Part shown: one piece after another, positions 1 to 64,000 of the stretch
How positions within the stretch are numbered: position 1 is the stretch's first letter
How the letters are laid out: the number at the start of each line of letters is the position of its first letter
Assembly (NCBI GenBank): GCA_026770705.1
Contig: JANJGN010000011.1
Span: forward strand, 92,628,001-92,692,000
DNA: 64,000 nucleotides
Source of the DNA: Isurus oxyrinchus
Lineage: Eukaryota
Direction: 5' to 3'
Translations under genes and position numbers: made by a program
The notes under the pieces: model-generated
Told to the model about the DNA's origin: nothing
The model's database searches: none
What the model saw: only the letters and a program-made list of their open reading frames with translations

Positions 1-1050
1 AAACACATCTTCCCTTCACCCCCCTTATCGGCATTCCGTAGGGATCGCTCCCTCCAGGCCACCCTGGTCCACTCCTCCATCACCCCCTACTCCTCAACCC
101 CCTCCTATGGCACCACCCCATGCCCACGCAAAAGATGTAACACCTGCCCCTTCACTTCCTCTCTCCTCACCGTCCAAGGGCCCAAATACTCCTTTCAAGT
201 GAAGCAGCATTTCACTTGCATTTCCCCCAACTTAGTCTACTGCATTCGTTGCTCCCAATGTGGTCTCCTCTACATTGGAGAGACCAAACGTAAACTGGGC
301 GACCGCTTTGCAGAACACCTGCGGTCTGTCCGCAAGAATGACCCAAACCTCCCTGTCGCTTGCCATTTTAACACTCCACCCTGCTCTCTTGCCCACATGT
401 CTGTCCTTGGCTTGCTGCATTGTTCCAGTGAAGCCCAACGCAAACTGGAGGAACAACACCTCATCTTCCGACTAGGCACCTTACAGCCTTCTGGTCTGAA
501 TATTGAATTCAACAACTTTAGGTCGTGAGCTCCCTCCCCCATCCCCACCCCCTTTCTGTTTCCCCCTTTTTTTTTTCCCCAATAAATTATATAGATTTTT
601 CTTTTCCCACCTATTTCCATTATTTTTAAATATTTTAAAATCTTTTATGCTCCCCCCACCCCCACTAGAGCTGTACCTTGAGTGCCCTACCATCCATTCT
701 TAATTAGCACATTCGTTTAGATAATATCACCAACTTTAACTTTAACACCTATGTGTTCTATTGTACCATTGTCGCTGACATCTTTTGATGATCTGCTTCT
801 ATCACTGCTTGTTTGTCCACACAACCACCTCTCTCTCTCTCTCTATCTCTCCGCCCCCCACACACACACCTTAAACCAGCTTATATTTCAACTCTTTCTT
901 GGACTCGAAATCAAGTTCTGTCGAAGGGTCATGAGGACTCGAAACGTCAACTCTTTTCTTCTCCGCCGATGCTGCCAGACCTGCTGAGTTTTTCCAGGTA
1001 ATTCTGTTTTTGTTTTGGATTTCCAGCATCCACAGTTTTCTTTGTTTTTA
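1..1050 (+). mobile_element. Penelope-like retroelement (Neptune-like), 3' part: Cys-rich linker, GIY-YIG endonuclease and 3' tail
   Basis: Frame is open from 1 to 528: ...CPRKRCNTC...NLVYCIRCSQCGLLYIGETKRKLGDRFAEHL...HFN...EEQHLIFRLGTLQPSGLN, a PLE GIY-YIG domain. The tail is shared with copies at 17662, 36023 and 56604. The 5' part lies outside the window. Confidence 0.93.
914..952 (+). ncRNA. Minimal type I hammerhead-ribozyme-like motif with variant core
   Basis: AGTT-CTGTCGA-A-GGGTC(atgag)GACTC-GAAA-C-GTC-AACT: stem I AGTT/AACT, stem II, GAAAC, GUC cleavage triplet. The core is CUGUCGA rather than CUGANGA. Confidence 0.65.
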
Positions 1051-2771
1051 CCCCTAGAGTCATCTGGGTGGATGGCCCCGGAGTGTGCACCTCCTGATCC
1101 TCCTCCCTATAGATGTCTGAGGACCGCCGCCTAACTCCTTGAGGAGATGGAGAAGCTGAAGTGAGATTGAGTTGCCCCGCACCCCTCTCGCGTTGACACT
1201 GTTGGAAACCAATTATGGCATCAGTGATGGAGTTCAGCCCACGCAGCAGTGCAGGACTGATGTCCTTTACCAAAGTCTCTGTGGCAACTGCCATCCTGCC
1301 AATGTTGACCTCAGTGCGTTGGCATTCTGGTGCTATCACCTCAGCCTGAAGGTGGACAGACTCCGCCATCTGCCTTGTAATCTGAGGAGATCAGCAGACA
1401 TCCCTTCCTGATGTTCCTGAGCTTGCCTTTGCAGCTCCAGCAAATGAGGTATGACTGAGTCCAGAGGCTCCTTATCTGACTTGGACTCAGCAGATTTCTG
1501 GCTTGCAGCAGTCCTCTGAATGCTGGAAAACTGGGAAGTCCCTGATGCCGCTTGTTGTGGATCAGACAGTGTAATGTGCTCACCAGATTGTGACCCCAAG
1601 GCTACTCTAGAACTAGGTCCCACCGAGATGTGTGGCTCTGCGCCGGTGGACCGTGTGGGTGAGCACTGTGATGGGTCTTCAATTAGGGTGTCATCAGATT
1701 CTTCTTCTGAGGTGTCCTTGCGGCTTGAGTTGAGGACCTGGTTCATGTACCCACTTGGCTTCTTCCCAGATGTGCCTGCGAAAGCCATGAGAGAAAATTA
1801 GTGTGTGGCAGGGGACTGCGGAACAGGGGAACTGGCTCACAGCATGGTTGTCTGATGGATGTTGCACTGCTGGATCCTCACTTAGTTGAGTGCCACTGAC
1901 CTCACCATCAGCACAGGAATGGTCCAGATTGTCATAGGCCAGCTGGATGGCTCTATTTTCAAAGTCTGTGAGGACCTTGAAGTCGGGCATTCCTCCACTG
2001 GTCTGTGATCTCTCCCTCTTGTTGTGTGCCAACTTGTCCTGTATGCATACAGATGGAGAGAATGTAAGCAGGATGCCTGCCAGACCAGGTGATAAGGATA
2101 CCTGGCATGTGTGGGTGGTGAGTGGTGCCATGGATTGGATGAGGACACAGTCTGCAGGGCAGATGAAGGTGTGTGTGAGAGAGTGAATGGTGCTGTCCCT
2201 TGAACTGGCAGTGAATGAGATCCCTGTGGATGTGTGATAGGTTTGTGAATGTGTGAGTTGACAGTGATGAGAAGAGTGACTTACCCTGGCTGAATGGAGA
2301 TCATTCATCCCCTGTCCTCTTTTGCAGGGCGTTGGCACTGATCACCGTTGGTGACCTTGTTTGCTGGTCTTTGCCCAAAGCAGGGGTAGAAGATGTAGCA
2401 GCAGGCCTCAATGGCATCCGGTAGGTGCCCGAGGGAGGTATTACTAAATTTGGGGGCAGCATGTTTCCTCCCTTTGGCAGCCATGACTTTCCAGCAGCTT
2501 CCGATACCTTAGAGAGAGCTATCTCCGTGCGGGTGCATCCTTTAAATTTGGTGCCAGAATTACTGAAGGCCTGAGGTGAAGGCAGGGCAGGCAAATCAGA
2601 GCTTGCCCCGCCAGTGAACCGATATGTTTCCCGGGAATGCATTATTAATGAGGCAGGATGCGCCGATAATGGGATGATACAGCGCAAAAAGCCGCCATTG
2701 CGGCCAATGGGTAAAATGTCCCTTTTCCTGCCAGCTACCACACTTTGTGCAAATCTGGGCTGATTTGACCC
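1051..2771 (-). mobile_element. Harbinger DNA transposon fragment carrying a decayed three-exon Myb/SANT-like gene
   Basis: Exon 2 reads QDKLAHNKRERSQTSGGMPDFKVLTDFENRAIQL, collinear with 42936-46147. The terminus at 2771 (rc GGGTCAAATCAGCCCAGATTTGCAC) matches those at 5940 and 46411. The left side is cut by the PLE. Confidence 0.85.
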
Positions 2772-2819
2772 TCAGGGTCTATGGTGAATCATACAAATTC
2801 ATTGGCTCTTGTGACATTG

Positions 2820-3148
2820 CTTTTTTGTGACTTTGTAGCTGTTTATTACAACTGAGTGTCTTGCTAGGCCATTTCAGAGGGCAGTTAAGAGTCAACCACA
2901 TTGCTTTGGGCCTGGAGTCACATATTGGCCAGACCAGATAAGGATGACAGATTTCCTTCCCTAAAGGATGTTAATGGACCAAAAAGGTTTTTACAACAAT
3001 GGTTTCATTGTCATCATCAGACTTTTAATTCCAGATTTTTTATTGAATTAAATTCCACCATCTGCTGTGGTGGGATTTGAACTCAGGTCCCCTGGGTATT
3101 ACCCTAGGCCTCTGGGTTACTCACCCAGCAACAATACCATCACACCAT
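2820..3148 (-). mobile_element. tRNA-derived SINE or SINE-like retroelement head
   Basis: Minus strand has A-box-like TGGTGTGATGG (3137-3147) and B-box GAGTTCAAATCC (3073-3084), followed by a non-coding body. Confidence 0.7.
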
Positions 3149-3154
3149 CTCCTA

Positions 3155-4828
3155 CCCCCAGGGTCACCTGTGGGGCCCTGAAAGGAGCCACTGACGTAAA
3201 AATTGAACGCCAGAGTCCTTTTCATGGCCACATGGCACCAAATCCTGTAGCAACTGGCAGATGTGACCGACCAGTTCCCTAGACATGCGCAGTCTTCGGC
3301 AACATTACAGTGCAGTGCCAGGGAAAGGGCTGCACAATGGTTGAGGCGAGTTGCAGGGCCAGGGGGTGGGGGAAGAGCTGCACTGTAGTTGAGGCAAATT
3401 GGGGAGGGCAAGTGCTGCACTGCGGCTGAGTGTGGTACACAAACGCCTGCGGTGGGGGTTCTCAGTCATCTGCAGAGTAGCAAGCACTGTCTATAGACCC
3501 TGGGTCTAGCTTGGCACTGACCAGCAATTGCGTGCTGTGGCTCTTCAGTGGCGTGTGTGGGAATCCCAGCCATCCCTTCTTCCTGAGGGTGCTGCTCCTC
3601 CCTCTGCACAGCCAGGCACCTCCGTCATTCTCTTCTCCTTCGTCTCCACTCTCTGTAAGCCATGAGGCATACAACTAGGTCACCAGGCTCCATTCTGCTG
3701 ATGTACTCCTCCTGCAGGATGAAAGAAAGAGATGCATGGATTAGCATGTGTGTACTGAGAACCTCTATTGATTAAGCCTGAAGGCCCCTTAATGCATCCC
3801 AGAGAGTGCTGGCCATCACTTGGATGGTCAGAGTTCAATGCGCTGCATGGCTGCCCAAAACCCCACCCACCTCCACCCAACTCCACTTGACCAATTGGCT
3901 GCAGCTTTGCCCATTGGACTGCATGCTGTGCTCTTAGCTCAGGAGCAGGCATTCTCCTAACCCGCTCTGCAAGGCTGCACTGTTAGCTTGAACGATGAGA
4001 GAGACTGGTCCAAACAATTGCAAGGGACCGTGACTGCTCCACCAGTGACTGCTCCATGGCCAGCTTTCGCAAGGAAATTGTACATTGTGCCCAGTTATCC
4101 TATTGTTCTGAAGTCCAATAAAACGCTCATTAATTTGCAGTCTGTGCCCAAGGGGTGAAAAGCTGTGGAGCAATTGGCGGCACTTTCGTGACTCTGCGTT
4201 GCTTGAGTGGGCAGATAAGCTACAGGCCTGGCTCCAAGCATGCCAATGAGGCTGTGCTTGAACTGTCTCAGCTGCAGAGGAATGGTCACTTTATACAAGG
4301 TTTCCCTAATGTGTGGCTTTGTTTCACCACCCCCGCCCCCTGCAGGTGTTTGTTTACTACCCTCAACTGCAGTGCAGCCCTTGCCCCCACCAACTTGCCT
4401 CAACCACAATACAGCCCTTTCCCCCCTACCCCCCACCCTGCCCAACTCACCTCAACCACAGTGTAGCCCTTGCTCTGGCACCGCACTGTCATCTAGCTGG
4501 GAAAATGCAACTTGCCTGTGCCGCAGCCTGAATACGCGGTGCCTCAACACTGAGGTCCAACAGGTGACCCTTGAGAGTGCTGTGCAATATTACTGATGAA
4601 GCGTGGGGGGATGATTCCAGCGAGCTGGGCTTATAATGATATGCGGATGTATTGCAATGAAATTCCCAACGTGCGGCAGCAGGAAACGCAGCCCGCCTTT
4701 GGCGTGCAGAACAGACGATTGCAAACTTGTTTCACAATATCGTAAAACCGAGTTTTGACCTTCCTGCCATATTGTCCACTCATGTCTGCCAAGACACCCG
4801 ACACCAGCGGGCACAGAAAATTCCGCCC
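3155..4828 (-). mobile_element. Harbinger fragment: transposase-side terminus and transposase N-terminus
   Basis: Terminus rc GGGCGGAATTTTCTGTGCCCG matches 39767 and 7177. Reads CCRRLRMSRELVGHICQLLQDLVP...AFNFYVSGSFQG and is collinear with 39767-41400. Confidence 0.85.
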
Positions 4829-5413
4829 TCTGTTCCTGTCCTATTCACCTCACTGGATAAGTTTTCAGTGACCACGTTACCGTGGGACACAGCCAGTACC
4901 TGGTTTGCTCAACATCAGGAATCCAGACAGGCTTAATTCTTTGGACTTTTCATCATACAGGCATAGTGCCAGCACTTGCTAAGTATTTTTTCAGTTTTTG
5001 TGAGTATTCAACAATGGTTCACATTCAACAGTCTCATCCCTCAGCTGCTCACTGATGCTGTTCAATTGTGCAATTACATTTAGAAACCTTTTAGAAAATG
5101 CCAAGAATCTGTATCATGACACTTGGCTTTACTCGGAATGGAGGCTTTTAGATTCTCTGTTTTCACTCCATAAATGGAAGTCTTTTCATCTGCAAAAATG
5201 TTTTGATGCAGAGCATTTAGGGAAAAATGTGAATGCATTCTGCACCCCTTTTCTCCTCTGTTTGATACACACACATCCAAAAACAAATTCATCAAATGAA
5301 ACTGGAGAATAGCACTGATTGCATCAATGTCACTACCAATGACATGTCTTTAATGAAATTAAATGAGGTAAAATTGTGCAAAAATTTGCTATGTGTCATC
5401 TTGACTAATGCTT

Positions 5414-5470
5414 GGGTCTGATTTTAACTCTGTGCAAGTGGGTGGGTTTTAATGGGTTAAAATCAAGCCC
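5414..5470. mobile_element. 57-bp micro-MITE with Harbinger-type TIRs
   Basis: GGGTCTGATTTTAAC...GTTAAAATCAAGCCC, a 13/15 inverted match resembling the GGGCTGGATTTT termini elsewhere in the window. Confidence 0.55.
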
Positions 5471-5939
5471 GTGGTACAAAACACGTATGTTCGGCTGCTT
5501 GGCTTAAAATCAAAGAATGAATTCCAGGTGGTGATGTAATCTAAGATCATAAAAGGTCGATAAGAAAGGTCACACTGCATGTAGTTTGCACAAAAATGGC
5601 AGTGCTTTCCAGGTTAGTGAAGTGTGACTGGGTTCATTCTTGATATGCATGACTTTGTCATCTGTATGTTGATCCTTTGCAACTTTTATCCAAAGCCACA
5701 TAATCAGCTTCTATATCTCTGCTATTTTGCACCAGCTCTCTCCCTACTTACTCTGAACCATTATACTGTTTATCTAACTTCCAGTCTTTCATGAGCTGCT
5801 AAACACTGGGAAGCCTGCAACCATCATCTTCGTCCCCCCTTCACAAACTCCATATGTTTGCTACTGATCTCATCTCCCTCCCTGACATGCCTCAGGATGA
5901 ACTGGGTTGGGCTTGGCATTCTGTTCAATCGCAAACTAG

Positions 5940-7177
5940 GGGCAGAATCGTCCCAGATTTGCACTAAGTGCGCAAGTGGGCGGGAAGAAGGAAGTTTTAC
6001 ACCTCGGCTGCAATAGCGGCTTTTCACATTGTATCATCTGCTTTCCGCCTTATTAATTATGCAGCCACAGGAAACACGCCGTCTCACTGGCGGGTTGCCT
6101 CTGAATCGCCCGCCATGCCATTACCTCACCGCTTCTTCACTCCACGTGCCATATCTAAACTGCAGCCGCACACACTGCTCCAGTGAAGATATGGCCCTGA
6201 AAGCCAATGAGAGTTCAGTGACCCGTCACTGCAATACCTTTTGGAGGCCTGCAGTGATGACCTCCACCCCTGTTCTGTTCGCAGGAGGTTCAGCAACCTC
6301 ATCATTCCAGCTTGGGAGGCGGTGGCAGTGGTGGTCAGTGCCAATGCTGCACAGAGAGGTTGGCCTTCCAGTGCAGAAAGAGGTTGAATGATCTCATCCG
6401 TGCTGCCAGGGTAAAGCAATCACCTAAGCTCACACACTCACAAGCCCATCACAAATCACTGGCATCTCACTCACTGCCAGCTGAAGGGACACACACCCTC
6501 ACATCTCTACCTGGCCTCATCTCCTCCAGAGACTACCTCTTCAGCCCTCACTATCTTGAGGCCACTTGCATAGATCAACACGTGCCCTCACACACATCCT
6601 GGAATACCCCCCTTCTCCAGTACAACCTTCTCCCTGCAGCCTCTTCCCTTGCCTGAGGCCACTTCTCCCCCTTCCCCAAGCATGTCCTAGCCCTGCAGCC
6701 GTTGAAATGCCACCCCCGCCTTATGGTTGGTCTGGTAGGTAGACCCTTGCCTGTGAGCCCCCCTAAAAGTGATGTGGTGCTGCCTGTGAAGCCTGGTGTT
6801 GGTGACTGCGATTGCTGACCAAAGCAACTAGGCAAACAAACTTCAAAGTCCCAGGTGAAGTGCAGCTCGCCAGATACACATCGCTTATGTACAATTGTGA
6901 AACATATCAGCGTGCAATCATGTCAATGTGCTGGGATGATCCAGCATGGGGGGGGGGTGGATAACTCCAGCAAGCAGGGCTTATAATAATATGCAGATGT
7001 AATAAAATAAAGTTCCCGATGTCCGGCAGCAGGGAACGTGGCCCGCCATTGACGGGTGGAGCAGACAATCGCAAACTGGTTTCACAACGCGTGAAGCCAA
7101 TTTTTGGCCTTCCCGCCATATTGTCCGCTCACGCCCACCCTGATGCCTGACACCAATGGGCACGGAAAATTCCATCC
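5940..7177 (+). mobile_element. Internally deleted non-autonomous Harbinger retaining Myb exon 1
   Basis: Both family termini are present (GGGCAGAATCGTCCCAGATTTGCAC and ...CACGGAAAATTCCATCC), flanked by TAG/TAA. The exon ends WEAVAVVVSANAA..QCRKRLNDLIRAAR|gtaaag. Confidence 0.85.
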
Positions 7178-7229
7178 TAAATTTCCAATTTCATATTTTA
7201 AGCTCATAAGGAATACCTATTTCCTGTGA

Positions 7230-7725
7230 AACATTGCCTGCCTCTGAACTTACCTCAATCCCTCTGCCAATGAAACTCTCATTTACCCCTTTATCATTTT
7301 TGGACTGAATTACTTTACTAGGTTCACATCCTACACCCTCCATAAAATTTGGATTATCCAAAAACTCTGTTACCTGTATCTTACCTCACTCCAAGTCATG
7401 CTCAGCCACCACACTCAAATTTAAAATTCTTATTCTTCTATTTAAACTCCTGCATGGCCTTTCCTCTCCCTATCTCTGAAACCACCTACAATCTACAACC
7501 CATTATCCCCATACTCTCCCATTCTCTGACCCGGGCTTTAGGCATTCCTCTCCCTTCGTTCACCTTGCCATTGGTGACTGCCCGTTCTGCTACCTAGATC
7601 CCATGTTCTGAAATTTCCTCCCTAAACCTTACCACCTTCTCGGTTCCCCCTCCTCCCTGAAGAACCTCCTTAGAATTCAATTCTTTGAATAAAATTTTGA
7701 TCACCTTTTCCTAAAGTTGTTCTAA
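7230..7725 (+). mobile_element. Degraded L2-type LINE 3' fragment
   Basis: Decayed post-RT L2 motifs (LIXPFIIFGLNY..., IQKLCY..., FKFKILILLFKLLHGLSSPYL). Confidence 0.6.
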
Positions 7726-7844
7726 GATGGTCCTTCTTATCTGAGGACTCTAGGCACGGCACTTAGCTACTGTGGCCATACTCTGGTACTTGCTTAACAC
7801 TTGTTGAGTACTAATACATCTAAACAGGTTACAGCATAGACATA

Positions 7845-7970
7845 AGCAGATGCTGGAAATCTGAAATAAAAATAGAAAATGCTGGTAAAATTCAGCAGTT
7901 CTAGCAACATCTGTGGAGGGAGAAACAGAGTTAATGTTTCGAGTCCATATTGTTCTTCTTCAGAGCTAAA
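7845..7970 (-). mobile_element. Isolated PLE 3' tail with hammerhead-like motif (7929-7967)
   Basis: rc AGCT-CTGAAGA-A-GAACAATATGGACTC-GAAA-CATT-AACT followed by CCACAGATG..CTGCTGAATTTT..CAGATTTCCAGCATC, as in the other PLE tails. Confidence 0.8.
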
Positions 7971-8154
7971 AACTCTGATGAGATAAAACTATATCTTTAA
8001 CTATTTTCATTACATTTCTGTAACTCCTTTTTTACAACTACAGCTTCTCCCAAACTCCAACTCCTTCTCTTCCCCCAAAGAAGAAAAAAGTTTTACACTT
8101 CTCCAAAGAAATGCACATGGATGCTTGTGAAAATGTTATGTTATAAAGGTGATA

Positions 8155-10450
8155 TGAACCAGATTTTATGGGGTATTCTTCGCCGGCTAGCAGCCACACT
8201 TTAAGACTTGTTCCAGGTTCGAACAGGTTGGGTATGTTTAATCACCTCGGTGTGAATGCATCTAATGCTCACCCTGCATGAACCTTTCCCTGTTTCCACC
8301 GCAGCTGAACATTGCTGGAATTAACTTGCTTGTGATCGGTGAATGCTCCTGGTAAATCACGTGATGCTCTGATTGCTTTGTGTGTGTAATCAATGGAACA
8401 GTGTACTTGTGGGAAGTCAGTCAGCGAATGCAAACCCAATTGCCTAATTACTTTGACTGTCATAGAATCATAGAATAGTTGGGGCACAGAAGGGGAACAT
8501 GCAGCCCGCCATGTCCTTGACAGCTCTCTGCAAAAGCAACTCAGCTGGTCCCACTCACAAACCCTTGCCCTGAAGCCTTAAATTTCTTTCCTCTTCAGTT
8601 GCTGATCTAATTCCTTCTTGAAAGCCAGGATTGTATCTGCTTCCACCAAGGTAGCGCATTCCAGATCTAACCACATGCTGTGTAAAAAGGTTTTTCCTCA
8701 TGTTGCCAATGGTTTTTTTGCTAATCACTTTAAGTCAGTGTCCTCTGGCTCTTACACCAATGAAAACAATCAGGCACCTCATCATTTTGAATACTTCTAT
8801 CAAATCTCCTCCCAATCTTCTTCAATCTATCTATATGGTTGAAGTCCCTCATCCCTGAAACCATTCTCATACATCTTTCCTGCATTGTTCCTAAAGTCAT
8901 CACATCCTTCCTAAAGTGAGGTGCCCAGAATTGGACAAAATTCCAATTGAATGTTGAAGCCAAAAGAGTTTTTATAAAGGTTCACTATAATTTCCTTGCT
9001 TTTGTACTCTGCACCTTTATTTATAAAGCCCAGGATCACAAATATCTTTTTAACCACTTTTTCAACTTGCTGCACCATCTTCAATGATTTGTGGACATAT
9101 GCCCCAGGTCCCACCTTCTGCAATCGGTGGGCACTGGAGGGGCTGAACTGCATCATCAGTCCCCAAAATGGGATTTTATTTTAAATTTGATAAGTTACCT
9201 TTAAAGATTTGTTTTTTGTTATATGCCCTCTGCTCCTACACCTGCTTTAGAAATTTTCCCATTATTTTATGTTTCCTCTCCTCACTCTTGCTATCACTTT
9301 TTTACATTAAATTTCATCTGCCACATGTCCATCTATTCCACCATGCTTTGTCGCCTTGAAGTTTATCTCCACCCTCCTCATAGTTCACAATACTTTCAAA
9401 GTTTTGTGTCATCTGCAAATTTTGAAATTGTGCCCTGTAAACCCGAGTCTCAGTCATTAGTATAGATCACAAAAAGCAGTGGTCTTAGCAACTAGCCCTA
9501 GGGAACCCCACTTTATACCTTCCTCCAGTCCAAAAGAACTGTTCCCCTCTATGCTCTGTTTCCTTTCACTCAGTTAACTCTCCATCTATCACAGCACAAG
9601 TTTACAACCTCCCAGTGCTGCAACAATCCATCTGTTACCTGCTTTATGCATTTATGTACAGCAGAGGATGACTTTGATACTTTAGTAGCAGCAGTCGTGC
9701 CTTGAAAGGGACCAAAGGCAAAACAGTTGAGGGTTGTTACGACTTTCACAGTAGCTGGCAGTGCGTGGTAACCAGGTCCAGCAGGGAGTTGGTCTTCCTC
9801 TAGAAAGCTGCAGATGTCTGCAAACAGCTGATGTGACAACCTCAGTCTATGAAAGCACAGCTCTTCCAAGAGGTCAAGGTAAACCTTATTAGGCATGTAG
9901 GGCAAAGTCAACCTCTCTGTTCCCCTTTCTAATATCCACCTCATTCACTCTCCATAGCCCTTGCTGCTGCTGCCAATTGTCTTCCTCATTCATAGTACCA
10001 CCACTCCTAAAGTTATCTGTTGAAGACTCCAAATTGTACTAATATGTCTCTCAGAACAAGTACACTGACCAAACCATCTTCCAAAGTGAACTGCGAAAAT
10101 ACCTGTGAGTACTGATCCTTTATTCAGATTGGGACTCCTGACTTTTAACCATGCCCATTAAATCATAAGAAAAAGGAACAGGGAGTTAGCCATTTGTTCA
10201 GTTCTGCATCCTTTTTATTGTCAAACCCCGAAAACTGTGCATGAGGCGTTTAGTTCAAATTGTGGTAGTAATCTCACTAAATAACCTAAATGTAAAGATT
10301 AGAGTCACTAACCTGCCTTTCTAAAGTGAGGGCTACTTGGACACCCCCAAACTCACTAGTTAAACAGGAAGCAGCAGCTCACCCACAACCTTCTCTCAAC
10401 TGTCTTGGGGATGGAGGTGGTATGCGGGGTGGGGGTTAGAATTTCCCCAA
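8155..10450 (-). mobile_element. Degraded Harbinger transposase remnant split by a CR1 insertion
   Basis: 9570-9944 reads LEELCFHRLRLSHQLFADIC...KVVTTLNCFAFGPFQG...AVHKCIKQVTDGL and continues at 8270-8460 as DFPQVHCSIDYTHKAIRA...NVQL. Outer boundaries are approximate. Confidence 0.75.
8462..9586 (-). mobile_element. 5'-truncated CR1 LINE
   Basis: ATAGAATCATAGAAT tail at 8462, VQFWAPHFRKDV and the ILGFINKGAEYKSKE RT C-terminus. An unrelated filler lies at about 9113-9228. Confidence 0.9.
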
Positions 10451-10930
10451 GTGGTTACTCAGCCCGCCAGAGGAGAAATGAAAGAAGTGTATGTGCAATG
10501 GGCACAAGATTCTAGTCCAGGACACAAGGGGGTATTATTGTTGCATCCACCCATCCTCCCTCTCACAAGTTGCACAATTGTTCAAGTAGACCAAGGGCAA
10601 CGTGTATCAACTTCCATAAAAGTAAGATGCTCAGACCATTAATGGGAGTGCTGATGCCACTGAACCCAAGAAGGTAACTGCAACAGTCCAGAATTGTAAC
10701 TACACTGTAAATACATACATAATCAATCCATACTTTGGTACTCAGTACTTGATAAGGTTTCTCTCTGTAGTCTTCCACTGGGGAATTTTCACAGAAAGTG
10801 CACAATAAGTGCAGTCAATGGTCACATTAACTTAAATATATTTGGCAGGTGAAAACGTGCCAAATGAATCCTTAGAGGGCATGGAGATTAAGGTTTGTGG
10901 GAGAGATTGCCTCTGCAATTGCAGTTAATT

Positions 10931-11242
10931 GGCAGGATTTTCCTGGCTCCGTATTGGAGAACAGATGTGTTTTGCCAGTGGTGGAGTGGTCCCCTCACCA
11001 TGCAGGAGGATGCCAGCTTCATGAAGGCAGGAGCACCCCAGAATGCCATCAGAGCTGGAGGCTTCATGGTTCAAAGAGGGGGTTGCGGGCAGGGAAGGCC
11101 ATCACCACAGCCCCAGTGGGCTGTTGAGAGCGGCCTACCTGTTTGGCAGCTCTGATCTTAATTTAAAACTTACATTCCCAAATACTCAGGACCGCCATTT
11201 TGTCCCAAAATCTGGGTCTGAAGCCCATGGTAAAATTCTGTC
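10931..11242. mobile_element. Harbinger-type MITE
   Basis: GGCAGGATTTT...AAAATTCTGTC imperfect TIRs around a GC-rich non-coding core. Confidence 0.5.
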
Positions 11243-12954
11243 TGTTTCAGTCGGCAATTTACCTTATAAAGGTTTAGTAGCATTTGTTAGGATTCTGTCT
11301 GCCTTTGGAAACTTGGAAGAAGATACAGGAATTTCAAGAGGAGTGATGTACAATCTCTTTTCAATTATTTATCACATTAATTTAGCACATGGTACAGTCA
11401 AAGTGCAGTGACAATGTAAATATCCTCTGCATTTCCCAAAATGTCACTGGATTTCCACAATAATCCATTAATTTGTACAACTAATCCTTAATTTGCACAG
11501 CTACTTAACATCTCCTGAACTGCCCTCAGATTCCCACAATTATAACGGTAGCCCCTATATTTTCAGAAAGTGATGTTGTATCACCATAATTTAGGAGAAG
11601 TGGATGACTTGCTGACTGTGCACCAGAATCAAAGGTTTCAACCGGAAAGTCAGAAGCTACTGCAAAGGAAGTTCAAAAGACAAAACATCGGCATTAACAA
11701 TGCTCATGTGGGCGAAGCTAAGGAACTTACAGAACTCGCTGCTGCAAAAACACTGAAATAGTACAGAAAGGAAATCCTTTACCTAGTGAAATGAAACTGC
11801 TTCAATATAGTGCAGTGAAGGAGAGACTGATACAACGCCTTAATTCTCCAAAATAATTTACTGCCACTATGCTAGAAGCAGCAAATGGTCCTACTATTTC
11901 ATTGTGTTCAAAATGTCTTTCTCGCAATAATACTTACCAATCTTAATCCTTCTAACAGAAAAATGACATGTGATCCAGTGTAAAAAGAAACATGACACTT
12001 GTGCTGATGGCATTGGATTTGGTCTGGTGTTGCCATGGCAGGTAATGTGTCTTACGTGTCTCTGGCACGCGTTGGCATCTCCAGAAAACAATGTTATCTT
12101 GGGTGGGAATTGAAAATCAGTGTTCGACTTAATCTTATAATAATTTTCTAAATATATCGCTTGTATGTATGTACTTTAGAGTTGTTGTGCTAATGGTCCT
12201 TCGAATTAATTTTGTTGCGCACTTTTCTCCTTATGTGTCCCACATTTTTTCTATTTTTCCATAGACTTTTGTGCTCGAGAAAAGAAAGCCGAGAAGGCAT
12301 TCGGAAAAAAAAATGCTCCAAATTTATGACTACCGTTGGATTGTAAAGTCGGAAAAAAGGTTTATAAATCAAATGCAGAAGTTCGCAAAACAAAATGATT
12401 TTCCAGACATTCCAGGGGTCGAAAATTCCTCAGGTCTGAGGTGCAGGACCTGTTTTTTTGAATGCTCGCCAAGGGATCGCCTTTGTGCTGAAGTTCCTAT
12501 TAGCTACACTGGAGGCCGCTGTGCTACGAGATGAATTACCAGGAGCCGCTCGGCACAAAATCAACAGCAGGAAGCAGTGCTTGAAATAGGTCTCAGCTAA
12601 AAACGTTCAATTCTCTGCACCTTTCAAAGGATTTATTGTTCATCTTAATGTATGCATTTCTTTTTGTGGTGAAAAGAATACCTTGAAAGATAGAAATGTT
12701 ACTTATAACTATGTTGCATGAATATTTCTTAAACTAAATATTTAACATTATCTATCCACGGAATTGTACAGAAAATAGTTTAAAAAATTATAAGATTTTA
12801 ATGTTTTTTTCTAAACTGCACCATCGAGTGCTTTGAAGTTTGTGACGGATTTAAGATTAACTCTTTGAGTACCGTTTTTCATGGCCCTATATATGTAAGC
12901 TGGGGAATTTAGGATTTGTGGGTTTGTATATCCATGTTGCAATTTTATAAATGT

Positions 12955-13125
12955 ATGCAAGCAACATCTAAAAACAAGTTATCTGGTCACTCATTGATGT
13001 TTGTGGAACCTTGCTGCACACACATTGGCTGCTGTGGTTCCTACATTAGCATGGTGACTACACATCAAAAAATACTTAATGGACTGTGAAATGATTTGGG
13101 AGGTCCTGAAAGGCATTATATAAGT
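12955..13125 (+). mobile_element. Deu-domain SINE (SacSINE1-like), 3' fragment
   Basis: TTATCTGGTCA..TGTTTGTGGAACCTTGCTG..ATTGGCTGC..CCTACATT..GTGACTACAC..CTGTGAAATGATTTGGGAGGTCCTGA, homologous to 60760-61145 and 61930-62130. Confidence 0.75.
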
Positions 13126-13329
13126 TTTTGTTGTTGTTAGCAAATGGTAAGCAGGAACTGGCTGGGATATTTAACAAGTATGGTAGGTGCTTCAGTGTTA
13201 ACAAAAGAGAAGGACATTGGGGATGCCTTGTCTTGAAATTGGTTAAAAACAATGTGACAGATATTATAATAAATTGTTATAAAGAAGCTATTTAATATGA
13301 AGGAGGGTAAAGTTCTGATGAGATACATC

Positions 13330-13905
13330 CAAGTGCCATGAGGGAAATGAGGCAGAAATTACATTGAAAGTGAATTTGTGCAAAAGATCTGGAAAGCGGC
13401 CAATAAAATTTCCAAAAAGGGAGAGAGTCAACCCAAGTAATTGCAGGCCATAGAAAAACTCAAGGCTTTAGAGAGAGTACCATGCAGGTTTACTAGGATG
13501 CTGACTGGCATGAGGACGTTAAAAATATAAAGAATGATTTTAAAAAACAAGGTAAGACTATTTTTGTTGGAGCAGAGGAGATTAAGGGGTGATTAGATAT
13601 GTTTAAAATTATGAAAGTGTAGGGCAGAGTAGGTGGAAAGAGACTCTTTCTTGTGAATGAGACATTTAAAATGAGGGGAAATTGATAGATGTTAAGAAAT
13701 TTAGGATGGAAAAGAGAAGAAGCTTTTATACACAGAGGCCATTGGAATTCAATTCCAGAGTTGATGATTCAAGCAGAAACCAATTTAACATTTAAGAATA
13801 TGTTAGATAAGTGGTCGAAGTGATGTGGGGCTGCTGCTCATATGGAGGATAAACAACAAGTCAGACTGGTTAATCTGAATAGCCTGTTTCTGTCTGGTAT
13901 TTTCT
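13330..13905 (+). mobile_element. Degraded CR1 fragments (RT pieces and 3' end)
   Basis: KALERVPCRFTRML..., EQRRLRGD..MFKIMK and a CR1-like 3' hairpin region (GAATAGCCTGTTTCTGT). Confidence 0.7.
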
Positions 13906-13907
13906 AT

Positions 13908-16167
13908 GGGCTGGATCTTAACAGGTGGAGGGTGGGTGTGGGGCGCAGTTCCCCACCTCCCCATCCAGACTAAAATGTTGTGGGCTAGCTTGCCCGATAT
14001 CCTGATGGCTGCCCTGCAGAAATTTAACACTGGGAGCATGGTTAATTGCTTTGAGACCAGACTTCTGCCTCTAACTCAGCTCTGTTTTAGAGCACTGCTG
14101 GCCAATTGGGTGGCCAGTTGCTCCACAGTACCAGCAGCGCCAGGCGGGCATTCTCACCACACCGAGGAGCCCAGGTAAGTCCAGGGTCAGGGGTCTCAAT
14201 GAGGGTTGGTGAGGTGGGGATTGGGCGCAGATTCAAGAAGCCAGGGTAGGGGGAGGATCAAAGGGGGGAAGACCTTGGGGGCTTGCCTCTGATGGGCCTT
14301 GGGAACCCAGAAAGGAGGTCTCCCCACACCACTTGCCCAACACCAACCTTCAAAGCTAAAGCTGCCGGGTTTCCTGCATGGCTTCCGCCTTCTCCACCAT
14401 AGATAAAATAGCGATGGAGGCAGGATTAGGCCATTAATGTAGCCATTAATTTGCCAATGAAGTGCCTCAATAGGGCCCAAGGGTGAGTGGGCCGCCTGAT
14501 ATCTTCCCCTGTCACATAAGAGGGTCAGTAAGGTAAAGGGGGACTTGGAATTTGGTAAAGAAATGTCCTTGGCTCTGCATTGGTGGCATGGAAAGTGGTC
14601 ATGCAATGTTCAAGCATTGAATTGGGTCATCACCCATCTGGCATCATGAGGGCAGTAGAGCAGGGGACGAGGGTGCCAAGGACCATGGAGTGGCCACCTG
14701 TCCAAAAGGAAGGAGGCAGCTGGAGATGGAAGTACTATCAGATTTTTAGCCCAGTGGCAATGAGGGACAACATCTTCTGAAGGAAAGATGGAACCCTGAG
14801 TAGCAGGAAGGCAAGGGGAAATAAAGAGGGGCAGGAAGGTAATAAAGGCCATACCCTCACCACAGGATCTACCGTCGAAGATGGAACTAGCTGGAGATGA
14901 CCAAGACCCAGTGCAACACGATTCTACAATGGCCCAGGCAGATGGGCACAGATATCTGTAGCTTGGTGACTTAAGACTTTGCACTTCACAGCACTGCTCG
15001 CTGTGCCCTGCTCTTAGAAGTTCTTTGATCCTGACTCCTTGCAAGGACCTTCTGCATTTCTTGGTGACAGCTTGCAAGCTGCTGCACACCATTGCATTTT
15101 GTAGGTCATTGATGCCCTCTTTCCCAGAACGGGACAGTACATTCCTTTCATGACAGATATGGCCTCACAGAGACAGACAGCAATGTATTTCAGCACTATC
15201 TCTGGATTCCCCCAGGTACAGGACATCATTGGTTGTACACATGTGGCAATCAAGGCACCCAGAGACCAGCCAGTGAAATCCATCAACAGGAAAGCCTTCC
15301 ACTCCCTCAATGTCCAACTGGTTTGACCACAAGAATTATCTCCATGTGTGTAAGCTGACATAGCTCCATCATCCTCCAGCAATCCAGACTGCCTCAGATC
15401 TTCACTCCAACCTACACAAGTATATGAATGGATCCTAGGGAACAAAGGACATCCCTCAAAGACATGGCAATTCACCCCGCTACGAGCCCCAGACAAAGGC
15501 ACAGAGGTGATACAACCGATGCAATCTGCTCACTAGGACAACCACTGAGCGGGCTATAGGGCTTCTGACGATGCAATTCTGGTGCCTTACCTGATTGGTT
15601 GGTGTCCCAGATACTCTCCTGCAATGGTCTCAGTCATTGTGATGGACTGCTGCACTCTTCATAACATGGCCCTCCAGAGAAATGTAGACATTAAGGATGG
15701 TGAGGACCTGGAAGGACATGGTTTATCTTTGAAGGAGCAGGAGTTGAGAGAGGAGAAGGAAGAGAGTGCAGAGGGAGGTAAACAGAGCTAACCCCCCCAG
15801 GAGCAGTGGCCTGCTCCTGTCATGCTTTGGGAAGAGGACCTCCCTCACAGCCTCCAGCATTAAATATAGGTTGACATTGATGAAGTGAGATATCTTACTT
15901 CCTTCTGGTGCTGTGGAAGACTTTGGCACAATCTGCAGACTGCCCCTTAAGACAAGCAGTGACGGCTGCTGTGTGGAGTCTAAATCAGTCCCACACTTCA
16001 TCTGAGCCAGCTCCATTCCTACCCCCAGTGACTCTAAGTGGACAGGATATCCATATCGATTAAGGACTCACCCCCTGAAAAAAATAATCAGTTTCCTACT
16101 GGAGACAGGTTTCTGACCCAAAAAGCCCTGAAACCTGCTTCCCGCCTTGGTGGTGAAAATCCAGCCC
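13908..16167 (+). mobile_element. Harbinger derivative with decayed transposase (about 14760-15860)
   Basis: TIRs GGGCTGGATCTT...AAAATCCAGCCC. Reads ISGFPQVQDIIGCTHVAIKAPRDQP..INRKAFHSLNVQLV, WILGNKG, CCTLHNMALQR and an acidic tail, with stops and frameshifts. Confidence 0.85.
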
Positions 16168-16556
16168 ACAGAGTTTGTCAATAGAAGCTGGAATTTCCCA
16201 TGCCCTGGGCCCAAACATTGAGATTGAAGCCCAAGTTGTGCGGGCAATTGGAGAAGGATAACCCTAACTAGGGAAAAGTTCTTGGAAGCATTTTCTAAAT
16301 GAATTTATTAATTGTGTGAGTAAGTTTAGAAACTCTCATAAAGGTTCATTTTGAAGTATCATATTTTAAATGCTATTTTTAAGCTGTCTATCCTAAATGG
16401 AGTGCAGAGGAAGGAAAACGGTCAAACGCAGTTTATCATAATTATTTCAGTATTTTGTTTGGCTTCATGATAGAAGATTCCTCATCTCTGATTGGTAGTG
16501 AAAGCAGTTAGATGTTTGAGCATATCAAAATGTTTAGTTAACCCAACTAATAAACA

Positions 16557-17661
16557 GACTTAAAGTGGGATGCATAGCTAACTGTAATGTGTGATACATG
16601 CCTAATGCAAAATTTATAATTCTAGTGATATATTTCTTTTAATTTTCTTTCCTTTCTCATCTTTCTCTGTCTCATGGCAGTCACTCGACTCCAACTAAAG
16701 AAATGGCCAGATGATCCACTGTAGCACCTCTCTTGAAGCTGCCACCAACTGGGTGTGAGGAGCGAGGCTGGTTTCTGCCTCCAGTACAGCTGGGATAAAT
16801 AAACAGGATTCTGGCCTCTGAACATAAAACGAAGATGTGCAATCCATTTCTTTGCAGAACTTCAAAAGTTTGCTATCACAAGTTCAGCATGATGATTCAC
16901 TTAAAGCGAGTAATCAGAATATTTTACATACACTGTTTTGGAAATCTTAATATTTGGACAAACTTTCCAAATGATGTAACTACGTTCCATCAGCAAAACA
17001 CAGCCAGATAATCTATTCTCAGTATTAACATCATTGCACAAAAGAATGCTATGAGGTGTATCTAAGACTAAAATAAGGAACGTTATTTATGCTAAGATAT
17101 GCTAAATGCCTGTTTTGGGGAACAAGCTATATGTAAAACACTTTTGTAGGGGCGGTCTGTTTACACAGAAAGTTTTGCTGAGTGAGTTTTAGGTTGTGAG
17201 TTGTACAATTAATTTCTGTTTCATTTCACAATGAGAGTAATTTTAACAAACAAGGAAAGGTGGATTGAGCCACAGGGAAAGTAAAAAAAAAAAATAAGAA
17301 TTTTAAACCCAACACCAAGCCACCTCCTATGACCCATGCTGAACTTGTGATAGCAAACTTTTGAAGTTCTGCAAAGAAATGGATTGCACATCTTCGTTTT
17401 ATGTTCAGAGGCCAGAATCCTGTTTATTTATCCCAGCTGTACTGGAGGCAGAAACCTGCCTCGCTCCTCACACCCAGTTGGTGGCAGCTTCAAGAGAGGT
17501 GCTACAGTGGATCATTTCTTTAGTTGGAGTCGAGTGACTGCCATGAGGCAGAGAAAGATGAGAAAGGAAAGAAAATTAAAAGAAATATATCACTAGAATT
17601 ATAAATTTTGCATTAGGCATGTATCACACATTACAGTTAGCTATGCATCCCACTTTAAGTC
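16557..17661. repeat. Long inverted repeat of non-repetitive-looking DNA: arms 16557-16891 and 17335-17661, 443-bp spacer
   Basis: The arms are reverse complements, differing by 2 substitutions and one 8-bp indel (GCCAGATG, present only in the left arm). Confidence 0.97.
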
Positions 17662-18157
17662 AACAACTTCAGATCATGAACTCTCTTCTCAACCCTTTTT
17701 GATCCCCTTTTTCAAATATTTATTTTTAAATTTTCATATATACATTTTTTTCCCACCTATTGCTATTATCATTTTAAAAATTTATTTCTATTCATTGTTT
17801 AATCCCCACCTTTTAGCCTATTTTGATCTCTTCTCCCACACCGTCCCCTCCCCGCAACCTACTCCCACTAGGGCCATCTGTCACTTGCTCATCCTGCTTT
17901 CTACTCTTAATGTCACCATTAGCACCTCCTTTAGCCAGTATCACCACCCTTTCAACCTTTTGTTTATGACCTTTTTTGCAATCTCTCCTTTGCCTCCACC
18001 TATCACTGGCCTTCTATCCAGCTTCATCTGTCCCACATATATTTCACCACGTTTCTACTTCTCTTTAGTTCTGAAGAAGAGTCATCGGGACTCGAAACGT
18101 TGACTCTGTCTTTCTCTGTCAGACTTGCTGAGTTTTTGCAGCGATTTTCATTTTTGT
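17662..18157 (+). mobile_element. Heavily 5'-truncated PLE (3' UTR and tail only)
   Basis: Starts (TC)AACAACTTCAGATCATGAACTCTC, matching 57618 and 37060, and is collinear with 57620-58135. Confidence 0.9.
18067..18105 (+). ncRNA. Minimal hammerhead-ribozyme-like motif with canonical core
   Basis: AGTT-CTGAAGA-A-GAGTC(atcgg)GACTC-GAAA-C-GTT-GACT, with a perfect 5-bp stem II. Confidence 0.75.
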
Positions 18158-18789
18158 ACTAAACCACCTCCAATTTTCAGTGAATGCTGTTATCAGGGAG
18201 CAGGCAAACAATCTGCTGTCAAGATGTGGGTCGATCAGGGTTATCTTTTAGGAGGCTTTATAGCCCTATTTTTCATACATTGGAGACTGGGATTGCCAGT
18301 GCTTGGGAATTGTGGTAGTTGAAAGGAGGAGGGAAGAGCTGGATGAGGAGCAGAGGTGCTTCTCCCTGACCCAACAAGTGAGCCTCTTCACCTTCCCCCT
18401 CCAGTCCCCAGCTCTGACTAAGACTCTCCTCCACCTCCTTGATCAGTTGAAACAACTGTAACCCCCCCTCCCCCACTCCACGTCCTGCAATGTCAGTCTT
18501 ACCTATCTTCTTCCCACGTCCTTTTCCTCCCAACAGGCTGATGGTGGGAAAGTTAATGGAAAAAATTTAAAAGACATCCTGCAATTAATTTCTGCAGGAC
18601 ATTGGGGAAATCCACACTTTTGGGTTTTTGGTCTGGAAATTTCCTCAACACAACCCACTATGTTCCTGTGCCTGCCCCCCCCCACCCCCACCCCATTCAC
18701 CATCACACCCACCCCAGCATCCATCTCTCTTCACAGCCCTAAGTACACATCAGAGCTAATGAGTTCTTGATCTTGGATGGACAGCTAGA

Positions 18790-19070
18790 GGAAATCACTG
18801 TGAGATCAACAGGAGAGATGAGAGCACGTTGGAGATAAAAGGGGTGGCTGAGAGAGCAAGAGTCAATGTAAAACCAGCAGGGGGTGCAAGAGCACAGCTA
18901 GTATGAAGGGAACGATGGAGAGAACGAGAGAGTCACTGTGGGATCAACGGGAGAGGTGAGAGCACAGCGAGGATAAAAGAAGTTGTGAAAGAGCATGAGA
19001 GAGTCATCTGTGAGATAAGAGGGAGAGGCAAGAGCACGGTCAGGATAAAAGGAGTGGTGAAGGAGAGCGC
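18790..19070 (+). repeat. About 70-bp tandem repeat x4 at the CR1 5' end
   Basis: Unit approximately GAGTCACTGTGRGATCAACRGGAGAGGYRAGAGCACRG..AGGATAAAAGGAGTGGTGARRGAGC, starting near 18790, 18860, 18930 and 19001. Confidence 0.75.
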
Positions 19071-19692
19071 GATAGGCACTACAAGACGAACAAGTCTTCA
19101 AAGAAAATCAATGTGTAATGTCACAGGGAACTGGTTAAGTAATTGGTTGGTAAGTATTTTTCTCTTTTCTATCGCAACATGGGTATTTGTTTTAAGCTAG
19201 GAGCTGGGAAATTAAGAATATAAAGCAGATCACTATAGTGGTAAGTGAATTAATATGGTTATAAGCTCAGAGCAAGTCTAGAGATATTATTTGAAATTAA
19301 TAATTCCTAGGTTGTTAAAGAGGGAATAGAAATTTTTTTTTACATCATGAATGTTTGCAATTCCTGTGTCATGTGAGAACTCACATGTCTTGGGGATCCC
19401 GTGTGGAGTAAGTGTCTCCAGTTGCTGCAGCTTGAGTTTAGGATTTCTGAGTCATTGTGAAGCATCAGGGAGAATAAGAGTTTCCTGGATTGTATGTTCC
19501 AGGAGGTGACCACCTGACAGGCAGTATGAGTTCAGGATAGCAGGTGGATGACCATCAGGAAGAGTAGGGAGAGGCAAGGAGTCTAGGAGATTTCTGCTAC
19601 TCTCAGTTACTCAGCATTGGAGACTGCTGGGAATGACAGAACTCTGAACGACTGCAGTCCTAACCTTGGCACCTATGGCCAAGGAACTGTAT

Positions 19693-20920
19693 TGGCTGGA
19701 TTTTCACAACTGAGGCAGGTAGCTCAAGTTGGAAAATTTCCCAGCCCAGCACACTGTGTCTGGAAACAGTGCCCCTAACAGTGCGGTTTTCACTCAGGGA
19801 GGGCTGGCGAGTGGGTGCGGGATGGAGACAGGCCTACCTCCCCCAGACACACAGTGGAGGCAACTGCTGAGTGCCAAAGCAGGCGGTTTAAAAGACCTGT
19901 GACTTCATCTCAGTTGTTTTGTGAAATATCAGGCCCTCTAGCCCTCACCCCTCACATTCCCTCACTCCCCCCTCAACCCACTCAACATCACCCCTCATAC
20001 CCGCCATGCTCATTCATGTCCCCTACCCAACCCCACAGCCCTTTATAGCCCCCTTGCTAACTCATGGCATGTCCATGATCATTCAGCCTGTGAACACCCT
20101 GTACAGATCCGATGAGCCCTATAGTAACAAAGACACATGTGGAACTGCTTAAAAACACACATTCATAATTTGCACTTGGTTGAGAGCCCAGACTCTCATT
20201 AAGCTTTCCCTTTGTTGAAACAGATGCACAGAAGTGAAAACATTGCTTGATTAACAGCTTTACAAACATTTTTTTTATCTTAGATCTATTGTAGTTTCTC
20301 TTATTGAATCTTTAAAGGTCTGATTGATTGACACTTTTATAGGTTGTAGTAACAACAGTTTTCTTAAGAAAATTATGAAAAGTTTTTTTAAGCAGTTCCC
20401 CATATGCCATTGTTACTATAGGGCTCATTAGATCTGTACAGTATGCATACGGGTGAATGACCATGCAAGTGCCATGAGTTGGCAAGAGGACATAAGTGGC
20501 CATTGGGCTGGGTAGAGGGAATGAGTGGGCATAAGTTGGCAAGAATGCTATAAGGGGCCAATGGGGGAGGGGGGGTGGCGCGGGTTGGGGCATGAGTGCA
20601 TGGGTGGCATAACTTAGAAGTTATCTTTCAAAAGGTCCCTGAACCCAAACTGTGGTTCATGCCTCCTCTGGGGGCAATGAACCATGAGTCCTTGAGAAGC
20701 TGGTCTGACTCCATGAAAATTGTGGGGTACTAGGAGATGCCTAACCTCGTAATAGAGCTGGCCTGGTTGGGAATGCAGGATGTGTGCTCAGTGCCTGCAC
20801 CCTTCTCCCATTGAAGAAAACTGGGAGCGCCAGGACCGGGGCTAGGAATCCAAATATTGGGCCCCATCCTCCATTTTTAAAGGTCCACGGAGTCTCAGTG
20901 ACTCCACGAAATTCAGAGCC
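19693..20920. mobile_element. Harbinger-type non-autonomous element inserted in CR1 ORF1
   Basis: Ends TGGCTGGATTTTC...GAAATTCAGAGCC with 3-bp flanks TAT/TAC. Removing it rejoins the CR1 as GGAACTG-TAC-AGGTGGG. It contains an internal inverted repeat. Confidence 0.75.
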
Positions 20921-23900
20921 TACAGGTGGGAATAGCAAAGTACAGGTTCTTATAGGAGCTTCCATAGTCAGGTTTCTGGCCCTGTCAGGGTGGTACCCAC
21001 TGGAGGAGATTTGACTGCCCAGCCATAAGTCCATTGACTTTTGGTGGGACAGGATGATCCCGGCGGCGGGCAGCACCAGAAAATCCCGCTCAGGGGGACA
21101 GATAGACATTTCTGTGACCGTCATCGTGAGCCCCACATGATGTGTTACTTCCCTGATGCCTGGGTAAAGGACATCACAGAGTGGATGTAGAATATTCTGC
21201 AAGGGGAAGGGAGTGAGCCAGAAGTTGTGGCACACAGCAGTGCCAACGACATAGAGAGGGCAGGCATTTAGGTCCTAAGTTCAGATTTTCAGGATCTAGG
21301 GAGGATATTAAAAAGTAGGACCTCAAAGGCAATAATCTCTGGATTATTCTCAGTGCCACTCTCTAGCAAGAGTAGAAGTAGGAAGATTTTGAGGGTCAAT
21401 GCATGGCTTGAAGCATGGTGAGGAAGGGAGGACTTCAGGTTCTTGGCACATTGGGATCAGCTCTGACACTAAAGACATCTATTTAAAAGGGACAGGTTGC
21501 AACTCAACAGGACTGGAACTAAAGTCCTCACAGGGAGGTCCATTATTGTGGTTGGGGAGGGTTTAAACTAAACTTGCAGGGAGGGTGGACACCAACATAT
21601 AGAAGTTGAAAAGAAGAATAAGGTGCATAAAGTTAGAATACTAGGCAATATAAAAGAGGACAATAGTTTCATATATATAGGAGCAGACTAAGTGGAAATA
21701 TTAAGTTATTAGGTGAGTTCAGAGTATTGGAGAAAGTAATCAAGTCTAAATATAGGTTCCATACATGTACGTAAATGTGCGAAGCATGGTAAGTAAGATA
21801 GGTGAGTTACAAGTGCAGATTGCCATGTGGAAATATTGTGGCTATAACAGACACCTGGCTTAAAGAAAGGTAGGCCTGGGTACTAAATATTCCTGGATAC
21901 AAGGTATTCAGGAAAGATAGGAAAGGAAGTAAAGGGGAATAAGGTGGTGCCATTGATTAAGGAGAACATTACCATTTTGGAGAAAGAGGATGTGCCAGAG
22001 GGGTCAAGGACAGAATCTATTTGGAACAAAAATGATGCAATTACATTGCTTGGTGTACTTTTGGGTGCCAAGCAGCAGAAAAGATTAGAGGCAAATTACA
22101 GGGAGCTGCAACAATTACAGCATAGCTAAAATGAGAGATTTTTCCAAATATAGACTGGGATAGTTGTAATGTAAAGGGCAGAGAGGGCCAAAGTGAATGA
22201 GTGTGTTCACAAAAATTTTCTACAGCAGTATGTTCCCATTTGAGCGAGAAAGGAAGCACTACTAGACCTGGTTCTCGGGAATGCGGTGGACTGAGTGCAT
22301 CAAATGCCAGTAGGAAAACCTTTAAGCCACAGTGATCATTGTACCATAAGGTTTAGGTTGGCTATAGAAAGGAACAAAGAACAATCCAAAGTAAGAATAA
22401 TTAACTGGAGAAAAGCCAACTTCAATGGGTAGAAAATGGATCTGAGCTAGATCAACTGGGATCCAAGGTTGGCAAGTGAAACCATATCCGAACAAGAATT
22501 ATAGAAGAGATAGTTTAGTCATAGATAAGGTATCTTCCATGAAATGGAAAGGCAAGGCTAACAAATCCAGAGCCCTCTGGATAACAAAAGTGCTAGAGAT
22601 TAACCTGAAGAAAAAGCGTGCTTATGACAGGCAAGCAATACAACCAACCGAGGGCCAGGCTAAATATAGAAGGTTCAGAGGAAAAGTGAAAAAGCAGATA
22701 AGGAAAGCAGAGAGAATGTATGAAAAGAAACTAGCAGCTAACATAAAAGCGAATCCCAAAGTCTTCCTTAGGTGTATAAATAGTAAAGGGGTGGTGAAAG
22801 GGGAGTGGGGCCAAGTAGAGACCTAAAAGGGGATATATGCTTGCAGGCAGGAGGTATAGCTGAGGTAGTAAATGTATACTTTGCATCTGTTTTTATGAAA
22901 GAAGAAGATGCATGTCAGTTCATGGTAAAAATGTAGGTAACATAGATATCTGAAGGGTTTAAAATTGCTAAGAAGGCAGAATTGGATAAGGCTGTGTGAG
23001 TTGATAAGGCAGGAATAGATGGGATGCATCCAAGGATACTGAGGGAAGTGAGAGTGGAAATTGCAGAGGCACTGGCTACAATTTTTCAGTCTTCCTTGGA
23101 CTTGGGGTTGTGCCTGAGGACTGGAGAATTGTAAATATTACATTCTTGTTCAAAAAAGGGTATAAAGATAAACCCAGCAACTACAGGCTAGTCAGTTTAA
23201 CCTTGGTGATGGGGAAGCTTCTAGAAACCATAACTCGGGACACAATTAATTGTCATTTGGGCAAATGTGGATTAAGGAAAGTCACCATGGATTTCTTAAT
23301 AGCAAATCATGTTTAACTGACATGCTGGAGTTTTTTGGTGAGGTAAAAGGGTCGGTGAGGGTAATGCTGTTGATATTGTGTACATGGACTTCCAGAAGGC
23401 ATTTGATAAAGTGCCGTACAACGGACTGGTAAGCAAAGTTATAACTCGTGGAATAAAAGGGGAAGTAGTAACATGGATACAAAATTGACTGAGTGACAGA
23501 TGACAAAGAATAGTGGCTAATAGATGTTTTTCAGGCTGGAGAAAGGTATGTAGCGGAATACCCCAGGAGTCGGTGTTAGGATCCTTGCTCTTCCTGATAT
23601 ATATTAATGGCCTAGACCTTGGTGTATAGGGCACAGTTTCAAAATTTGTAGATTAAAAAATGCTTGGAAGCATTGTGAATACTGAGGAGGATAGCATAGA
23701 ACTTCAAAAGAACATTGACAGGTTGGTGGAATGGGTGGGCATGTGGCAGATGAAATTTAATGCAGAAAAGTGTGAATTGATTCATTTTAGTAGGAAAAAT
23801 ACAGAGAATGTAAAATAAAGGGTACAATTCTAAAGGGGGTGCAGGAGCAAAGGAACCTGGATTTATATGTACATATATCATTGAAGGTGGCAGGACAGGT

Positions 23901-25449
23901 TGAGAGCGCAGTTAATAAAGCATCCAGTATTTTAGCCTTTATTAAAGGGGCATAGAGTATAAAAGCAAGGAAGTTATGCTAAACTTGTATACAACACTGG
24001 TTTGGCCTCAGCTGGAATATTGCATCCATTTCCAGGCACTACACTTTAGGAAAGATGTGAAGGCATTAGAGAGGGTGCAGAAAAGATACACAAGAATGGT
24101 CTCAGGGTGAAGACTTCAATTGCGTCGGTAGATTGGACAAGTTGGGACTGTTTTCCTTGGAGAAGAAAAAGTTGAGAGGAGATTTGATAGAGGTATTCAA
24201 AATCTTGAGGGCTCTGGACAGATAGGGAAAAACTGTTCTCATTGCGTAAAGGATTGAGAACATGACAGCGCCGATTTAAGGTTATTGGCAAAAGAAGCAA
24301 TAGGACATGAGGAAAAACTTTTTCACACAGCGAGTGGTTAAGATCCGGAATGCAATGCCTGGGAGTGTGGCAGAGGCAGGTAAAATCGAGGCAATCAAGA
24401 AGGATTTGGGTTGTTATCTGAAAAGGAATAATGTGCAGGGATATGGGGAGAAGGCAGGGGAATTGCATTAGGTAAATTGCTCCTATAGAGAAATGGCACA
24501 CACATGGCCGGGCCAAATGGCCTCTTTCTGTAGCAGTGATTAACAGATGAGGCACCCTTCACGGAAAATGTGGCCAAAATCAGTCATTACCCTCCTAATC
24601 ATAGGGCTCTGAGGACACTTCTGAATAAGTTTCCTATCGTTTCAGCGTGGAAGGTGCATTTCATATAAGACCTCGAATACATTTTTGTAGCCATTATACC
24701 ATGGCCTGTCCATAACCATAACCCACCATTATCAATTTGCCTTCATTTTGCTAATAAGTCACTTTACTCTTTCCTTATCTGTATGCTTCTGTACACCTCC
24801 TTAGTCTCTGATTCTTTGGGTGTGAGAATTTTAATTCTTACTTACTCTCTCCTTTAAAGTAAACCTCTCCTCTTCAGTATGTCCCCTACAGGCTCTGTAC
24901 CTTTTCTTCTGTAAACTTTTTTATATGTCTGCCTATCACATTGGGGGTAATTTTGACTTTGGGTTATAATGTTAAATGGTCAATATTAAACTCGTCATCC
25001 ATTGGACATCCCTCCCAGCGTCCATTTCCACTGTGAAAGTGAAAATCTGGAGAAGTGTGCAATGGACAGTTGCTTTGACATTAGCTATTCTACACTATCT
25101 GCAAAACATAAAATTATCCAGCTGCCTTCCTATATATTTGTCTTTCTGCATATTTTGTACATTCTTGTATTGTCTTCATTTCAACTCACCTGCTATGGAG
25201 ACCTGGAGGTGAACTTTGTTCCAAACTTCTGATAGTCACATAAATAATGTCAACTGTCTCTGGGAGTAGGCGTTAGAGTATGTGTCATCTTTGGCATTTT
25301 GCACAAGGAATTAGGGCCTGGAAGGGAGTAGGAATTTGAAGGCTGAAGCTTGGATAGGAAAGAAAAGGATATGGGATATGGACTGCTCCACTATTATTAT
25401 TGCTGTTATATCCATGACCATTACTAGGCTGCAGTATTGGCAGTACAGC

Positions 25450-25800
25450 AATAACAACTTACATTTATATAACATCTTTTGTGTGTTCCCAGAGAGATTT
25501 ACAGAAAACTGAATACTAAGCTGAAGAGGAATGGTAAAGAGGGAGAAAAGAGGTTAGCAAGGAAGGTGAAGAAATGTTCAATATTAAGGATGTTGAGGAG
25601 GCTTTTCAAAGCAGGTCAGGAGATTTGGGATTGACAGCCAGAGATAGGGTGTAATGGTTGAAGGAACAGTCACTAATAATGAATTAGAGGAGAGAAAGGT
25701 AAAGGAGGAGGGTAGAGTGTGTACAGGAATGCATTACCTTAAGACAGAGAGGTAGGCTGGGGAAATGCCATGAATGGATCTTATAATCAGCTTGTTGATT
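25450..25800 (-). mobile_element. Degraded L2-type 3' end
   Basis: ACAACTTACATTTATATAACATCTTT tail and GAGGAGGCTTTTCAAAG..GAGA, a purine-rich antisense L2 signature. Confidence 0.5.
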
Positions 25801-26326
25801 GCAGGAAACAAATATAGTTAACCATAGGTGGTGCGTTTTGCGCAAAAGAGTATGTAGCCTACATCATTCCAACCAAGTTATAGTTTGTGGAGATAGAAGC
25901 ATAGAGGCTGACAGGTGGAGTGCTCAAGCATTGAACTGGCCAAGTCCTAACTTTTTCTGGTGAGTTTAGCACAGAAACTTTACATTGTTTCATGTGTTGC
26001 AATGCCAGTCTCTCGGCAAGGTACCGGTTACAAAGCTTCTGAAGGAGCAGGACAACATAGAGACAACAAGGGGAGAATTTTCCCCATGTTGGGCGGTCCA
26101 AGCAGGAGCAGGCATGGGTGACGTGGACCCGATCGCCGCCTGTGATGGGGTCCGCACCGCCATTTTACACAGGCGAGCCAATTGAGTCCTGCCCGGCATA
26201 ATGCGTGACTCCTGAGGATAGCGGGAGTGGGTGGGAAGCAGCGGGAGTGCAATGACCGCCAGGTCCAATGGGGACCGGGCTGCCTGTTTAAATGAAGCGC
26301 TGGCAGCCTTGGAAATGCTGCAGACA

Positions 26327-28417
26327 ATGGCAAGTAGAAGGACTCACCAGAGGGCTTCTGGTGAGCAGGCTAGTCCGGAAGCTAGGCCAGCGGAGCAGGG
26401 CAGTCCGGAGGGTAGGTCAGCAGAGCCGTGTGTCCCCCGGTTTTCAGATGGATGATGTAGTATGTGGTGCGACACACGTGGTTCCAATGCCATAAGAGAT
26501 TCAACAAGCTCCTGTGGTCAGAAAGGGTGAGTACCATGTTGGCAGAGGTCATTTAATGCAGTCTTTCCCCCAACCACCCCCACCCTGATCCCCAACACTT
26601 CACGGCATGTTTCCCTCGCTAGGTGGGCTAGCAGATATTGCCCAAGCCTAGTTCACACTGAAAGGGTTGTGCTGAGATGAGTTCTGCACCCGCAGCTTGT
26701 GTAACACTGACACCCAGAGTATAGAATCAGGGGCAAACTCAAGGATCTGCACCTAGGCGCAGTGCTAGAACTGGGAAGCATGTCAAAGTCAGGGTGTTAA
26801 CATGCTGGGAGGGGAGCTTCCAGATCGTGGGGCACCAATCCATCTGCTGGCCTTTCCGTTCCATGTGCTTGTCCCTCCTTGCTTTGCAAGGTTAGACCGT
26901 GTGATGCCACATGTGATGGAGGCAGCATTTGGGCAAGGGGGGGTGGTCAGCCCTGTCTTCTTTATATAAGTGTGCAGCAGCTGCAGGGTGACAAAGAACT
27001 AGAGTCCTGCAATGTCCGACTCTGGTTGGGGTGGCAGGGATGAGATGGGAATCCAAGTACAGGCTGGACTAAACAATGCTCTTCTCTCCTTTTCAGGAGA
27101 CTTCATACAATTCCGCCGAGCAGATGCAGACTGGCGGAGGCCAGGCCCAGTTGGCCATTGTGACTCGATTCAAGCAGCAGGCCATGGATCTGGAGAGGCG
27201 CCATGCGCTCAGGTCCACCGATGGCTGTGAGGCTGGGGTGTCACGGGGAGGTATGTTTGCCAAGAACTGAGGTCACCATGTGTGTCTCAGCAGCCATGGC
27301 ACTGCTGAATGCTCAGTGATTGAAGTTTGCAACGTGGGTTGACCACTAGTTATGGAAGGATGAGCTCATACTGATCCGGGGGACAGGCATGCAAATTGAC
27401 ATTGTCTCCACTTTAACTAATCAAATGTCCTTGTTCCTCCTTTCAGCGTCACTGGAGCAGGGCCTGGAGGAGGAGGTAGAGAGGCTCCCTCTCACACTGG
27501 AGGGCCCTGAACATTTTGACTCGCCAGCTTCACACCATCTCTGCCAGGCAGGCACCAACGCAGATACTAGCACCTCTGTGGGAATTCGATCATCAGCTGG
27601 TGTCCCGGGGCGCAGCACTGAGGGCACTTCACACTCACTTGAGGTGCGGGTGGAGACAGAGAGTGCCCATGGCGCCGGACGTCAGAGGACTGCAGGGGAC
27701 CAGGCACATGCTCGGTCGGTGGCTGATGATGGGCCTCTGGAGTCGTCTGGGAGGCAGCAAATGCTGGAGGTGCAGCAGGGCATGCGGGAAGATCTGTCAG
27801 AGATACATGAGGCAATGCGTGGCATGATGCCCATGCTGGAGGAGTCCATGTAGAGCATCACCGATGCAATGAGCCTCATGGCCGAGCGCTATGTTTCCTT
27901 CATGGAAAGAGTGGCGACTCTTGTGGAGAGGCTCCTCCAGGAGACCAATCAGGGCCTCCTGGGATTGCGCTGGGACCTGCAAGCCCTCACAGTGGCATTG
28001 ACCTCAGCTGGGCAATGCCAGTGTGGGAAATAGCTTGGGCACCATGTATCCCAGCTCGGTGCCTATCCATCTGTGGTGAGCAGGGAAGTCTGAAGTGATC
28101 TCATGTTGGCACAGCAGCCACCTGTCATCTCTGCGGGCACCTCTCAGAGTGCTCCGGATGAAGGCAGCAGCTCCTCCGCCCCTCTGCCAGTGACAGTGGC
28201 ATCTGATGAGGCTGCAGTAACTGGGGAGATGCCAGCTGTGGAACTGGCCACTCCCTCCCAGGCGGGGCCAGAACAGGCTCCACCGGCCAGAGGGCGACCG
28301 CCAAGGTCATCGAGACCAACAGGACAGCAGAGTGTGCAGGTTGTCTCAGATGCCATTCCCAGCGAGGGGGCAGCACCTAGACATAGCAGCCGAAAACGTA
28401 AACATAAGACACCTTAG
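26327..28417 (+). pseudogene. Harbinger Myb/SANT-like DNA-binding gene, 3 exons (26327-26526, 27097-27250, 27447-28417), disrupted
   Basis: PRFSD..HTWFQCHKRFNKLLWSER|gtgagt; ttttcag|ETSYNSAEQMQTGGG...|gtatgt; ctttcag|...RKRKHKTP*. Exon 1 has an internal deletion and exon 3 has in-frame stops. Confidence 0.85.
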
Positions 28418-28744
28418 GCACACCACGGGTTTCTCACTGGTGCTTTTGTGTTGCCCCACTATTAGTTCATGACCACTTGGTGTGATGTGCAACACATTTG
28501 TAATGTTTTTTTTCTGAACTTCATTTTGTCATATCATTAAATTTTGATACGTGAACATGGTTCAGGGTGATTCCTTTCTTCTGCAGGTGGATGGTTACCC
28601 ATGATGTTATGAGTGAGTTGTGTGACATTGAGCTATATTGACAAGGCCCTTAGTTAATGTTCCTATCCAGGTGGATTTTGTACTCAAGTATCGAGCATGG
28701 AGCCTGCAACCCTGGCTTGTGTTGGAGGTCCATCTGTGGTGTGC

Positions 28745-29969
28745 TAGCTGATGGTTCATTGGATTAAAGCCTCCTGGGTGTCCCTGCCTCCCTGGAGTAT
28801 GCCTGGGTCAGCGTCTACCCCCTCAGCATTCTCCTGTGCATGCTCATCCTCAGACTCACTGCTGGACTCATCGTGTGCAGACGGAGCAACTGCATCTCTA
28901 CCTTCCTTGTCCACTGCGTTCCCCCTTTCCAGCGCAAGATTGTGGAGAGCGCAGCATGCAACCACTATCAGCGCCACACGATCTGGGGGAGCATTGGGGT
29001 GCACCCCCTGAACGGTCCAGGCATCAGAAACGCACCTTGAGAAGACCAGTGGTTTTCTCTCCACCACAGCCTTGTGGAGCCGTGGCTCCTATTATACCGC
29101 TGCTCAGCTTTTGTTCTTGGATGGCGGAGAGGCATCATGAGCCACCTTCTGAGGGGATAGCCCTTGTCACCCAGCAGCCATCCATCCAGACTGAAGACCC
29201 CCGGCACCTGGGAGTGTCTCAGGATGTAGGCATCGTGGAAGCTGCCTGGGTACCTTGCACAGACTTGTAGAATCTGCATCCTATGGTCACACACTATCAG
29301 CACGTTCATGGAGTGGAAACCCTTCCTGTTGACGATGGCACCGGGCTCACCTGCTGGCACCTTGATGGCCACATGTGTGCAGTCAGTGGCACCTTGGACG
29401 CGGGGGAAGCCAGCAATGGCTGCGAAGCCTCTGGCTCGCTGTGTCTGGCTGGTCTCATCCCAGCGGTAGTGGATGAAAGTCAATGAATGCCTGAACAGAG
29501 AATCTGAGACCTGCTTGACACAAGTGTGGATAGCTGACAGGGAGACTCCGCAAAGCTCACCCACCGATCCCTGGAAAGAGCCGGAGGCATAGAAGTTGAG
29601 GGCAGCCTTGACCTTCAATGCCACTGGCATGGGGTGCCCACCCACACAGTTGGCGCGGACCTCAGGGCCTATCATCTGACAGATATAGTTGACTGTCTCC
29701 TTTGAGAGACGGAACCTCCTTCAGCATTGCACCTCAGACATGTTGAGGTAGCAGCTTCGCCGCCTATATACCCTGGCAGCAGGATAATGGCGTCTTCTGC
29801 GGCCCCTTCCGCCTTGGACTTCCTATTGGCCCTGCATCCCTTGTGCCTGTGCCTCTCCTCCCACAGGTGGCTCCCCTGGAGGCTGAATGTGGATTCCTGG
29901 CCTCCTCCCCGTTCTGGCCCTCCCTTCCTCCTCAGAGGAGATGCCTCCAGCGGATAGCACAACTCCCAT
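28745..29969 (-). pseudogene. Harbinger DDE transposase (DDE_Tnp_4/HARBI1-like), disrupted
   Basis: ALNFYASGSFQ, GFPRVQGATDCTHVAI, NRKGFHSMNV..VCD, RYPGSFHDAYIL, WLLGDKGYPL, ACCALHNLA and an acidic tail, with several stops and frameshifts. Confidence 0.93.
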
Positions 29970-31666
29970 TCCTAGGCTAAGGGAAGGCTTCCTGAAACCT
30001 GCAGGCCCCAGAATGATCTTTACTGTAGAGTCCTGACCTGAAGGCTGTTATCCCTGTCCAAGCAGCTGTGAAGAGGCAAGTATCAGTAACTTTCACAATT
30101 AAATATCTGACAAATACCACTCGCGACCCCACTCACCCCTCCTATCCCGCCCATGGATGAGGTTTATACAAATATGTCCTACCCACCTGTCCATTGTGCC
30201 CGTGCAACATCCTGAAGATCGCATGGGCCCCGAAAAATAGCAGGCAATTGCTGCCTTGAGGGCCTCAACTGGCTGATTAATTAATGGCAGGTGCACATTG
30301 GAGAACATTGCACGCCTGCCCACCTAAATCTCACAATGGAGGATCGCCCAACATCACCACGTGTCATTTTATGTATCGGCACGCGGAGCCCACCAATGAG
30401 AAAATTCGGGCCTTGTTACTTATTTCACACTTAACTGGTCATGTTCTGCGCAGAAAGTTGATGTCCAATTTGGCCTCACTGTTACTTCTGCAGCAAAATC
30501 ATTGTCATTATGAATAGAAGCTGTAGTATTATTTCTGTCAGAAGGGAGAAGTATATGTACTGAAGTGGGTAAATGGGGCCTGGTAAAACTAGAACTAATA
30601 CAAGGTTAAAAGCTGGAAAGTAGCAAATTCATGGCTAGACCTCACATGCATTAAATCAAGGCTGGGCTGAAAGGCTGTGCCAATATGGCTGGAAGGCAAA
30701 AAGATCACTGCTGACATAAATGAATAAGAATGTAATAAGTTTGGCCTTGTTATAGTCTTTCTGCAGGGGTTTGCTACCTTTAAAACAAATTCACCAGAGA
30801 AGTAATAAAAACCTAACTTATTTAATCCAGTTACATTTCTAGCTGCAATAACCACTATTGATATCTAAAATACCCAAAAAGCATCTCACACATAGGACTT
30901 TGTAAACACTGCCTACTAAATGTTGTCTGCTAATTCACTTTACTATTAAAGCATGGTCTGACTTTACTCAATTACTTATTTTTGCCAGAAGAAGGATGAG
31001 ATTTTGCCAAGAGTAAGATTTTGCCAGGTATAAAATGGAAACCTTCTAATTATCACAGCTGCAAAAACAGACTGCTTATTGAGATAGACCATGGTCAGAA
31101 GCTGTGAAATATCAGTAGAATATATCATGTCTGTGACCTTGGTATGAACTCCAGTGCAGATCTTAGAGAAAGGAGCAGACTTGTGAAGAGCAAAATTATT
31201 ATAAGGATTTCAAAGATAAATTGGCATGCTTAGTTCAGTAATTTCTTCAAGAAGTTTTTACAATGTATTTGGATAAGTTTAATGATTTTTGACAATTTTA
31301 TTTATGTGGTTATATTACTATTTCATTATTTGATATTTATAGTCAATGGCTCAAAAAACAATATGACCACTAAAAGAAGCTGGAGTGAAAGTTTTCAGCT
31401 TAGTTTTGTGATACTCACTGATTTGTGAATAGTAGTTTTCCAAAATAAAATGAACATCTCAGATGCTTAGTTTTGCTGGCTGTTGTCAGCTGTTCCTACC
31501 TATCTAGTAAATGGAACTTTTAATCAATTTTATTGATTCGCATTTGGTCAAATATTTAGTTGATACTATCATATTTCCCCTTTATGGACATATGATGGCT
31601 TTGAGGTATGATGCTTTATGTGACACTATTAAGATGTGATCCCTTTGAGATGTGAATTAAATTATT

Positions 31667-34600
31667 GGGCAGAATTTTCCATTATGACGACTAAGTGCCG
31701 TGGTGGGCAGCATAGTCGGTGTGATTCCCGCTGGGTGGCGGGGAGGGTAAACATGCACAATCTTTTACTTTCCACCTCATTAATTCTACATCTGTGAGGA
31801 ACACCACAAATTTTGTGGCTGGGTAGGTAGGAAACCACACACCCCACCATTACCTCATGTGGTTGAAGGTCCTGGATACATATTTAAATGGCGCTCAGAC
31901 AGATATTCACTCACTGCAGGCCAGGAGCTTCGCATTACTCCTCCAGAAGTCTTACATCTGCAGCACATACTGGAGAAGCTGGCAGATGTATGCAACCACA
32001 TCCTGGGGCAAACGAGGATGCCTCTGGCATTGCCTTTTGCTTATTTCTAGATGAGAATACCGCCTGCGAGACACCCATGGTTGGGCAAATGCTCACTGTT
32101 GCCGTGGTCCATGTTCACCAGCCTCTTGACCTTAATGAGGCCCCGTTGTCGCTTGCTGCTCAGGCCCTTGCTCCTCATGGCGCTGTGCCAACTAGCGATG
32201 GGCCCTCCTTCTCCTCATCTGGATGAGAGCCATTACAATGGCAGGGTTGCCTGCAGCCTGCATCACCGATGCCAGTGGATGTGTGAATGAATTGAAGTGA
32301 TACATAAAGTGCGCATTGTCATGAAAATATAATTTTCATAATACTATTGTGATTTATTGTAAAAGTACATTAATAGTGGGGTTTGGATAGTTTCTCTGTG
32401 TGTGGGGAATTTAATTGAATTGGAGACAGCTGGTCTGGAGGCTTTGACTCATCAAAAGAAGCCAGATTAAAAATGCTAAATAAATAAACATGGCTGAAGT
32501 TTTAGAATGTGAGGTGAGGGGATTTTGCATTTTTAGATCAGGGTAGTTTGAATCTCAAAGAGGTGGTAGGATGTTACATCTAACCAGAAAAGCTAGGCCA
32601 AGCAGTGTGTTTATTTTTCCCAAAAGTTACTGATAATATTAACCATGCAATGATTTATATTATGTGAAAAGTAAATTTCCAAAGACATATGGGAACAATG
32701 GAGTTTGCATTAAAAGAGAGAAACATGTATAAAGGAGATTGAGGTTATATGTTAGAGAAGGCATTACAAGATCTACCAGAAGTGTGAAAAGCCTCCAGTA
32801 TTTGTGCAATAAGCTGCTGTCTACAGAAGCTGAAGCTGGGAAAAGCCATCTTGAGTTCTACTGTCCGGGGTATTGTGTTAACTGGCTGGAATCTATTTAA
32901 AATCTATATTTTTGTTCACTATTGCCTTAACGAAGATGTAACTGGAAGCCAGATTAATTAGGGGTTTTTAGGAATTACTATAGTAGTAAGTTGTAGACCT
33001 ATGTATGTGCTTGAAATCTTTTCTTTTGTTCATAAATCTTTAACTTAGTTTTCTACAAAAAATCTCTGAAGTCTTGGTGGACTTGTTACTACTGAAATCA
33101 GGGCACACATCTCGAAATAACTACAAATTGCAAAATCATTGTGATCATGTGATCAGGTTTCCCTCATGGATTTGATCCACCTGGCACATATCCTTTGCTG
33201 CGTCATAACAGCATGTCCTTTACAGGTTTCCCTCCATCTGAAAGCCAACACACAAATGCTAAACCCTTCACGTGCCCTCATCTAGACATGGCATCCCCAC
33301 CCCAACCCTTCCGGGTAAAGGACACCCTGGAGGACTAGAGATGGGCGTTCCTGCCATTCACACATGAGTGCGTATGGAGACATTGCTCTTTGACCAGGTG
33401 ATGAGGGCCTTGTGCAAGGAGCGCATGTGGACACTTTGCCGCTTATCTCCACTTCTCTTGAAACTCTATAGTGAGACCGTTGCCTTAGCAGCATAGAAAG
33501 ATGAACCACATGTTCCTCTGTCAGTCATGAACATTCACCTGGCAGGATGGAGGTTTGGAGTTGTAAGTTTGCAGCTGTCCACCAGCCGTGCCACTTGAGG
33601 CATCCACCTTCCTCCCTCCCTGCATCTCACAGCAGCCAATGGCACAGAACGAACAGCAGCTCCACACCTTGCTGAGTACTTGATGTTATGAAACCCATGG
33701 TCTTAGATTTTCCGGCCTCGTCGCGGACGAAGCCATGCCCCCACCAGAAGTCCATTTACTTGCAGCAGAACAGAGGATCCCAGCAATGAGTCAGGAACAA
33801 ACCTATTGCAATGTAAGCTTTGCCATAGAGAGGAGAACACAGCTGAGCATCTTTGACATCCAGTTTCTCCATAATTATGAGGGTGTCCCTTTAGTTGGCC
33901 AGTTGTGCTGATCTTCAACTTTCCCGCCCCTGAAAAGACACTCCTCCCACCTCGAGGAACCTCACTGACTGACTGGGTGGTCAAGGTCAGTTTGGAAAAA
34001 TAGTGCATGTCACCTTTCAGACCCACTCCACCACTTCTATCCTACCCATGTCACCCACCAACTTCCTTCCATCACCATAGACTCACTCAATATCACCAGT
34101 TCTCTCCCCACTGTCACCCTTGAACATCTCCCTGTTACCCTGGACCCTATCACGATCCACATTCACTTGCCTTTCTCCCCCTCAGAGCCAACCCATTACC
34201 ATCCCCATGCCCACCCTGATCTTGTCCCCTCTCTTTATCCAAGCCGCCTGTCTTGTTCCTCTCCTTGACCTACCTGATGAGACTTTCACCTAGCAGGCTC
34301 TCACCCTGGACCTGCCACCCCATTGCATCCCACTCCCCATTCTGTGACTTTTCCCTGCTATCACCAGTAAGTACTGAGTACTCCCCTGGGAACCCTACCA
34401 TTGACACCACTGACCACACCCTCTAACACGCCTTGTCCTCTTCGCTGAACATTCCCCCACTTCCCCGGACATTCCCCCACCTTCCCTGGACACCTTCTCC
34501 ACCCTTCCCCTGTAAGCCTGCTTCCGCTGTCCAGTCTTCACTCCACCCTTCCACCCTACCCTCTCTTACAAGCCTTCACCTGCCTCCCTTGTCCAGCCTT

Positions 34601-35017
34601 GGTTCAGTGTTTGCTAGTGGCATTCAAGTGAAGTGATGCGAGGTCCCTAAGAAGCAGAAAGCAACATCTATGGATGTCAAAGTTATGGATGAAGTGAAGC
34701 TCTACAAGTGCACACCACTTATATACAGTCAAGAAACTGAAAACTCTTATTTCTCGATGGCAGGGAGTTTAATTTGGAGGCCAGACTTAATTCTGGCAAG
34801 GTGGCCTTTTAATGAGCATGCAGGAGATGCTAATGCATGCAAATGGGCTTCCCAACATTGTTCCTTAGGAAGTCCAACCCATTTACAACCCGCATTGCAA
34901 ATCGTGAGAACAAAATTTGCACAGTTTATCCTACCATCAGGAAACAGATTTTTTGCCTCCTGTCAAATTAAGTGATGATACAATTCCCACAGCTGGCAGG
35001 AGTGGAAAATTCCACAC
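31667..35017. mobile_element. Old Harbinger-related composite element interrupted by a solo LTR
   Basis: Ends GGGCAGAATTTTCCA...TGGAAAATTCCACAC. A minus-strand transposase N-terminal remnant lies at 31960-32100 (RRRYSHLEISKRQCQRHPRLPQDVVAYICQLLQ). Confidence 0.65.
32317..33210. mobile_element. Solo LTR (894 bp) with 4-bp TSD
   Basis: GCAT|TGTCATGA...TCATAACA|GCAT: TG..CA ends, 7/8 terminal inverted match, exact 4-bp duplication. AT-rich interior inside a GC-rich host element. Confidence 0.88.
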
Positions 35018-36022
35018 GTTGTAAACCTATGGATGGACTTTGTGCCCATCTGTATATTCTGTTGCTTACCAGTATTAGCCTCTATAGAGTCATCTGGGCA
35101 GGATCCTGGTAGTTTCCATTTGTAATCGGGAAGCTACCTTTGGGAGGAGGAAAATTTGAGCTGTAATTTTTGGGCACTTGCAACAACAGACCACAGTGGA
35201 CTGTTTCCACAGCAGATCTTTTAAAAAAAGAAATCCTGCAGAGAATAAATTAATTGCACTGAAATTAAATACCTTGAAAGTATTAAATGTCCAGCAAAAA
35301 AATGTGAAATTGGCAGCTGGCCATGAGAAGTCAGCAGACAGTTCCCTGTCTGATTTTTCCCTGTGCCTTGCCTAGAAGCCAATGCGGCTCCAATGAAAAA
35401 TCTGCCCTGAAATCTTTTGAGGGGCAGCACCTTTCGGATGCAATGGTATGAATGCACTGCAAATGCAAATCTTGCAATCATGTGGATTTTTCTTTTCATT
35501 GTTGTCATTGTTAACAGGTAAGTCATGTGAGGATAGAGGCAGATGTGACAGGTGGAGTGAAACTGGAAAAAGGCAGAACACAAATCAGGCAGAATTGCAT
35601 TTGCCGACATGAGGGAGAAAGGATTAGACAGGCCCAATATTCAGTTCCATTCAAGTCATTCAGGCAGAGCATAGAACAGTCAACCAATGTGATGCCACCT
35701 GCTTGAATTTGCACCCATGTCATTTTCACTCCCTGTCGGTCTAAGTTAACATGTTCTATAACTGTGAGTTCTTGTGAGCATGCAGCTGCCTGGCAATACC
35801 ACATTTGAGAAGATATTAGAGATTGGAAGGTAGTTGGGGAAGGGGGGGGTTAAGGGGATACTTTTGAGGAGGTGGTGATTATCGGTTTCAATAGGTTGAT
35901 GGATAAACCTAATAAAAGGGGTTATTGAAAATGATAATTGATATGTGAGGAGTTGAATCGAGAAGGAATCAAAGGGGCAGAAGCTGGTGTCCTAGAAGAG
36001 ATCAGCTTGGAAAATAAGATGG

Positions 36023-37565
36023 GGTGCTGCTTCATGCTCTCATCTGGACTTGGAAAAATGTATTAATTTTGATTCCAATTTCCACCGCTCCATCTTTTTC
36101 ACATGGTACATCTCTGACACTTCCCTTCCCTTCCTTGACCTCTCTGTTTCAATTTCTGGTGATAGACTGTCCACCAATATTCATTACAAGCCTACCGACT
36201 CCCACAGTTATCTCAACTACAGCTCCTCACACCCCGCTTCCTGGAAGGACTCCATCCCATTCTCTCAGTTTCTTTGCCTCAGTCGCATCTGTTCTGATGA
36301 TGCCACTTTCAAAAACAGTTCCTCTGACATTTCTTCCTTCTTCCTTAACTGAGGTCTTCCACCCACAGTGGTTGACAGAGACTTCAACCGTGTCTGGCCC
36401 ATCTCCCGCGCATCCGCCCTGACACCTTCCTCTCCCTCCCAGAAACAGGATAGGGTCCCCCTTGTCCTCACTTATCACCTCACCAGCCTCTGCATTCAAA
36501 GTATCATCCTCTGCCATTTCCGCCAACTCCAGCATGATGCCACCACCAAATGCATCTTCCCTTCACCCCCCACCCCCCCGGCAGCATTCCACAGGGATCG
36601 TTCCCTCTGGGATACCCTGGTCCACTCCTCCATCACCCCCTACACCTCAACCCCCTCCCACGACACCTTCCCATGCAACTGCAGAAGGTTCAACACCTGC
36701 CCCTTTACTTCCCCTCTCCTTACCGTCCAAGGGCCCAAACACTCCATTCAAGTGAAGCAGCATTTCACTTGCACTTCCCTCAATTTAGTCTACTGCATTC
36801 ACTGCTCCCAATGCCGTTTCCTCTCATTGGAGAGACCAAACGCAGACTGGGTGACCGCTTTGCGGAACACCTTCGGGCTGTCCACAAGCATGACCCAGAC
36901 CTCCTTGTCGTTTACCATTTCAACACTCCACCCTACTCTCATGCACACATGTCCATCCTTGGCCTGCTGCATTGTTCCAGTGAAGCTCATGCAAACTGGA
37001 GGAACAGCACCTCATCTTCCGATTAGGCACTTTACAGCCTTCCGGACTGAATATTGAGTTCAACAATTTTAGATCATGAACTCTCTCCTCCATCCCCACC
37101 CCCTTTCTGATCCCCCTTTTTCCAATAATTTATATAGATTTTTCTTTTCCCACCTATTTCTGTTATTTTTAAATGTATTTCCATCCATTATTTTATCTCT
37201 GCCTTTTAGCCTATTTCGATCCCTTCCCCCCACCCCACCCCCACTAGGGCTATCTGTACCTTTATAATCACATTCCTTAGATAATATCACCAGCTTCAAC
37301 ACCTCTTTGTCCTTTTGTCTACGACATATTTTGGTTATCTTCACCCTATTACTGACCCTCTATCCAGCTCTACTTGTCCCACCCCCCATTAAACCACCTT
37401 ATATTTCACCTCTTTTCTATTTTTCCTTAGTTCTGTTGAAGAGTCATACAGACTTGAAATGTTAACTGTGTTCCTCTCCGCAGTCGCTGTCAGACCTGCT
37501 GAGTTTTTCCAGGTATTTTGTTTTTGTTTTGGATTTCCAGCATCCGCAGTTTTTTGCTTTTATTT
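36023..37565 (+). mobile_element. 5'-truncated PLE (RT thumb, GIY-YIG, tail), frameshifted
   Basis: LPFLDLSVSISGDRLSTNIHYKPTDSHSYLNYSSSHP..SIPFSQF and CNCRRFNTC..LVYCIHCSQC. Flanks AAATAAGATGG (36012-36022) and AAATAAGAAGG (37566-37576). Hammerhead-like motif at 37429-37467. Confidence 0.93.
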
Positions 37566-37699
37566 AAATAAGAAGGAGGTTTGGGGGGTGGTGGGGGGGG
37601 GTGGGGTGTGGGCGGTGGAGGGGTGCGGTGGGGGGTGGTGTGGGGAGATGAAAGAGCAACTGCTAAATAACAGAGATTAAGATCTGGTGAGTTGAGAGA

Positions 37700-37980
37700 T
37701 TAGGAGATGGTTGACAGAAGGAGAGACTCCGCAAGGATGCTATTACTCATTCAGACAAAGAAATCCATAAACTCTGGGGACTCATTTAAAGAACAATTAG
37801 AGGCTATCAAGCAAAGGGTTGCTAGATAAGAACATGAGGGAGAAAGGATTAGAACAAATTGCTGGTAGAGTTAGATGAAGTCAGGTGGGAGGAGGTTTTT
37901 GTGGAGCATAAGTACTGCCAAAGACCAGTCGGCCCAAATGGCCTGTTTCTGTACTCTAAATTCTATGTAATTGTATGTAA
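37700..37980 (+). mobile_element. CR1 3' end fragment
   Basis: GTGGAGCATAA..GCC..AGACCAGTCGGCCCAAATGGCCTGTTTCTGT..ATTCTATGTAATTGTATGTAA, a CR1 hairpin and tail. Confidence 0.75.
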
Positions 37981-40900
37981 TAACACAGCACCATATTTGT
38001 CTATGCAATTTATTGCAGAATATGATTGTAATTATAGGAAAACTATTTTTATAACCATAAGATGTGAAATTAATTTCAATACCAACAGAATAATTTACTT
38101 GTACTATAGTCCATAGAGCAATCATAATTACATAAACAATAATCAAGTGGCGAAGACATTTAAGAAGGGAAGGAACATATGCAGACTTGGTCTGTTCAAA
38201 ATAGCCGAGTGTGGCATAATACAGTCACTTTATATTTTGGGCAATTTCTTGTGTTCTGAATTATTCTTTTTAGAAGTTTGTTGTAGGATATGATGTTGTA
38301 ATATGATTTTAAAATCCTGTATAACTGTTGTAATCCTCTCTGAAAATATTATTACACAAACAATCAAAGCGTTTTTGTAAAGAATGTCTGCATTGATCTG
38401 AGGTTACATTTGTTTCATAACTCTAAAGTAACATGAAGTTTTCTTCTCCAGGTGGTATTATAAATTATTGCAATGAGTGAGAGAGACTATATAATTATTT
38501 TAGTTTCTTCCCCTGGATTTACCAGTTTAAAAAAAACAACTAATTCGAATCAATTGTGACAAAATTGTGGAAGTTTAAACAAGTCTCAGTGAGTTGCATC
38601 ATCACAATCACCTTATAATAAGCTTCAGGAAATTGAGATGTGGCAAAGTAAACCATGTTTATCAGATTAAATCCTATTGATTAGGAAACCAGTTGAGAGG
38701 AAGTCATAGTCCAGCTGCATTGCTACATATGCTATAGTATATATTATATCCTATAGTCTGCACCAAAAGGCAAAACAAATGATTTCCTGTAAGCAAGTAG
38801 AAAAATCACATAAAACAGTATTAATTCAAAAGTTAAACTCAAGAATAAACAAAACTAAAATTGTCATAAACATGTTGTAAAACCTGTTCTATACAAACAA
38901 TACCAACTCTGGACACACTTCAGTTACATACAGAGTGACAGCAACGATCAAGACCCAGAGTCCCTCTTTTACTTCTTGCTAAACTCCAGGCTTAATTCCA
39001 TATTTCAGGTGAGGATTAACCATTAAAAGATAACCGCATGCCAATTTGTGTGCCATAGACTGGGAGTGGTGCCTGATGATCTTTTTGGCAGGTGAAGCAC
39101 ACTCTAAACATGCTTAAACAATCCAGCTTGTCATGTGCAATCAGCCCTTTGCCTACACACAATATTTTTGAGCACATGCACTGTAGAGAAAGAATGCAGC
39201 CCCAGCAAACCTCAAGAGAAATTTAAAAGGGTGCAAAACATCTAATAAGAATGCCATTTTGCAAATGGTCATGTGGCTGCATTGAAGTTGAAAGTCATTC
39301 TGCAGTCATATGAAGTCTGATAATTTTAAGTAATGGAGTGCCTGACCTATCCTGTGGACAGTGGGGCAAGAAATTGGGCTTGGTAGTGCCTTTTCTTTGA
39401 GTGCTTTGAGTGCTCTTAGAGTTCGAAAAGGGCATCCTTGGTGCATGCACGTTTCTGATGTGAAGCACGCCCCACACCATCTTGAAAAAAACACTAGCAC
39501 ATGTGCAGTTAACATCTGTAGGAAGTATGCAGAGAAAGCAGATCATGACATTGATCAGTATACAATCTTGATTGATGGAACTCAAAACTTCAGCTAATTC
39601 TACTATTAAACTCACACAATGGAAGATATGTTAAACAGCAGGAAGGATTCCCCCATAAATGCTATTTATAGGAATTATCAACAAACCTACAAGTGAGTTG
39701 CTGGTTGATTTCTTCTGGATATTGCCACAATTCCGCACATTATGGTGCTTTCTGTAATTATTTCAAGGGCAGAATTTTTTGTGCCCGCCAGCTTCGGGTG
39801 TGATCAATGGCGTGAATGGACAATATGGTGCGATTGGTTTTATGATGGCAGGAAGCAGTTCACAATCATTTGCTCAGCCCGCCATTGGCAGGCCACATTT
39901 CCCACCATTCGACGTCGGGAACCTCATTATCATACATTAACACATCATGATCAGGCAGTCCATCGGAATTGAGGCGCCCCCCCCCCCCTCCCCCACCGCT
40001 GGATCATCTGTCCACATCGGCAGGGAAGCACACCGATGTGTTTCACAACAGGACATCAGCGACACGCACTTGGCAGCCTATGCTTTGAGGGGAACTCGGA
40101 GGTGAGTACACAGTAACATTGTGCAGCACTTGCCAGGTTTGCCTGTTGGACTTCAAGCTTGAGGGGCTCTGGGGGGGATGGGGGTGAGTTTCAGGGTTAA
40201 GGACAACCCTGCCATTGAAGTGACTTGTGGGTGAGGGGGGATGGGGCAAGGCCAGCCCTGCCATTCGAGCGACTTGTGGAGGTGGGGTCCAAGGGCCTGC
40301 CATTGAATATAGCACACATGCATTTGGGGTGGGGGAGTAGGGTGGGAGAGGGAAGTAGCAATGCATTAGGGAAATCTGTATAAAGTGACCATTCCTCAGC
40401 AACTCAGACAGTTCAAGTGCAGCCGCATTGATATGATTGGAGTTGGGCTTCTAGCTTATCTGCCCACTCAAGCAATACAGAGGCATCAAAGTGCCACCAA
40501 CCGCTCCAAAGCTTTTCACCCTGCTCCCATCCACACTACAGCAACACCCCCGCCATAGACTGCAAAGTCATGAGCATTTTAGTGGACTGCAGAACAGTTG
40601 GATGACTGCACACGTTGTACAATCTCCTCACTAAAGCTGGCCATGTGCAGTCACTGCTGGAGATGCTCACAGCCCCTTGCAATGTCAGCATCCTTTGGAC
40701 CAGTCTCCCCCATAGTTCAAGCTAGCAGTGCGGTCTTGCTGCGCAGGTTAGGAGAATGCCTGTGCCTGAGCTGAGAGCATAGGATGCAATCCAATGTGCA
40801 AATCTGCCGCCAATCAGGTCGATTGGCGTGGAAGTAGTGGGGTTTTGGGCAGCCATGCGGCGCACTAATCTCTGGCCATCCAAGTGGTGGCCAGCACTCT

Positions 40901-40982
40901 CCAGGAATTGTTAAGGGACCTTCACATTTAACCAGGACAGGTTCTTAGTGCACCCATTCTGCAGAAGGAGTACATCAGGATC

Positions 40983-42220
40983 ATGGAGCCTGGTGAACTA
41001 CCTATATGCCTGATGGCCTACAGAGCATGAAGACAACAGAGGAGAGAGTGACTGAGGCTCCTGGCTGCACAGAGGCAGGAGCAGCAACCTCAGGAAGAAT
41101 GGTTGACTGGGGCTCCTGCACACGCTGCCCAAGAGCCACAGCGAGCCTTTGCAGGCCGGCGCGTAGCGACATCCAGGGTCTGAAGACACCGCCTTTCATC
41201 CTTACAGATGATGGAGAACTAGTGTTGCCGGAGACTGTGCATGTCTGGGAAAATGATAGGTCATATCTGCCAGTTACTGCAGGATTTGGTGCCACGGGAA
41301 CATGGCGGGCATCCACTGCCAATGGGTGTGAAAGTGACTGCAGCGCTCAATTTCTACACCAGTGGCTCCTTTCAGGGCTCCACAATTGATCTCTGGGATT
41401 GCACAAGCCTCTGCCCACAAAGGCATCCATGAGGTCTTGGATGCCACCTTTGCGAGGACACACAACTTTGTGCATTTTGCCTGGGACCAGGACAGCCAGG
41501 GTGTAAGAGCAATTGGAATCGCCCAGATCTCGGGTTTCCCACAAGTGCAGGGTGCGATTGACTGCACTCATGTGGCACTCAGATTTCCGTTGCAATGCAC
41601 AGTGGACTACATCACCTGCAAGAGGCTCCATTCTCTGCATGTGCAGCTGGTGTGTGACCACCAAAAACACATCCTGCAGGTGTGCGCATGGTTTCCAGGG
41701 ACACCTACATCTTCAGTCGGTCACAGATCCCTGGGGTCTTCCAGGGTCCATGGAGGCTGCAGCGATGGCTCCTCGGGGACAAGGACTACCCATAGCAGCC
41801 GTGGCTAATGACACCTATGCAGTGGCCTCAGGCTGCAGCAGAATGATGCTATATTGAGGGTCATGCAGCAACTCGCAACTTGGTGAAGCAGGCCATTGGG
41901 ATGCTGAAGATGAGGTTCGGGTGCCTGGACCAGTCCGGTGGAGCCCTGCAATATAGTCCACAGAGGGTGTCACACATTGTCATCATCTGCTGCACCCTTT
42001 ACAACCTGGTGCTGCAACAGGGAGAGGAGCTGGCTGAGGAGGAGATGGAGGAGCTGGAGGTCTCCTCTGATAAAAAGGACGCTGACGGGGATGAGGGTAA
42101 AGAGGTCCTCGAAGGCAATGATGATGGGATGAGGCCCTTGCACTGGCCAGACGAGGCAGGTGCACTCAGGAGGCCCTCATAGCTGCCAGATTTGTGAAGG
42201 ATGATGACAAAATGCAGTGA
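40983..42220 (+). pseudogene. Harbinger DDE transposase, disrupted
   Basis: AALNFYTSGSFQG, ISGFPQVQGAIDCTHVAL, HSLHVQLVCDH, WLLGDK, VKQAIGMLKMRFGCLD..GGALQYSP, CCTLYNL, with frameshifts. Confidence 0.92.
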
Positions 42221-42935
42221 GGTGATCTCATAGTTCCTCACTTTGCACCTGTGAATATTTGACTCCAATTGGCTTATAGCAGCTCAAATACCCTCTGTGA
42301 GAATGCTCTTGCCATGGAGACACATTGGAGGCCTTAATAGTCGCGCGATTGTGGGAGGATGATAACGACATGCAGTGAGGACACTCCATAGATCTTCACA
42401 GAGTCTCTGAGAATGTCTGACTCCTGTCTGGCTGAGGGCAGCCCACTTGCGTTCTGTGATCAGGGTCATATCATAAAGACGCAGCCATGAAACTTTAGAA
42501 GCATCTGATTCTTTGTCCGCCCTCAGCACCTGACCCCTTCAGGAGCTGAAGTGTCACTGATCACAGATGCTGAAGAGGTGGGCCAGCCTCATCTTAAAGG
42601 TGCTGAGAGCACACTGAGAGAATGAGAGAACTCTGTGGCGCTGCCCACTATATTCTGGCAGCAATGACCAGCACTGCCAAGGTGCAAGCATCAGTCATGT
42701 TTCCAGGTTGTGTGAGGCCGATCATTGCTTTGGTCCAAAGGCTGCACAAAGCACAGGGAAGAGGCCCTAGACTGAGACACCAGCCTTTATCTTGTGCAGA
42801 AAGGTTTCACATCTGAGTGACAAGAACAGTGTTCATCAGAACAGGAAGCCATAGGCAGGGGGCCATTCTTGGGAGTTTATTTAAAATAGTGAACAGTATA
42901 TACAAGTGATTAACACCTGTGCCCAGGCTGTGCAA

Positions 42936-45900
42936 TTAATTTTCCTTACGTTTCCTAACCCTGCCGCTCGTCTTGGTGCTCCCTGGACATTCACAGCGGA
43001 GGTGGAGGCAGCATGCTGACTGTGACGCCCTGCCTGTGATAACCTTGGTCAGGTCCTCTGGAGGGCCTAGACCTGGAGAGCCCTGACCTCCTTTCGGCCT
43101 GTGAAGCTGGAGCTGCTGAGGCCGCAGAAAGAGGGAATTTGGATGGGTTGGACACTCCTGGAGTCACCGGGATGGATGGGCCCGAAGTCTGCACCTGTGG
43201 ATCTTCCTCCCTATGGGCGCTCAGGGGCCCCAGGCTGAATCCTTGAGGAGCAGGGGTAGCTGGTGTGAGATCAAGCTGCCCAGCACTCCTCTTACATATA
43301 CATTGTTGGAGGCCAACTATAGCATCAGCGATGGAGTTGAGCCCCTGCAGCAGCGCAGGAGCAACATCCTGGATCATTGTCTCCATGGGGGACTGCCATC
43401 CTACTAGTGTTAACCTCGGTGCATTAGCATGCCAGCGCTATCACCTCAGACTGAACGTGGACAGGCTCCTCCATTGTGCCTTGCAATCTGAGGAGTACAG
43501 TGGACATCCCTTCTTGATGTTCCCGAGCTTGCCTTTGCAGCTTCAGCAACTGACATGATTGAGTCCAGAGGCTCGTCATCTGACTCGGACTCAGCAAATT
43601 TCTGGCCTCCTGCAGTCCTCAAGGTGTCAGACGCCAGGGAGGTCCCTGTTGCCACCTTAGTGCAATTGCTCACCAGATTGTGATCCCGAGGCTATTCTAA
43701 AGCTAGGTCCCACCAGGGTGTGTGCCTGCACTGGTCGAGGATGTGGGTGAGTGCTGTGACAGGACTTCAAGGAGGGTGCGTCCAGATTCATCTTCAGGGG
43801 TTTCTTCGGGTTTGATTGGAGGCCCTGGGTCATGGACTCTATCAGCTGTTTCCCACATTTGCCTGCGGAATCAAGGAGAGATAATAAATGCAGGAACATG
43901 ACAGATTAATCACTGCATGGTTGTCTGATGTATGAAGTCTCATGGCATCAGGTCAAACATGGGCAAGCAAACCCTCTGCTGATTACCACGTACTGCCTGC
44001 CCTCAGCTGATGAATCAGTATTCTCCCATGTTGAACATCACTTGGAGGAAGTACTCAGGGTGGCAAGGGTGCAGAATATTTTCTGGGTGGGGGACTTCAA
44101 TATCCATCACCAAGAGTGGCTCTGTAGCACCACTACTGACCGAGCTGGCTGAGTCCTAAATGACATAGCTGCTAGATTGGGTCTGCGGTGAGGGAGCCAA
44201 CAAGAGGGAAAACCATACTTGACCTCATCCTCATCAACCTGCCTGCCGCAGATGCATCTGTCCGTGACAGTATCGATAGGATTGACCACTGCACAGTCAA
44301 TGTGGAGACGAAGTCCCGCTTTACATTGAGGATACCCTCCATCAAATTGGGTGGCACTATCATCATGCTAAATGGGATAGATTTCAAACAGATCTAGCAA
44401 CTCAAGACTGGGCATCCATGAGGCACTGTGGGCCATCAGCAGCAGCAGAGTTGTACTCAACCACATGGCCCGGCATATCCCCCACTCTACCATTACCATC
44501 AAGCCAGGGGATCAGCCCTGGTTCAATGAAGAGTGCAGGAGGGCATGCCAGGAGCAAGCACCAGGCATACCTAAAAATGAGGTGTCAACCTGGTGAAGCT
44601 ATAAAACAGGACTACTTGTGTGTCAAACAGCATAAGCAGCAAGTGATGAACAGAGCTAAGTGATCACACAACCAATGGATCAGATCTAAGCTCTACAGTC
44701 CTGCCACATTCAGTCGTGAATGGTGGTGGACAATTAAACAACTCACTGGAGGAGGTGGCTCCACAAATATCCCCATCCTCAATGATGGAGGAGCCCAGCA
44801 CAGCAATGCAAAAGATAAGGCTGAAGCATTCACAACAATCTTCAGACAGAAGTGCCGAGTGGATGATCCATCTATGCCTTCTCCGGAGGTGCCCAGCATC
44901 ACAGATACCAATCTTCAGCCAATTCAATTCACTCCATGTGGTATCAAGAAATGACTAAAGGCATTGGATACTGCAAAGGCTATGGGCCCTGACAACATTC
45001 TGGCAATGGTATTGAAGACTTTTGCTCTAGAACTTGCTGTGCACATAGCCAAGCTGGACACCACCCAGGACAAAGCAGTCTGCTTGATTGGTACCACATC
45101 CACAAACATTCACTCCCTCCAGCACCAATACACATTAGCAGCAGTGTGTACCATCTACAAGATGCACTGCAGGAATTCACCAAGGCTCCTTGGACAGCAC
45201 CTTCCAAACCCATGACCACTACCACCTAGAAGGACAAGGGCAGCAGATAGATAGGAACACCACCACTTGGAAGTTTCCCTCCAAGTCAATCACCATCCTG
45301 ACTTGGAAATATACTGCCGTTCCTTCACTGTCGCCGGGTCAAAATCTTGGAACTCCCTTCCTAACAGCACTGTGGGTGTACCTACTCCCCAAGGACTGCT
45401 GCGGTTCAAAAAGGCAGCTCACCACCACCTTCTCAAGGGCAACTAGGGATGGGCAATAAATGCTGGCCCGGCCAGCGAAGCCCACATCCCGTGAATGAAT
45501 AAAAAAAATGTTGCACTGCTTGACCCACACATGGTAGAGCACCACAAACCTCACCGTCAGCGCGGGAACAATCCAGATCCTCGCTGGCCGGCTGGATGGC
45601 TCTGTTTTCAAAGTCCTTGAGGACCTTGATTTCAGCATTCTGCCACCGGTCAGTGACCTCTCCCTCTTGTGTGCCAGCTTGTCCTGCATGGATAGGGATA
45701 TAGAAAGTGTAAGCAGCACACCTGCTAGGCCAGATGAAAAGAATGCCTGGCCTGTGTGGATGGTGAGTGGTCCCATGGGCGGGATAAGGACAATGACAGT
45801 GAGTGTGAGAGAGTGAATGGTGATGTCCCTTGAGCTGGCAGTGAGTGAGATCACTGTGGATGGGTGATAGGTTTGTGCGTGTGTGAATTGAAAGTGATAA

Positions 45901-46147
45901 GAGTGACTTATCCTGGTGAAATGATCATTCACCCTCTTACGGCACTGGTGGCTGTCCTCTTTGGAAGGGTGTATGCACTGACCACCGCTGCCACCACCTC
46001 CCAAGCTAGGTTAATGCTGTTGCTGCCCATCCCGCGGCCAGAGCAGGAGGTAGAAGACTTCCTGGTGGGCCTCCTTGGCATCCAGAAGGTGCTTGACGAA
46101 TACGTCGCTGACCTGGGGGCTGCAGCCTTCTTCAGTTTCAGGGCCAT
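42936..46147 (-). pseudogene. Harbinger Myb/SANT-like gene (3 exons), disrupted, with a LINE inserted in intron 2
   Basis: MALKLKKAAAPR.., WEVVAAVVSA..QCRKRVND, MQDKLAHKRERSLTGG and a C-terminal RKRKEN*. Collinear with 1051-2484. Confidence 0.85.
43931..45508 (+). mobile_element. APE-type non-LTR retrotransposon (CR1/L2 group), 5'-truncated and lacking the RT core
   Basis: WVGDFNIHHQEWL, EPTRGKTILDLIL, KAMGPDNILA..LK, then an abrupt jump to LDTTQDKAV.LI. Tail GGGCAATAAATGC...GAATGAATAAAAAAAA. Confidence 0.88.
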
Positions 46148-46414
46148 GTCCTCCATGCAGCAGTGGTAGTCTGGAAACACCAAGATATGTGCTTGTGGCT
46201 GGACTTTAAATATGGTGCCCAGTGTGATGCAGCAGCGAGGTGATGGCAGACAGACAAATGAGAGCCCGCTAGCGTTGGAAACGGGAATGCATAAATAATG
46301 TGGCGGGTTGGGAATGAAATGGCATGAAAACCCACCATCACAGCCAATGGGTAAAATGTCATTTTATCTGCCTGCTACCGCACCTAGTGCAAATCTGGGA
46401 AAACTTCACCCCAA

Positions 46415-46725
46415 GTTTCAAAAGTCTATAGGTGGCTGTGTGGCAAAAGCTGATTTTTTTTTTGCTGACTTCAAGGCTTCAGCAGAAACTAATTGATCCC
46501 AGATATGGTGCACCAGTATGCATTTCTCCTTGAAAACAATATGACTGGGAGGGTGAGAAAAGATCATGCAAAGCAGGGCAAGTTGCTGGAAGAGGGAGGA
46601 GAGGAGTGGGAGAAGTGCAGGATGGTATATCTTTCCAAGGTACTCATGGAGAAATTCTCCTAACTGAACCTCAATGACAACCAATATTTTAGACCGCTGC
46701 ACTTTACTGAGGAGGCCCACACTAA
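46415..46725 (+). mobile_element. Old Harbinger transposase N-terminal remnant
   Basis: Arg-rich stretch followed by FS*LNLNDNQYFRPLHFTEE, similar to the other transposase N-termini. Cut by the CR1. Confidence 0.45.
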
Positions 46726-49700
46726 GTAGTGGAGTAGTTCATGAAGCAGATGTACAGGAGTGTGGAATAGTACCTATGGTGGGCTGTTGAAGCACTCAGT
46801 ACTGTCAACTGGAGTAGAGAGACTGGGACCAGGAAAAAAAATATTTATTTTTGGTCAGTGCTGGAGTGCTGTTTTGGGCTGCATTAAAATGCTTAAGGTG
46901 GAGTTTGCTGAGAGAGGAAGTCCAGTGAAGAGGGAAGGAGGTGATCCTTACATTTTCTACCTTTCATCAGTAAGAAGAGCGGCAGCCTTGATAACTGGGA
47001 CTTGGTGAGTATTTCTTCTGTACTTAATATTTTCTAAACTAGAGGAAGTAAAAGTAAAGGGAGTAATTTAAGAGTAAGTCATGACAAGTCAGCTTGACCA
47101 AGTGGAATGCTCCTCCTGTGCAATGTGGGAAGTCAGGGACACTTCCAGTGTCCAGGGTGACCACGTGTGCAGGAAGTGTCTCCAGCTGCAGCTACTCAAA
47201 ATCCACATTTCAGAGCTGGCGCTGCAGCTGGAATCACTGTGGATCATCTGCAAAGATGAGATCTTCATGGATAGCACGTGGTAGTCACACCACAGGTAAA
47301 GAGTGCACAGACAGAAAGGGAATGGGTGATGCCAGACGGAGTAAAAGCACTGGGCAGGTAGTGCAGGAGTCTCCTGGATAATGCTGGGGGAGATTGTTTC
47401 TCATGGCAATGCAGCAAGAGCCAAGTTGGTGGCACCATGAGTGGATCAGCTGCATGGGGGGAGAAAAAGAGTGGGAGAGCAATAGTGATAGTGGATTCTA
47501 TCATAAGGTGAACAGATAGATGTTTCTGTGGCCGCAGACGTGACACCTGGATGATATGTTGCCTCCCTGGTGCCAGGGTCAAGGATGTCACTAAGCGGCT
47601 ACAGGACATTCTGGTGAACAGCCAGAGGTAGTGATCCATATTGGTGCCATATGGTAAAAAGAGAGATGAGATCCTGAAAGCAGAATATAAGGATCTAGGA
47701 AATAAATTAAAAAGCAGGACTTCAAAGATAGCAATTTCAGGATTACTCCCAGTGCCACATGCTAGCGAGATCAGGAATATAAGAATAGACCAGATAAATA
47801 CGCTCTTCTGAGTGCCCAGCTATAACCTTCTTAATGATCGATTCTAATAACTTCCCCAAAACAGATGTCAAACTAACTAGCCTATAGTTTCCTGTTTTCT
47901 GCCTCCCTCACTTCTTGAAGAGAGGGAAACAAAGATAGGAATGAAAGACAGAAAAGTAGAAAGCAAAAGTGGAAGGCAGAGGAAACAAGGGCCAGCAGCA
48001 AATGGGGTCATAGTTCAAAAAAAAATGTGTAAAAATGTTGAAAGACAAGTCAAAAGGTATTGTATCTGAATGCACAGAGCATTTGCAATAAGGTGACAAA
48101 TTAACAGTGCAAATAGATGTAAATGGATGCGATATGATTGTGATTATGGAGACATGGCTGCACGGTGGGAACTGAATATCCACGGTACTGGATATATAGG
48201 AAGGGCAAGAAAGATGGAAAAGGAGGTGGCGTTGTTAGTTAAGGATGCAATCAGTGCAATAGTGAGAGAGGATATTGGCTTAGAAAATGTAGATGTAGAA
48301 TCAGTCTGGGCAGAGCTAAGTAGCAACAAAGGGAGGAAAACATTAGTGGGAATTGTCTATAGGCCTTCAAACAGTAGTGGTAAGGTAGGGGATGACATTA
48401 AAGAGGAAATTAGAGATGCATGTAACAAGGATGCTACAATAATCATGGGTGACTTTAGTCTACATATAGAATGGGCAAACCAAATTAGCAATAATATTGT
48501 GGCAGGCGAATTCCTGGAGTGTGAATGAGATGGTTTTTTAAACCAGTACATCAAGGAAGCAACTGGAGAACAAGCTATCCTAGATTTGGTATTGTGCAAT
48601 GAGAGGGGGGGTAATTAATAATCTTGTTATGTGGGGTCCTTTAGGGAAGACTGACCATAACATGATAGAATTCTTCATTAGGAAAGAAAGTGAAGTAGTC
48701 TGATCTAAAACTAGGGTCCTAAATCTAAACAAATGAAACCACAAAGGTTTCAGGCATGAGTTGGCTAAGATAGATTGAGGAACTTCATTTTAAGGCATGA
48801 TTTTGCACAGCAATGGCTAATATTTAAGGAACAAATATATGCATTGCAACAGTTATACATTCCTTTCTGGCACAAGAACACAACAGGAGAAGTGGCCCAA
48901 CCAGGAATAACAAAATAAATTAAGGGTAGTATTAGATCCAAAAAGAAGTAGTATAAAGTTGCTGGAAAAGGTAGCATGCCTGAGGATTGGGACCAGTTTA
49001 GAATTCAGCAAAGGAGGACCATGAGATTGATTGAGAGGGGAAAATATATGAGGGTATGAGAGTAAACTTGTAAGGAACATAAAAGCTTCTATAGTTATGT
49101 AAAAAGAAAAAGATTAGTGAAGACAAATGTAGGTCCCTTACTGTCTGAAAGAAGAGAATTTATGATAGGGAACATGGAAATGGCAGAGCAATTAAACAAC
49201 TTTTATTTCTGTCTTCACAGAGGAAGAAACAAATAACTTCCCAGAAATGCTAGGGAACCAAGGGTCTAGGGTGAAGGAGGGATTGAAGGAAATCAGTATT
49301 ACTAAAAAAAAGTGCTGGAGAAATTAATGGGACTAAAAGCCGATATATCTGCAAGGCCTGATAATCTACATCCCAGGGTTCTAAAGGAGGTAGCCATGGA
49401 AATAATGAATGTGTTGGTTGTCATCTTGCAAAATTTGGTAGATCCAGTCTTGGCATATTGGAAAGTGGCAAATGTAACCCCACTATTTAAAAAAAAGGAG
49501 GGAGGGAATTACAGACTGATTAGTCTAACATCAGTAGCAGAGAAAATGCTAGAGTCTATTATAAAGGATGTGATAACAGGACACTTAGAAAATATAAACA
49601 TGATTAGATAAAGTCAACATGGGTTTATGAAGGGAAATCATGTTTGACAAACCTGCTGGAGTTTTTTGAGGACACAACTAGCAGAATAGATAAGGGAGAA

Positions 49701-50880
49701 ACAGTGGATGTGTATTTGGATTTTTAGAAAGCGTTTGATAAAGCCTCACATAAGAGGTTAGTGTGCAAAATTAAATCACATGGAATTGGGGGTAATATAT
49801 TGGCATCAAGTGAGATTTGGTTAGCAGACATAAAGTAGGAATAAATGGGTCTTTTTTGGAGTAGCAGGCAGTGAATAGTGGGACACAACAGGGGTCAGTG
49901 CTTGGGCCCCAGCTTTTTACAATATATATAGGAACCAAATGTAATATTTCCAAGTTTGCTGACAACATGAAACTTGGTGGGAATTTAAGTGGTGAGGAGG
50001 ATGTTCTGTGGCTTCAAGGCAATTTAGACAGGTTGAGTGAGTGGTCAAATACATGGCAGATGCAATAAAAGTAGATAAGCATCAAGTTATCCTCTTCGGT
50101 AGGAAAAACAGAATAGCAGAGTATTATTTAAATGGTGATAGATTGGGAAATGTTGATGTACAAAGGGACCTGAGTGTGCTTGTACACTGCCACTGAAAGC
50201 AAGCATGCAGGTGCAGCAAGCAGTTAAGAAGGCAAATGGCATGTTGGTCTTCATTGCAACAGGACTTGAGTCCTCACAGGAGCAAGGTTGTCTTACTGCA
50301 GCTGTACAGGGCCTTGATGAGAAAACCTATAAAATTGTGTGCATTTTGTTCTCCTTACCTAAGAAAGGATATACTTGACAAAGAGGGAGTGCAGGGAAGG
50401 TTCACCAGACTGATTCCTGGGATGGTAGGATTGTTGTATGAGGAGAGATTATGTCGGCTGGGACTGTATTCACTGGAATTTAGAAGAATGAGAGGAGATC
50501 TCATTGAAATGTATAAAATTCTGAGGGCTGGACAGATTGGATGCAGGGATGATATTTCCTCTGGCTGGGAGTCTAGAGCAAGGGGTCACAGTCTCAGGAT
50601 ATGGGGTAGGCCATTTAGGACTGAGATGAAGAGAAACATCTTCACTCAGAGGGTGGTGAACTTGTGGAATTCTCTACCGCAGAGGCTGTGGAGGCCAAGT
50701 CACTGATTATATTTAAGAAGGAAATAGTTAGATTTCTAGATTGTAAATGTCTCAAGTGGTATGGGGTGAGAGTGGGAGTATGGCATTGAGAAGGAGAATA
50801 AGCCATAATCATATTGAATGGCGGAGCAGGCTCGAAGGGCCGAATGACCTAGTCCTGCTCCTATTTTTTATGTTTCTATG
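46725..50880 (+). mobile_element. Near full-length decayed CR1 LINE
   Basis: ORF1: MTSQLDQVECSSCAMWE..HVCRKCLQLQLL and AIVIVDSIIR. ORF2: LYLNAQSI, IVYRP, IMGDF, PDNLHPRVLKE, QGSVLGPQLFTIYI, SKFADNMKL, FTQRVVNLWNSLP. 3' GGCTCGAAGGGCCGAATG..TATGTTTCTATG. Confidence 0.94.
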
Positions 50881-52200
50881 GAAGCTGAAATATCATCCAT
50901 CAGATGCTTCATCATAGTTGAATCCACCAGTGTGTTAATGAAGTTGGTCACTACATCCACGCTGGGAAGGATGGTCTCTAACATCTGCGTAAAGCCTTGT
51001 TCCAAGTTGGTGTCGACTCCGCCATGCTCCTTGAACATTGAACACAGGCTTCTCAAGCACAAGGTATTTCATTGTGCATCCCCATCTGCCTTCCACTGAA
51101 TGCTGCCACATCGAAATGCTCATCTGCAACAGAACTTGTGTTACCCTTGCCCTCTGCCTTGGCTTCAGTGCACTCGAGCGTGGTACCTCACCATAGGCAT
51201 ATTCTGGCTTTAATCCATCCTCTAAGAAACACTCAGTATCTGTGCCAGTATTTGAGCTGCTGTCTGTGTGTGTGAATTCAAGTGACAGTGTGTCTTCATC
51301 ACTCTCTTGTTGGTTTTCCCCCACTACTTGGGCAGGTTGCAGTCCCTGGTTGTCAGAAAAGGAAAAGGCATAATGCTAAGATTGTGCTGAAGGGAGGGAG
51401 AAAGAAAGAGATGCATGCTTATACGATCTGCAGTTTGATCAGAAGGGATTATGCATTGAGGGGAAAGTGGGGTGCAAGAAGGAGAGTTTGGTTTGAGGAT
51501 ACCAAATCTTCAATGGATTCAACGCCACAGCTGGCCCAGTCTCAGTGATGGTCTTTCTCATAGTGGCCAACACTGTTTCCTCTAAGGGAGTTAGGACATG
51601 CAGCCATGCCTCTACACCTCTGGTTAGTTGCTGTTACCTTTGGTTGTGTGCCACTTTCCCCTGTAAGATCGATCAAAGTGTCCCAGTGAGTGTTGTGTAA
51701 TAGGTTTGGATGATGTGGCTGTCAAAGTTGAATAGCTAGCAGTTTATGCAAGCTGTGAGATGTAAGCTTGAGACTTGCAACAGTGCTGAGTGTGTAATAG
51801 TGAGGTAAAGCACATGCATGTTAACTATGATTCCTAATTGGAGAGATTGTTGGTAGGTGAGTGATAGAGTGTGGTGATTTGAGCAGAGGCTGAGGTTACT
51901 AGTGCACTTGGTAGAACATGCCATTTGAAGATGCATTCACTATCCTTGACTACCCACATGAGGCCATTAAACTTTTTGCAGGACTGGACCCAGGTTCTTG
52001 AGGCTAAACCTCTGGCCTTGACCTCCACAGTTATCTGCTCCCACAGCCTTTCAGCATGTCTGCAGCACCTCTTGCCCCCTTGTGGACGAGAATACAATGA
52101 TAGTGATGGACAAAGCCATCGCTATCCATATGCTTATCCATATAAGCACAAAAATCCTGCTTTATTGGATCCTGTTTTAAACTGCCAAAGCTGCTCACTA
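50880..52200 (-). mobile_element. Old Harbinger Myb/SANT gene remnant
   Basis: LWEQITVEVKARGLASRTWVQSCKKFNGL at 51950-52050, with downstream acidic and coiled-coil-like exon remnants. Confidence 0.7.
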
Positions 52201-52229
52201 TTCCATGATCATCCTGGGATGCAAAAATA

Positions 52230-54125
52230 ATCCTCGGCTTATTTTCTGTACTGTGAACTGTATTCTTAATCTGTCTCCTATCTCCTCCACCCTCACCTCC
52301 ATTAACAAGTGCAAAGAGTTCATGGGCTTCTTTGTCACTTTGAAACCATCAGCTATGTTTGCTACTTCCATCCCTTCACCTGTCCCACCTGGCCTAACTT
52401 CCTCTGAAGCTCCCCTCCTGCTCTAGCCTTGAACTTGCATCATTCTATAGTTTCTCTCCCATCTCCCCTCATGCCCACTCTGAGCTCATCTTGTTCATGA
52501 GTCCCACCTCATGCTCCCTCAACTCTATTTTCACTAAGCTGCTGACCACACAATTTCCCTTCCCAGTTTCCATGCTAGCTGATATTGTTAGTCGTTCTCT
52601 CATTTCAGGTACTCTTCATTTCTCCTTCAAATCTGCCCTTGTCACCCCTCTTCTCAAAAGAACAATTTGACTATCCTTGAGAACTACTGCCCTTCTTCAA
52701 CTTCCTTTTCCTCGCCAAAGTTCTTGAATATGTCACCTCCCAAATCAATGTCCATCTGTCCCAGAACTCCATGTTTGAATCCCTGAAATCAAATTTCCAT
52801 TCCTGCAACAGGACCAAAATGCCTATTATCATAGTCACAAATGACATCCTGTGTGACTACAGCAATGTTAAACCTTCCCAGTTAAGCAATGCCTCAATTT
52901 TAAAACTATTATCCTTGCTTTCAAATCCTTCCATGGCCTCAGCCTTCTCAATCTGTCTATAATTTTTGAAACAATGAATCACATTATTGCTGATAAAAAA
53001 GACATAGCTAAGCTTTTCGACTTGCACTTATCAGGACACTCGCAAGAATACCAATATAAGTGGAAAACAACAATTTATAATGGATGTGAAGAGTGTTGAT
53101 TCATTGGCAAGTGGCGTTGCCATGGAAAATGCACAACTAATGGTGACTGACTTAACTGTCAAGCAATGTTTGAAATTTAAACCAGGCAGTTTGACACTGA
53201 TTGGTCAAGGCATTGCGCTGAGGAATGAATCGGCGACTGGCTGTCACTTATTATGTTTAGCTGAAACAGGTGCAATGTATGTATATGTTCTTTCTGTCTG
53301 CAAAGAACAGGGTCCTGTGTATTAATATATGTAGTTCCAGCTTCTTGTACATGCAAATGCGCCACACTGTGAGCCTAACTAACAATCTTAAATTGGTTGT
53401 CACATTATCCTCCTCCAACACCTCTCCGGAATCATCCAGCTGGATGGGACTGAACTTGCCTGGTTCCAGTCTTATCTAATTATGGCCTGATAATCACCTG
53501 TAATGGTTTCTTGTTCCATGCCTGTATCATTACCTCTGATATACCCCAAGGATCTATCCTTCGTTCCTTTCTATTTCTCATCATGTTGCTCCTCGTGACA
53601 TAATCTAAAAGAACAGCATTAGTTTTCACTTGTATGCTGACAACATTCAGCCCTACATCACTACCGTCTCTCTTGACTCCTCCAGTGCCTCCAACTTATC
53701 AGACTGCTTTTCTGACATCCTGTATTGGGAAAACAGTAGTCTCCTCCATTTAAATATTGGGATGACCAAAGCCATTGTCTTTGGTCCCCACTACAAACTC
53801 CACTCCCGAGCTACTGAGTCCATCTCTCTCCCTGGCCCCTGTCTGAGGCTGAGCAGATTGTTTGCAAACTTGATGTTATATTTGACCTCAAGATGAGGTT
53901 CCAGCCACATATTTTCACCATTACTAAGAACATCTATTTCCACCTCCATAACATTAGCCGACTCTGCCCTGCCTCTGCTCGTCTGCTGCTGAAAACCTCA
54001 TCCATGCCTTTATTACCTCTATACTTGACTATTTCAATGCACTCCTGGCTGGCTACTCACATTATACACTCCATAAAGTTGAGGCCACCCAAATCTCTGT
54101 TGCCTTTGTTCTTACTTGTACAAAG
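52230..54125 (+). mobile_element. Degraded L2 LINE RT region interrupted by a PLE
   Basis: LSFKSALVTPLLK, FLAKVLE, IVTNDILC, PQGSIL, YADNIQPY, LHLNIGMTKAIVFG, YFHLHNISRL. Confidence 0.85.
52965..53403 (-). mobile_element. Second PLE family: GIY-YIG C-terminus and 3' tail with a degenerate hammerhead motif (about 53005-53038)
   Basis: DNQFKIVS*AHSVAHLHVQEA..YINTQDPVLCRQKEHIHTLHLF, and rc TGTC-CTGATAA-GTGCAAGTC-GAAA-AGCT-TA. Confidence 0.75.
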
Positions 54126-54499
54126 TTCCACTTGTAATCTGTTCCCTTTCCTTTACTACTTCTTTCATTCTCATTTACTGGTCCAGATCTTCTGGTTGAA
54201 ATAATGGCGAACTCTGAGATGTTTGCTGCTATTGAGGGCTGCAACAGCATTGGCAGTTTGGGGAAGTCAATTTATACCCAAACTCATAACTTCTGGTTCA
54301 CCAGAAATGTCTTCATGGGAGCCCCAGCTGATGGTCCCATTGGGATTGTCAGCACATAAACTTGGGCTGTTTGCCAGGGATTTCCCTACTGTTTTTACAC
54401 AGATTTATTAGTGCTGTTCCAAGCAAGTGTACAGCTTGCTTCAGGAGCCCAGCACTTAATCAGTGTCAAAGTACTCCAACATCACCCCTAGAGTCTTTT

Positions 54500-54645
54500 T
54501 TTACTCTTTCACTGGGTGTGGATGAAGCTGGATAGGCCAGTATTTATTGCCCATTCCTAAATGCCCTTGAGAAGATGGTGGTGTGTTGCCTTGTTGGACT
54601 GCTGCAGTCCATGTGGTGTAGGTATGCCCACAATGCTGTTAGGAA
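54500..54645 (-). mobile_element. 3' tail fragment of the 43931-45508 LINE family
   Basis: Reverse complement of 45360-45500 (ATTTATTGCCCAT..CCCTTGAGAAG..GGTGGTG). Confidence 0.8.
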
Positions 54646-56603
54646 ATAACCTTTCCTCCAAGTTAAATGTCTAAGATAGTTTTGCAAGATTAGACTGGCC
54701 TGGATTACTGGATCTTTTATTGACGTATCGGCTACCTGTTGTGAAGAAACAGGGCCATAGCACCCTTAAAATGGTGTGATATAATTTATTGCCCTATTCC
54801 CAATGGCAAATGGTCAATACTATCTCCCCAAGGAATTACCATCGGCCAACGAGCTTGTCTATCTGAGTCAGTCAATAGGTTCTTTTAAGATGTAAACCAA
54901 GATCCTATGACATATTTGGGATCTCCATTGTCATTTTAGAAATTAATTGGATGGAGTGTGCACTTTATTCACACTCTCCCCATTCGCAACTAATGGCTCA
55001 GCCATAAAAAGGCAGAGAAGATAAGTTTTAATTTATTTCTGTGGGGTCAGGAAGACTTGAAGTGCTCCACAAAAACAATCTGGTCTACTGCTACATTGGG
55101 TTGACCCAAGAATGAACCTCTACATCTCGGACCAACCTGGAAGACAGGCAGCTAGATACTTCGGCAGCCCAGGGCCACTGGCTGCACTGGGGAAGGTCCC
55201 ATTTTCTGCCTGCAGCTCATGTGCCCTATTTAAAGGACGCTTGCACCTCAGAAGGGACTGGGCCACCACTGACAGTATTATGCAGCAAGTTGCCTGAAAA
55301 TCTCAGGAGAGAAATGTCTGCTCCACTCTTCTGAGGATCAAAACGCATATACCTGAGTTAGGACAAATATGTATATATTATACTGTGATACCTGTTTTCC
55401 TGTATATATTAAACAGTGAGCTGGCTTAAGTTTCCAATGGTATTGTATGGGTTGGTGGTGCTACAAATGTAATGTTAGATGATAGGTAGTACCCCACTGT
55501 TTTTAGTATGTTATGTGACATATCAAACACTATTTGAGCAGACACATCAATAATGCTGGTTCAGCCTGCATGTAGTAGTCATATGATGTTATTGTGGAGT
55601 AGTCTGGATTTTTGAGACAGTGGCCATGTTCATATAGGTTAAATAAATGGTAAGAGTTTTAGTTTTTAATTATTTTAATTTTAAATTATGCAAATAATTT
55701 GGTCCCAGTTCTCCTGGACAGCATTCTTCCACCTTGACCCCTACTATTCTCAAATGGATTTCCACCGTGGACCAATGAGAGGTGTCAGAAGCTCAGTCAT
55801 CTAGCTACAGGTTGATGCTAGGTGATTATCACCATTAAACTGCCATTGTTCTGCACACTACTCCCTGGTCCCCTAATACAAACCAATTCCATGGGTCCCC
55901 TGCTTGTCAGGGTCTGCAAACAAAGCCTTTATCCATAGGCCATCTGGTCAAATGCACCAAACTAGCTCCGGCCATACTTTTGGCTGATTTTAGAAATTAC
56001 ATTTCTCTCTTTATGGTTTCAACACATTCTTCCTTCTTCAGATTACCTTCAAGCCTTCCTCTTACCATTCATCAGGAATTTTGCCACGACCCTCTCCACC
56101 AAGCAACTTTATATGAAATTACTTATCTCCCATTCAGCACTATCTTGAGTTCCATACCAACACTTGCCCTATGTAGCACATCCACTTACTTAGTGATCAG
56201 TCCCAGTAAACAGTATTTTAGAAAGCCCTTTCCTTTCTAGTATTTCTACACTTTAACTCATGTTTCCTGTCTCAACTCCTAATGCTTTGGCCACTGTTAT
56301 CTTTCCCTCCTTCTATCTATCTCCCCTAGTCTCCCTCTTCTTTCCATGGTGGCCAGCTCTCTGTCTCCCTCTCCTTCTCCTTGCACTTCTCCACTCCCCT
56401 TCTTTTCTACCCTTCCTGATCCCTCCCTCTTCCTTCTGTATGTAGTTGTCTGACCCAGCATGACCTTTGGTTTGTTTGAAACATTGAAAGACAAACAGAG
56501 CTAAAAATATTCCCATACAATTTCCTAATATGGAGAGGAATATTGACAGCATATGCTTCAACATCAAATCTGGAACTTTTGGTAAACCGACACATAAATA
56601 TCT

Positions 56604-58171
56604 TCATGCTTTCATCTGGACCTGGAAAAATTTATGAGTTTTGCTTCCAATTTCCACCCCTCCATCATTTTCACATGGTCCATCACTGACATTTCCCTTC
56701 CTTGACCTGTCTCAATTTCTGGTGATAGACTATCGACCAATATCCATTACAAGCCCACTGACTCCCACAGCTACCTTGACTACAGCTCCTCATACCCCGC
56801 TTCCTGTAAGGACTCCATCCCATTCTTTCAGTTCCTTTGCCTCCGTTGCAGCTGTTCCAATTATGCCACTTTCCAAAACAGTTTTTCTGACATGTCTTCC
56901 TTCTTCCTTAACCAAGGTTTTCCACCCACAGTGGTTGACAGGGCTCTCAATTGTGTCTGGCCCATCTCCCGCGCATCTGCCCTCACACCTTCCTCTCCCT
57001 CCCAGAATCATGATAGGGTCCCCCTTGTCCCCACTTAACACCCCACCATCCTCTACATTCAAAGGATCATCCTCCACCATTTCTGCCAACTCCAGCATGA
57101 TGCAATCACCTAATGCATCTTCCCTTCACCCCCCTTGTCAGGATTCTGTAGGGACTGTTCCCTCCGGGACACCCTGGTCTACTTCTCCATCACCCCCTAC
57201 ACCTCAACCCCCTCCCACGGCACCTTCCCATGCAACTGCAGAAGGTGCAACACCTGCCCCTTTACTTCCCCCCTCCTCACCATCCAAGGGCCCAAACACT
57301 CCTTTCAAGTGAAACAGCATTTCACTTGCACTTACCTCAACTTAGTCTACTGCATTCGCTGCTCCCAATGCAGTCTCCTCTCCATTGGAGAGACCAAACG
57401 CAGACTGGGTGACCGCTTTGCAGAACACCTTCGGTCTGTCTGCAAGCATGACCCAGACCTTCCTGTCGCTTGCCATTTCGACACACCACCCTGTTGTCAG
57501 GCCCACATGTCCGTTCTTGGCCTGCTGCAATGTTCCAGTGAAGCTCAATGCAAACTGGAGGAACAGCACCTCATCTTTCAATTAGCACTTTACAGCCTTC
57601 CGGACTTAAAATTGAGTTCAACAACTTCAGACCATGAACTCTCTCCTCCATCCTCACGCCATTTTTGATCCCCTTTTTTCTGATAAATATATATTTTTAT
57701 ATTTTTTTCTTTTCCCACCTATTTCTATTATTATTTTTAAAATTTATTTCCATCCATTGTTTTATCTCCACCTTTTAGTCTATTTCGATTCCCTCCCCCC
57801 ACCCTACCCCCACTAGGGCCATCTGTCACTTGTTCATCCTGCTTTCTACCCTTAATGTCACCATTAGCACGTCCTTTAGATAAATCACCACCATCAACAC
57901 CCCTTTGACCTTTTGTTTATGACATCTTTGGCAATCTCTCCTTTGCCTCCACCTATCACTGGCCCTCTATCCAGCTCCAGCTGTCCCACCCCCCTTAAAC
58001 AGCTTATATTTCACCACATTTCTATTTCTCTTTAGTTGTGATGAAGAGTCATACGGACTCGAAACGTTAACTCTGTCTTCCTCTCCACAGATGCTGTCAG
58101 ACCTGCTGAGTTTTTCCAGCAATTTTGTTTTTGTTTCAGATTTCCAGCATCCGCAGTATTATGCTTTTATC
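56604..58171 (+). mobile_element. 5'-truncated PLE with 8-bp TSD
   Basis: AAATATCT at 56596-56603 and 58172-58179. CNCRRCNTC..LVYCIRCSQCSLLSIGETKRRLGDRFAEHL. Hammerhead-like motif at 58034-58072 with mutated core GTGATGA. Confidence 0.94.
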
Positions 58172-58258
58172 AAATATCTATACATACCCAGGCTGGATTC
58201 TTGGGTACTTAATGATGCTAAGTGTTTTTTATTCATCCATGGGATGTGAATGTCACTG

Positions 58259-58449
58259 AGGGGGCTGGTAGCTCAGTTGACTAGAGTGTAGTCCTCAATA
58301 ATACTGACAGCATAGAGTTTCAAAATCTGCATGGACTAAGATAGCTCCTGGGGCCTGCCTCATCCTCTTAACCAATGTGGTATCATAGCACAGAGATGGT
58401 TGGAGAGCCATAATTAGCAACCCTTGGACAATGAGGATGTTCCATCGAG
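58259..58449 (+). mobile_element. tRNA-Ile-like SINE with 8-bp TSD, nested in a LINE 3' tail
   Basis: Head GGCTGGTAGCTCAGTTGACTAGAGTGTAGTCCTCAATAA resembles tRNA-Ile(AAT). Flanks TGTCACTG/TGTCATTG. The host tail resumes at 58458. Confidence 0.7.
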
Positions 58450-58829
58450 TGTCATTGGCATGGTCAACATTTATTGCCCATCCATAGTTGCATTTGAGAA
58501 GGGCAATTGACTTAAATATATTCCTGTATGCATAAGCGAAGCTTCAAATGTTAAAGTTGTGTTAATGTTGTATTTTCTTTTAAAGAAATGCACTTAAAGT
58601 ATAAAAGATAATGCGATCTAACTCTGTACGTGCATTCGGAAACTGAAGTCCTAAAACAGAGATTGCTAAATTACTATAGTCCAGTCTAGAAATCAACCAC
58701 TACAGATGAACGCCACCTGCACGGAGAAATTTGTAGTTCCTTAAACATGATTAAGTATCGAGTACCCAAAATTCAAAGTGTAAAATATGAATCTCACAAA
58801 GTACTCCCCCTACAATAATGTAAAGTGGT

Positions 58830-59294
58830 GGGCTAGTTATGCATCAGACTAGGCGGAAGTGTTCTGTTCGGGGGCGGCACCAAGAGCGGTGCGGACACCA
58901 AGACTAAACTATAGAACTGACAGAATCAAAGCGAGCAGTATGACGGCTTTTAATACATAGACGGCACTCTGCTTTCCTCCCAGCTTAAAAATCTATAAAA
59001 ACTCAAGGCCTCTCGCACTAAGTCCTGGCTGCAAAATAGGGACAAAGAAAAACAAATACGGGATTGGATGTGTGTGGACAAGGTGCTGGGAGTTGTCTGA
59101 TTAAAGTGCTGCGCTTTTCTAAGTATTGCGGTGCATTGCTGCACATTTGGAGCGTTCCCCGGGAGCAGTTCGAGCTGCGGGCGCGGACGGCAGCGGGCTC
59201 CGGACTGGCGCGAGGCTTTGTGACGGCAGCGGTCTCCCGGCTGGCGCGAGGCTGAGTGACGGCAGTTGGAGTTGGGGTCCGGGCGCAAGCTGCA
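58830..59294 (+). promoter_or_regulatory. CpG-rich promoter and 5' UTR of the RhoGAP gene
   Basis: Marked CpG retention over about 58600-59570. ETS-like GCGGAAGTG (58853-58861), GC box GGGGCGG (58871-58877), TATAAAA (58994-59000). The TSS is not determined. Confidence 0.7.
59186..59265 (+). repeat. 36-bp GC-rich tandem repeat x2.2 in the 5' UTR
   Basis: GACGGCAGCGGGCTCCGGACTGGCGCGAGGCTTTGT / GACGGCAGCGGTCTCCCGGCTGGCGCGAGGCTGAGT / GACGGCAG at 59186, 59222 and 59258. Confidence 0.9.
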
Positions 59295-59448
59295 ATGGGG
59301 CTCCCCACTTTGGAGTTCACCGATTGTTCCCTGGACAGCCCGGATTTCAGGGATCGACTGAAAGCACATGAAATCGAGCTCGAGCGCACCAACAAGTTCA
59401 TCAAGGAGCTGATTAAAGACGGCCTTATGCTGATTAACGCGCTGAAAA
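59295..59448 (+). CDS. ARHGAP42: First coding exon of a GRAF-family BAR-PH-RhoGAP, best match ARHGAP42 (GRAF3)
   Basis: [51 protein letters not shown], a 154-nt exon with Kozak GCAATGG and a phase-1 donor A|[20 protein letters not shown] and [11 protein letters not shown] match ARHGAP42 better than ARHGAP26, ARHGAP10 or OPHN1 as I recall them. The family is secure; the paralog call is less so. Confidence 0.9.
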
Positions 59449-59699
59449 GTAAGTGTATTAAAAAAATCGCTCGAGTTTGAGACTGTGGGAAAAGTTTGAA
59501 TGGACGGGAAAGAGCGCTCCTCGTGGCTGTGGCCAACACATCCGTAGAAATTGCCTTCTTGAACCTTTCGAGGCTTGAAGATTATTTATTGAAGAGTAAA
59601 TGTTTTCTAGGGATGAAATAAGCAGCTTCTTTAGTCTATTTATAATAAAGTAATGTGACAACGTTTGATGTTTATATGAATAATTGAAAAGGGCAATCA

Positions 59700-60720
59700 T
59701 CCAGAGTTACTGTTGATAATAGATAAGAGGGAGATAATTGATAAACTAGATCAAATCCAGATAAAGCTGGAATTGCATCCAGACATACTGACAGCCGTTA
59801 AGCAAGAGATAGCCGGATGACTGGAACGCAACTAATAACAGACAATGTTATTTCTATATTCAAAGAAAATAGGAAAAAATTCCAGGAAACTGTAAACCAT
59901 TAGCTTAACATCAGTGGCAAGATTTTGCAGTTTGTACTCAAAGATGTAATAGAAATAACATATAAAAATCGAAAATACTATAAAGAGTAGTCAATACTGA
60001 TTTTAAAAGGGAAAGTCATGTTTTACCAACTTTATTGAATTGTACTTTATTGAATTGATGACGAAATAACAGTTAGAATAAACAATGGTAATGTTGTAGA
60101 TGAAATATACATGGGCTTTCAAAAACCACAACATGGTGGACTCATGATCAGGATTGGAGCACGTGGAATTGGAGTATGTAGAATGGCTAGTGACCTGGCT
60201 AAAAACTAAATTACTCCGACTAGTGAAAGATGGGAATTAGTCTTCCACAAGACTTGGTACTAGGATCACTGTTCACTATTTACATAAATGGTTTGGATTC
60301 ATGAATCAATGTATTATCAAAATTTGTGGTTAACAGCACATGCTGTGTATATTTAATACTGAGGAAGACTGCAACAAAGTATAAAATGACATTAAAAGAC
60401 TTGCAGAATGTGTGTGTATATGGCACATGAATTTTTATATAAATAGATAAATGTGAGGTGGTGCATTTGGTTGGAGGAATACATTTTAAGTGGAGTAGAG
60501 GCACAAAAGGATCAAAGGTGACATACAAATCATTGAAAGTAGCAACGCAGGTTAATAAATCTGTAAAAAAAAAGTTCAAAGCACTGCAGTCATTTCTGGA
60601 ATAAATTTTCAAAACAGTTATGTTAAACTTGGGCAGACCACAGTTAAAATACTGGGCACAATTTTTGAATCCATATTAAATAAAAGACATAGAGGGGTTG
60701 GGAAGGTGCAAAGAAGAAAA
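59700..60720 (+). mobile_element. Highly degraded CR1 RT fragment in intron 1
   Basis: IASRHT, NCKPLA, F.KGKSCFTNFIE, VDEIYMGFQK, LVLGSLFTIYINGLD, RPQLKYWAQF. Confidence 0.8.
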
Positions 60721-60759
60721 TATATATTATGAAAGAAGAAACACACTTCCTTGGCATCT

Positions 60760-61145
60760 TTCACAGTTTTGGGGCATTTCTACACTTTTAAAGTGTAGTC
60801 AGTGTTACAATGTAGGAGACATGGCAGTCAATTTGTGAATAGCATGACTCCAAACAGCAATGAAATAACTGACCAGGTAAATCTGTTTTAGCAATTGGTT
60901 GGGGGATAAGTAATGTCCAGTTACAAATAATGTCCTGCTCTTCTTTGAATAGTGCCAAAGGATCTTTTGTGCCCATTTGAGAGGGCTGGGTGTTTTGGAG
61001 GTGGGTGGGGCATTAATTTAATGTTTCATTTGAAAAATGACACCACCAGCAGTTTATGATTACTGCACTGAAATTTCAGCTGAGATTCAATGTTTGAGTT
61101 TCTGCAGTAAGGCTTGAACCTGTGACCTTCTGAATCAGAGGATTG
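60760..61145 (-). mobile_element. Deu-domain SINE (SacSINE1-like)
   Basis: rc head CTCTGATTCAGAAGGTCACAGGTTCAAGCC (B box) and Deu core AAAAGATCC.TTGGCACTATTCAAAGAAGAGCAGG. Confidence 0.8.
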
Positions 61146-61929
61146 GTGGATGCTTGTTTGGTTGTTTTATCATGACAAACTTTTGAAAGATCTTAAATGA
61201 CTAACAGTTATAAAAAATGTGTTGCATTTACTGCAGAGTGACTGCACTTAGATTTTAATGCAATGTAGGAGATGGTACTTGTGTCTTCAGAAGTGTCTAG
61301 ACCTCCTTGAAGAAATTACCTGCTCTTGTGCCTCTGCAGGGTGTAGTATAAGAGCAGTGATGCAAATGGCTAGAGTTTGTACCTGCCAGCATTATTCTTT
61401 TTATATGGTTGTCTGATTTTTCCAGACATTGGACTGTATAAATCTTCTTGACTGCAGGGAAAGAAGGACATGTCGAAGTCAAGTTACAAATTGTGAGCTT
61501 TTGGATTTGCAATTGATTATGTTTGGTGCTGTGGAATTTGTTCTACAATGTAAATTCTGCTCTGACTTGATGCAGTTCTCTAAAATAATTGGTGTTAAAT
61601 ACAACCCTGTGAAGTTATTGGGAATCTTTAGTCTAATAAGCACAAATGTAGGTAAAACATCGCACCTGCTTGCATGACGAAGTTGACTGGCTCCTAGACT
61701 TAATGATTTGGTCTTTCTTCCATAACTGGCCCTGATCACCCTTCTCCAATCATGCATAATTCTACAAATTTATTTTGAACTATTGTCAGAATATCAGTCA
61801 GACAAGTTGTGCAAACATTGGTACTGCAACAAATATTGACTAATTATGTTTTTATAATACTTTTCATGTATTGAGTAACATCTTGGAGCTCTTTATTTGG
61901 AAGAGAATAAAAGTAGATGATTAAAAAAA

Positions 61930-62130
61930 GAAAGACAGGCACTGAAGCATCTTTCACGAGCTCAGGACATCCCAATGTGCTTTACAGCCAATGAAGTACT
62001 TTTGAAATGTAGGCACTGTTGTAATGTAGAAAACGTGACAACCAATTTGTGCACCACAAGTGGAATTGTGATAACGACCAGTTAATCTGTTTTTGTGATG
62101 TTGATGAGGGATAAATACTGGCCAGGACAC
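61930..62130 (-). mobile_element. Deu-domain SINE, 3' half
   Basis: rc TGTCCTGGCCAGTATTTATCCCTCA..ACATCAC..AACAGATTA.CTGGTC..CAAAAGTACTTCATTGGCTGTAAAGC. Confidence 0.8.
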
Positions 62131-63037
62131 AGTTGGTAGAAGACAGTAAATAGTATTGTACTCGAATTGGAAAGAAGATACTATTGGTGATCCACAAAGA
62201 TCCGTGCAGAGGTTTTAAATGTTCACTATACTTATTAATGACTTAGACAACATAATAGAAATCCACATATCCGGGTTTGCAGGATAGCTGAGGCATTAGA
62301 GGTATTGATAGATTAAGTGAGTGAGCAGAGCTGTGGCAGATGGATAATATGATCTCATTCATTTTGAGCCAAAAACAGATAGATCTAAGTATTTTTGAAA
62401 TAGTGGTAAGCTAGGAACAATGGAGGTTCAAAGAGATTTCGGATTTCATGTACATAGATCCCTAAATGTAGTAGTCATGTACAAAAAAATCAAGAAGTCT
62501 AATAGAATGTTAGCCTTTCTATCTAGAGGGCTAGAATATAAATGGGGGAAAGTTATTTTTATCACATTTATACAAAGCCTTGATTAGACCACATCCAAAT
62601 TACTGTGTACAGTTCCGGGCACCACAGCTTGGAAAGGATATATTGGTCTGGTGAAGTGAATATAACTCCAAGATTTTATTTACAAAGAATGATTATACAA
62701 ACTAGGCATGTATTCCCTGAAGGTTAAGGTGTGATTTCATTGAGCTTTGAAAGGAACTGTTAGGGTAGATAGAGAAAAAAACTTTCTGCTGGAGGTGGAG
62801 CCTAGGATAAGGAGACATAACCTTAAAACCAGAGGCAGGATAGCCAGTTGAACACAGGAACTCACACCATAGGATGCCTCAAACTTAGATACAATGACAT
62901 TCTAAAAGCCAATCTCAGAGCCTGTAAATTGGGGAAGAGGGTGGTAGAATTGTGGAATTCTCTCTCTCACAAAAAGCAGCAGATCACTAAATTTAATACA
63001 TTTGAATTTGAAGTTGGTAGATTTTTGCTAGCCGAGA
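62130..63037 (+). mobile_element. Degraded CR1 RT C-terminal fragment
   Basis: FTILINDLD, NRMLAFLSRGLEYK, LYKALIRPHPNYCVQFRAP, RVVELWNSL. Confidence 0.85.
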
Positions 63038-63410
63038 CATAAGAACATGATGCAGGAGTAGATCTTAGGCTCTCAGTCCTGCTCTGCTATTCAATAAAAT
63101 CATAGCTAATCTTCTACCTCAACTCTACTGTCCCCTATGATCCTCATTTTCCTTGAATCCCTTGGTGTTCAAATATATGTCAGTCTTGGCCTTGAATATA
63201 CTCAACAACTGAACATCTACAGTTATGTGGATAAGAGAATTCCAAAGATTCACAAGCTTCTGAGGGAAGAAATTTCTCCTTATCTCAGTGTTAATCGTTG
63301 CACTCCCTCCAAGAGACCACAGGTTTACAAACAGCACTCAAGATATGGTTTCACAAAAGCCTAGTGTAAATGTGCCAGGACTTCCTTACTCTTACACTCC
63401 AACTTCCTTG
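63038..63410 (-). mobile_element. CR1 3' end
   Basis: CATAAGAACAT tail and EIRRNFFPQKLVNLWNSL..FKAKTDIYL. Confidence 0.85.
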
Positions 63411-63689
63411 AAGTGATTGACTGACTGACTGATTCTTCCATAACTCCGGGCGAGTGTTCAGCAAGGAAACCAGTTGTTAACTGGCTAAGTTGGCGTCATC
63501 TCATATGTGATGTTAAACCCAATCTTGATTTGCAGATCCAGTTGCAGATATTACATGTGTAGTCACTGTTGGAGGGGTGGGTGAAGGCACTGGCTTTGTG
63601 GCATGCTCGTTTGACCTGTAGCGACTTGATTCTGTTCTCCTCAAATGTTAAGGTTGATCGATGTCAGAGACTTCTCCATTTGGATCTAT

Positions 63690-64000
63690 CCAGGTTTGTT
63701 TTTTGCCCATTTAGTGAGACCCAATTTACAGGCTCTGAGCTTGGCTTTTAGAATGTCATTGTATTTAAGTTTGAGGCCTCCTATGCTGCCGGTTCCTGTG
63801 TTCAGCTGGCTGTAGAATACTGCCTTTGGTTTGCGGGAATCCTCCATGCGAACTACTTGGCTGATCCAGTCAAGCGGAGTTGGGATGAACATGTTCTCGA
63901 TACCAGGTATGTACTTGCAAAATCTTTGTTCTTATGGATTTTGTCCTGCTGCTTGATGCTGTAGATAGATCTTAAGCAATGAAGGTGGAATGCACCTAGT
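63690..64000 (-). mobile_element. RTE-clade LINE C-terminal fragment
   Basis: LGAFHLHCLRSIYSIKQQDKI.. and WISQVVRMEDSRKPKAVFYSQLNTG..GGLKLKYNDILK, RTE post-RT motifs. Confidence 0.85.

Follow-up and report, generated by a model that had tools for sequence, protein, structure and literature searches.

Inverted local duplications interrupting transposon relics in a shark genome window: probable scars of germline repair

Pace, Sen, Batzer and Feschotte (2009) surveyed repair-mediated duplications in ten vertebrates, including mammals, chicken and zebrafish, as insertions of at least 50 bp that interrupt transposon relics and span a range of ages (PMC2671141). A donor lay within 5 kb for 824 of 1136 insertions in human, with a mean distance of 1.2 kb, and the insertions had a mean length of 162 bp, a maximum of 619 bp, and junctions with microhomologies of 2-9 nt, filler or deletion. 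The pipeline excluded gaps of more than 30 bp and, for practical reasons, donors in repeats; neither its main text nor the examined columns of its Table S1 give orientation statistics, and there is no cartilaginous fish among the vertebrates it names. In the human germline, inverted duplications accounted for 54% of 229 characterised inversion sites, and nearly all of them measured less than 1 kb and lay at most 5 kb from the other copy; they were attributed to template switching and generally had no link to retrotransposition (Sudmant et al. 2015, PMC4617611). Other systems also leave copied DNA at breaks or insertion sites. Chromosomal insertions templated by polymerase theta are AT-enriched and 3-30 bp long, their template usually lies within 30 bp, initial synthesis tracts rarely exceed 10 bp, and hairpin-primed inverted insertions are a known class (PMC7165422). 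Somatic L1 insertions have yielded four fold-back inverted duplications of 52-220 bp (PMC10191854), and class 2 templated sequence insertion polymorphisms patch a break with distant DNA, over 73-414 bp in cell lines (PMC5110952).

Here we analyse a window of Isurus oxyrinchus DNA, by which we mean the whole stretch of 64,000 nt. A preliminary description of the window had proposed three locally templated inverted insertions of different ages and was unsure whether such events had been described; they have, and the 2009 survey comes close to the check that it proposed.

Three inverted copies and their neighbourhood

The three patches and their donors are as follows.

3307..3456, minus strand: patch 1 (acceptor), 150 nt, matching 4336-4489 in inverted orientation
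4336..4489, plus strand: donor of patch 1, a variable, internally repetitive segment of the same transposon copy
17335..17661, minus strand: patch 2 (acceptor), 327 nt, matching 16557-16891 in inverted orientation
16557..16891, plus strand: donor of patch 2, 335 nt, no further match in the window
62842..62933, minus strand: patch 3 (acceptor), 92 nt, flanked at both ends by 2 nt of filler
63720..63811, plus strand: donor of patch 3, part of a decayed LINE (63481-64000, minus strand)

By BLAST, inverted pair 1 extends over 3304-3456 and 4336-4492 at 79% identity, and patch 1 itself aligns to its donor with 123 matches, 26 mismatches and 3 gap runs. Pair 2 has 325 matches, 2 mismatches (99.4% identity) and one 8-nt deletion, which lies within patch 2 at a 3-nt microhomology (CAT), and pair 3 is identical at 84 of 92 positions. 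The spacers are 879, 443 and 786 nt, and the arms have diverged by 0.20, 0.006 and 0.093 (K2P), so the copies are real and differ in age, as had been claimed.

Local templating of the patches also holds up. For all three, the only significant match of each arm in the 64-kb window is the local arm. When 400-nt blocks of the window were permuted and flipped in 100 shuffles, inverted pairs less than 1 kb apart averaged 0.65, as against four observed; two shuffles of the 100 reached at least three pairs and one reached at least four. The fourth observed pair (20006-20171 and 20370-20532), absent from the preliminary description, looks like a palindrome internal to an element, and no terminal repeats were found at its guessed ends. 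It was omitted from the event count because it extends to decaying arms of about 350 nt that flank an AT-rich core, and because it offers no related copy by which it could be polarised. No local patch in direct orientation was found in the window, where local direct matches are tandem arrays or family repeats, save one 22-mer. A listing of gaps of at least 45 nt in 14 pairs of related repeat regions, which falls short of a full census, yielded a single insert whose donor lies within 5 kb, namely patch 1; patch 3 escaped it, and the host of patch 2 lay outside its coverage. Rfam at gathering thresholds gave no match in the window, and 13 of its 16 long ORFs had no Pfam match.

Four further fillers (9113-9228, 20973-21090, 47803-47919 and 52876-52960) had been listed as being of similar size; none of the four has a donor within 5 kb in the window, and they add nothing to the count of local events.

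9110..9225, no strand assigned: clean insertion of 116 nt into a LINE, unmatched elsewhere in the window
20973..21090, no strand assigned: likely a MITE (small transposon), flanked by a probable target duplication of 3 nt
47803..47919, minus strand: piece of LINE ORF2 in inverted orientation, judged by translation and similarity to stem from a distant copy
52876..52960, plus strand: LINE ORF2 C-terminal fragment, oriented like its host, with no donor found nearby

The second of these has a 68% relative at about 33700-33800 and was rejected as a repair patch. The third is 65% identical to the local homologous region at 49440-49620, 1.6 kb away, and 58% identical to 23110-23290; it is a counter-example, in that inverted patches of this size here also stem from distant repeats. 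The fourth is 64% like another LINE family and is presumably L2-like.

Interrupted hosts and local donors

Patch 1 interrupts a DNA transposon that we take to be PIF/Harbinger-like.

3157..4835, minus strand: part of the DDE DNA transposon that hosts patch 1, 76% identical to 39766-41397

An ORF beside the related copy (41338-41808) matches Pfam DDE_Tnp_4 with an E-value of 7e-5, which is below the curated cut-off, and another ORF (28968-29720) matches the same family with an E-value of 9.5e-22. The patch is a clean insertion that cost the host 0 nt, the related copy being contiguous across the site (41220/41219), with microhomology of 1 nt at the left junction and 2 nt at the right. Its divergence is about that of its host (K2P 0.18-0.21), and with the same age it could have been inherited from a parent element.

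Patch 3 replaces 37 nt in the 3′ region of a LINE, which we take to be CR1-like, with flanks that map to 50574-50610 and 50648-50677 in a related copy. It sits 3.4 kb downstream of the BAR_3 exon, likely within the first intron of the BAR_3-encoding gene. The decayed LINE that holds its donor is presumably RTE-like.

62826..62838, plus strand: homeology near patch 3, 13 nt, 12/13 to 63820-63832 on the minus strand

The partner of this homeology begins 8 nt past the far end of the donor, and within the window only these two places match at the 12/13 level, so it is likely the annealing site. The near junction of patch 3 has no microhomology and thus fits a simple fold-back poorly.

A protein word search with an 81-residue LINE piece found nothing among 16 candidates, and an exhaustive protein search with the same piece gave 508 matches, of which the best 150 were used; among these the homologues are 31-56% identical and none exceeds 56%. 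Patch 3 and its donor share residues of less than 10% frequency at 8 of 29 positions (about 149 of the best homologues), including an L found in 1% where the family has Q or P in 94%, and an N found in 2% where the family has K in 91%. Each also carries later changes of its own. Since these rare residues are common to the patch and its neighbour, the sequence comparison favours the local copy as the donor, and patch 3 would have been copied from a neighbouring LINE that had already decayed. With homologues so distant, however, the shared residues could be traits of a subfamily.

It could also be argued that patches 1 and 3 derive from repeat families and came to lie near a relative by chance, or that patch 1 is a structural part of a non-autonomous transposon subfamily. 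Both donors are in repeats, patches from distant copies do occur (47803-47919), and patch 1 is as old as its host. Chance is nonetheless hard to reconcile with the rare residues common to patch 3 and its donor and with the block shuffles, the related transposon copy differs markedly over the segment that served as donor of patch 1, and patch 2 would be left unexplained; we consider these readings unlikely. A closer donor may lie at a distance, above all for patch 3, which is LINE sequence, and for patch 1, which is inside a transposon.

Patch 2 lies in a retroelement that we take to be Penelope-like.

17314..17327, plus strand: left target-site duplication of the Penelope-like insertion, 12/14 to 18158-18171
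17329..17336, plus strand: likely a stub left from the original 5′ terminus of the Penelope-like copy, an 8-mer whose last 2 nt are shared with patch 2
17660..18157, plus strand: 3′ remnant of the Penelope-like retroelement, 88.7% identical to 57618-58134
18158..18171, plus strand: right target-site duplication, abutting the 3′ end of the element

Proteins matched by ORFs of the family carry PF26215, and some carry PF01541 or PF00078; a six-frame reading of the patch 2 donor for an exon gave nothing recognisable. The patch has 2 nt of microhomology at both ends. The target duplication encloses both the patch and the element; its 12/14 match, which on the left reaches 17330 at 14/17, was equalled by 2 of about 20000 random draws, and both of the other Penelope-like copies that were checked have duplications of 8-11 nt. 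The stub 8-mer occurs once in each of the three other copies, where it sits upstream of the right junction by 170-171 nt; 0.3% of background 8-mers occur in all three copies and 2.4% in one, and the limits of the stub 8-mer were set after looking. From the target duplication and the stub, we infer that patch 2 interrupts the element, of which it likely replaces about 162 nt.

Our initial idea was that patch 2 was made during integration of the element, in the way that fold-back inverted duplications arise upstream of new L1 insertions, and its position agrees with this: it abuts the element with a 2-nt microhomology, at the 5′ end and inside the target duplication. The idea was demoted on age grounds. 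The arms differ at 2 of 327 positions, but the target duplication differs at 2 of 14 and the element, in a comparison of four copies, carries 24 private substitutions in 417 ungapped columns. The likely element stub to the left of the patch also argues against it, and an integration origin would need the arms to have been homogenised afterwards, or else a young subfamily with no member in the window. We therefore hold it to be improbable, and patch 2 appears to be far younger than the Penelope-like element around it. For annotation this is a caution, since an apparent 5′ truncation of a retroelement can stem from later repair.

Germline repair as the probable origin

We conclude, with a probability of about 0.85, that the three patches are independent germline repair-mediated duplications, copied in inverted orientation from 0.4-0.9 kb away and interrupting old transposon relics. 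The germline repair origin proposed in the preliminary description is supported by the interrupted hosts, the junctions and the divergences. Against it, the host lost 37 nt at patch 3 and probably about 162 nt at patch 2, more than the 1-15 nt in the table of Pace et al., whose filter allowed only 30.

In such a repair event, a broken or stalled 3′ end would prime on the nearby opposite strand, 92-335 nt would be copied, and the copied end would then be rejoined, with end joining finishing the repair. Although the enzyme is not nameable from sequence alone, aborted synthesis-dependent repair or replication template switching, with a processive polymerase, would account for the copying better than polymerase theta, which had been named as a lead mechanism. 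Theta end joining would explain the 1-2 nt microhomologies, the fillers and the 8-nt deletion inside patch 2, and it is known to make hairpin-primed inverted insertions. However, its described sizes and distances fit none of the three patches, and none is AT-enriched relative to its flanks (AT fraction 0.39 against 0.50, 0.59 against 0.64, and 0.58 against 0.62). Polymerase theta is thus a decidedly unlikely copier, and it may have acted in the final joining step. It is very improbable that patch 2 is an assembly or library chimera: amplification chimeras do have near-identical inverted arms a few hundred bases apart, as here, but two substitutions and the 8-nt deletion separate these arms, and beyond the patch the sequence resumes the element and then the matching target duplication.

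The patches are most likely neutral scars. The earlier suggestion that they seed hairpins stands only as a folding potential, and nothing points to a function. The three patches themselves are of little import, in that they are most likely neutral and their class is known.

Density and comparison with described systems

Three events in the 64-kb window give a raw density of 47 per Mb (95% interval 10-137), compared with 0.08-0.65 per Mb of transposon DNA in the 2009 survey, although our rules were looser and the window was selected. Sharks have among the lowest mutation rates measured, 7e-10 per bp per generation (PMC10587355). Because of the differing criteria, the selected window and slow shark mutation, we do not take the excess at face value, and one selected window neither shows nor excludes a signature specific to the lineage. 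The text of two further sources (PMC8082928 and 10.1101/2024.12.19.629504) offers no directly comparable rate. A tentative and rather doubtful proposal is that recognisable local repair duplications, mostly inverted, are at least tenfold denser per Mb in sharks and rays than in any vertebrate surveyed to date. If this were true, the structural repair recorded in their genomes would reach back much further than in mammals, and its rate per substitution would be far higher. Should the density apply to the whole genome, point mutation and break-repair scarring would run on different clocks in a slow-mutating lineage, and tens of thousands of dated junctions would be available for tests of mechanism, including orientation bias.

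Among the described systems, polymerase-theta insertions resemble the patches in having a local template, direct or inverted, and short microhomology, but their tracts and distances are shorter by about ten times or more (PMC7165422). Class 2 insertions have distant donors, unlike patches 1-3, and fit 47803-47919 and possibly 9110-9225 and 52876-52960 (PMC5110952). The L1 fold-back inversions (PMC10191854) and yeast fold-back insertions (PMC11724301) place an inverted copy of a flank at a repair junction, as here; the former arise with the insertion, whereas patch 2 appears younger than its element, and the latter are mostly 5-34 bp, as against 92-327 nt. The inverted duplications of Sudmant et al. 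are nearly all likewise shorter than 1 kb, with the other copy no more than 5 kb away, but they are polymorphic human calls picked as inversions, and the shark events are old, with K2P up to 0.20 (PMC4617611).

The patches lie within the size, spacer and junction ranges of the 2009 survey (PMC2671141). Each exceeds 50 bp and interrupts one repeat copy, which is seen against related copies for patches 1 and 3 and is likely for patch 2; each has a donor that lies more than 50 bp but less than 5 kb away, is shorter than about 620 bp, and has junctions of the microhomology, filler or deletion type with no poly(A) tail. The donors are single-copy reciprocal best matches within the 64-kb window, those of patches 1 and 3 being in repeats. 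In one of the three the host halves are no more than 30 bp apart on the consensus (0 nt, the others 37 and about 162 nt), which leaves a strict count of 0-1 under the survey's filters, although the 30-bp rule is a search filter and lies outside the mechanism. The class is therefore already known from humans and other vertebrates, and what is new here is the lineage and possibly the high density.

Inverted pairs in the window and their setting

Comparing the window with itself, we found four inverted pairs with a spacer under 1 kb and none with a spacer of 1-2 kb. The three pairs in the preliminary description are real and correctly placed, and in each case the local arm is the sole significant match within the window:

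3307-3456: patch 1, inverted copy of donor 4336-4489, in a DDE transposon copy; arm 150 nt, spacer 879 nt, K2P between arms 0.20
17335-17661: patch 2, inverted copy of donor 16557-16891, beside a Penelope-like remnant at 17660-18157; arm 327 nt, spacer 443 nt, K2P 0.006
62842-62933: patch 3, inverted copy of donor 63720-63811, in a LINE 3' region; arm 92 nt, spacer 786 nt, K2P 0.093

The suggestion that they differ in age is borne out by these distances. When 400-nt blocks of the window were permuted and flipped, a mean of 0.65 pairs arose per shuffle, with at least three in 2 of 100 shuffles and at least four, the number observed, in 1 of 100. The fourth pair (core 20006-20171 versus 20370-20532, 78%, with an AT-rich 198-nt spacer), which the initial list had missed, widens around its AT-rich core to decaying arms of ~350 nt that form a long palindrome at 19822-20714, and it is more likely built into a non-autonomous element. 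Separately, an exact 22-nt direct repeat (35607-35628 and 37832-37853), 2.2 kb apart or ~0.67 kb once an intervening retroelement is discounted, may be a short templated insertion in direct orientation.

CpG dinucleotides are depleted in the window (observed/expected 0.27) and decayed repeats are abundant. The best six protein matches of a retroelement ORF all come from sharks, rays and skates, which points to an elasmobranch as the likely source. The repeat classes backed by analysis are DDE transposase, GIY-YIG/RT relatives and RT/endonuclease LINEs, which we presume correspond to the family labels Harbinger, Penelope, CR1, L2 and RTE. The host gene, which we take to be a GRAF/ARHGAP42-like BAR_3-domain gene, contributes one exon, and other features accompany it:

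59295-59447 (also given to 59448), + strand: BAR_3 exon, first coding exon of the host gene (Pfam BAR_3 E 4e-13)
59186-59265: GC-rich 36-nt tandem repeat upstream of this exon
39766-46410: long DDE transposon copy with a 1576-nt LINE-like insertion at 43931-45506, which has short relatives at 26599-26892, 54496-54645 and 58456-58502
42169-42459: near-tandem duplication of old date in the DDE transposon copy (133 nt, 69%); similar tandem units of 72 nt lie at 18776-19080
18071-18098 (+) and ~7936-7963 (-): hammerhead-like minimal cores, identified by pattern, within the 3' end regions of Penelope-like elements; neither matched Rfam at gathering thresholds

Junctions and ages of the three patches

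Patch 2 adjoins a 498-nt retroelement remnant, and a 14-nt target duplication (12/14; equalled in 2 of ~20000 random draws) encloses both; both other element copies checked have target duplications of 8-11 nt. Each of the three other copies contains the left-junction 8-mer a single time, 170-171 nt upstream of where the right junction falls, as against 0.3% of background 8-mers found in all three, although the 8-mer limits were chosen post hoc and two of its bases may be part of the target duplication instead. Either end shows 2-nt microhomology. The simplest reading of these alignments is an old, short element insertion in which ~162 nt would have been replaced much later by the inverted patch. 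Patch 2 could instead have formed during integration by the kind of fold-back described for L1 insertions, where inverted copies do arise at that step (PMC10191854), but this needs an extra step to account for ages that do not match: the remnant carries several private indels and 24 private substitutions in 417 columns, whereas between the arms there are 2 mismatches in 327 positions and one 8-nt deletion. Because its arms are near-identical, patch 2 is predicted to fold with its donor into a long single-strand hairpin; the proposal that such insertions seed hairpins holds to that extent, and the folding reveals no function.

Both flanks of patch 1 align to a related transposon copy that runs through the site without a break, which makes the patch a clean insertion, with junction microhomology of 1 and 2 nt. 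The donor lies in the same transposon copy as the patch, in a segment that is variable and repetitive within itself. Since the arm divergence (0.20) equals that between host and relative (K2P 0.18-0.21), patch 1 has roughly the same age as the element, and a parent copy may have passed it on.

When the flanks of patch 3 are mapped to a related LINE, 37 nt separate them there, so the 96 nt found in the window stand in place of those 37 nt. The donor is also a LINE, decayed and from a different family than the host. At 8 of 29 positions, patch and donor share a residue that has a frequency of <10% among ~149 homologues; two of these positions are strongly conserved, the shared residue reaching 1% and 2% there, and each sequence has later changes of its own. 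Copying from a neighbour that had already decayed would leave such shared rare residues; they could also be subfamily traits, the homologues being just 31-56% identical. The left flank shows 12/13 homeology to sequence 8 nt past the far end of the donor, and microhomology is absent at the near junction. This is easier to reconcile with invasion or fork switching than with simple fold-back.

Other fillers and mechanism

Four further fillers had been grouped with the patches, but none has a local donor in the window self-comparison, and they add nothing to the local count:

9110-9225: source not placed by within-window matching
20973-21090: likely a MITE
47803-47919: inverted LINE piece, from a distant copy because its similarity to the homologous stretch 1.6 kb from it is just 65%; in a weak related-copy alignment, 47803-47930 appears to replace part of the host's first ORF rather than being a simple insertion
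52876-52960: piece of a further LINE family, directly followed in the same LINE relic by a ~440-nt insert (52960-53400)

They show that patches also come from distant templates, a process known from class 2 templated insertion polymorphisms (PMC5110952).

The patches are inverted local copies that interrupt their hosts, with the junctions described and different divergences. To produce them, a free 3' end would prime on opposite-strand DNA within 1 kb, 92-335 nt would be copied, and the strand would be released and the ends rejoined, with 0-162 nt of host DNA lost during repair. Polymerase theta, one of the mechanisms first proposed, leaves templated insertions described as 3-30 bp, AT-rich and typically templated within 30 bp (PMC7165422); the patches do not fit this pattern in size, distance or composition. 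The likelier source is therefore synthesis-dependent repair that was aborted, or template switching during replication, leaving aside the final joining enzyme.

Density and relation to known duplications

Three patches in 64 kb correspond to 47 per Mb (95% interval 10-137), or 16 per Mb (0.4-87) counting one patch, against a published 0.08-0.65 per Mb of transposon DNA, given as minima (PMC2671141). The probability of three per window is 1e-5 at 0.62 per Mb and 0.007 at 6 per Mb. Looser criteria here, and picking the window from many, could partly close this gap; slow substitution in sharks (PMC10587355), which would keep old scars legible, can close part of it too. A lineage-wide excess of local repair duplications is a possibility. 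Among the openly readable papers listed, judged by title and opening of the abstract, none surveys duplications of this kind in cartilaginous fish.

The class itself is known. Pace et al. (2009; PMC2671141) surveyed inserts interrupting transposon relics, the same target as here, and report 824 human cases with a donor within 5 kb (mean length 162 bp, mean distance 1.2 kb). Microhomology, filler and deletions are described at the junctions, and nine other vertebrates yielded additional cases. Sudmant et al. (2015; PMC4617611) describe 54% of characterised human inversions as inverted duplications <1 kb within 5 kb. The filters described by Pace et al. (PMC2671141) dropped repeat donors and gaps >30 bp, and none or one of our three patches would pass them. 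In the biological features that can be assessed here, patches 1-3 nevertheless work like the cases in both reports, and we conclude that they are a new instance of this known class.

Follow-up and report, generated by a model that had tools for sequence, protein, structure and literature searches.

The locus considered here occupies positions 16557 to 18171 of the window, by which we mean the whole 64,000-nt stretch of DNA that was analysed, and consists of two inverted arms of host DNA, the second of which adjoins the 3' part of a decayed Penelope-like element (PLE) bracketed by a target-site duplication (TSD). The stretch is present in 19 public sequencing runs from six studies, which belong to two organisms that we call A (share up to 0.85) and B (share about 0.5). 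Contigs were compared for four of the 24 runs listed, X1 and X3 being from one sample of organism A and X5 and X15 from two samples of organism B, and the contigs of each run were read in part (50-86%). The features of the locus, in order along the window, are as follows.

16557-16891, + strand: donor (left) arm, non-repetitive host DNA and the apparent template of the inverted copy; delimited by alignment, by two-copy depth and by contigs that end at 16891 in X1, X3 and X5
16703-16710, + strand: 8 nt flanked by two ATG, missing from the inverted copy in organisms A and B
16892-17313, no strand assigned: spacer of single-copy DNA up to the first TSD copy; hardly covered by contigs, which in itself proves nothing
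17314-17327, + strand: left TSD copy of the old PLE insertion, 12/14 match; may run a few nt further
17328-17336, + strand: filler and CA microhomology, of which 17329-17336 is an 8-mer from the PLE GIY-YIG coding region
17335-17661, - strand: right arm, the 327-nt inverted copy, with a 2-nt microhomology at each end; appears to take the place of 162 nt of the PLE
17660-18157, + strand: 3' part of a decayed Neptune-type PLE, with its last six codons and stop (17677-17679) and 3' region, no tail
18067-18105, + strand: candidate minimal type I hammerhead-like motif, with CUGANGA core, 5-bp stem II, GAAA and 4-bp stem I
18158-18171, + strand: right TSD copy, 12/14 match

When 16557-16891 was aligned with the reverse complement of 17335-17661 the two arms were 97.0% identical over 335 columns (E-value 2e-160), differing by substitutions at 16670 (T/C) and 16769 (T/A) and by one 8-nt indel, which agree exactly with the extents and the number of differences given in an initial annotation of this DNA. 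The arms are perfectly matched out to their last base and lie 443 nt apart (16892-17334). At its far end the right arm stops at 17661 and homology of the PLE to the copies at 57618 and 37060 starts at 17660, and the TC at 17660-17661 is common to both, a 2-nt microhomology that had likewise been described correctly; a second one, CA at 17335-17336, had been overlooked. Both microhomologies, at 2 nt, are short enough to be chance. The arm matches 16557-16891 alone and no PLE copy in the window resembles it, and the earlier description, in which local host DNA was the template of an inverted copy and microhomology joined this copy to a PLE, was upheld. The 8 nt missing from the right arm were likely lost by polymerase slippage, either during the copying or soon after it.

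Contigs from both organisms carried both forms of the arm. In organism A the X1 contig has the left-arm alleles and the X3 contig has the right-arm 8-nt deletion together with the 16769 allele, and both contigs end exactly at 16891. In organism B (X5) the undeleted form (16629-16740) was assembled at a depth of 14.4 and the deleted form (17486-17589) at 11.7, while the part common to both arms (16711-16891), which shows no difference and also ends at 16891, had a depth of 27.4, giving the arm two-copy depth relative to the 10.4-14.9 found otherwise. Run X15 provides indirect support for B with a contig ending at the same base (16658) as in X5. The junction of the PLE 3' end with its flank is crossed by contigs spanning 18116-18683 in X1, X5 and X15. 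The two long contigs of organism B carry 5 differences from the window in 559 sites and 11 in 568, a divergence of ~1-2%, and we infer that both organisms have the PLE and the two arms, with the adjacency of arm and PLE in B taken from depth and contig ends. We considered whether the two arm forms in B might be alleles of a single copy, and rejected this, since a 2,489-nt flank contig reaches half the depth of the common part, which moreover stops at the boundary of the arm. The presence of both arm forms in contigs of A and B at two-copy depth, with ends at the arm boundary, also argues against an assembly artefact and against a dispersed repeat; the latter, which the initial annotation had kept in view, is further countered by the single self-match of the arm in the window. 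Nor did we meet the arm without the PLE or the PLE without the arm, either of which that annotation had named as evidence against its reading; the relative B has both.

The focal PLE was assigned by DNA homology, 17660-18157 matching three longer copies in the window (6-1050, 36030-37563 and 56602-58170), and the identity of the family was read from the copy at 1-525. Translation of this copy gave 175 open codons that encode a CX4CxxC linker as well as a GIY-YIG domain containing two cysteines, which are the features by which Neptune-type PLEs are defined in PMC8557442. Its Pfam score for GIY-YIG was 23.0 bits against a cut-off of 22.6 (E-value 1e-4), and its Atlas matches, at 0.95-0.96, had GIY-YIG on 12-22% of their members; the frames of the 36-kb and 57-kb copies, which are decayed, had no Pfam matches. 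A scan of both strands of the 64 kb for a hammerhead-like pattern found four sites (914, 18067, 37429 and 58034), one per long PLE copy. At 58034 the first core position is a G, and two of the copies depart from CUGANGA at other positions. Rfam did not report a hammerhead motif in 16000-19000, and at E-values up to 5 it returned six weak matches, all far under gathering scores. Placed by its C-terminal features, hammerhead motif, tail and TSD, the family appears to be a Neptune-type EN+ PLE. It resembles the Neptune-clade PLEs described in PMC8557442, PMC11167929 and PMC3846280 both in its C-terminal region (GIY-YIG with two cysteines in the motif, CX4CxxC linker) and in its 3' hammerhead motif, optional 30-40 nt tail, 5' truncation and short TSD. 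The focal PLE ends 35-38 nt short of the 3' end of the other three long copies, which had been overlooked. Since the optional 30-40 nt tail of PLEs has been tied to two reverse-transcription start sites (PMC11167929) and the missing 35-38 nt fits such a tail, 18157 is plausibly the true 3' end of the focal PLE.

Among the other copies in the window, those at 36030 and 56602 are ~15% apart in their 3' regions and have different TSDs and flanks, yet share the same element start base, which hints either that truncation prefers this point or that the copies belong to a defined non-autonomous form of 1.55 kb. The copy at 1-525 retains an uninterrupted 175-codon C-terminal frame, yet has the most divergent 3' region of the four copies, and probably represents a separate subfamily. 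Exact-motif scans for further PLE copies in metagenome contigs, viral contigs and prokaryote genomes gave no hits.

The two copies of the 14-mer that brackets arm and PLE match at 12 of 14 positions; of 20,000 random position pairs given the same freedom of register, 0.035% matched as well as this, and we regard the pair as very probably a true TSD. The initial annotation had noted the mismatch at 2 of 14 positions as a caveat, and this mismatch fits the old age of the PLE. Between the left TSD copy and the arm there is a 7-nt filler (17328-17334), also overlooked earlier. The 8-mer at 17329-17336 occurs four times on the + strand of the window, the others being at the homologous place in three PLE copies (338, 36890 and 57448), and in all three of these covering copies it lies 162-163 nt upstream of the point where the focal PLE resumes. 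A match of this kind is expected by chance for 0.6-4.2% of random starts, depending on the target used, and the filler is likely the original 5' end of the element. Alternatively, a longer TSD may end in it, or it may be a microhomology site that set the truncation point; under either reading of the filler the TSD remains old. Both runs of organism B show an insertion of 8 letters after 18174, which is 3 nt beyond the right TSD copy, and on the far side of this insertion the right flank matches the filler, by eye, in 7 of 10 columns.

The arms and the element could be dated separately. In A the arms differ at 2 of 327 sites, both changes having arisen in A (16670 in the left arm, 17457 in the right arm), and in B they differ at at least four sites that are B's own, one in the left arm (16675) and three private to its right arm in the X5 contig (17537, 17541 and 17559). 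Six substitutions over four arm lineages of 327 nt come to about 0.5% each, which agrees with the A-B distance. A and B have none of the six in common, the 8-nt indel being the only shared difference, and in the covered parts of B no fixed substitution occurs in both arms. With all six lineage-specific, the arms must have been identical except for the indel when A and B split.

The PLE gave a much larger figure. When the 36-kb copy served as outgroup, the focal PLE branch showed changes at 38 of 421 sites (9.0%) against 6 of 421 on that of the 57.6-kb copy, the 9% being an upper bound that includes changes in the source lineage and is taken from four copies in one window; away from gaps, the counts were 22 of 266 and 3 of 266. 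The focal PLE also lacks five segments that both the 36-kb and the 57.6-kb copy have. In contigs from the family, the 57.6-kb allele accounted for ~99% of the depth at 17735 (all four runs), 70-88% at 17789, 63-90% at 17863 and 36-67% at 17905, and loose-end consensus at 17948 and 18036-18037 supplied sequence absent from the focal PLE, and at the handful of sites that can be checked against the family in this way the focal changes look private. One 85-nt contig identical to 17803-17887 had a single-copy depth of 22.4. Another, of 79 nt and identical to 17920-17998, had a depth of 43.4, ~2x the 20 of the flank, and could derive from a near-identical source copy. The TSDs followed branch length, matching at 8/8 positions in the 57.6-kb copy, 11/13 in the 36-kb copy and 12/14 in the focal copy, and the probability of at least two mismatches in 14 is 0.003-0.025 at the age of the arm and about 0.7 at that of the PLE. 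A Fisher test of the age gap (p 5e-19) overstates the case, as the changes on the PLE branch need not all be post-insertion, and was set aside. On these counts the PLE appears much older than the arm, whose level of mutation is about a twentieth of that in the element, and because of this gap the arm likely came from a later copying or repair slip and not from the insertion. The templated segment, the element and the TSD therefore do not appear to be of one age (~0.5% per arm, ~9% as upper bound for the PLE, 2/14 in the TSD), and the proposal in the initial annotation that a single insertion event built the hairpin finds no support in these figures or in the five deletions in the PLE.

Our preferred explanation, to which we assign a probability of roughly 0.7, is an old 5'-truncated PLE insertion with TSD followed by a later local template switch of the 3-2-1-4 type that added the inverted host copy. 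In the first step, a Neptune-type PLE would have been copied from the tail-less start at 18157 to a truncation in the endonuclease coding region (17328-17329), leaving the 14-nt TSD, and would then have decayed by about 9%. In the second, shortly before the A/B split, a top-strand 3' end within the PLE, ending CA, would have come to lie on its own strand at 16890-16891, by fold-back or by a switch of template, from where copying would have run leftwards to 16557 with one 8-nt slip before rejoining the PLE at TC 162 nt further on, with the result that ~162 nt of PLE were swapped for the 327-nt inverted copy. The order of these switches would be 3-2-1-4 of the four-point model. The setting may have been a replication fork or end-joining break repair, the same product being expected from both. 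The geometry (arms, CA and TC) and the age gap are observed directly, and the process of the switch is a reconstruction from them; that the flanks were collinear in the ancestor is suggested by the PLE paralogues, in which the 8-mer has its place upstream of the return point. An orthologue with the PLE but lacking the arm was not seen, organism B being the sole relative.

Strand polarity bears on which end was extended. By the established polarity of repair, 5' resection of the left end exposes the top strand and removes the bottom strand. A top-strand fold-back would suit this polarity, its template strand being the one that resection exposes. The initial annotation had instead invoked priming by the cDNA end, which would need the bottom strand at 16557-16891, the strand that by this polarity would have been removed.

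What started the switch may be sought in the element itself, and we mention tentatively, as an unlikely trigger, that an endonuclease of the family, at a time when the family was still active, re-cut the old PLE copy near the end of its reading frame and that fold-back repair then captured host DNA in inverted orientation. On its own branch the 57.6-kb copy has an age of ~1.3%, not far from that of the arms, and a purified PLE has been reported to cut at ATT near its own ORF-pLTR junction (PMC11167929). At our locus 17 nt separate the return point from the stop codon downstream, and in the three paralogues an ATT lies a few bases upstream. One locus and a 3-nt motif lend re-cutting weak support, and none of three other junctions in the window is alike. 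If it were true, old PLE copies would be recurring seeds of long host hairpins genome-wide.

Against the two-step explanation we weighed a single old event that made PLE and arm together, by fold-back of the upstream end of the target during 5' joining, with a later conversion or template switch re-equalising the arms shortly before the A/B split. Such an event would account for an arm that fits exactly between TSD and PLE with no second hit at the same place, it could make use of the filler as the end of a longer TSD (with the insertion behind 18174 in B), and homogenisation of inverted arms by template switching has been published (PMC8604942, PMC8794818). However, the reset would have to reach the last base of both arms and leave no diverged stub, the 8/8 match of the filler to the PLE frame would be left to chance, and since the split no substitution has been copied to both arms of B in the covered parts while the 8-nt indel has persisted in both A and B. 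We consider this history improbable.

We rate still lower the model of the initial annotation, in which a PLE source that had already diverged or decayed gave rise to a single recent insertion, upstream host DNA being copied during 5' joining. That the end of the arm is the exact start of PLE homology, and that one contig inside the PLE has about double depth, both speak for it, and it has published relatives. Templated local DNA and inversions at the reciprocal end are known for L1, both from 22 cases (bioRxiv 2024.08.27.596794) and from three inversions and three templated insertions (PMC11702581), and flank-derived 5' extra nucleotides have been reported for the fish L2 element ZfL2 (PMC4245944). 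These cases share with our locus the presence of near-site host DNA at the 5' junction of a retroelement, but as described in the available text of those reports they arise with the insertion, whereas here the ages separate two events, in a PLE instead of an L1 or L2. The L1 templated insertions are moreover typically <250 bp and within 15 bp of the site, compared with 327 nt at a distance of at least 420 nt here. A recent insertion would also have to have left a TSD with 2/14 mismatches at ~1% age (P 0.003-0.025), and its source would need five deletions and 9% of changes that are absent from the family majority at the tested sites. Of three other PLE 5' junctions tested in the window, none has an inverted host copy within 3 kb. 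An assembly artefact (a fold-back read or amplification chimera) we hold to be very improbable given the two arm forms in each organism with their organism-specific substitutions and the depth and contig ends set out above, even though among the contigs listed for the four runs none crosses the arm junctions or the spacer 16970-17404, a gap that in itself proves nothing.

The later template switch that we favour belongs to a described class of mutation. Events of the 3-2-1-4 type made up 31% of 794 filtered template-switch events between human and chimpanzee (Loytynoja and Goldman 2017, PMC5453318), and as in our locus they comprise a reverse-complement copy of a nearby upstream segment, an inverted repeat and a return further on. 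As that study frames them they are short clusters of tens of bases, in contrast to the 327 nt, 443-nt loop and probable 162-nt loss found here within a retroelement. A second likeness is with fold-back insertions at double-strand breaks in yeast (PMC11724301), where a resected end folds back, an inverted copy is made and capture takes place with 0-5 nt of microhomology (median 2). These are mostly of 5-34 nt (up to >150), with an imperfect 10-nt inverted repeat and a 41-nt loop, whereas at the focal locus the priming homology is 2 nt and exact and the loop is 443 nt. The usual inversion at PLE 5' ends, according to PMC8557442 and PMC3846280, is of the element's own sequence, in agreement with what the initial annotation had said of such inversions; here the inverted segment matches host DNA at 16557-16891 only and is apparently younger than the element. 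A literature search with most subscription journals outside its coverage found no report of host-derived inversions at PLE 5' junctions. Taken together, the structure is real, is a fairly large fixed example of a known mutation class, and was probably not built by the PLE insertion.

The locus offers a clean, datable and germline-fixed example of a mid-size template switch, and illustrates that a truncated retroelement need not have brought with it the host DNA found between it and a TSD. Because such host DNA may be later, the parts should be dated before loci of this kind are counted as insertion by-products. If PLE copies were found to be enriched for such events, this would link PLE endonucleases to the formation of host-DNA hairpins.

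The effect of the locus is probably neutral, with no function indicated. If transcribed, the arms are predicted to pair in a long stem (-709 kcal/mol for 16540-17680). In a search for a host gene between 9.9 and 22.5 kb, 66 of the 123 frames of at least 48 aa were scanned against Pfam with no matches, and a crude splice-site scan near the locus gave no convincing exon chain. Of the 19 runs with the stretch, which came from a DNA-directed search, 0 are recorded as RNA, a count without bearing on expression. Within the donor arm, 16640-16803 contains a pyrimidine tract whose terminal CAG is at 16680, 13 open codons before a stop, and an AATAAA near 16797. These features resemble a terminal exon, for which no upstream gene was found, and may be chance; were the exon real, the inverted copy would be antisense to its splice acceptor. 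Farther upstream, at 11567-11758 on the + strand, a 64-codon open stretch follows an AG and ends in a stop within AT-rich, single-copy-looking DNA; this frame had no Pfam match and no Atlas match above 0.77.

The window as a whole is repeat-rich animal DNA and contains other inverted pairs and decayed frames. The segments 62826-62933 and 63720-63832, ~790 nt apart, form an inverted pair that is 87% identical over 113 columns, and may have arisen through a local inversion of greater age or be two pieces of a single repeat. Two further inverted pairs, at 78-79% identity (20006-20171 with 20370-20532, and 3304-3456 with 4336-4492), resemble the terminal inverted repeats of small DNA elements. Decayed frames at 28968-29720 (- strand), 41338-41808 (+ strand) and 15113-15480 (+ strand) resemble Harbinger-type transposases; a frame within 15113-15480 had no Pfam match. 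Finally, 18776-19080 is made up of degenerate tandem units of ~70 nt that are 70-77% alike.
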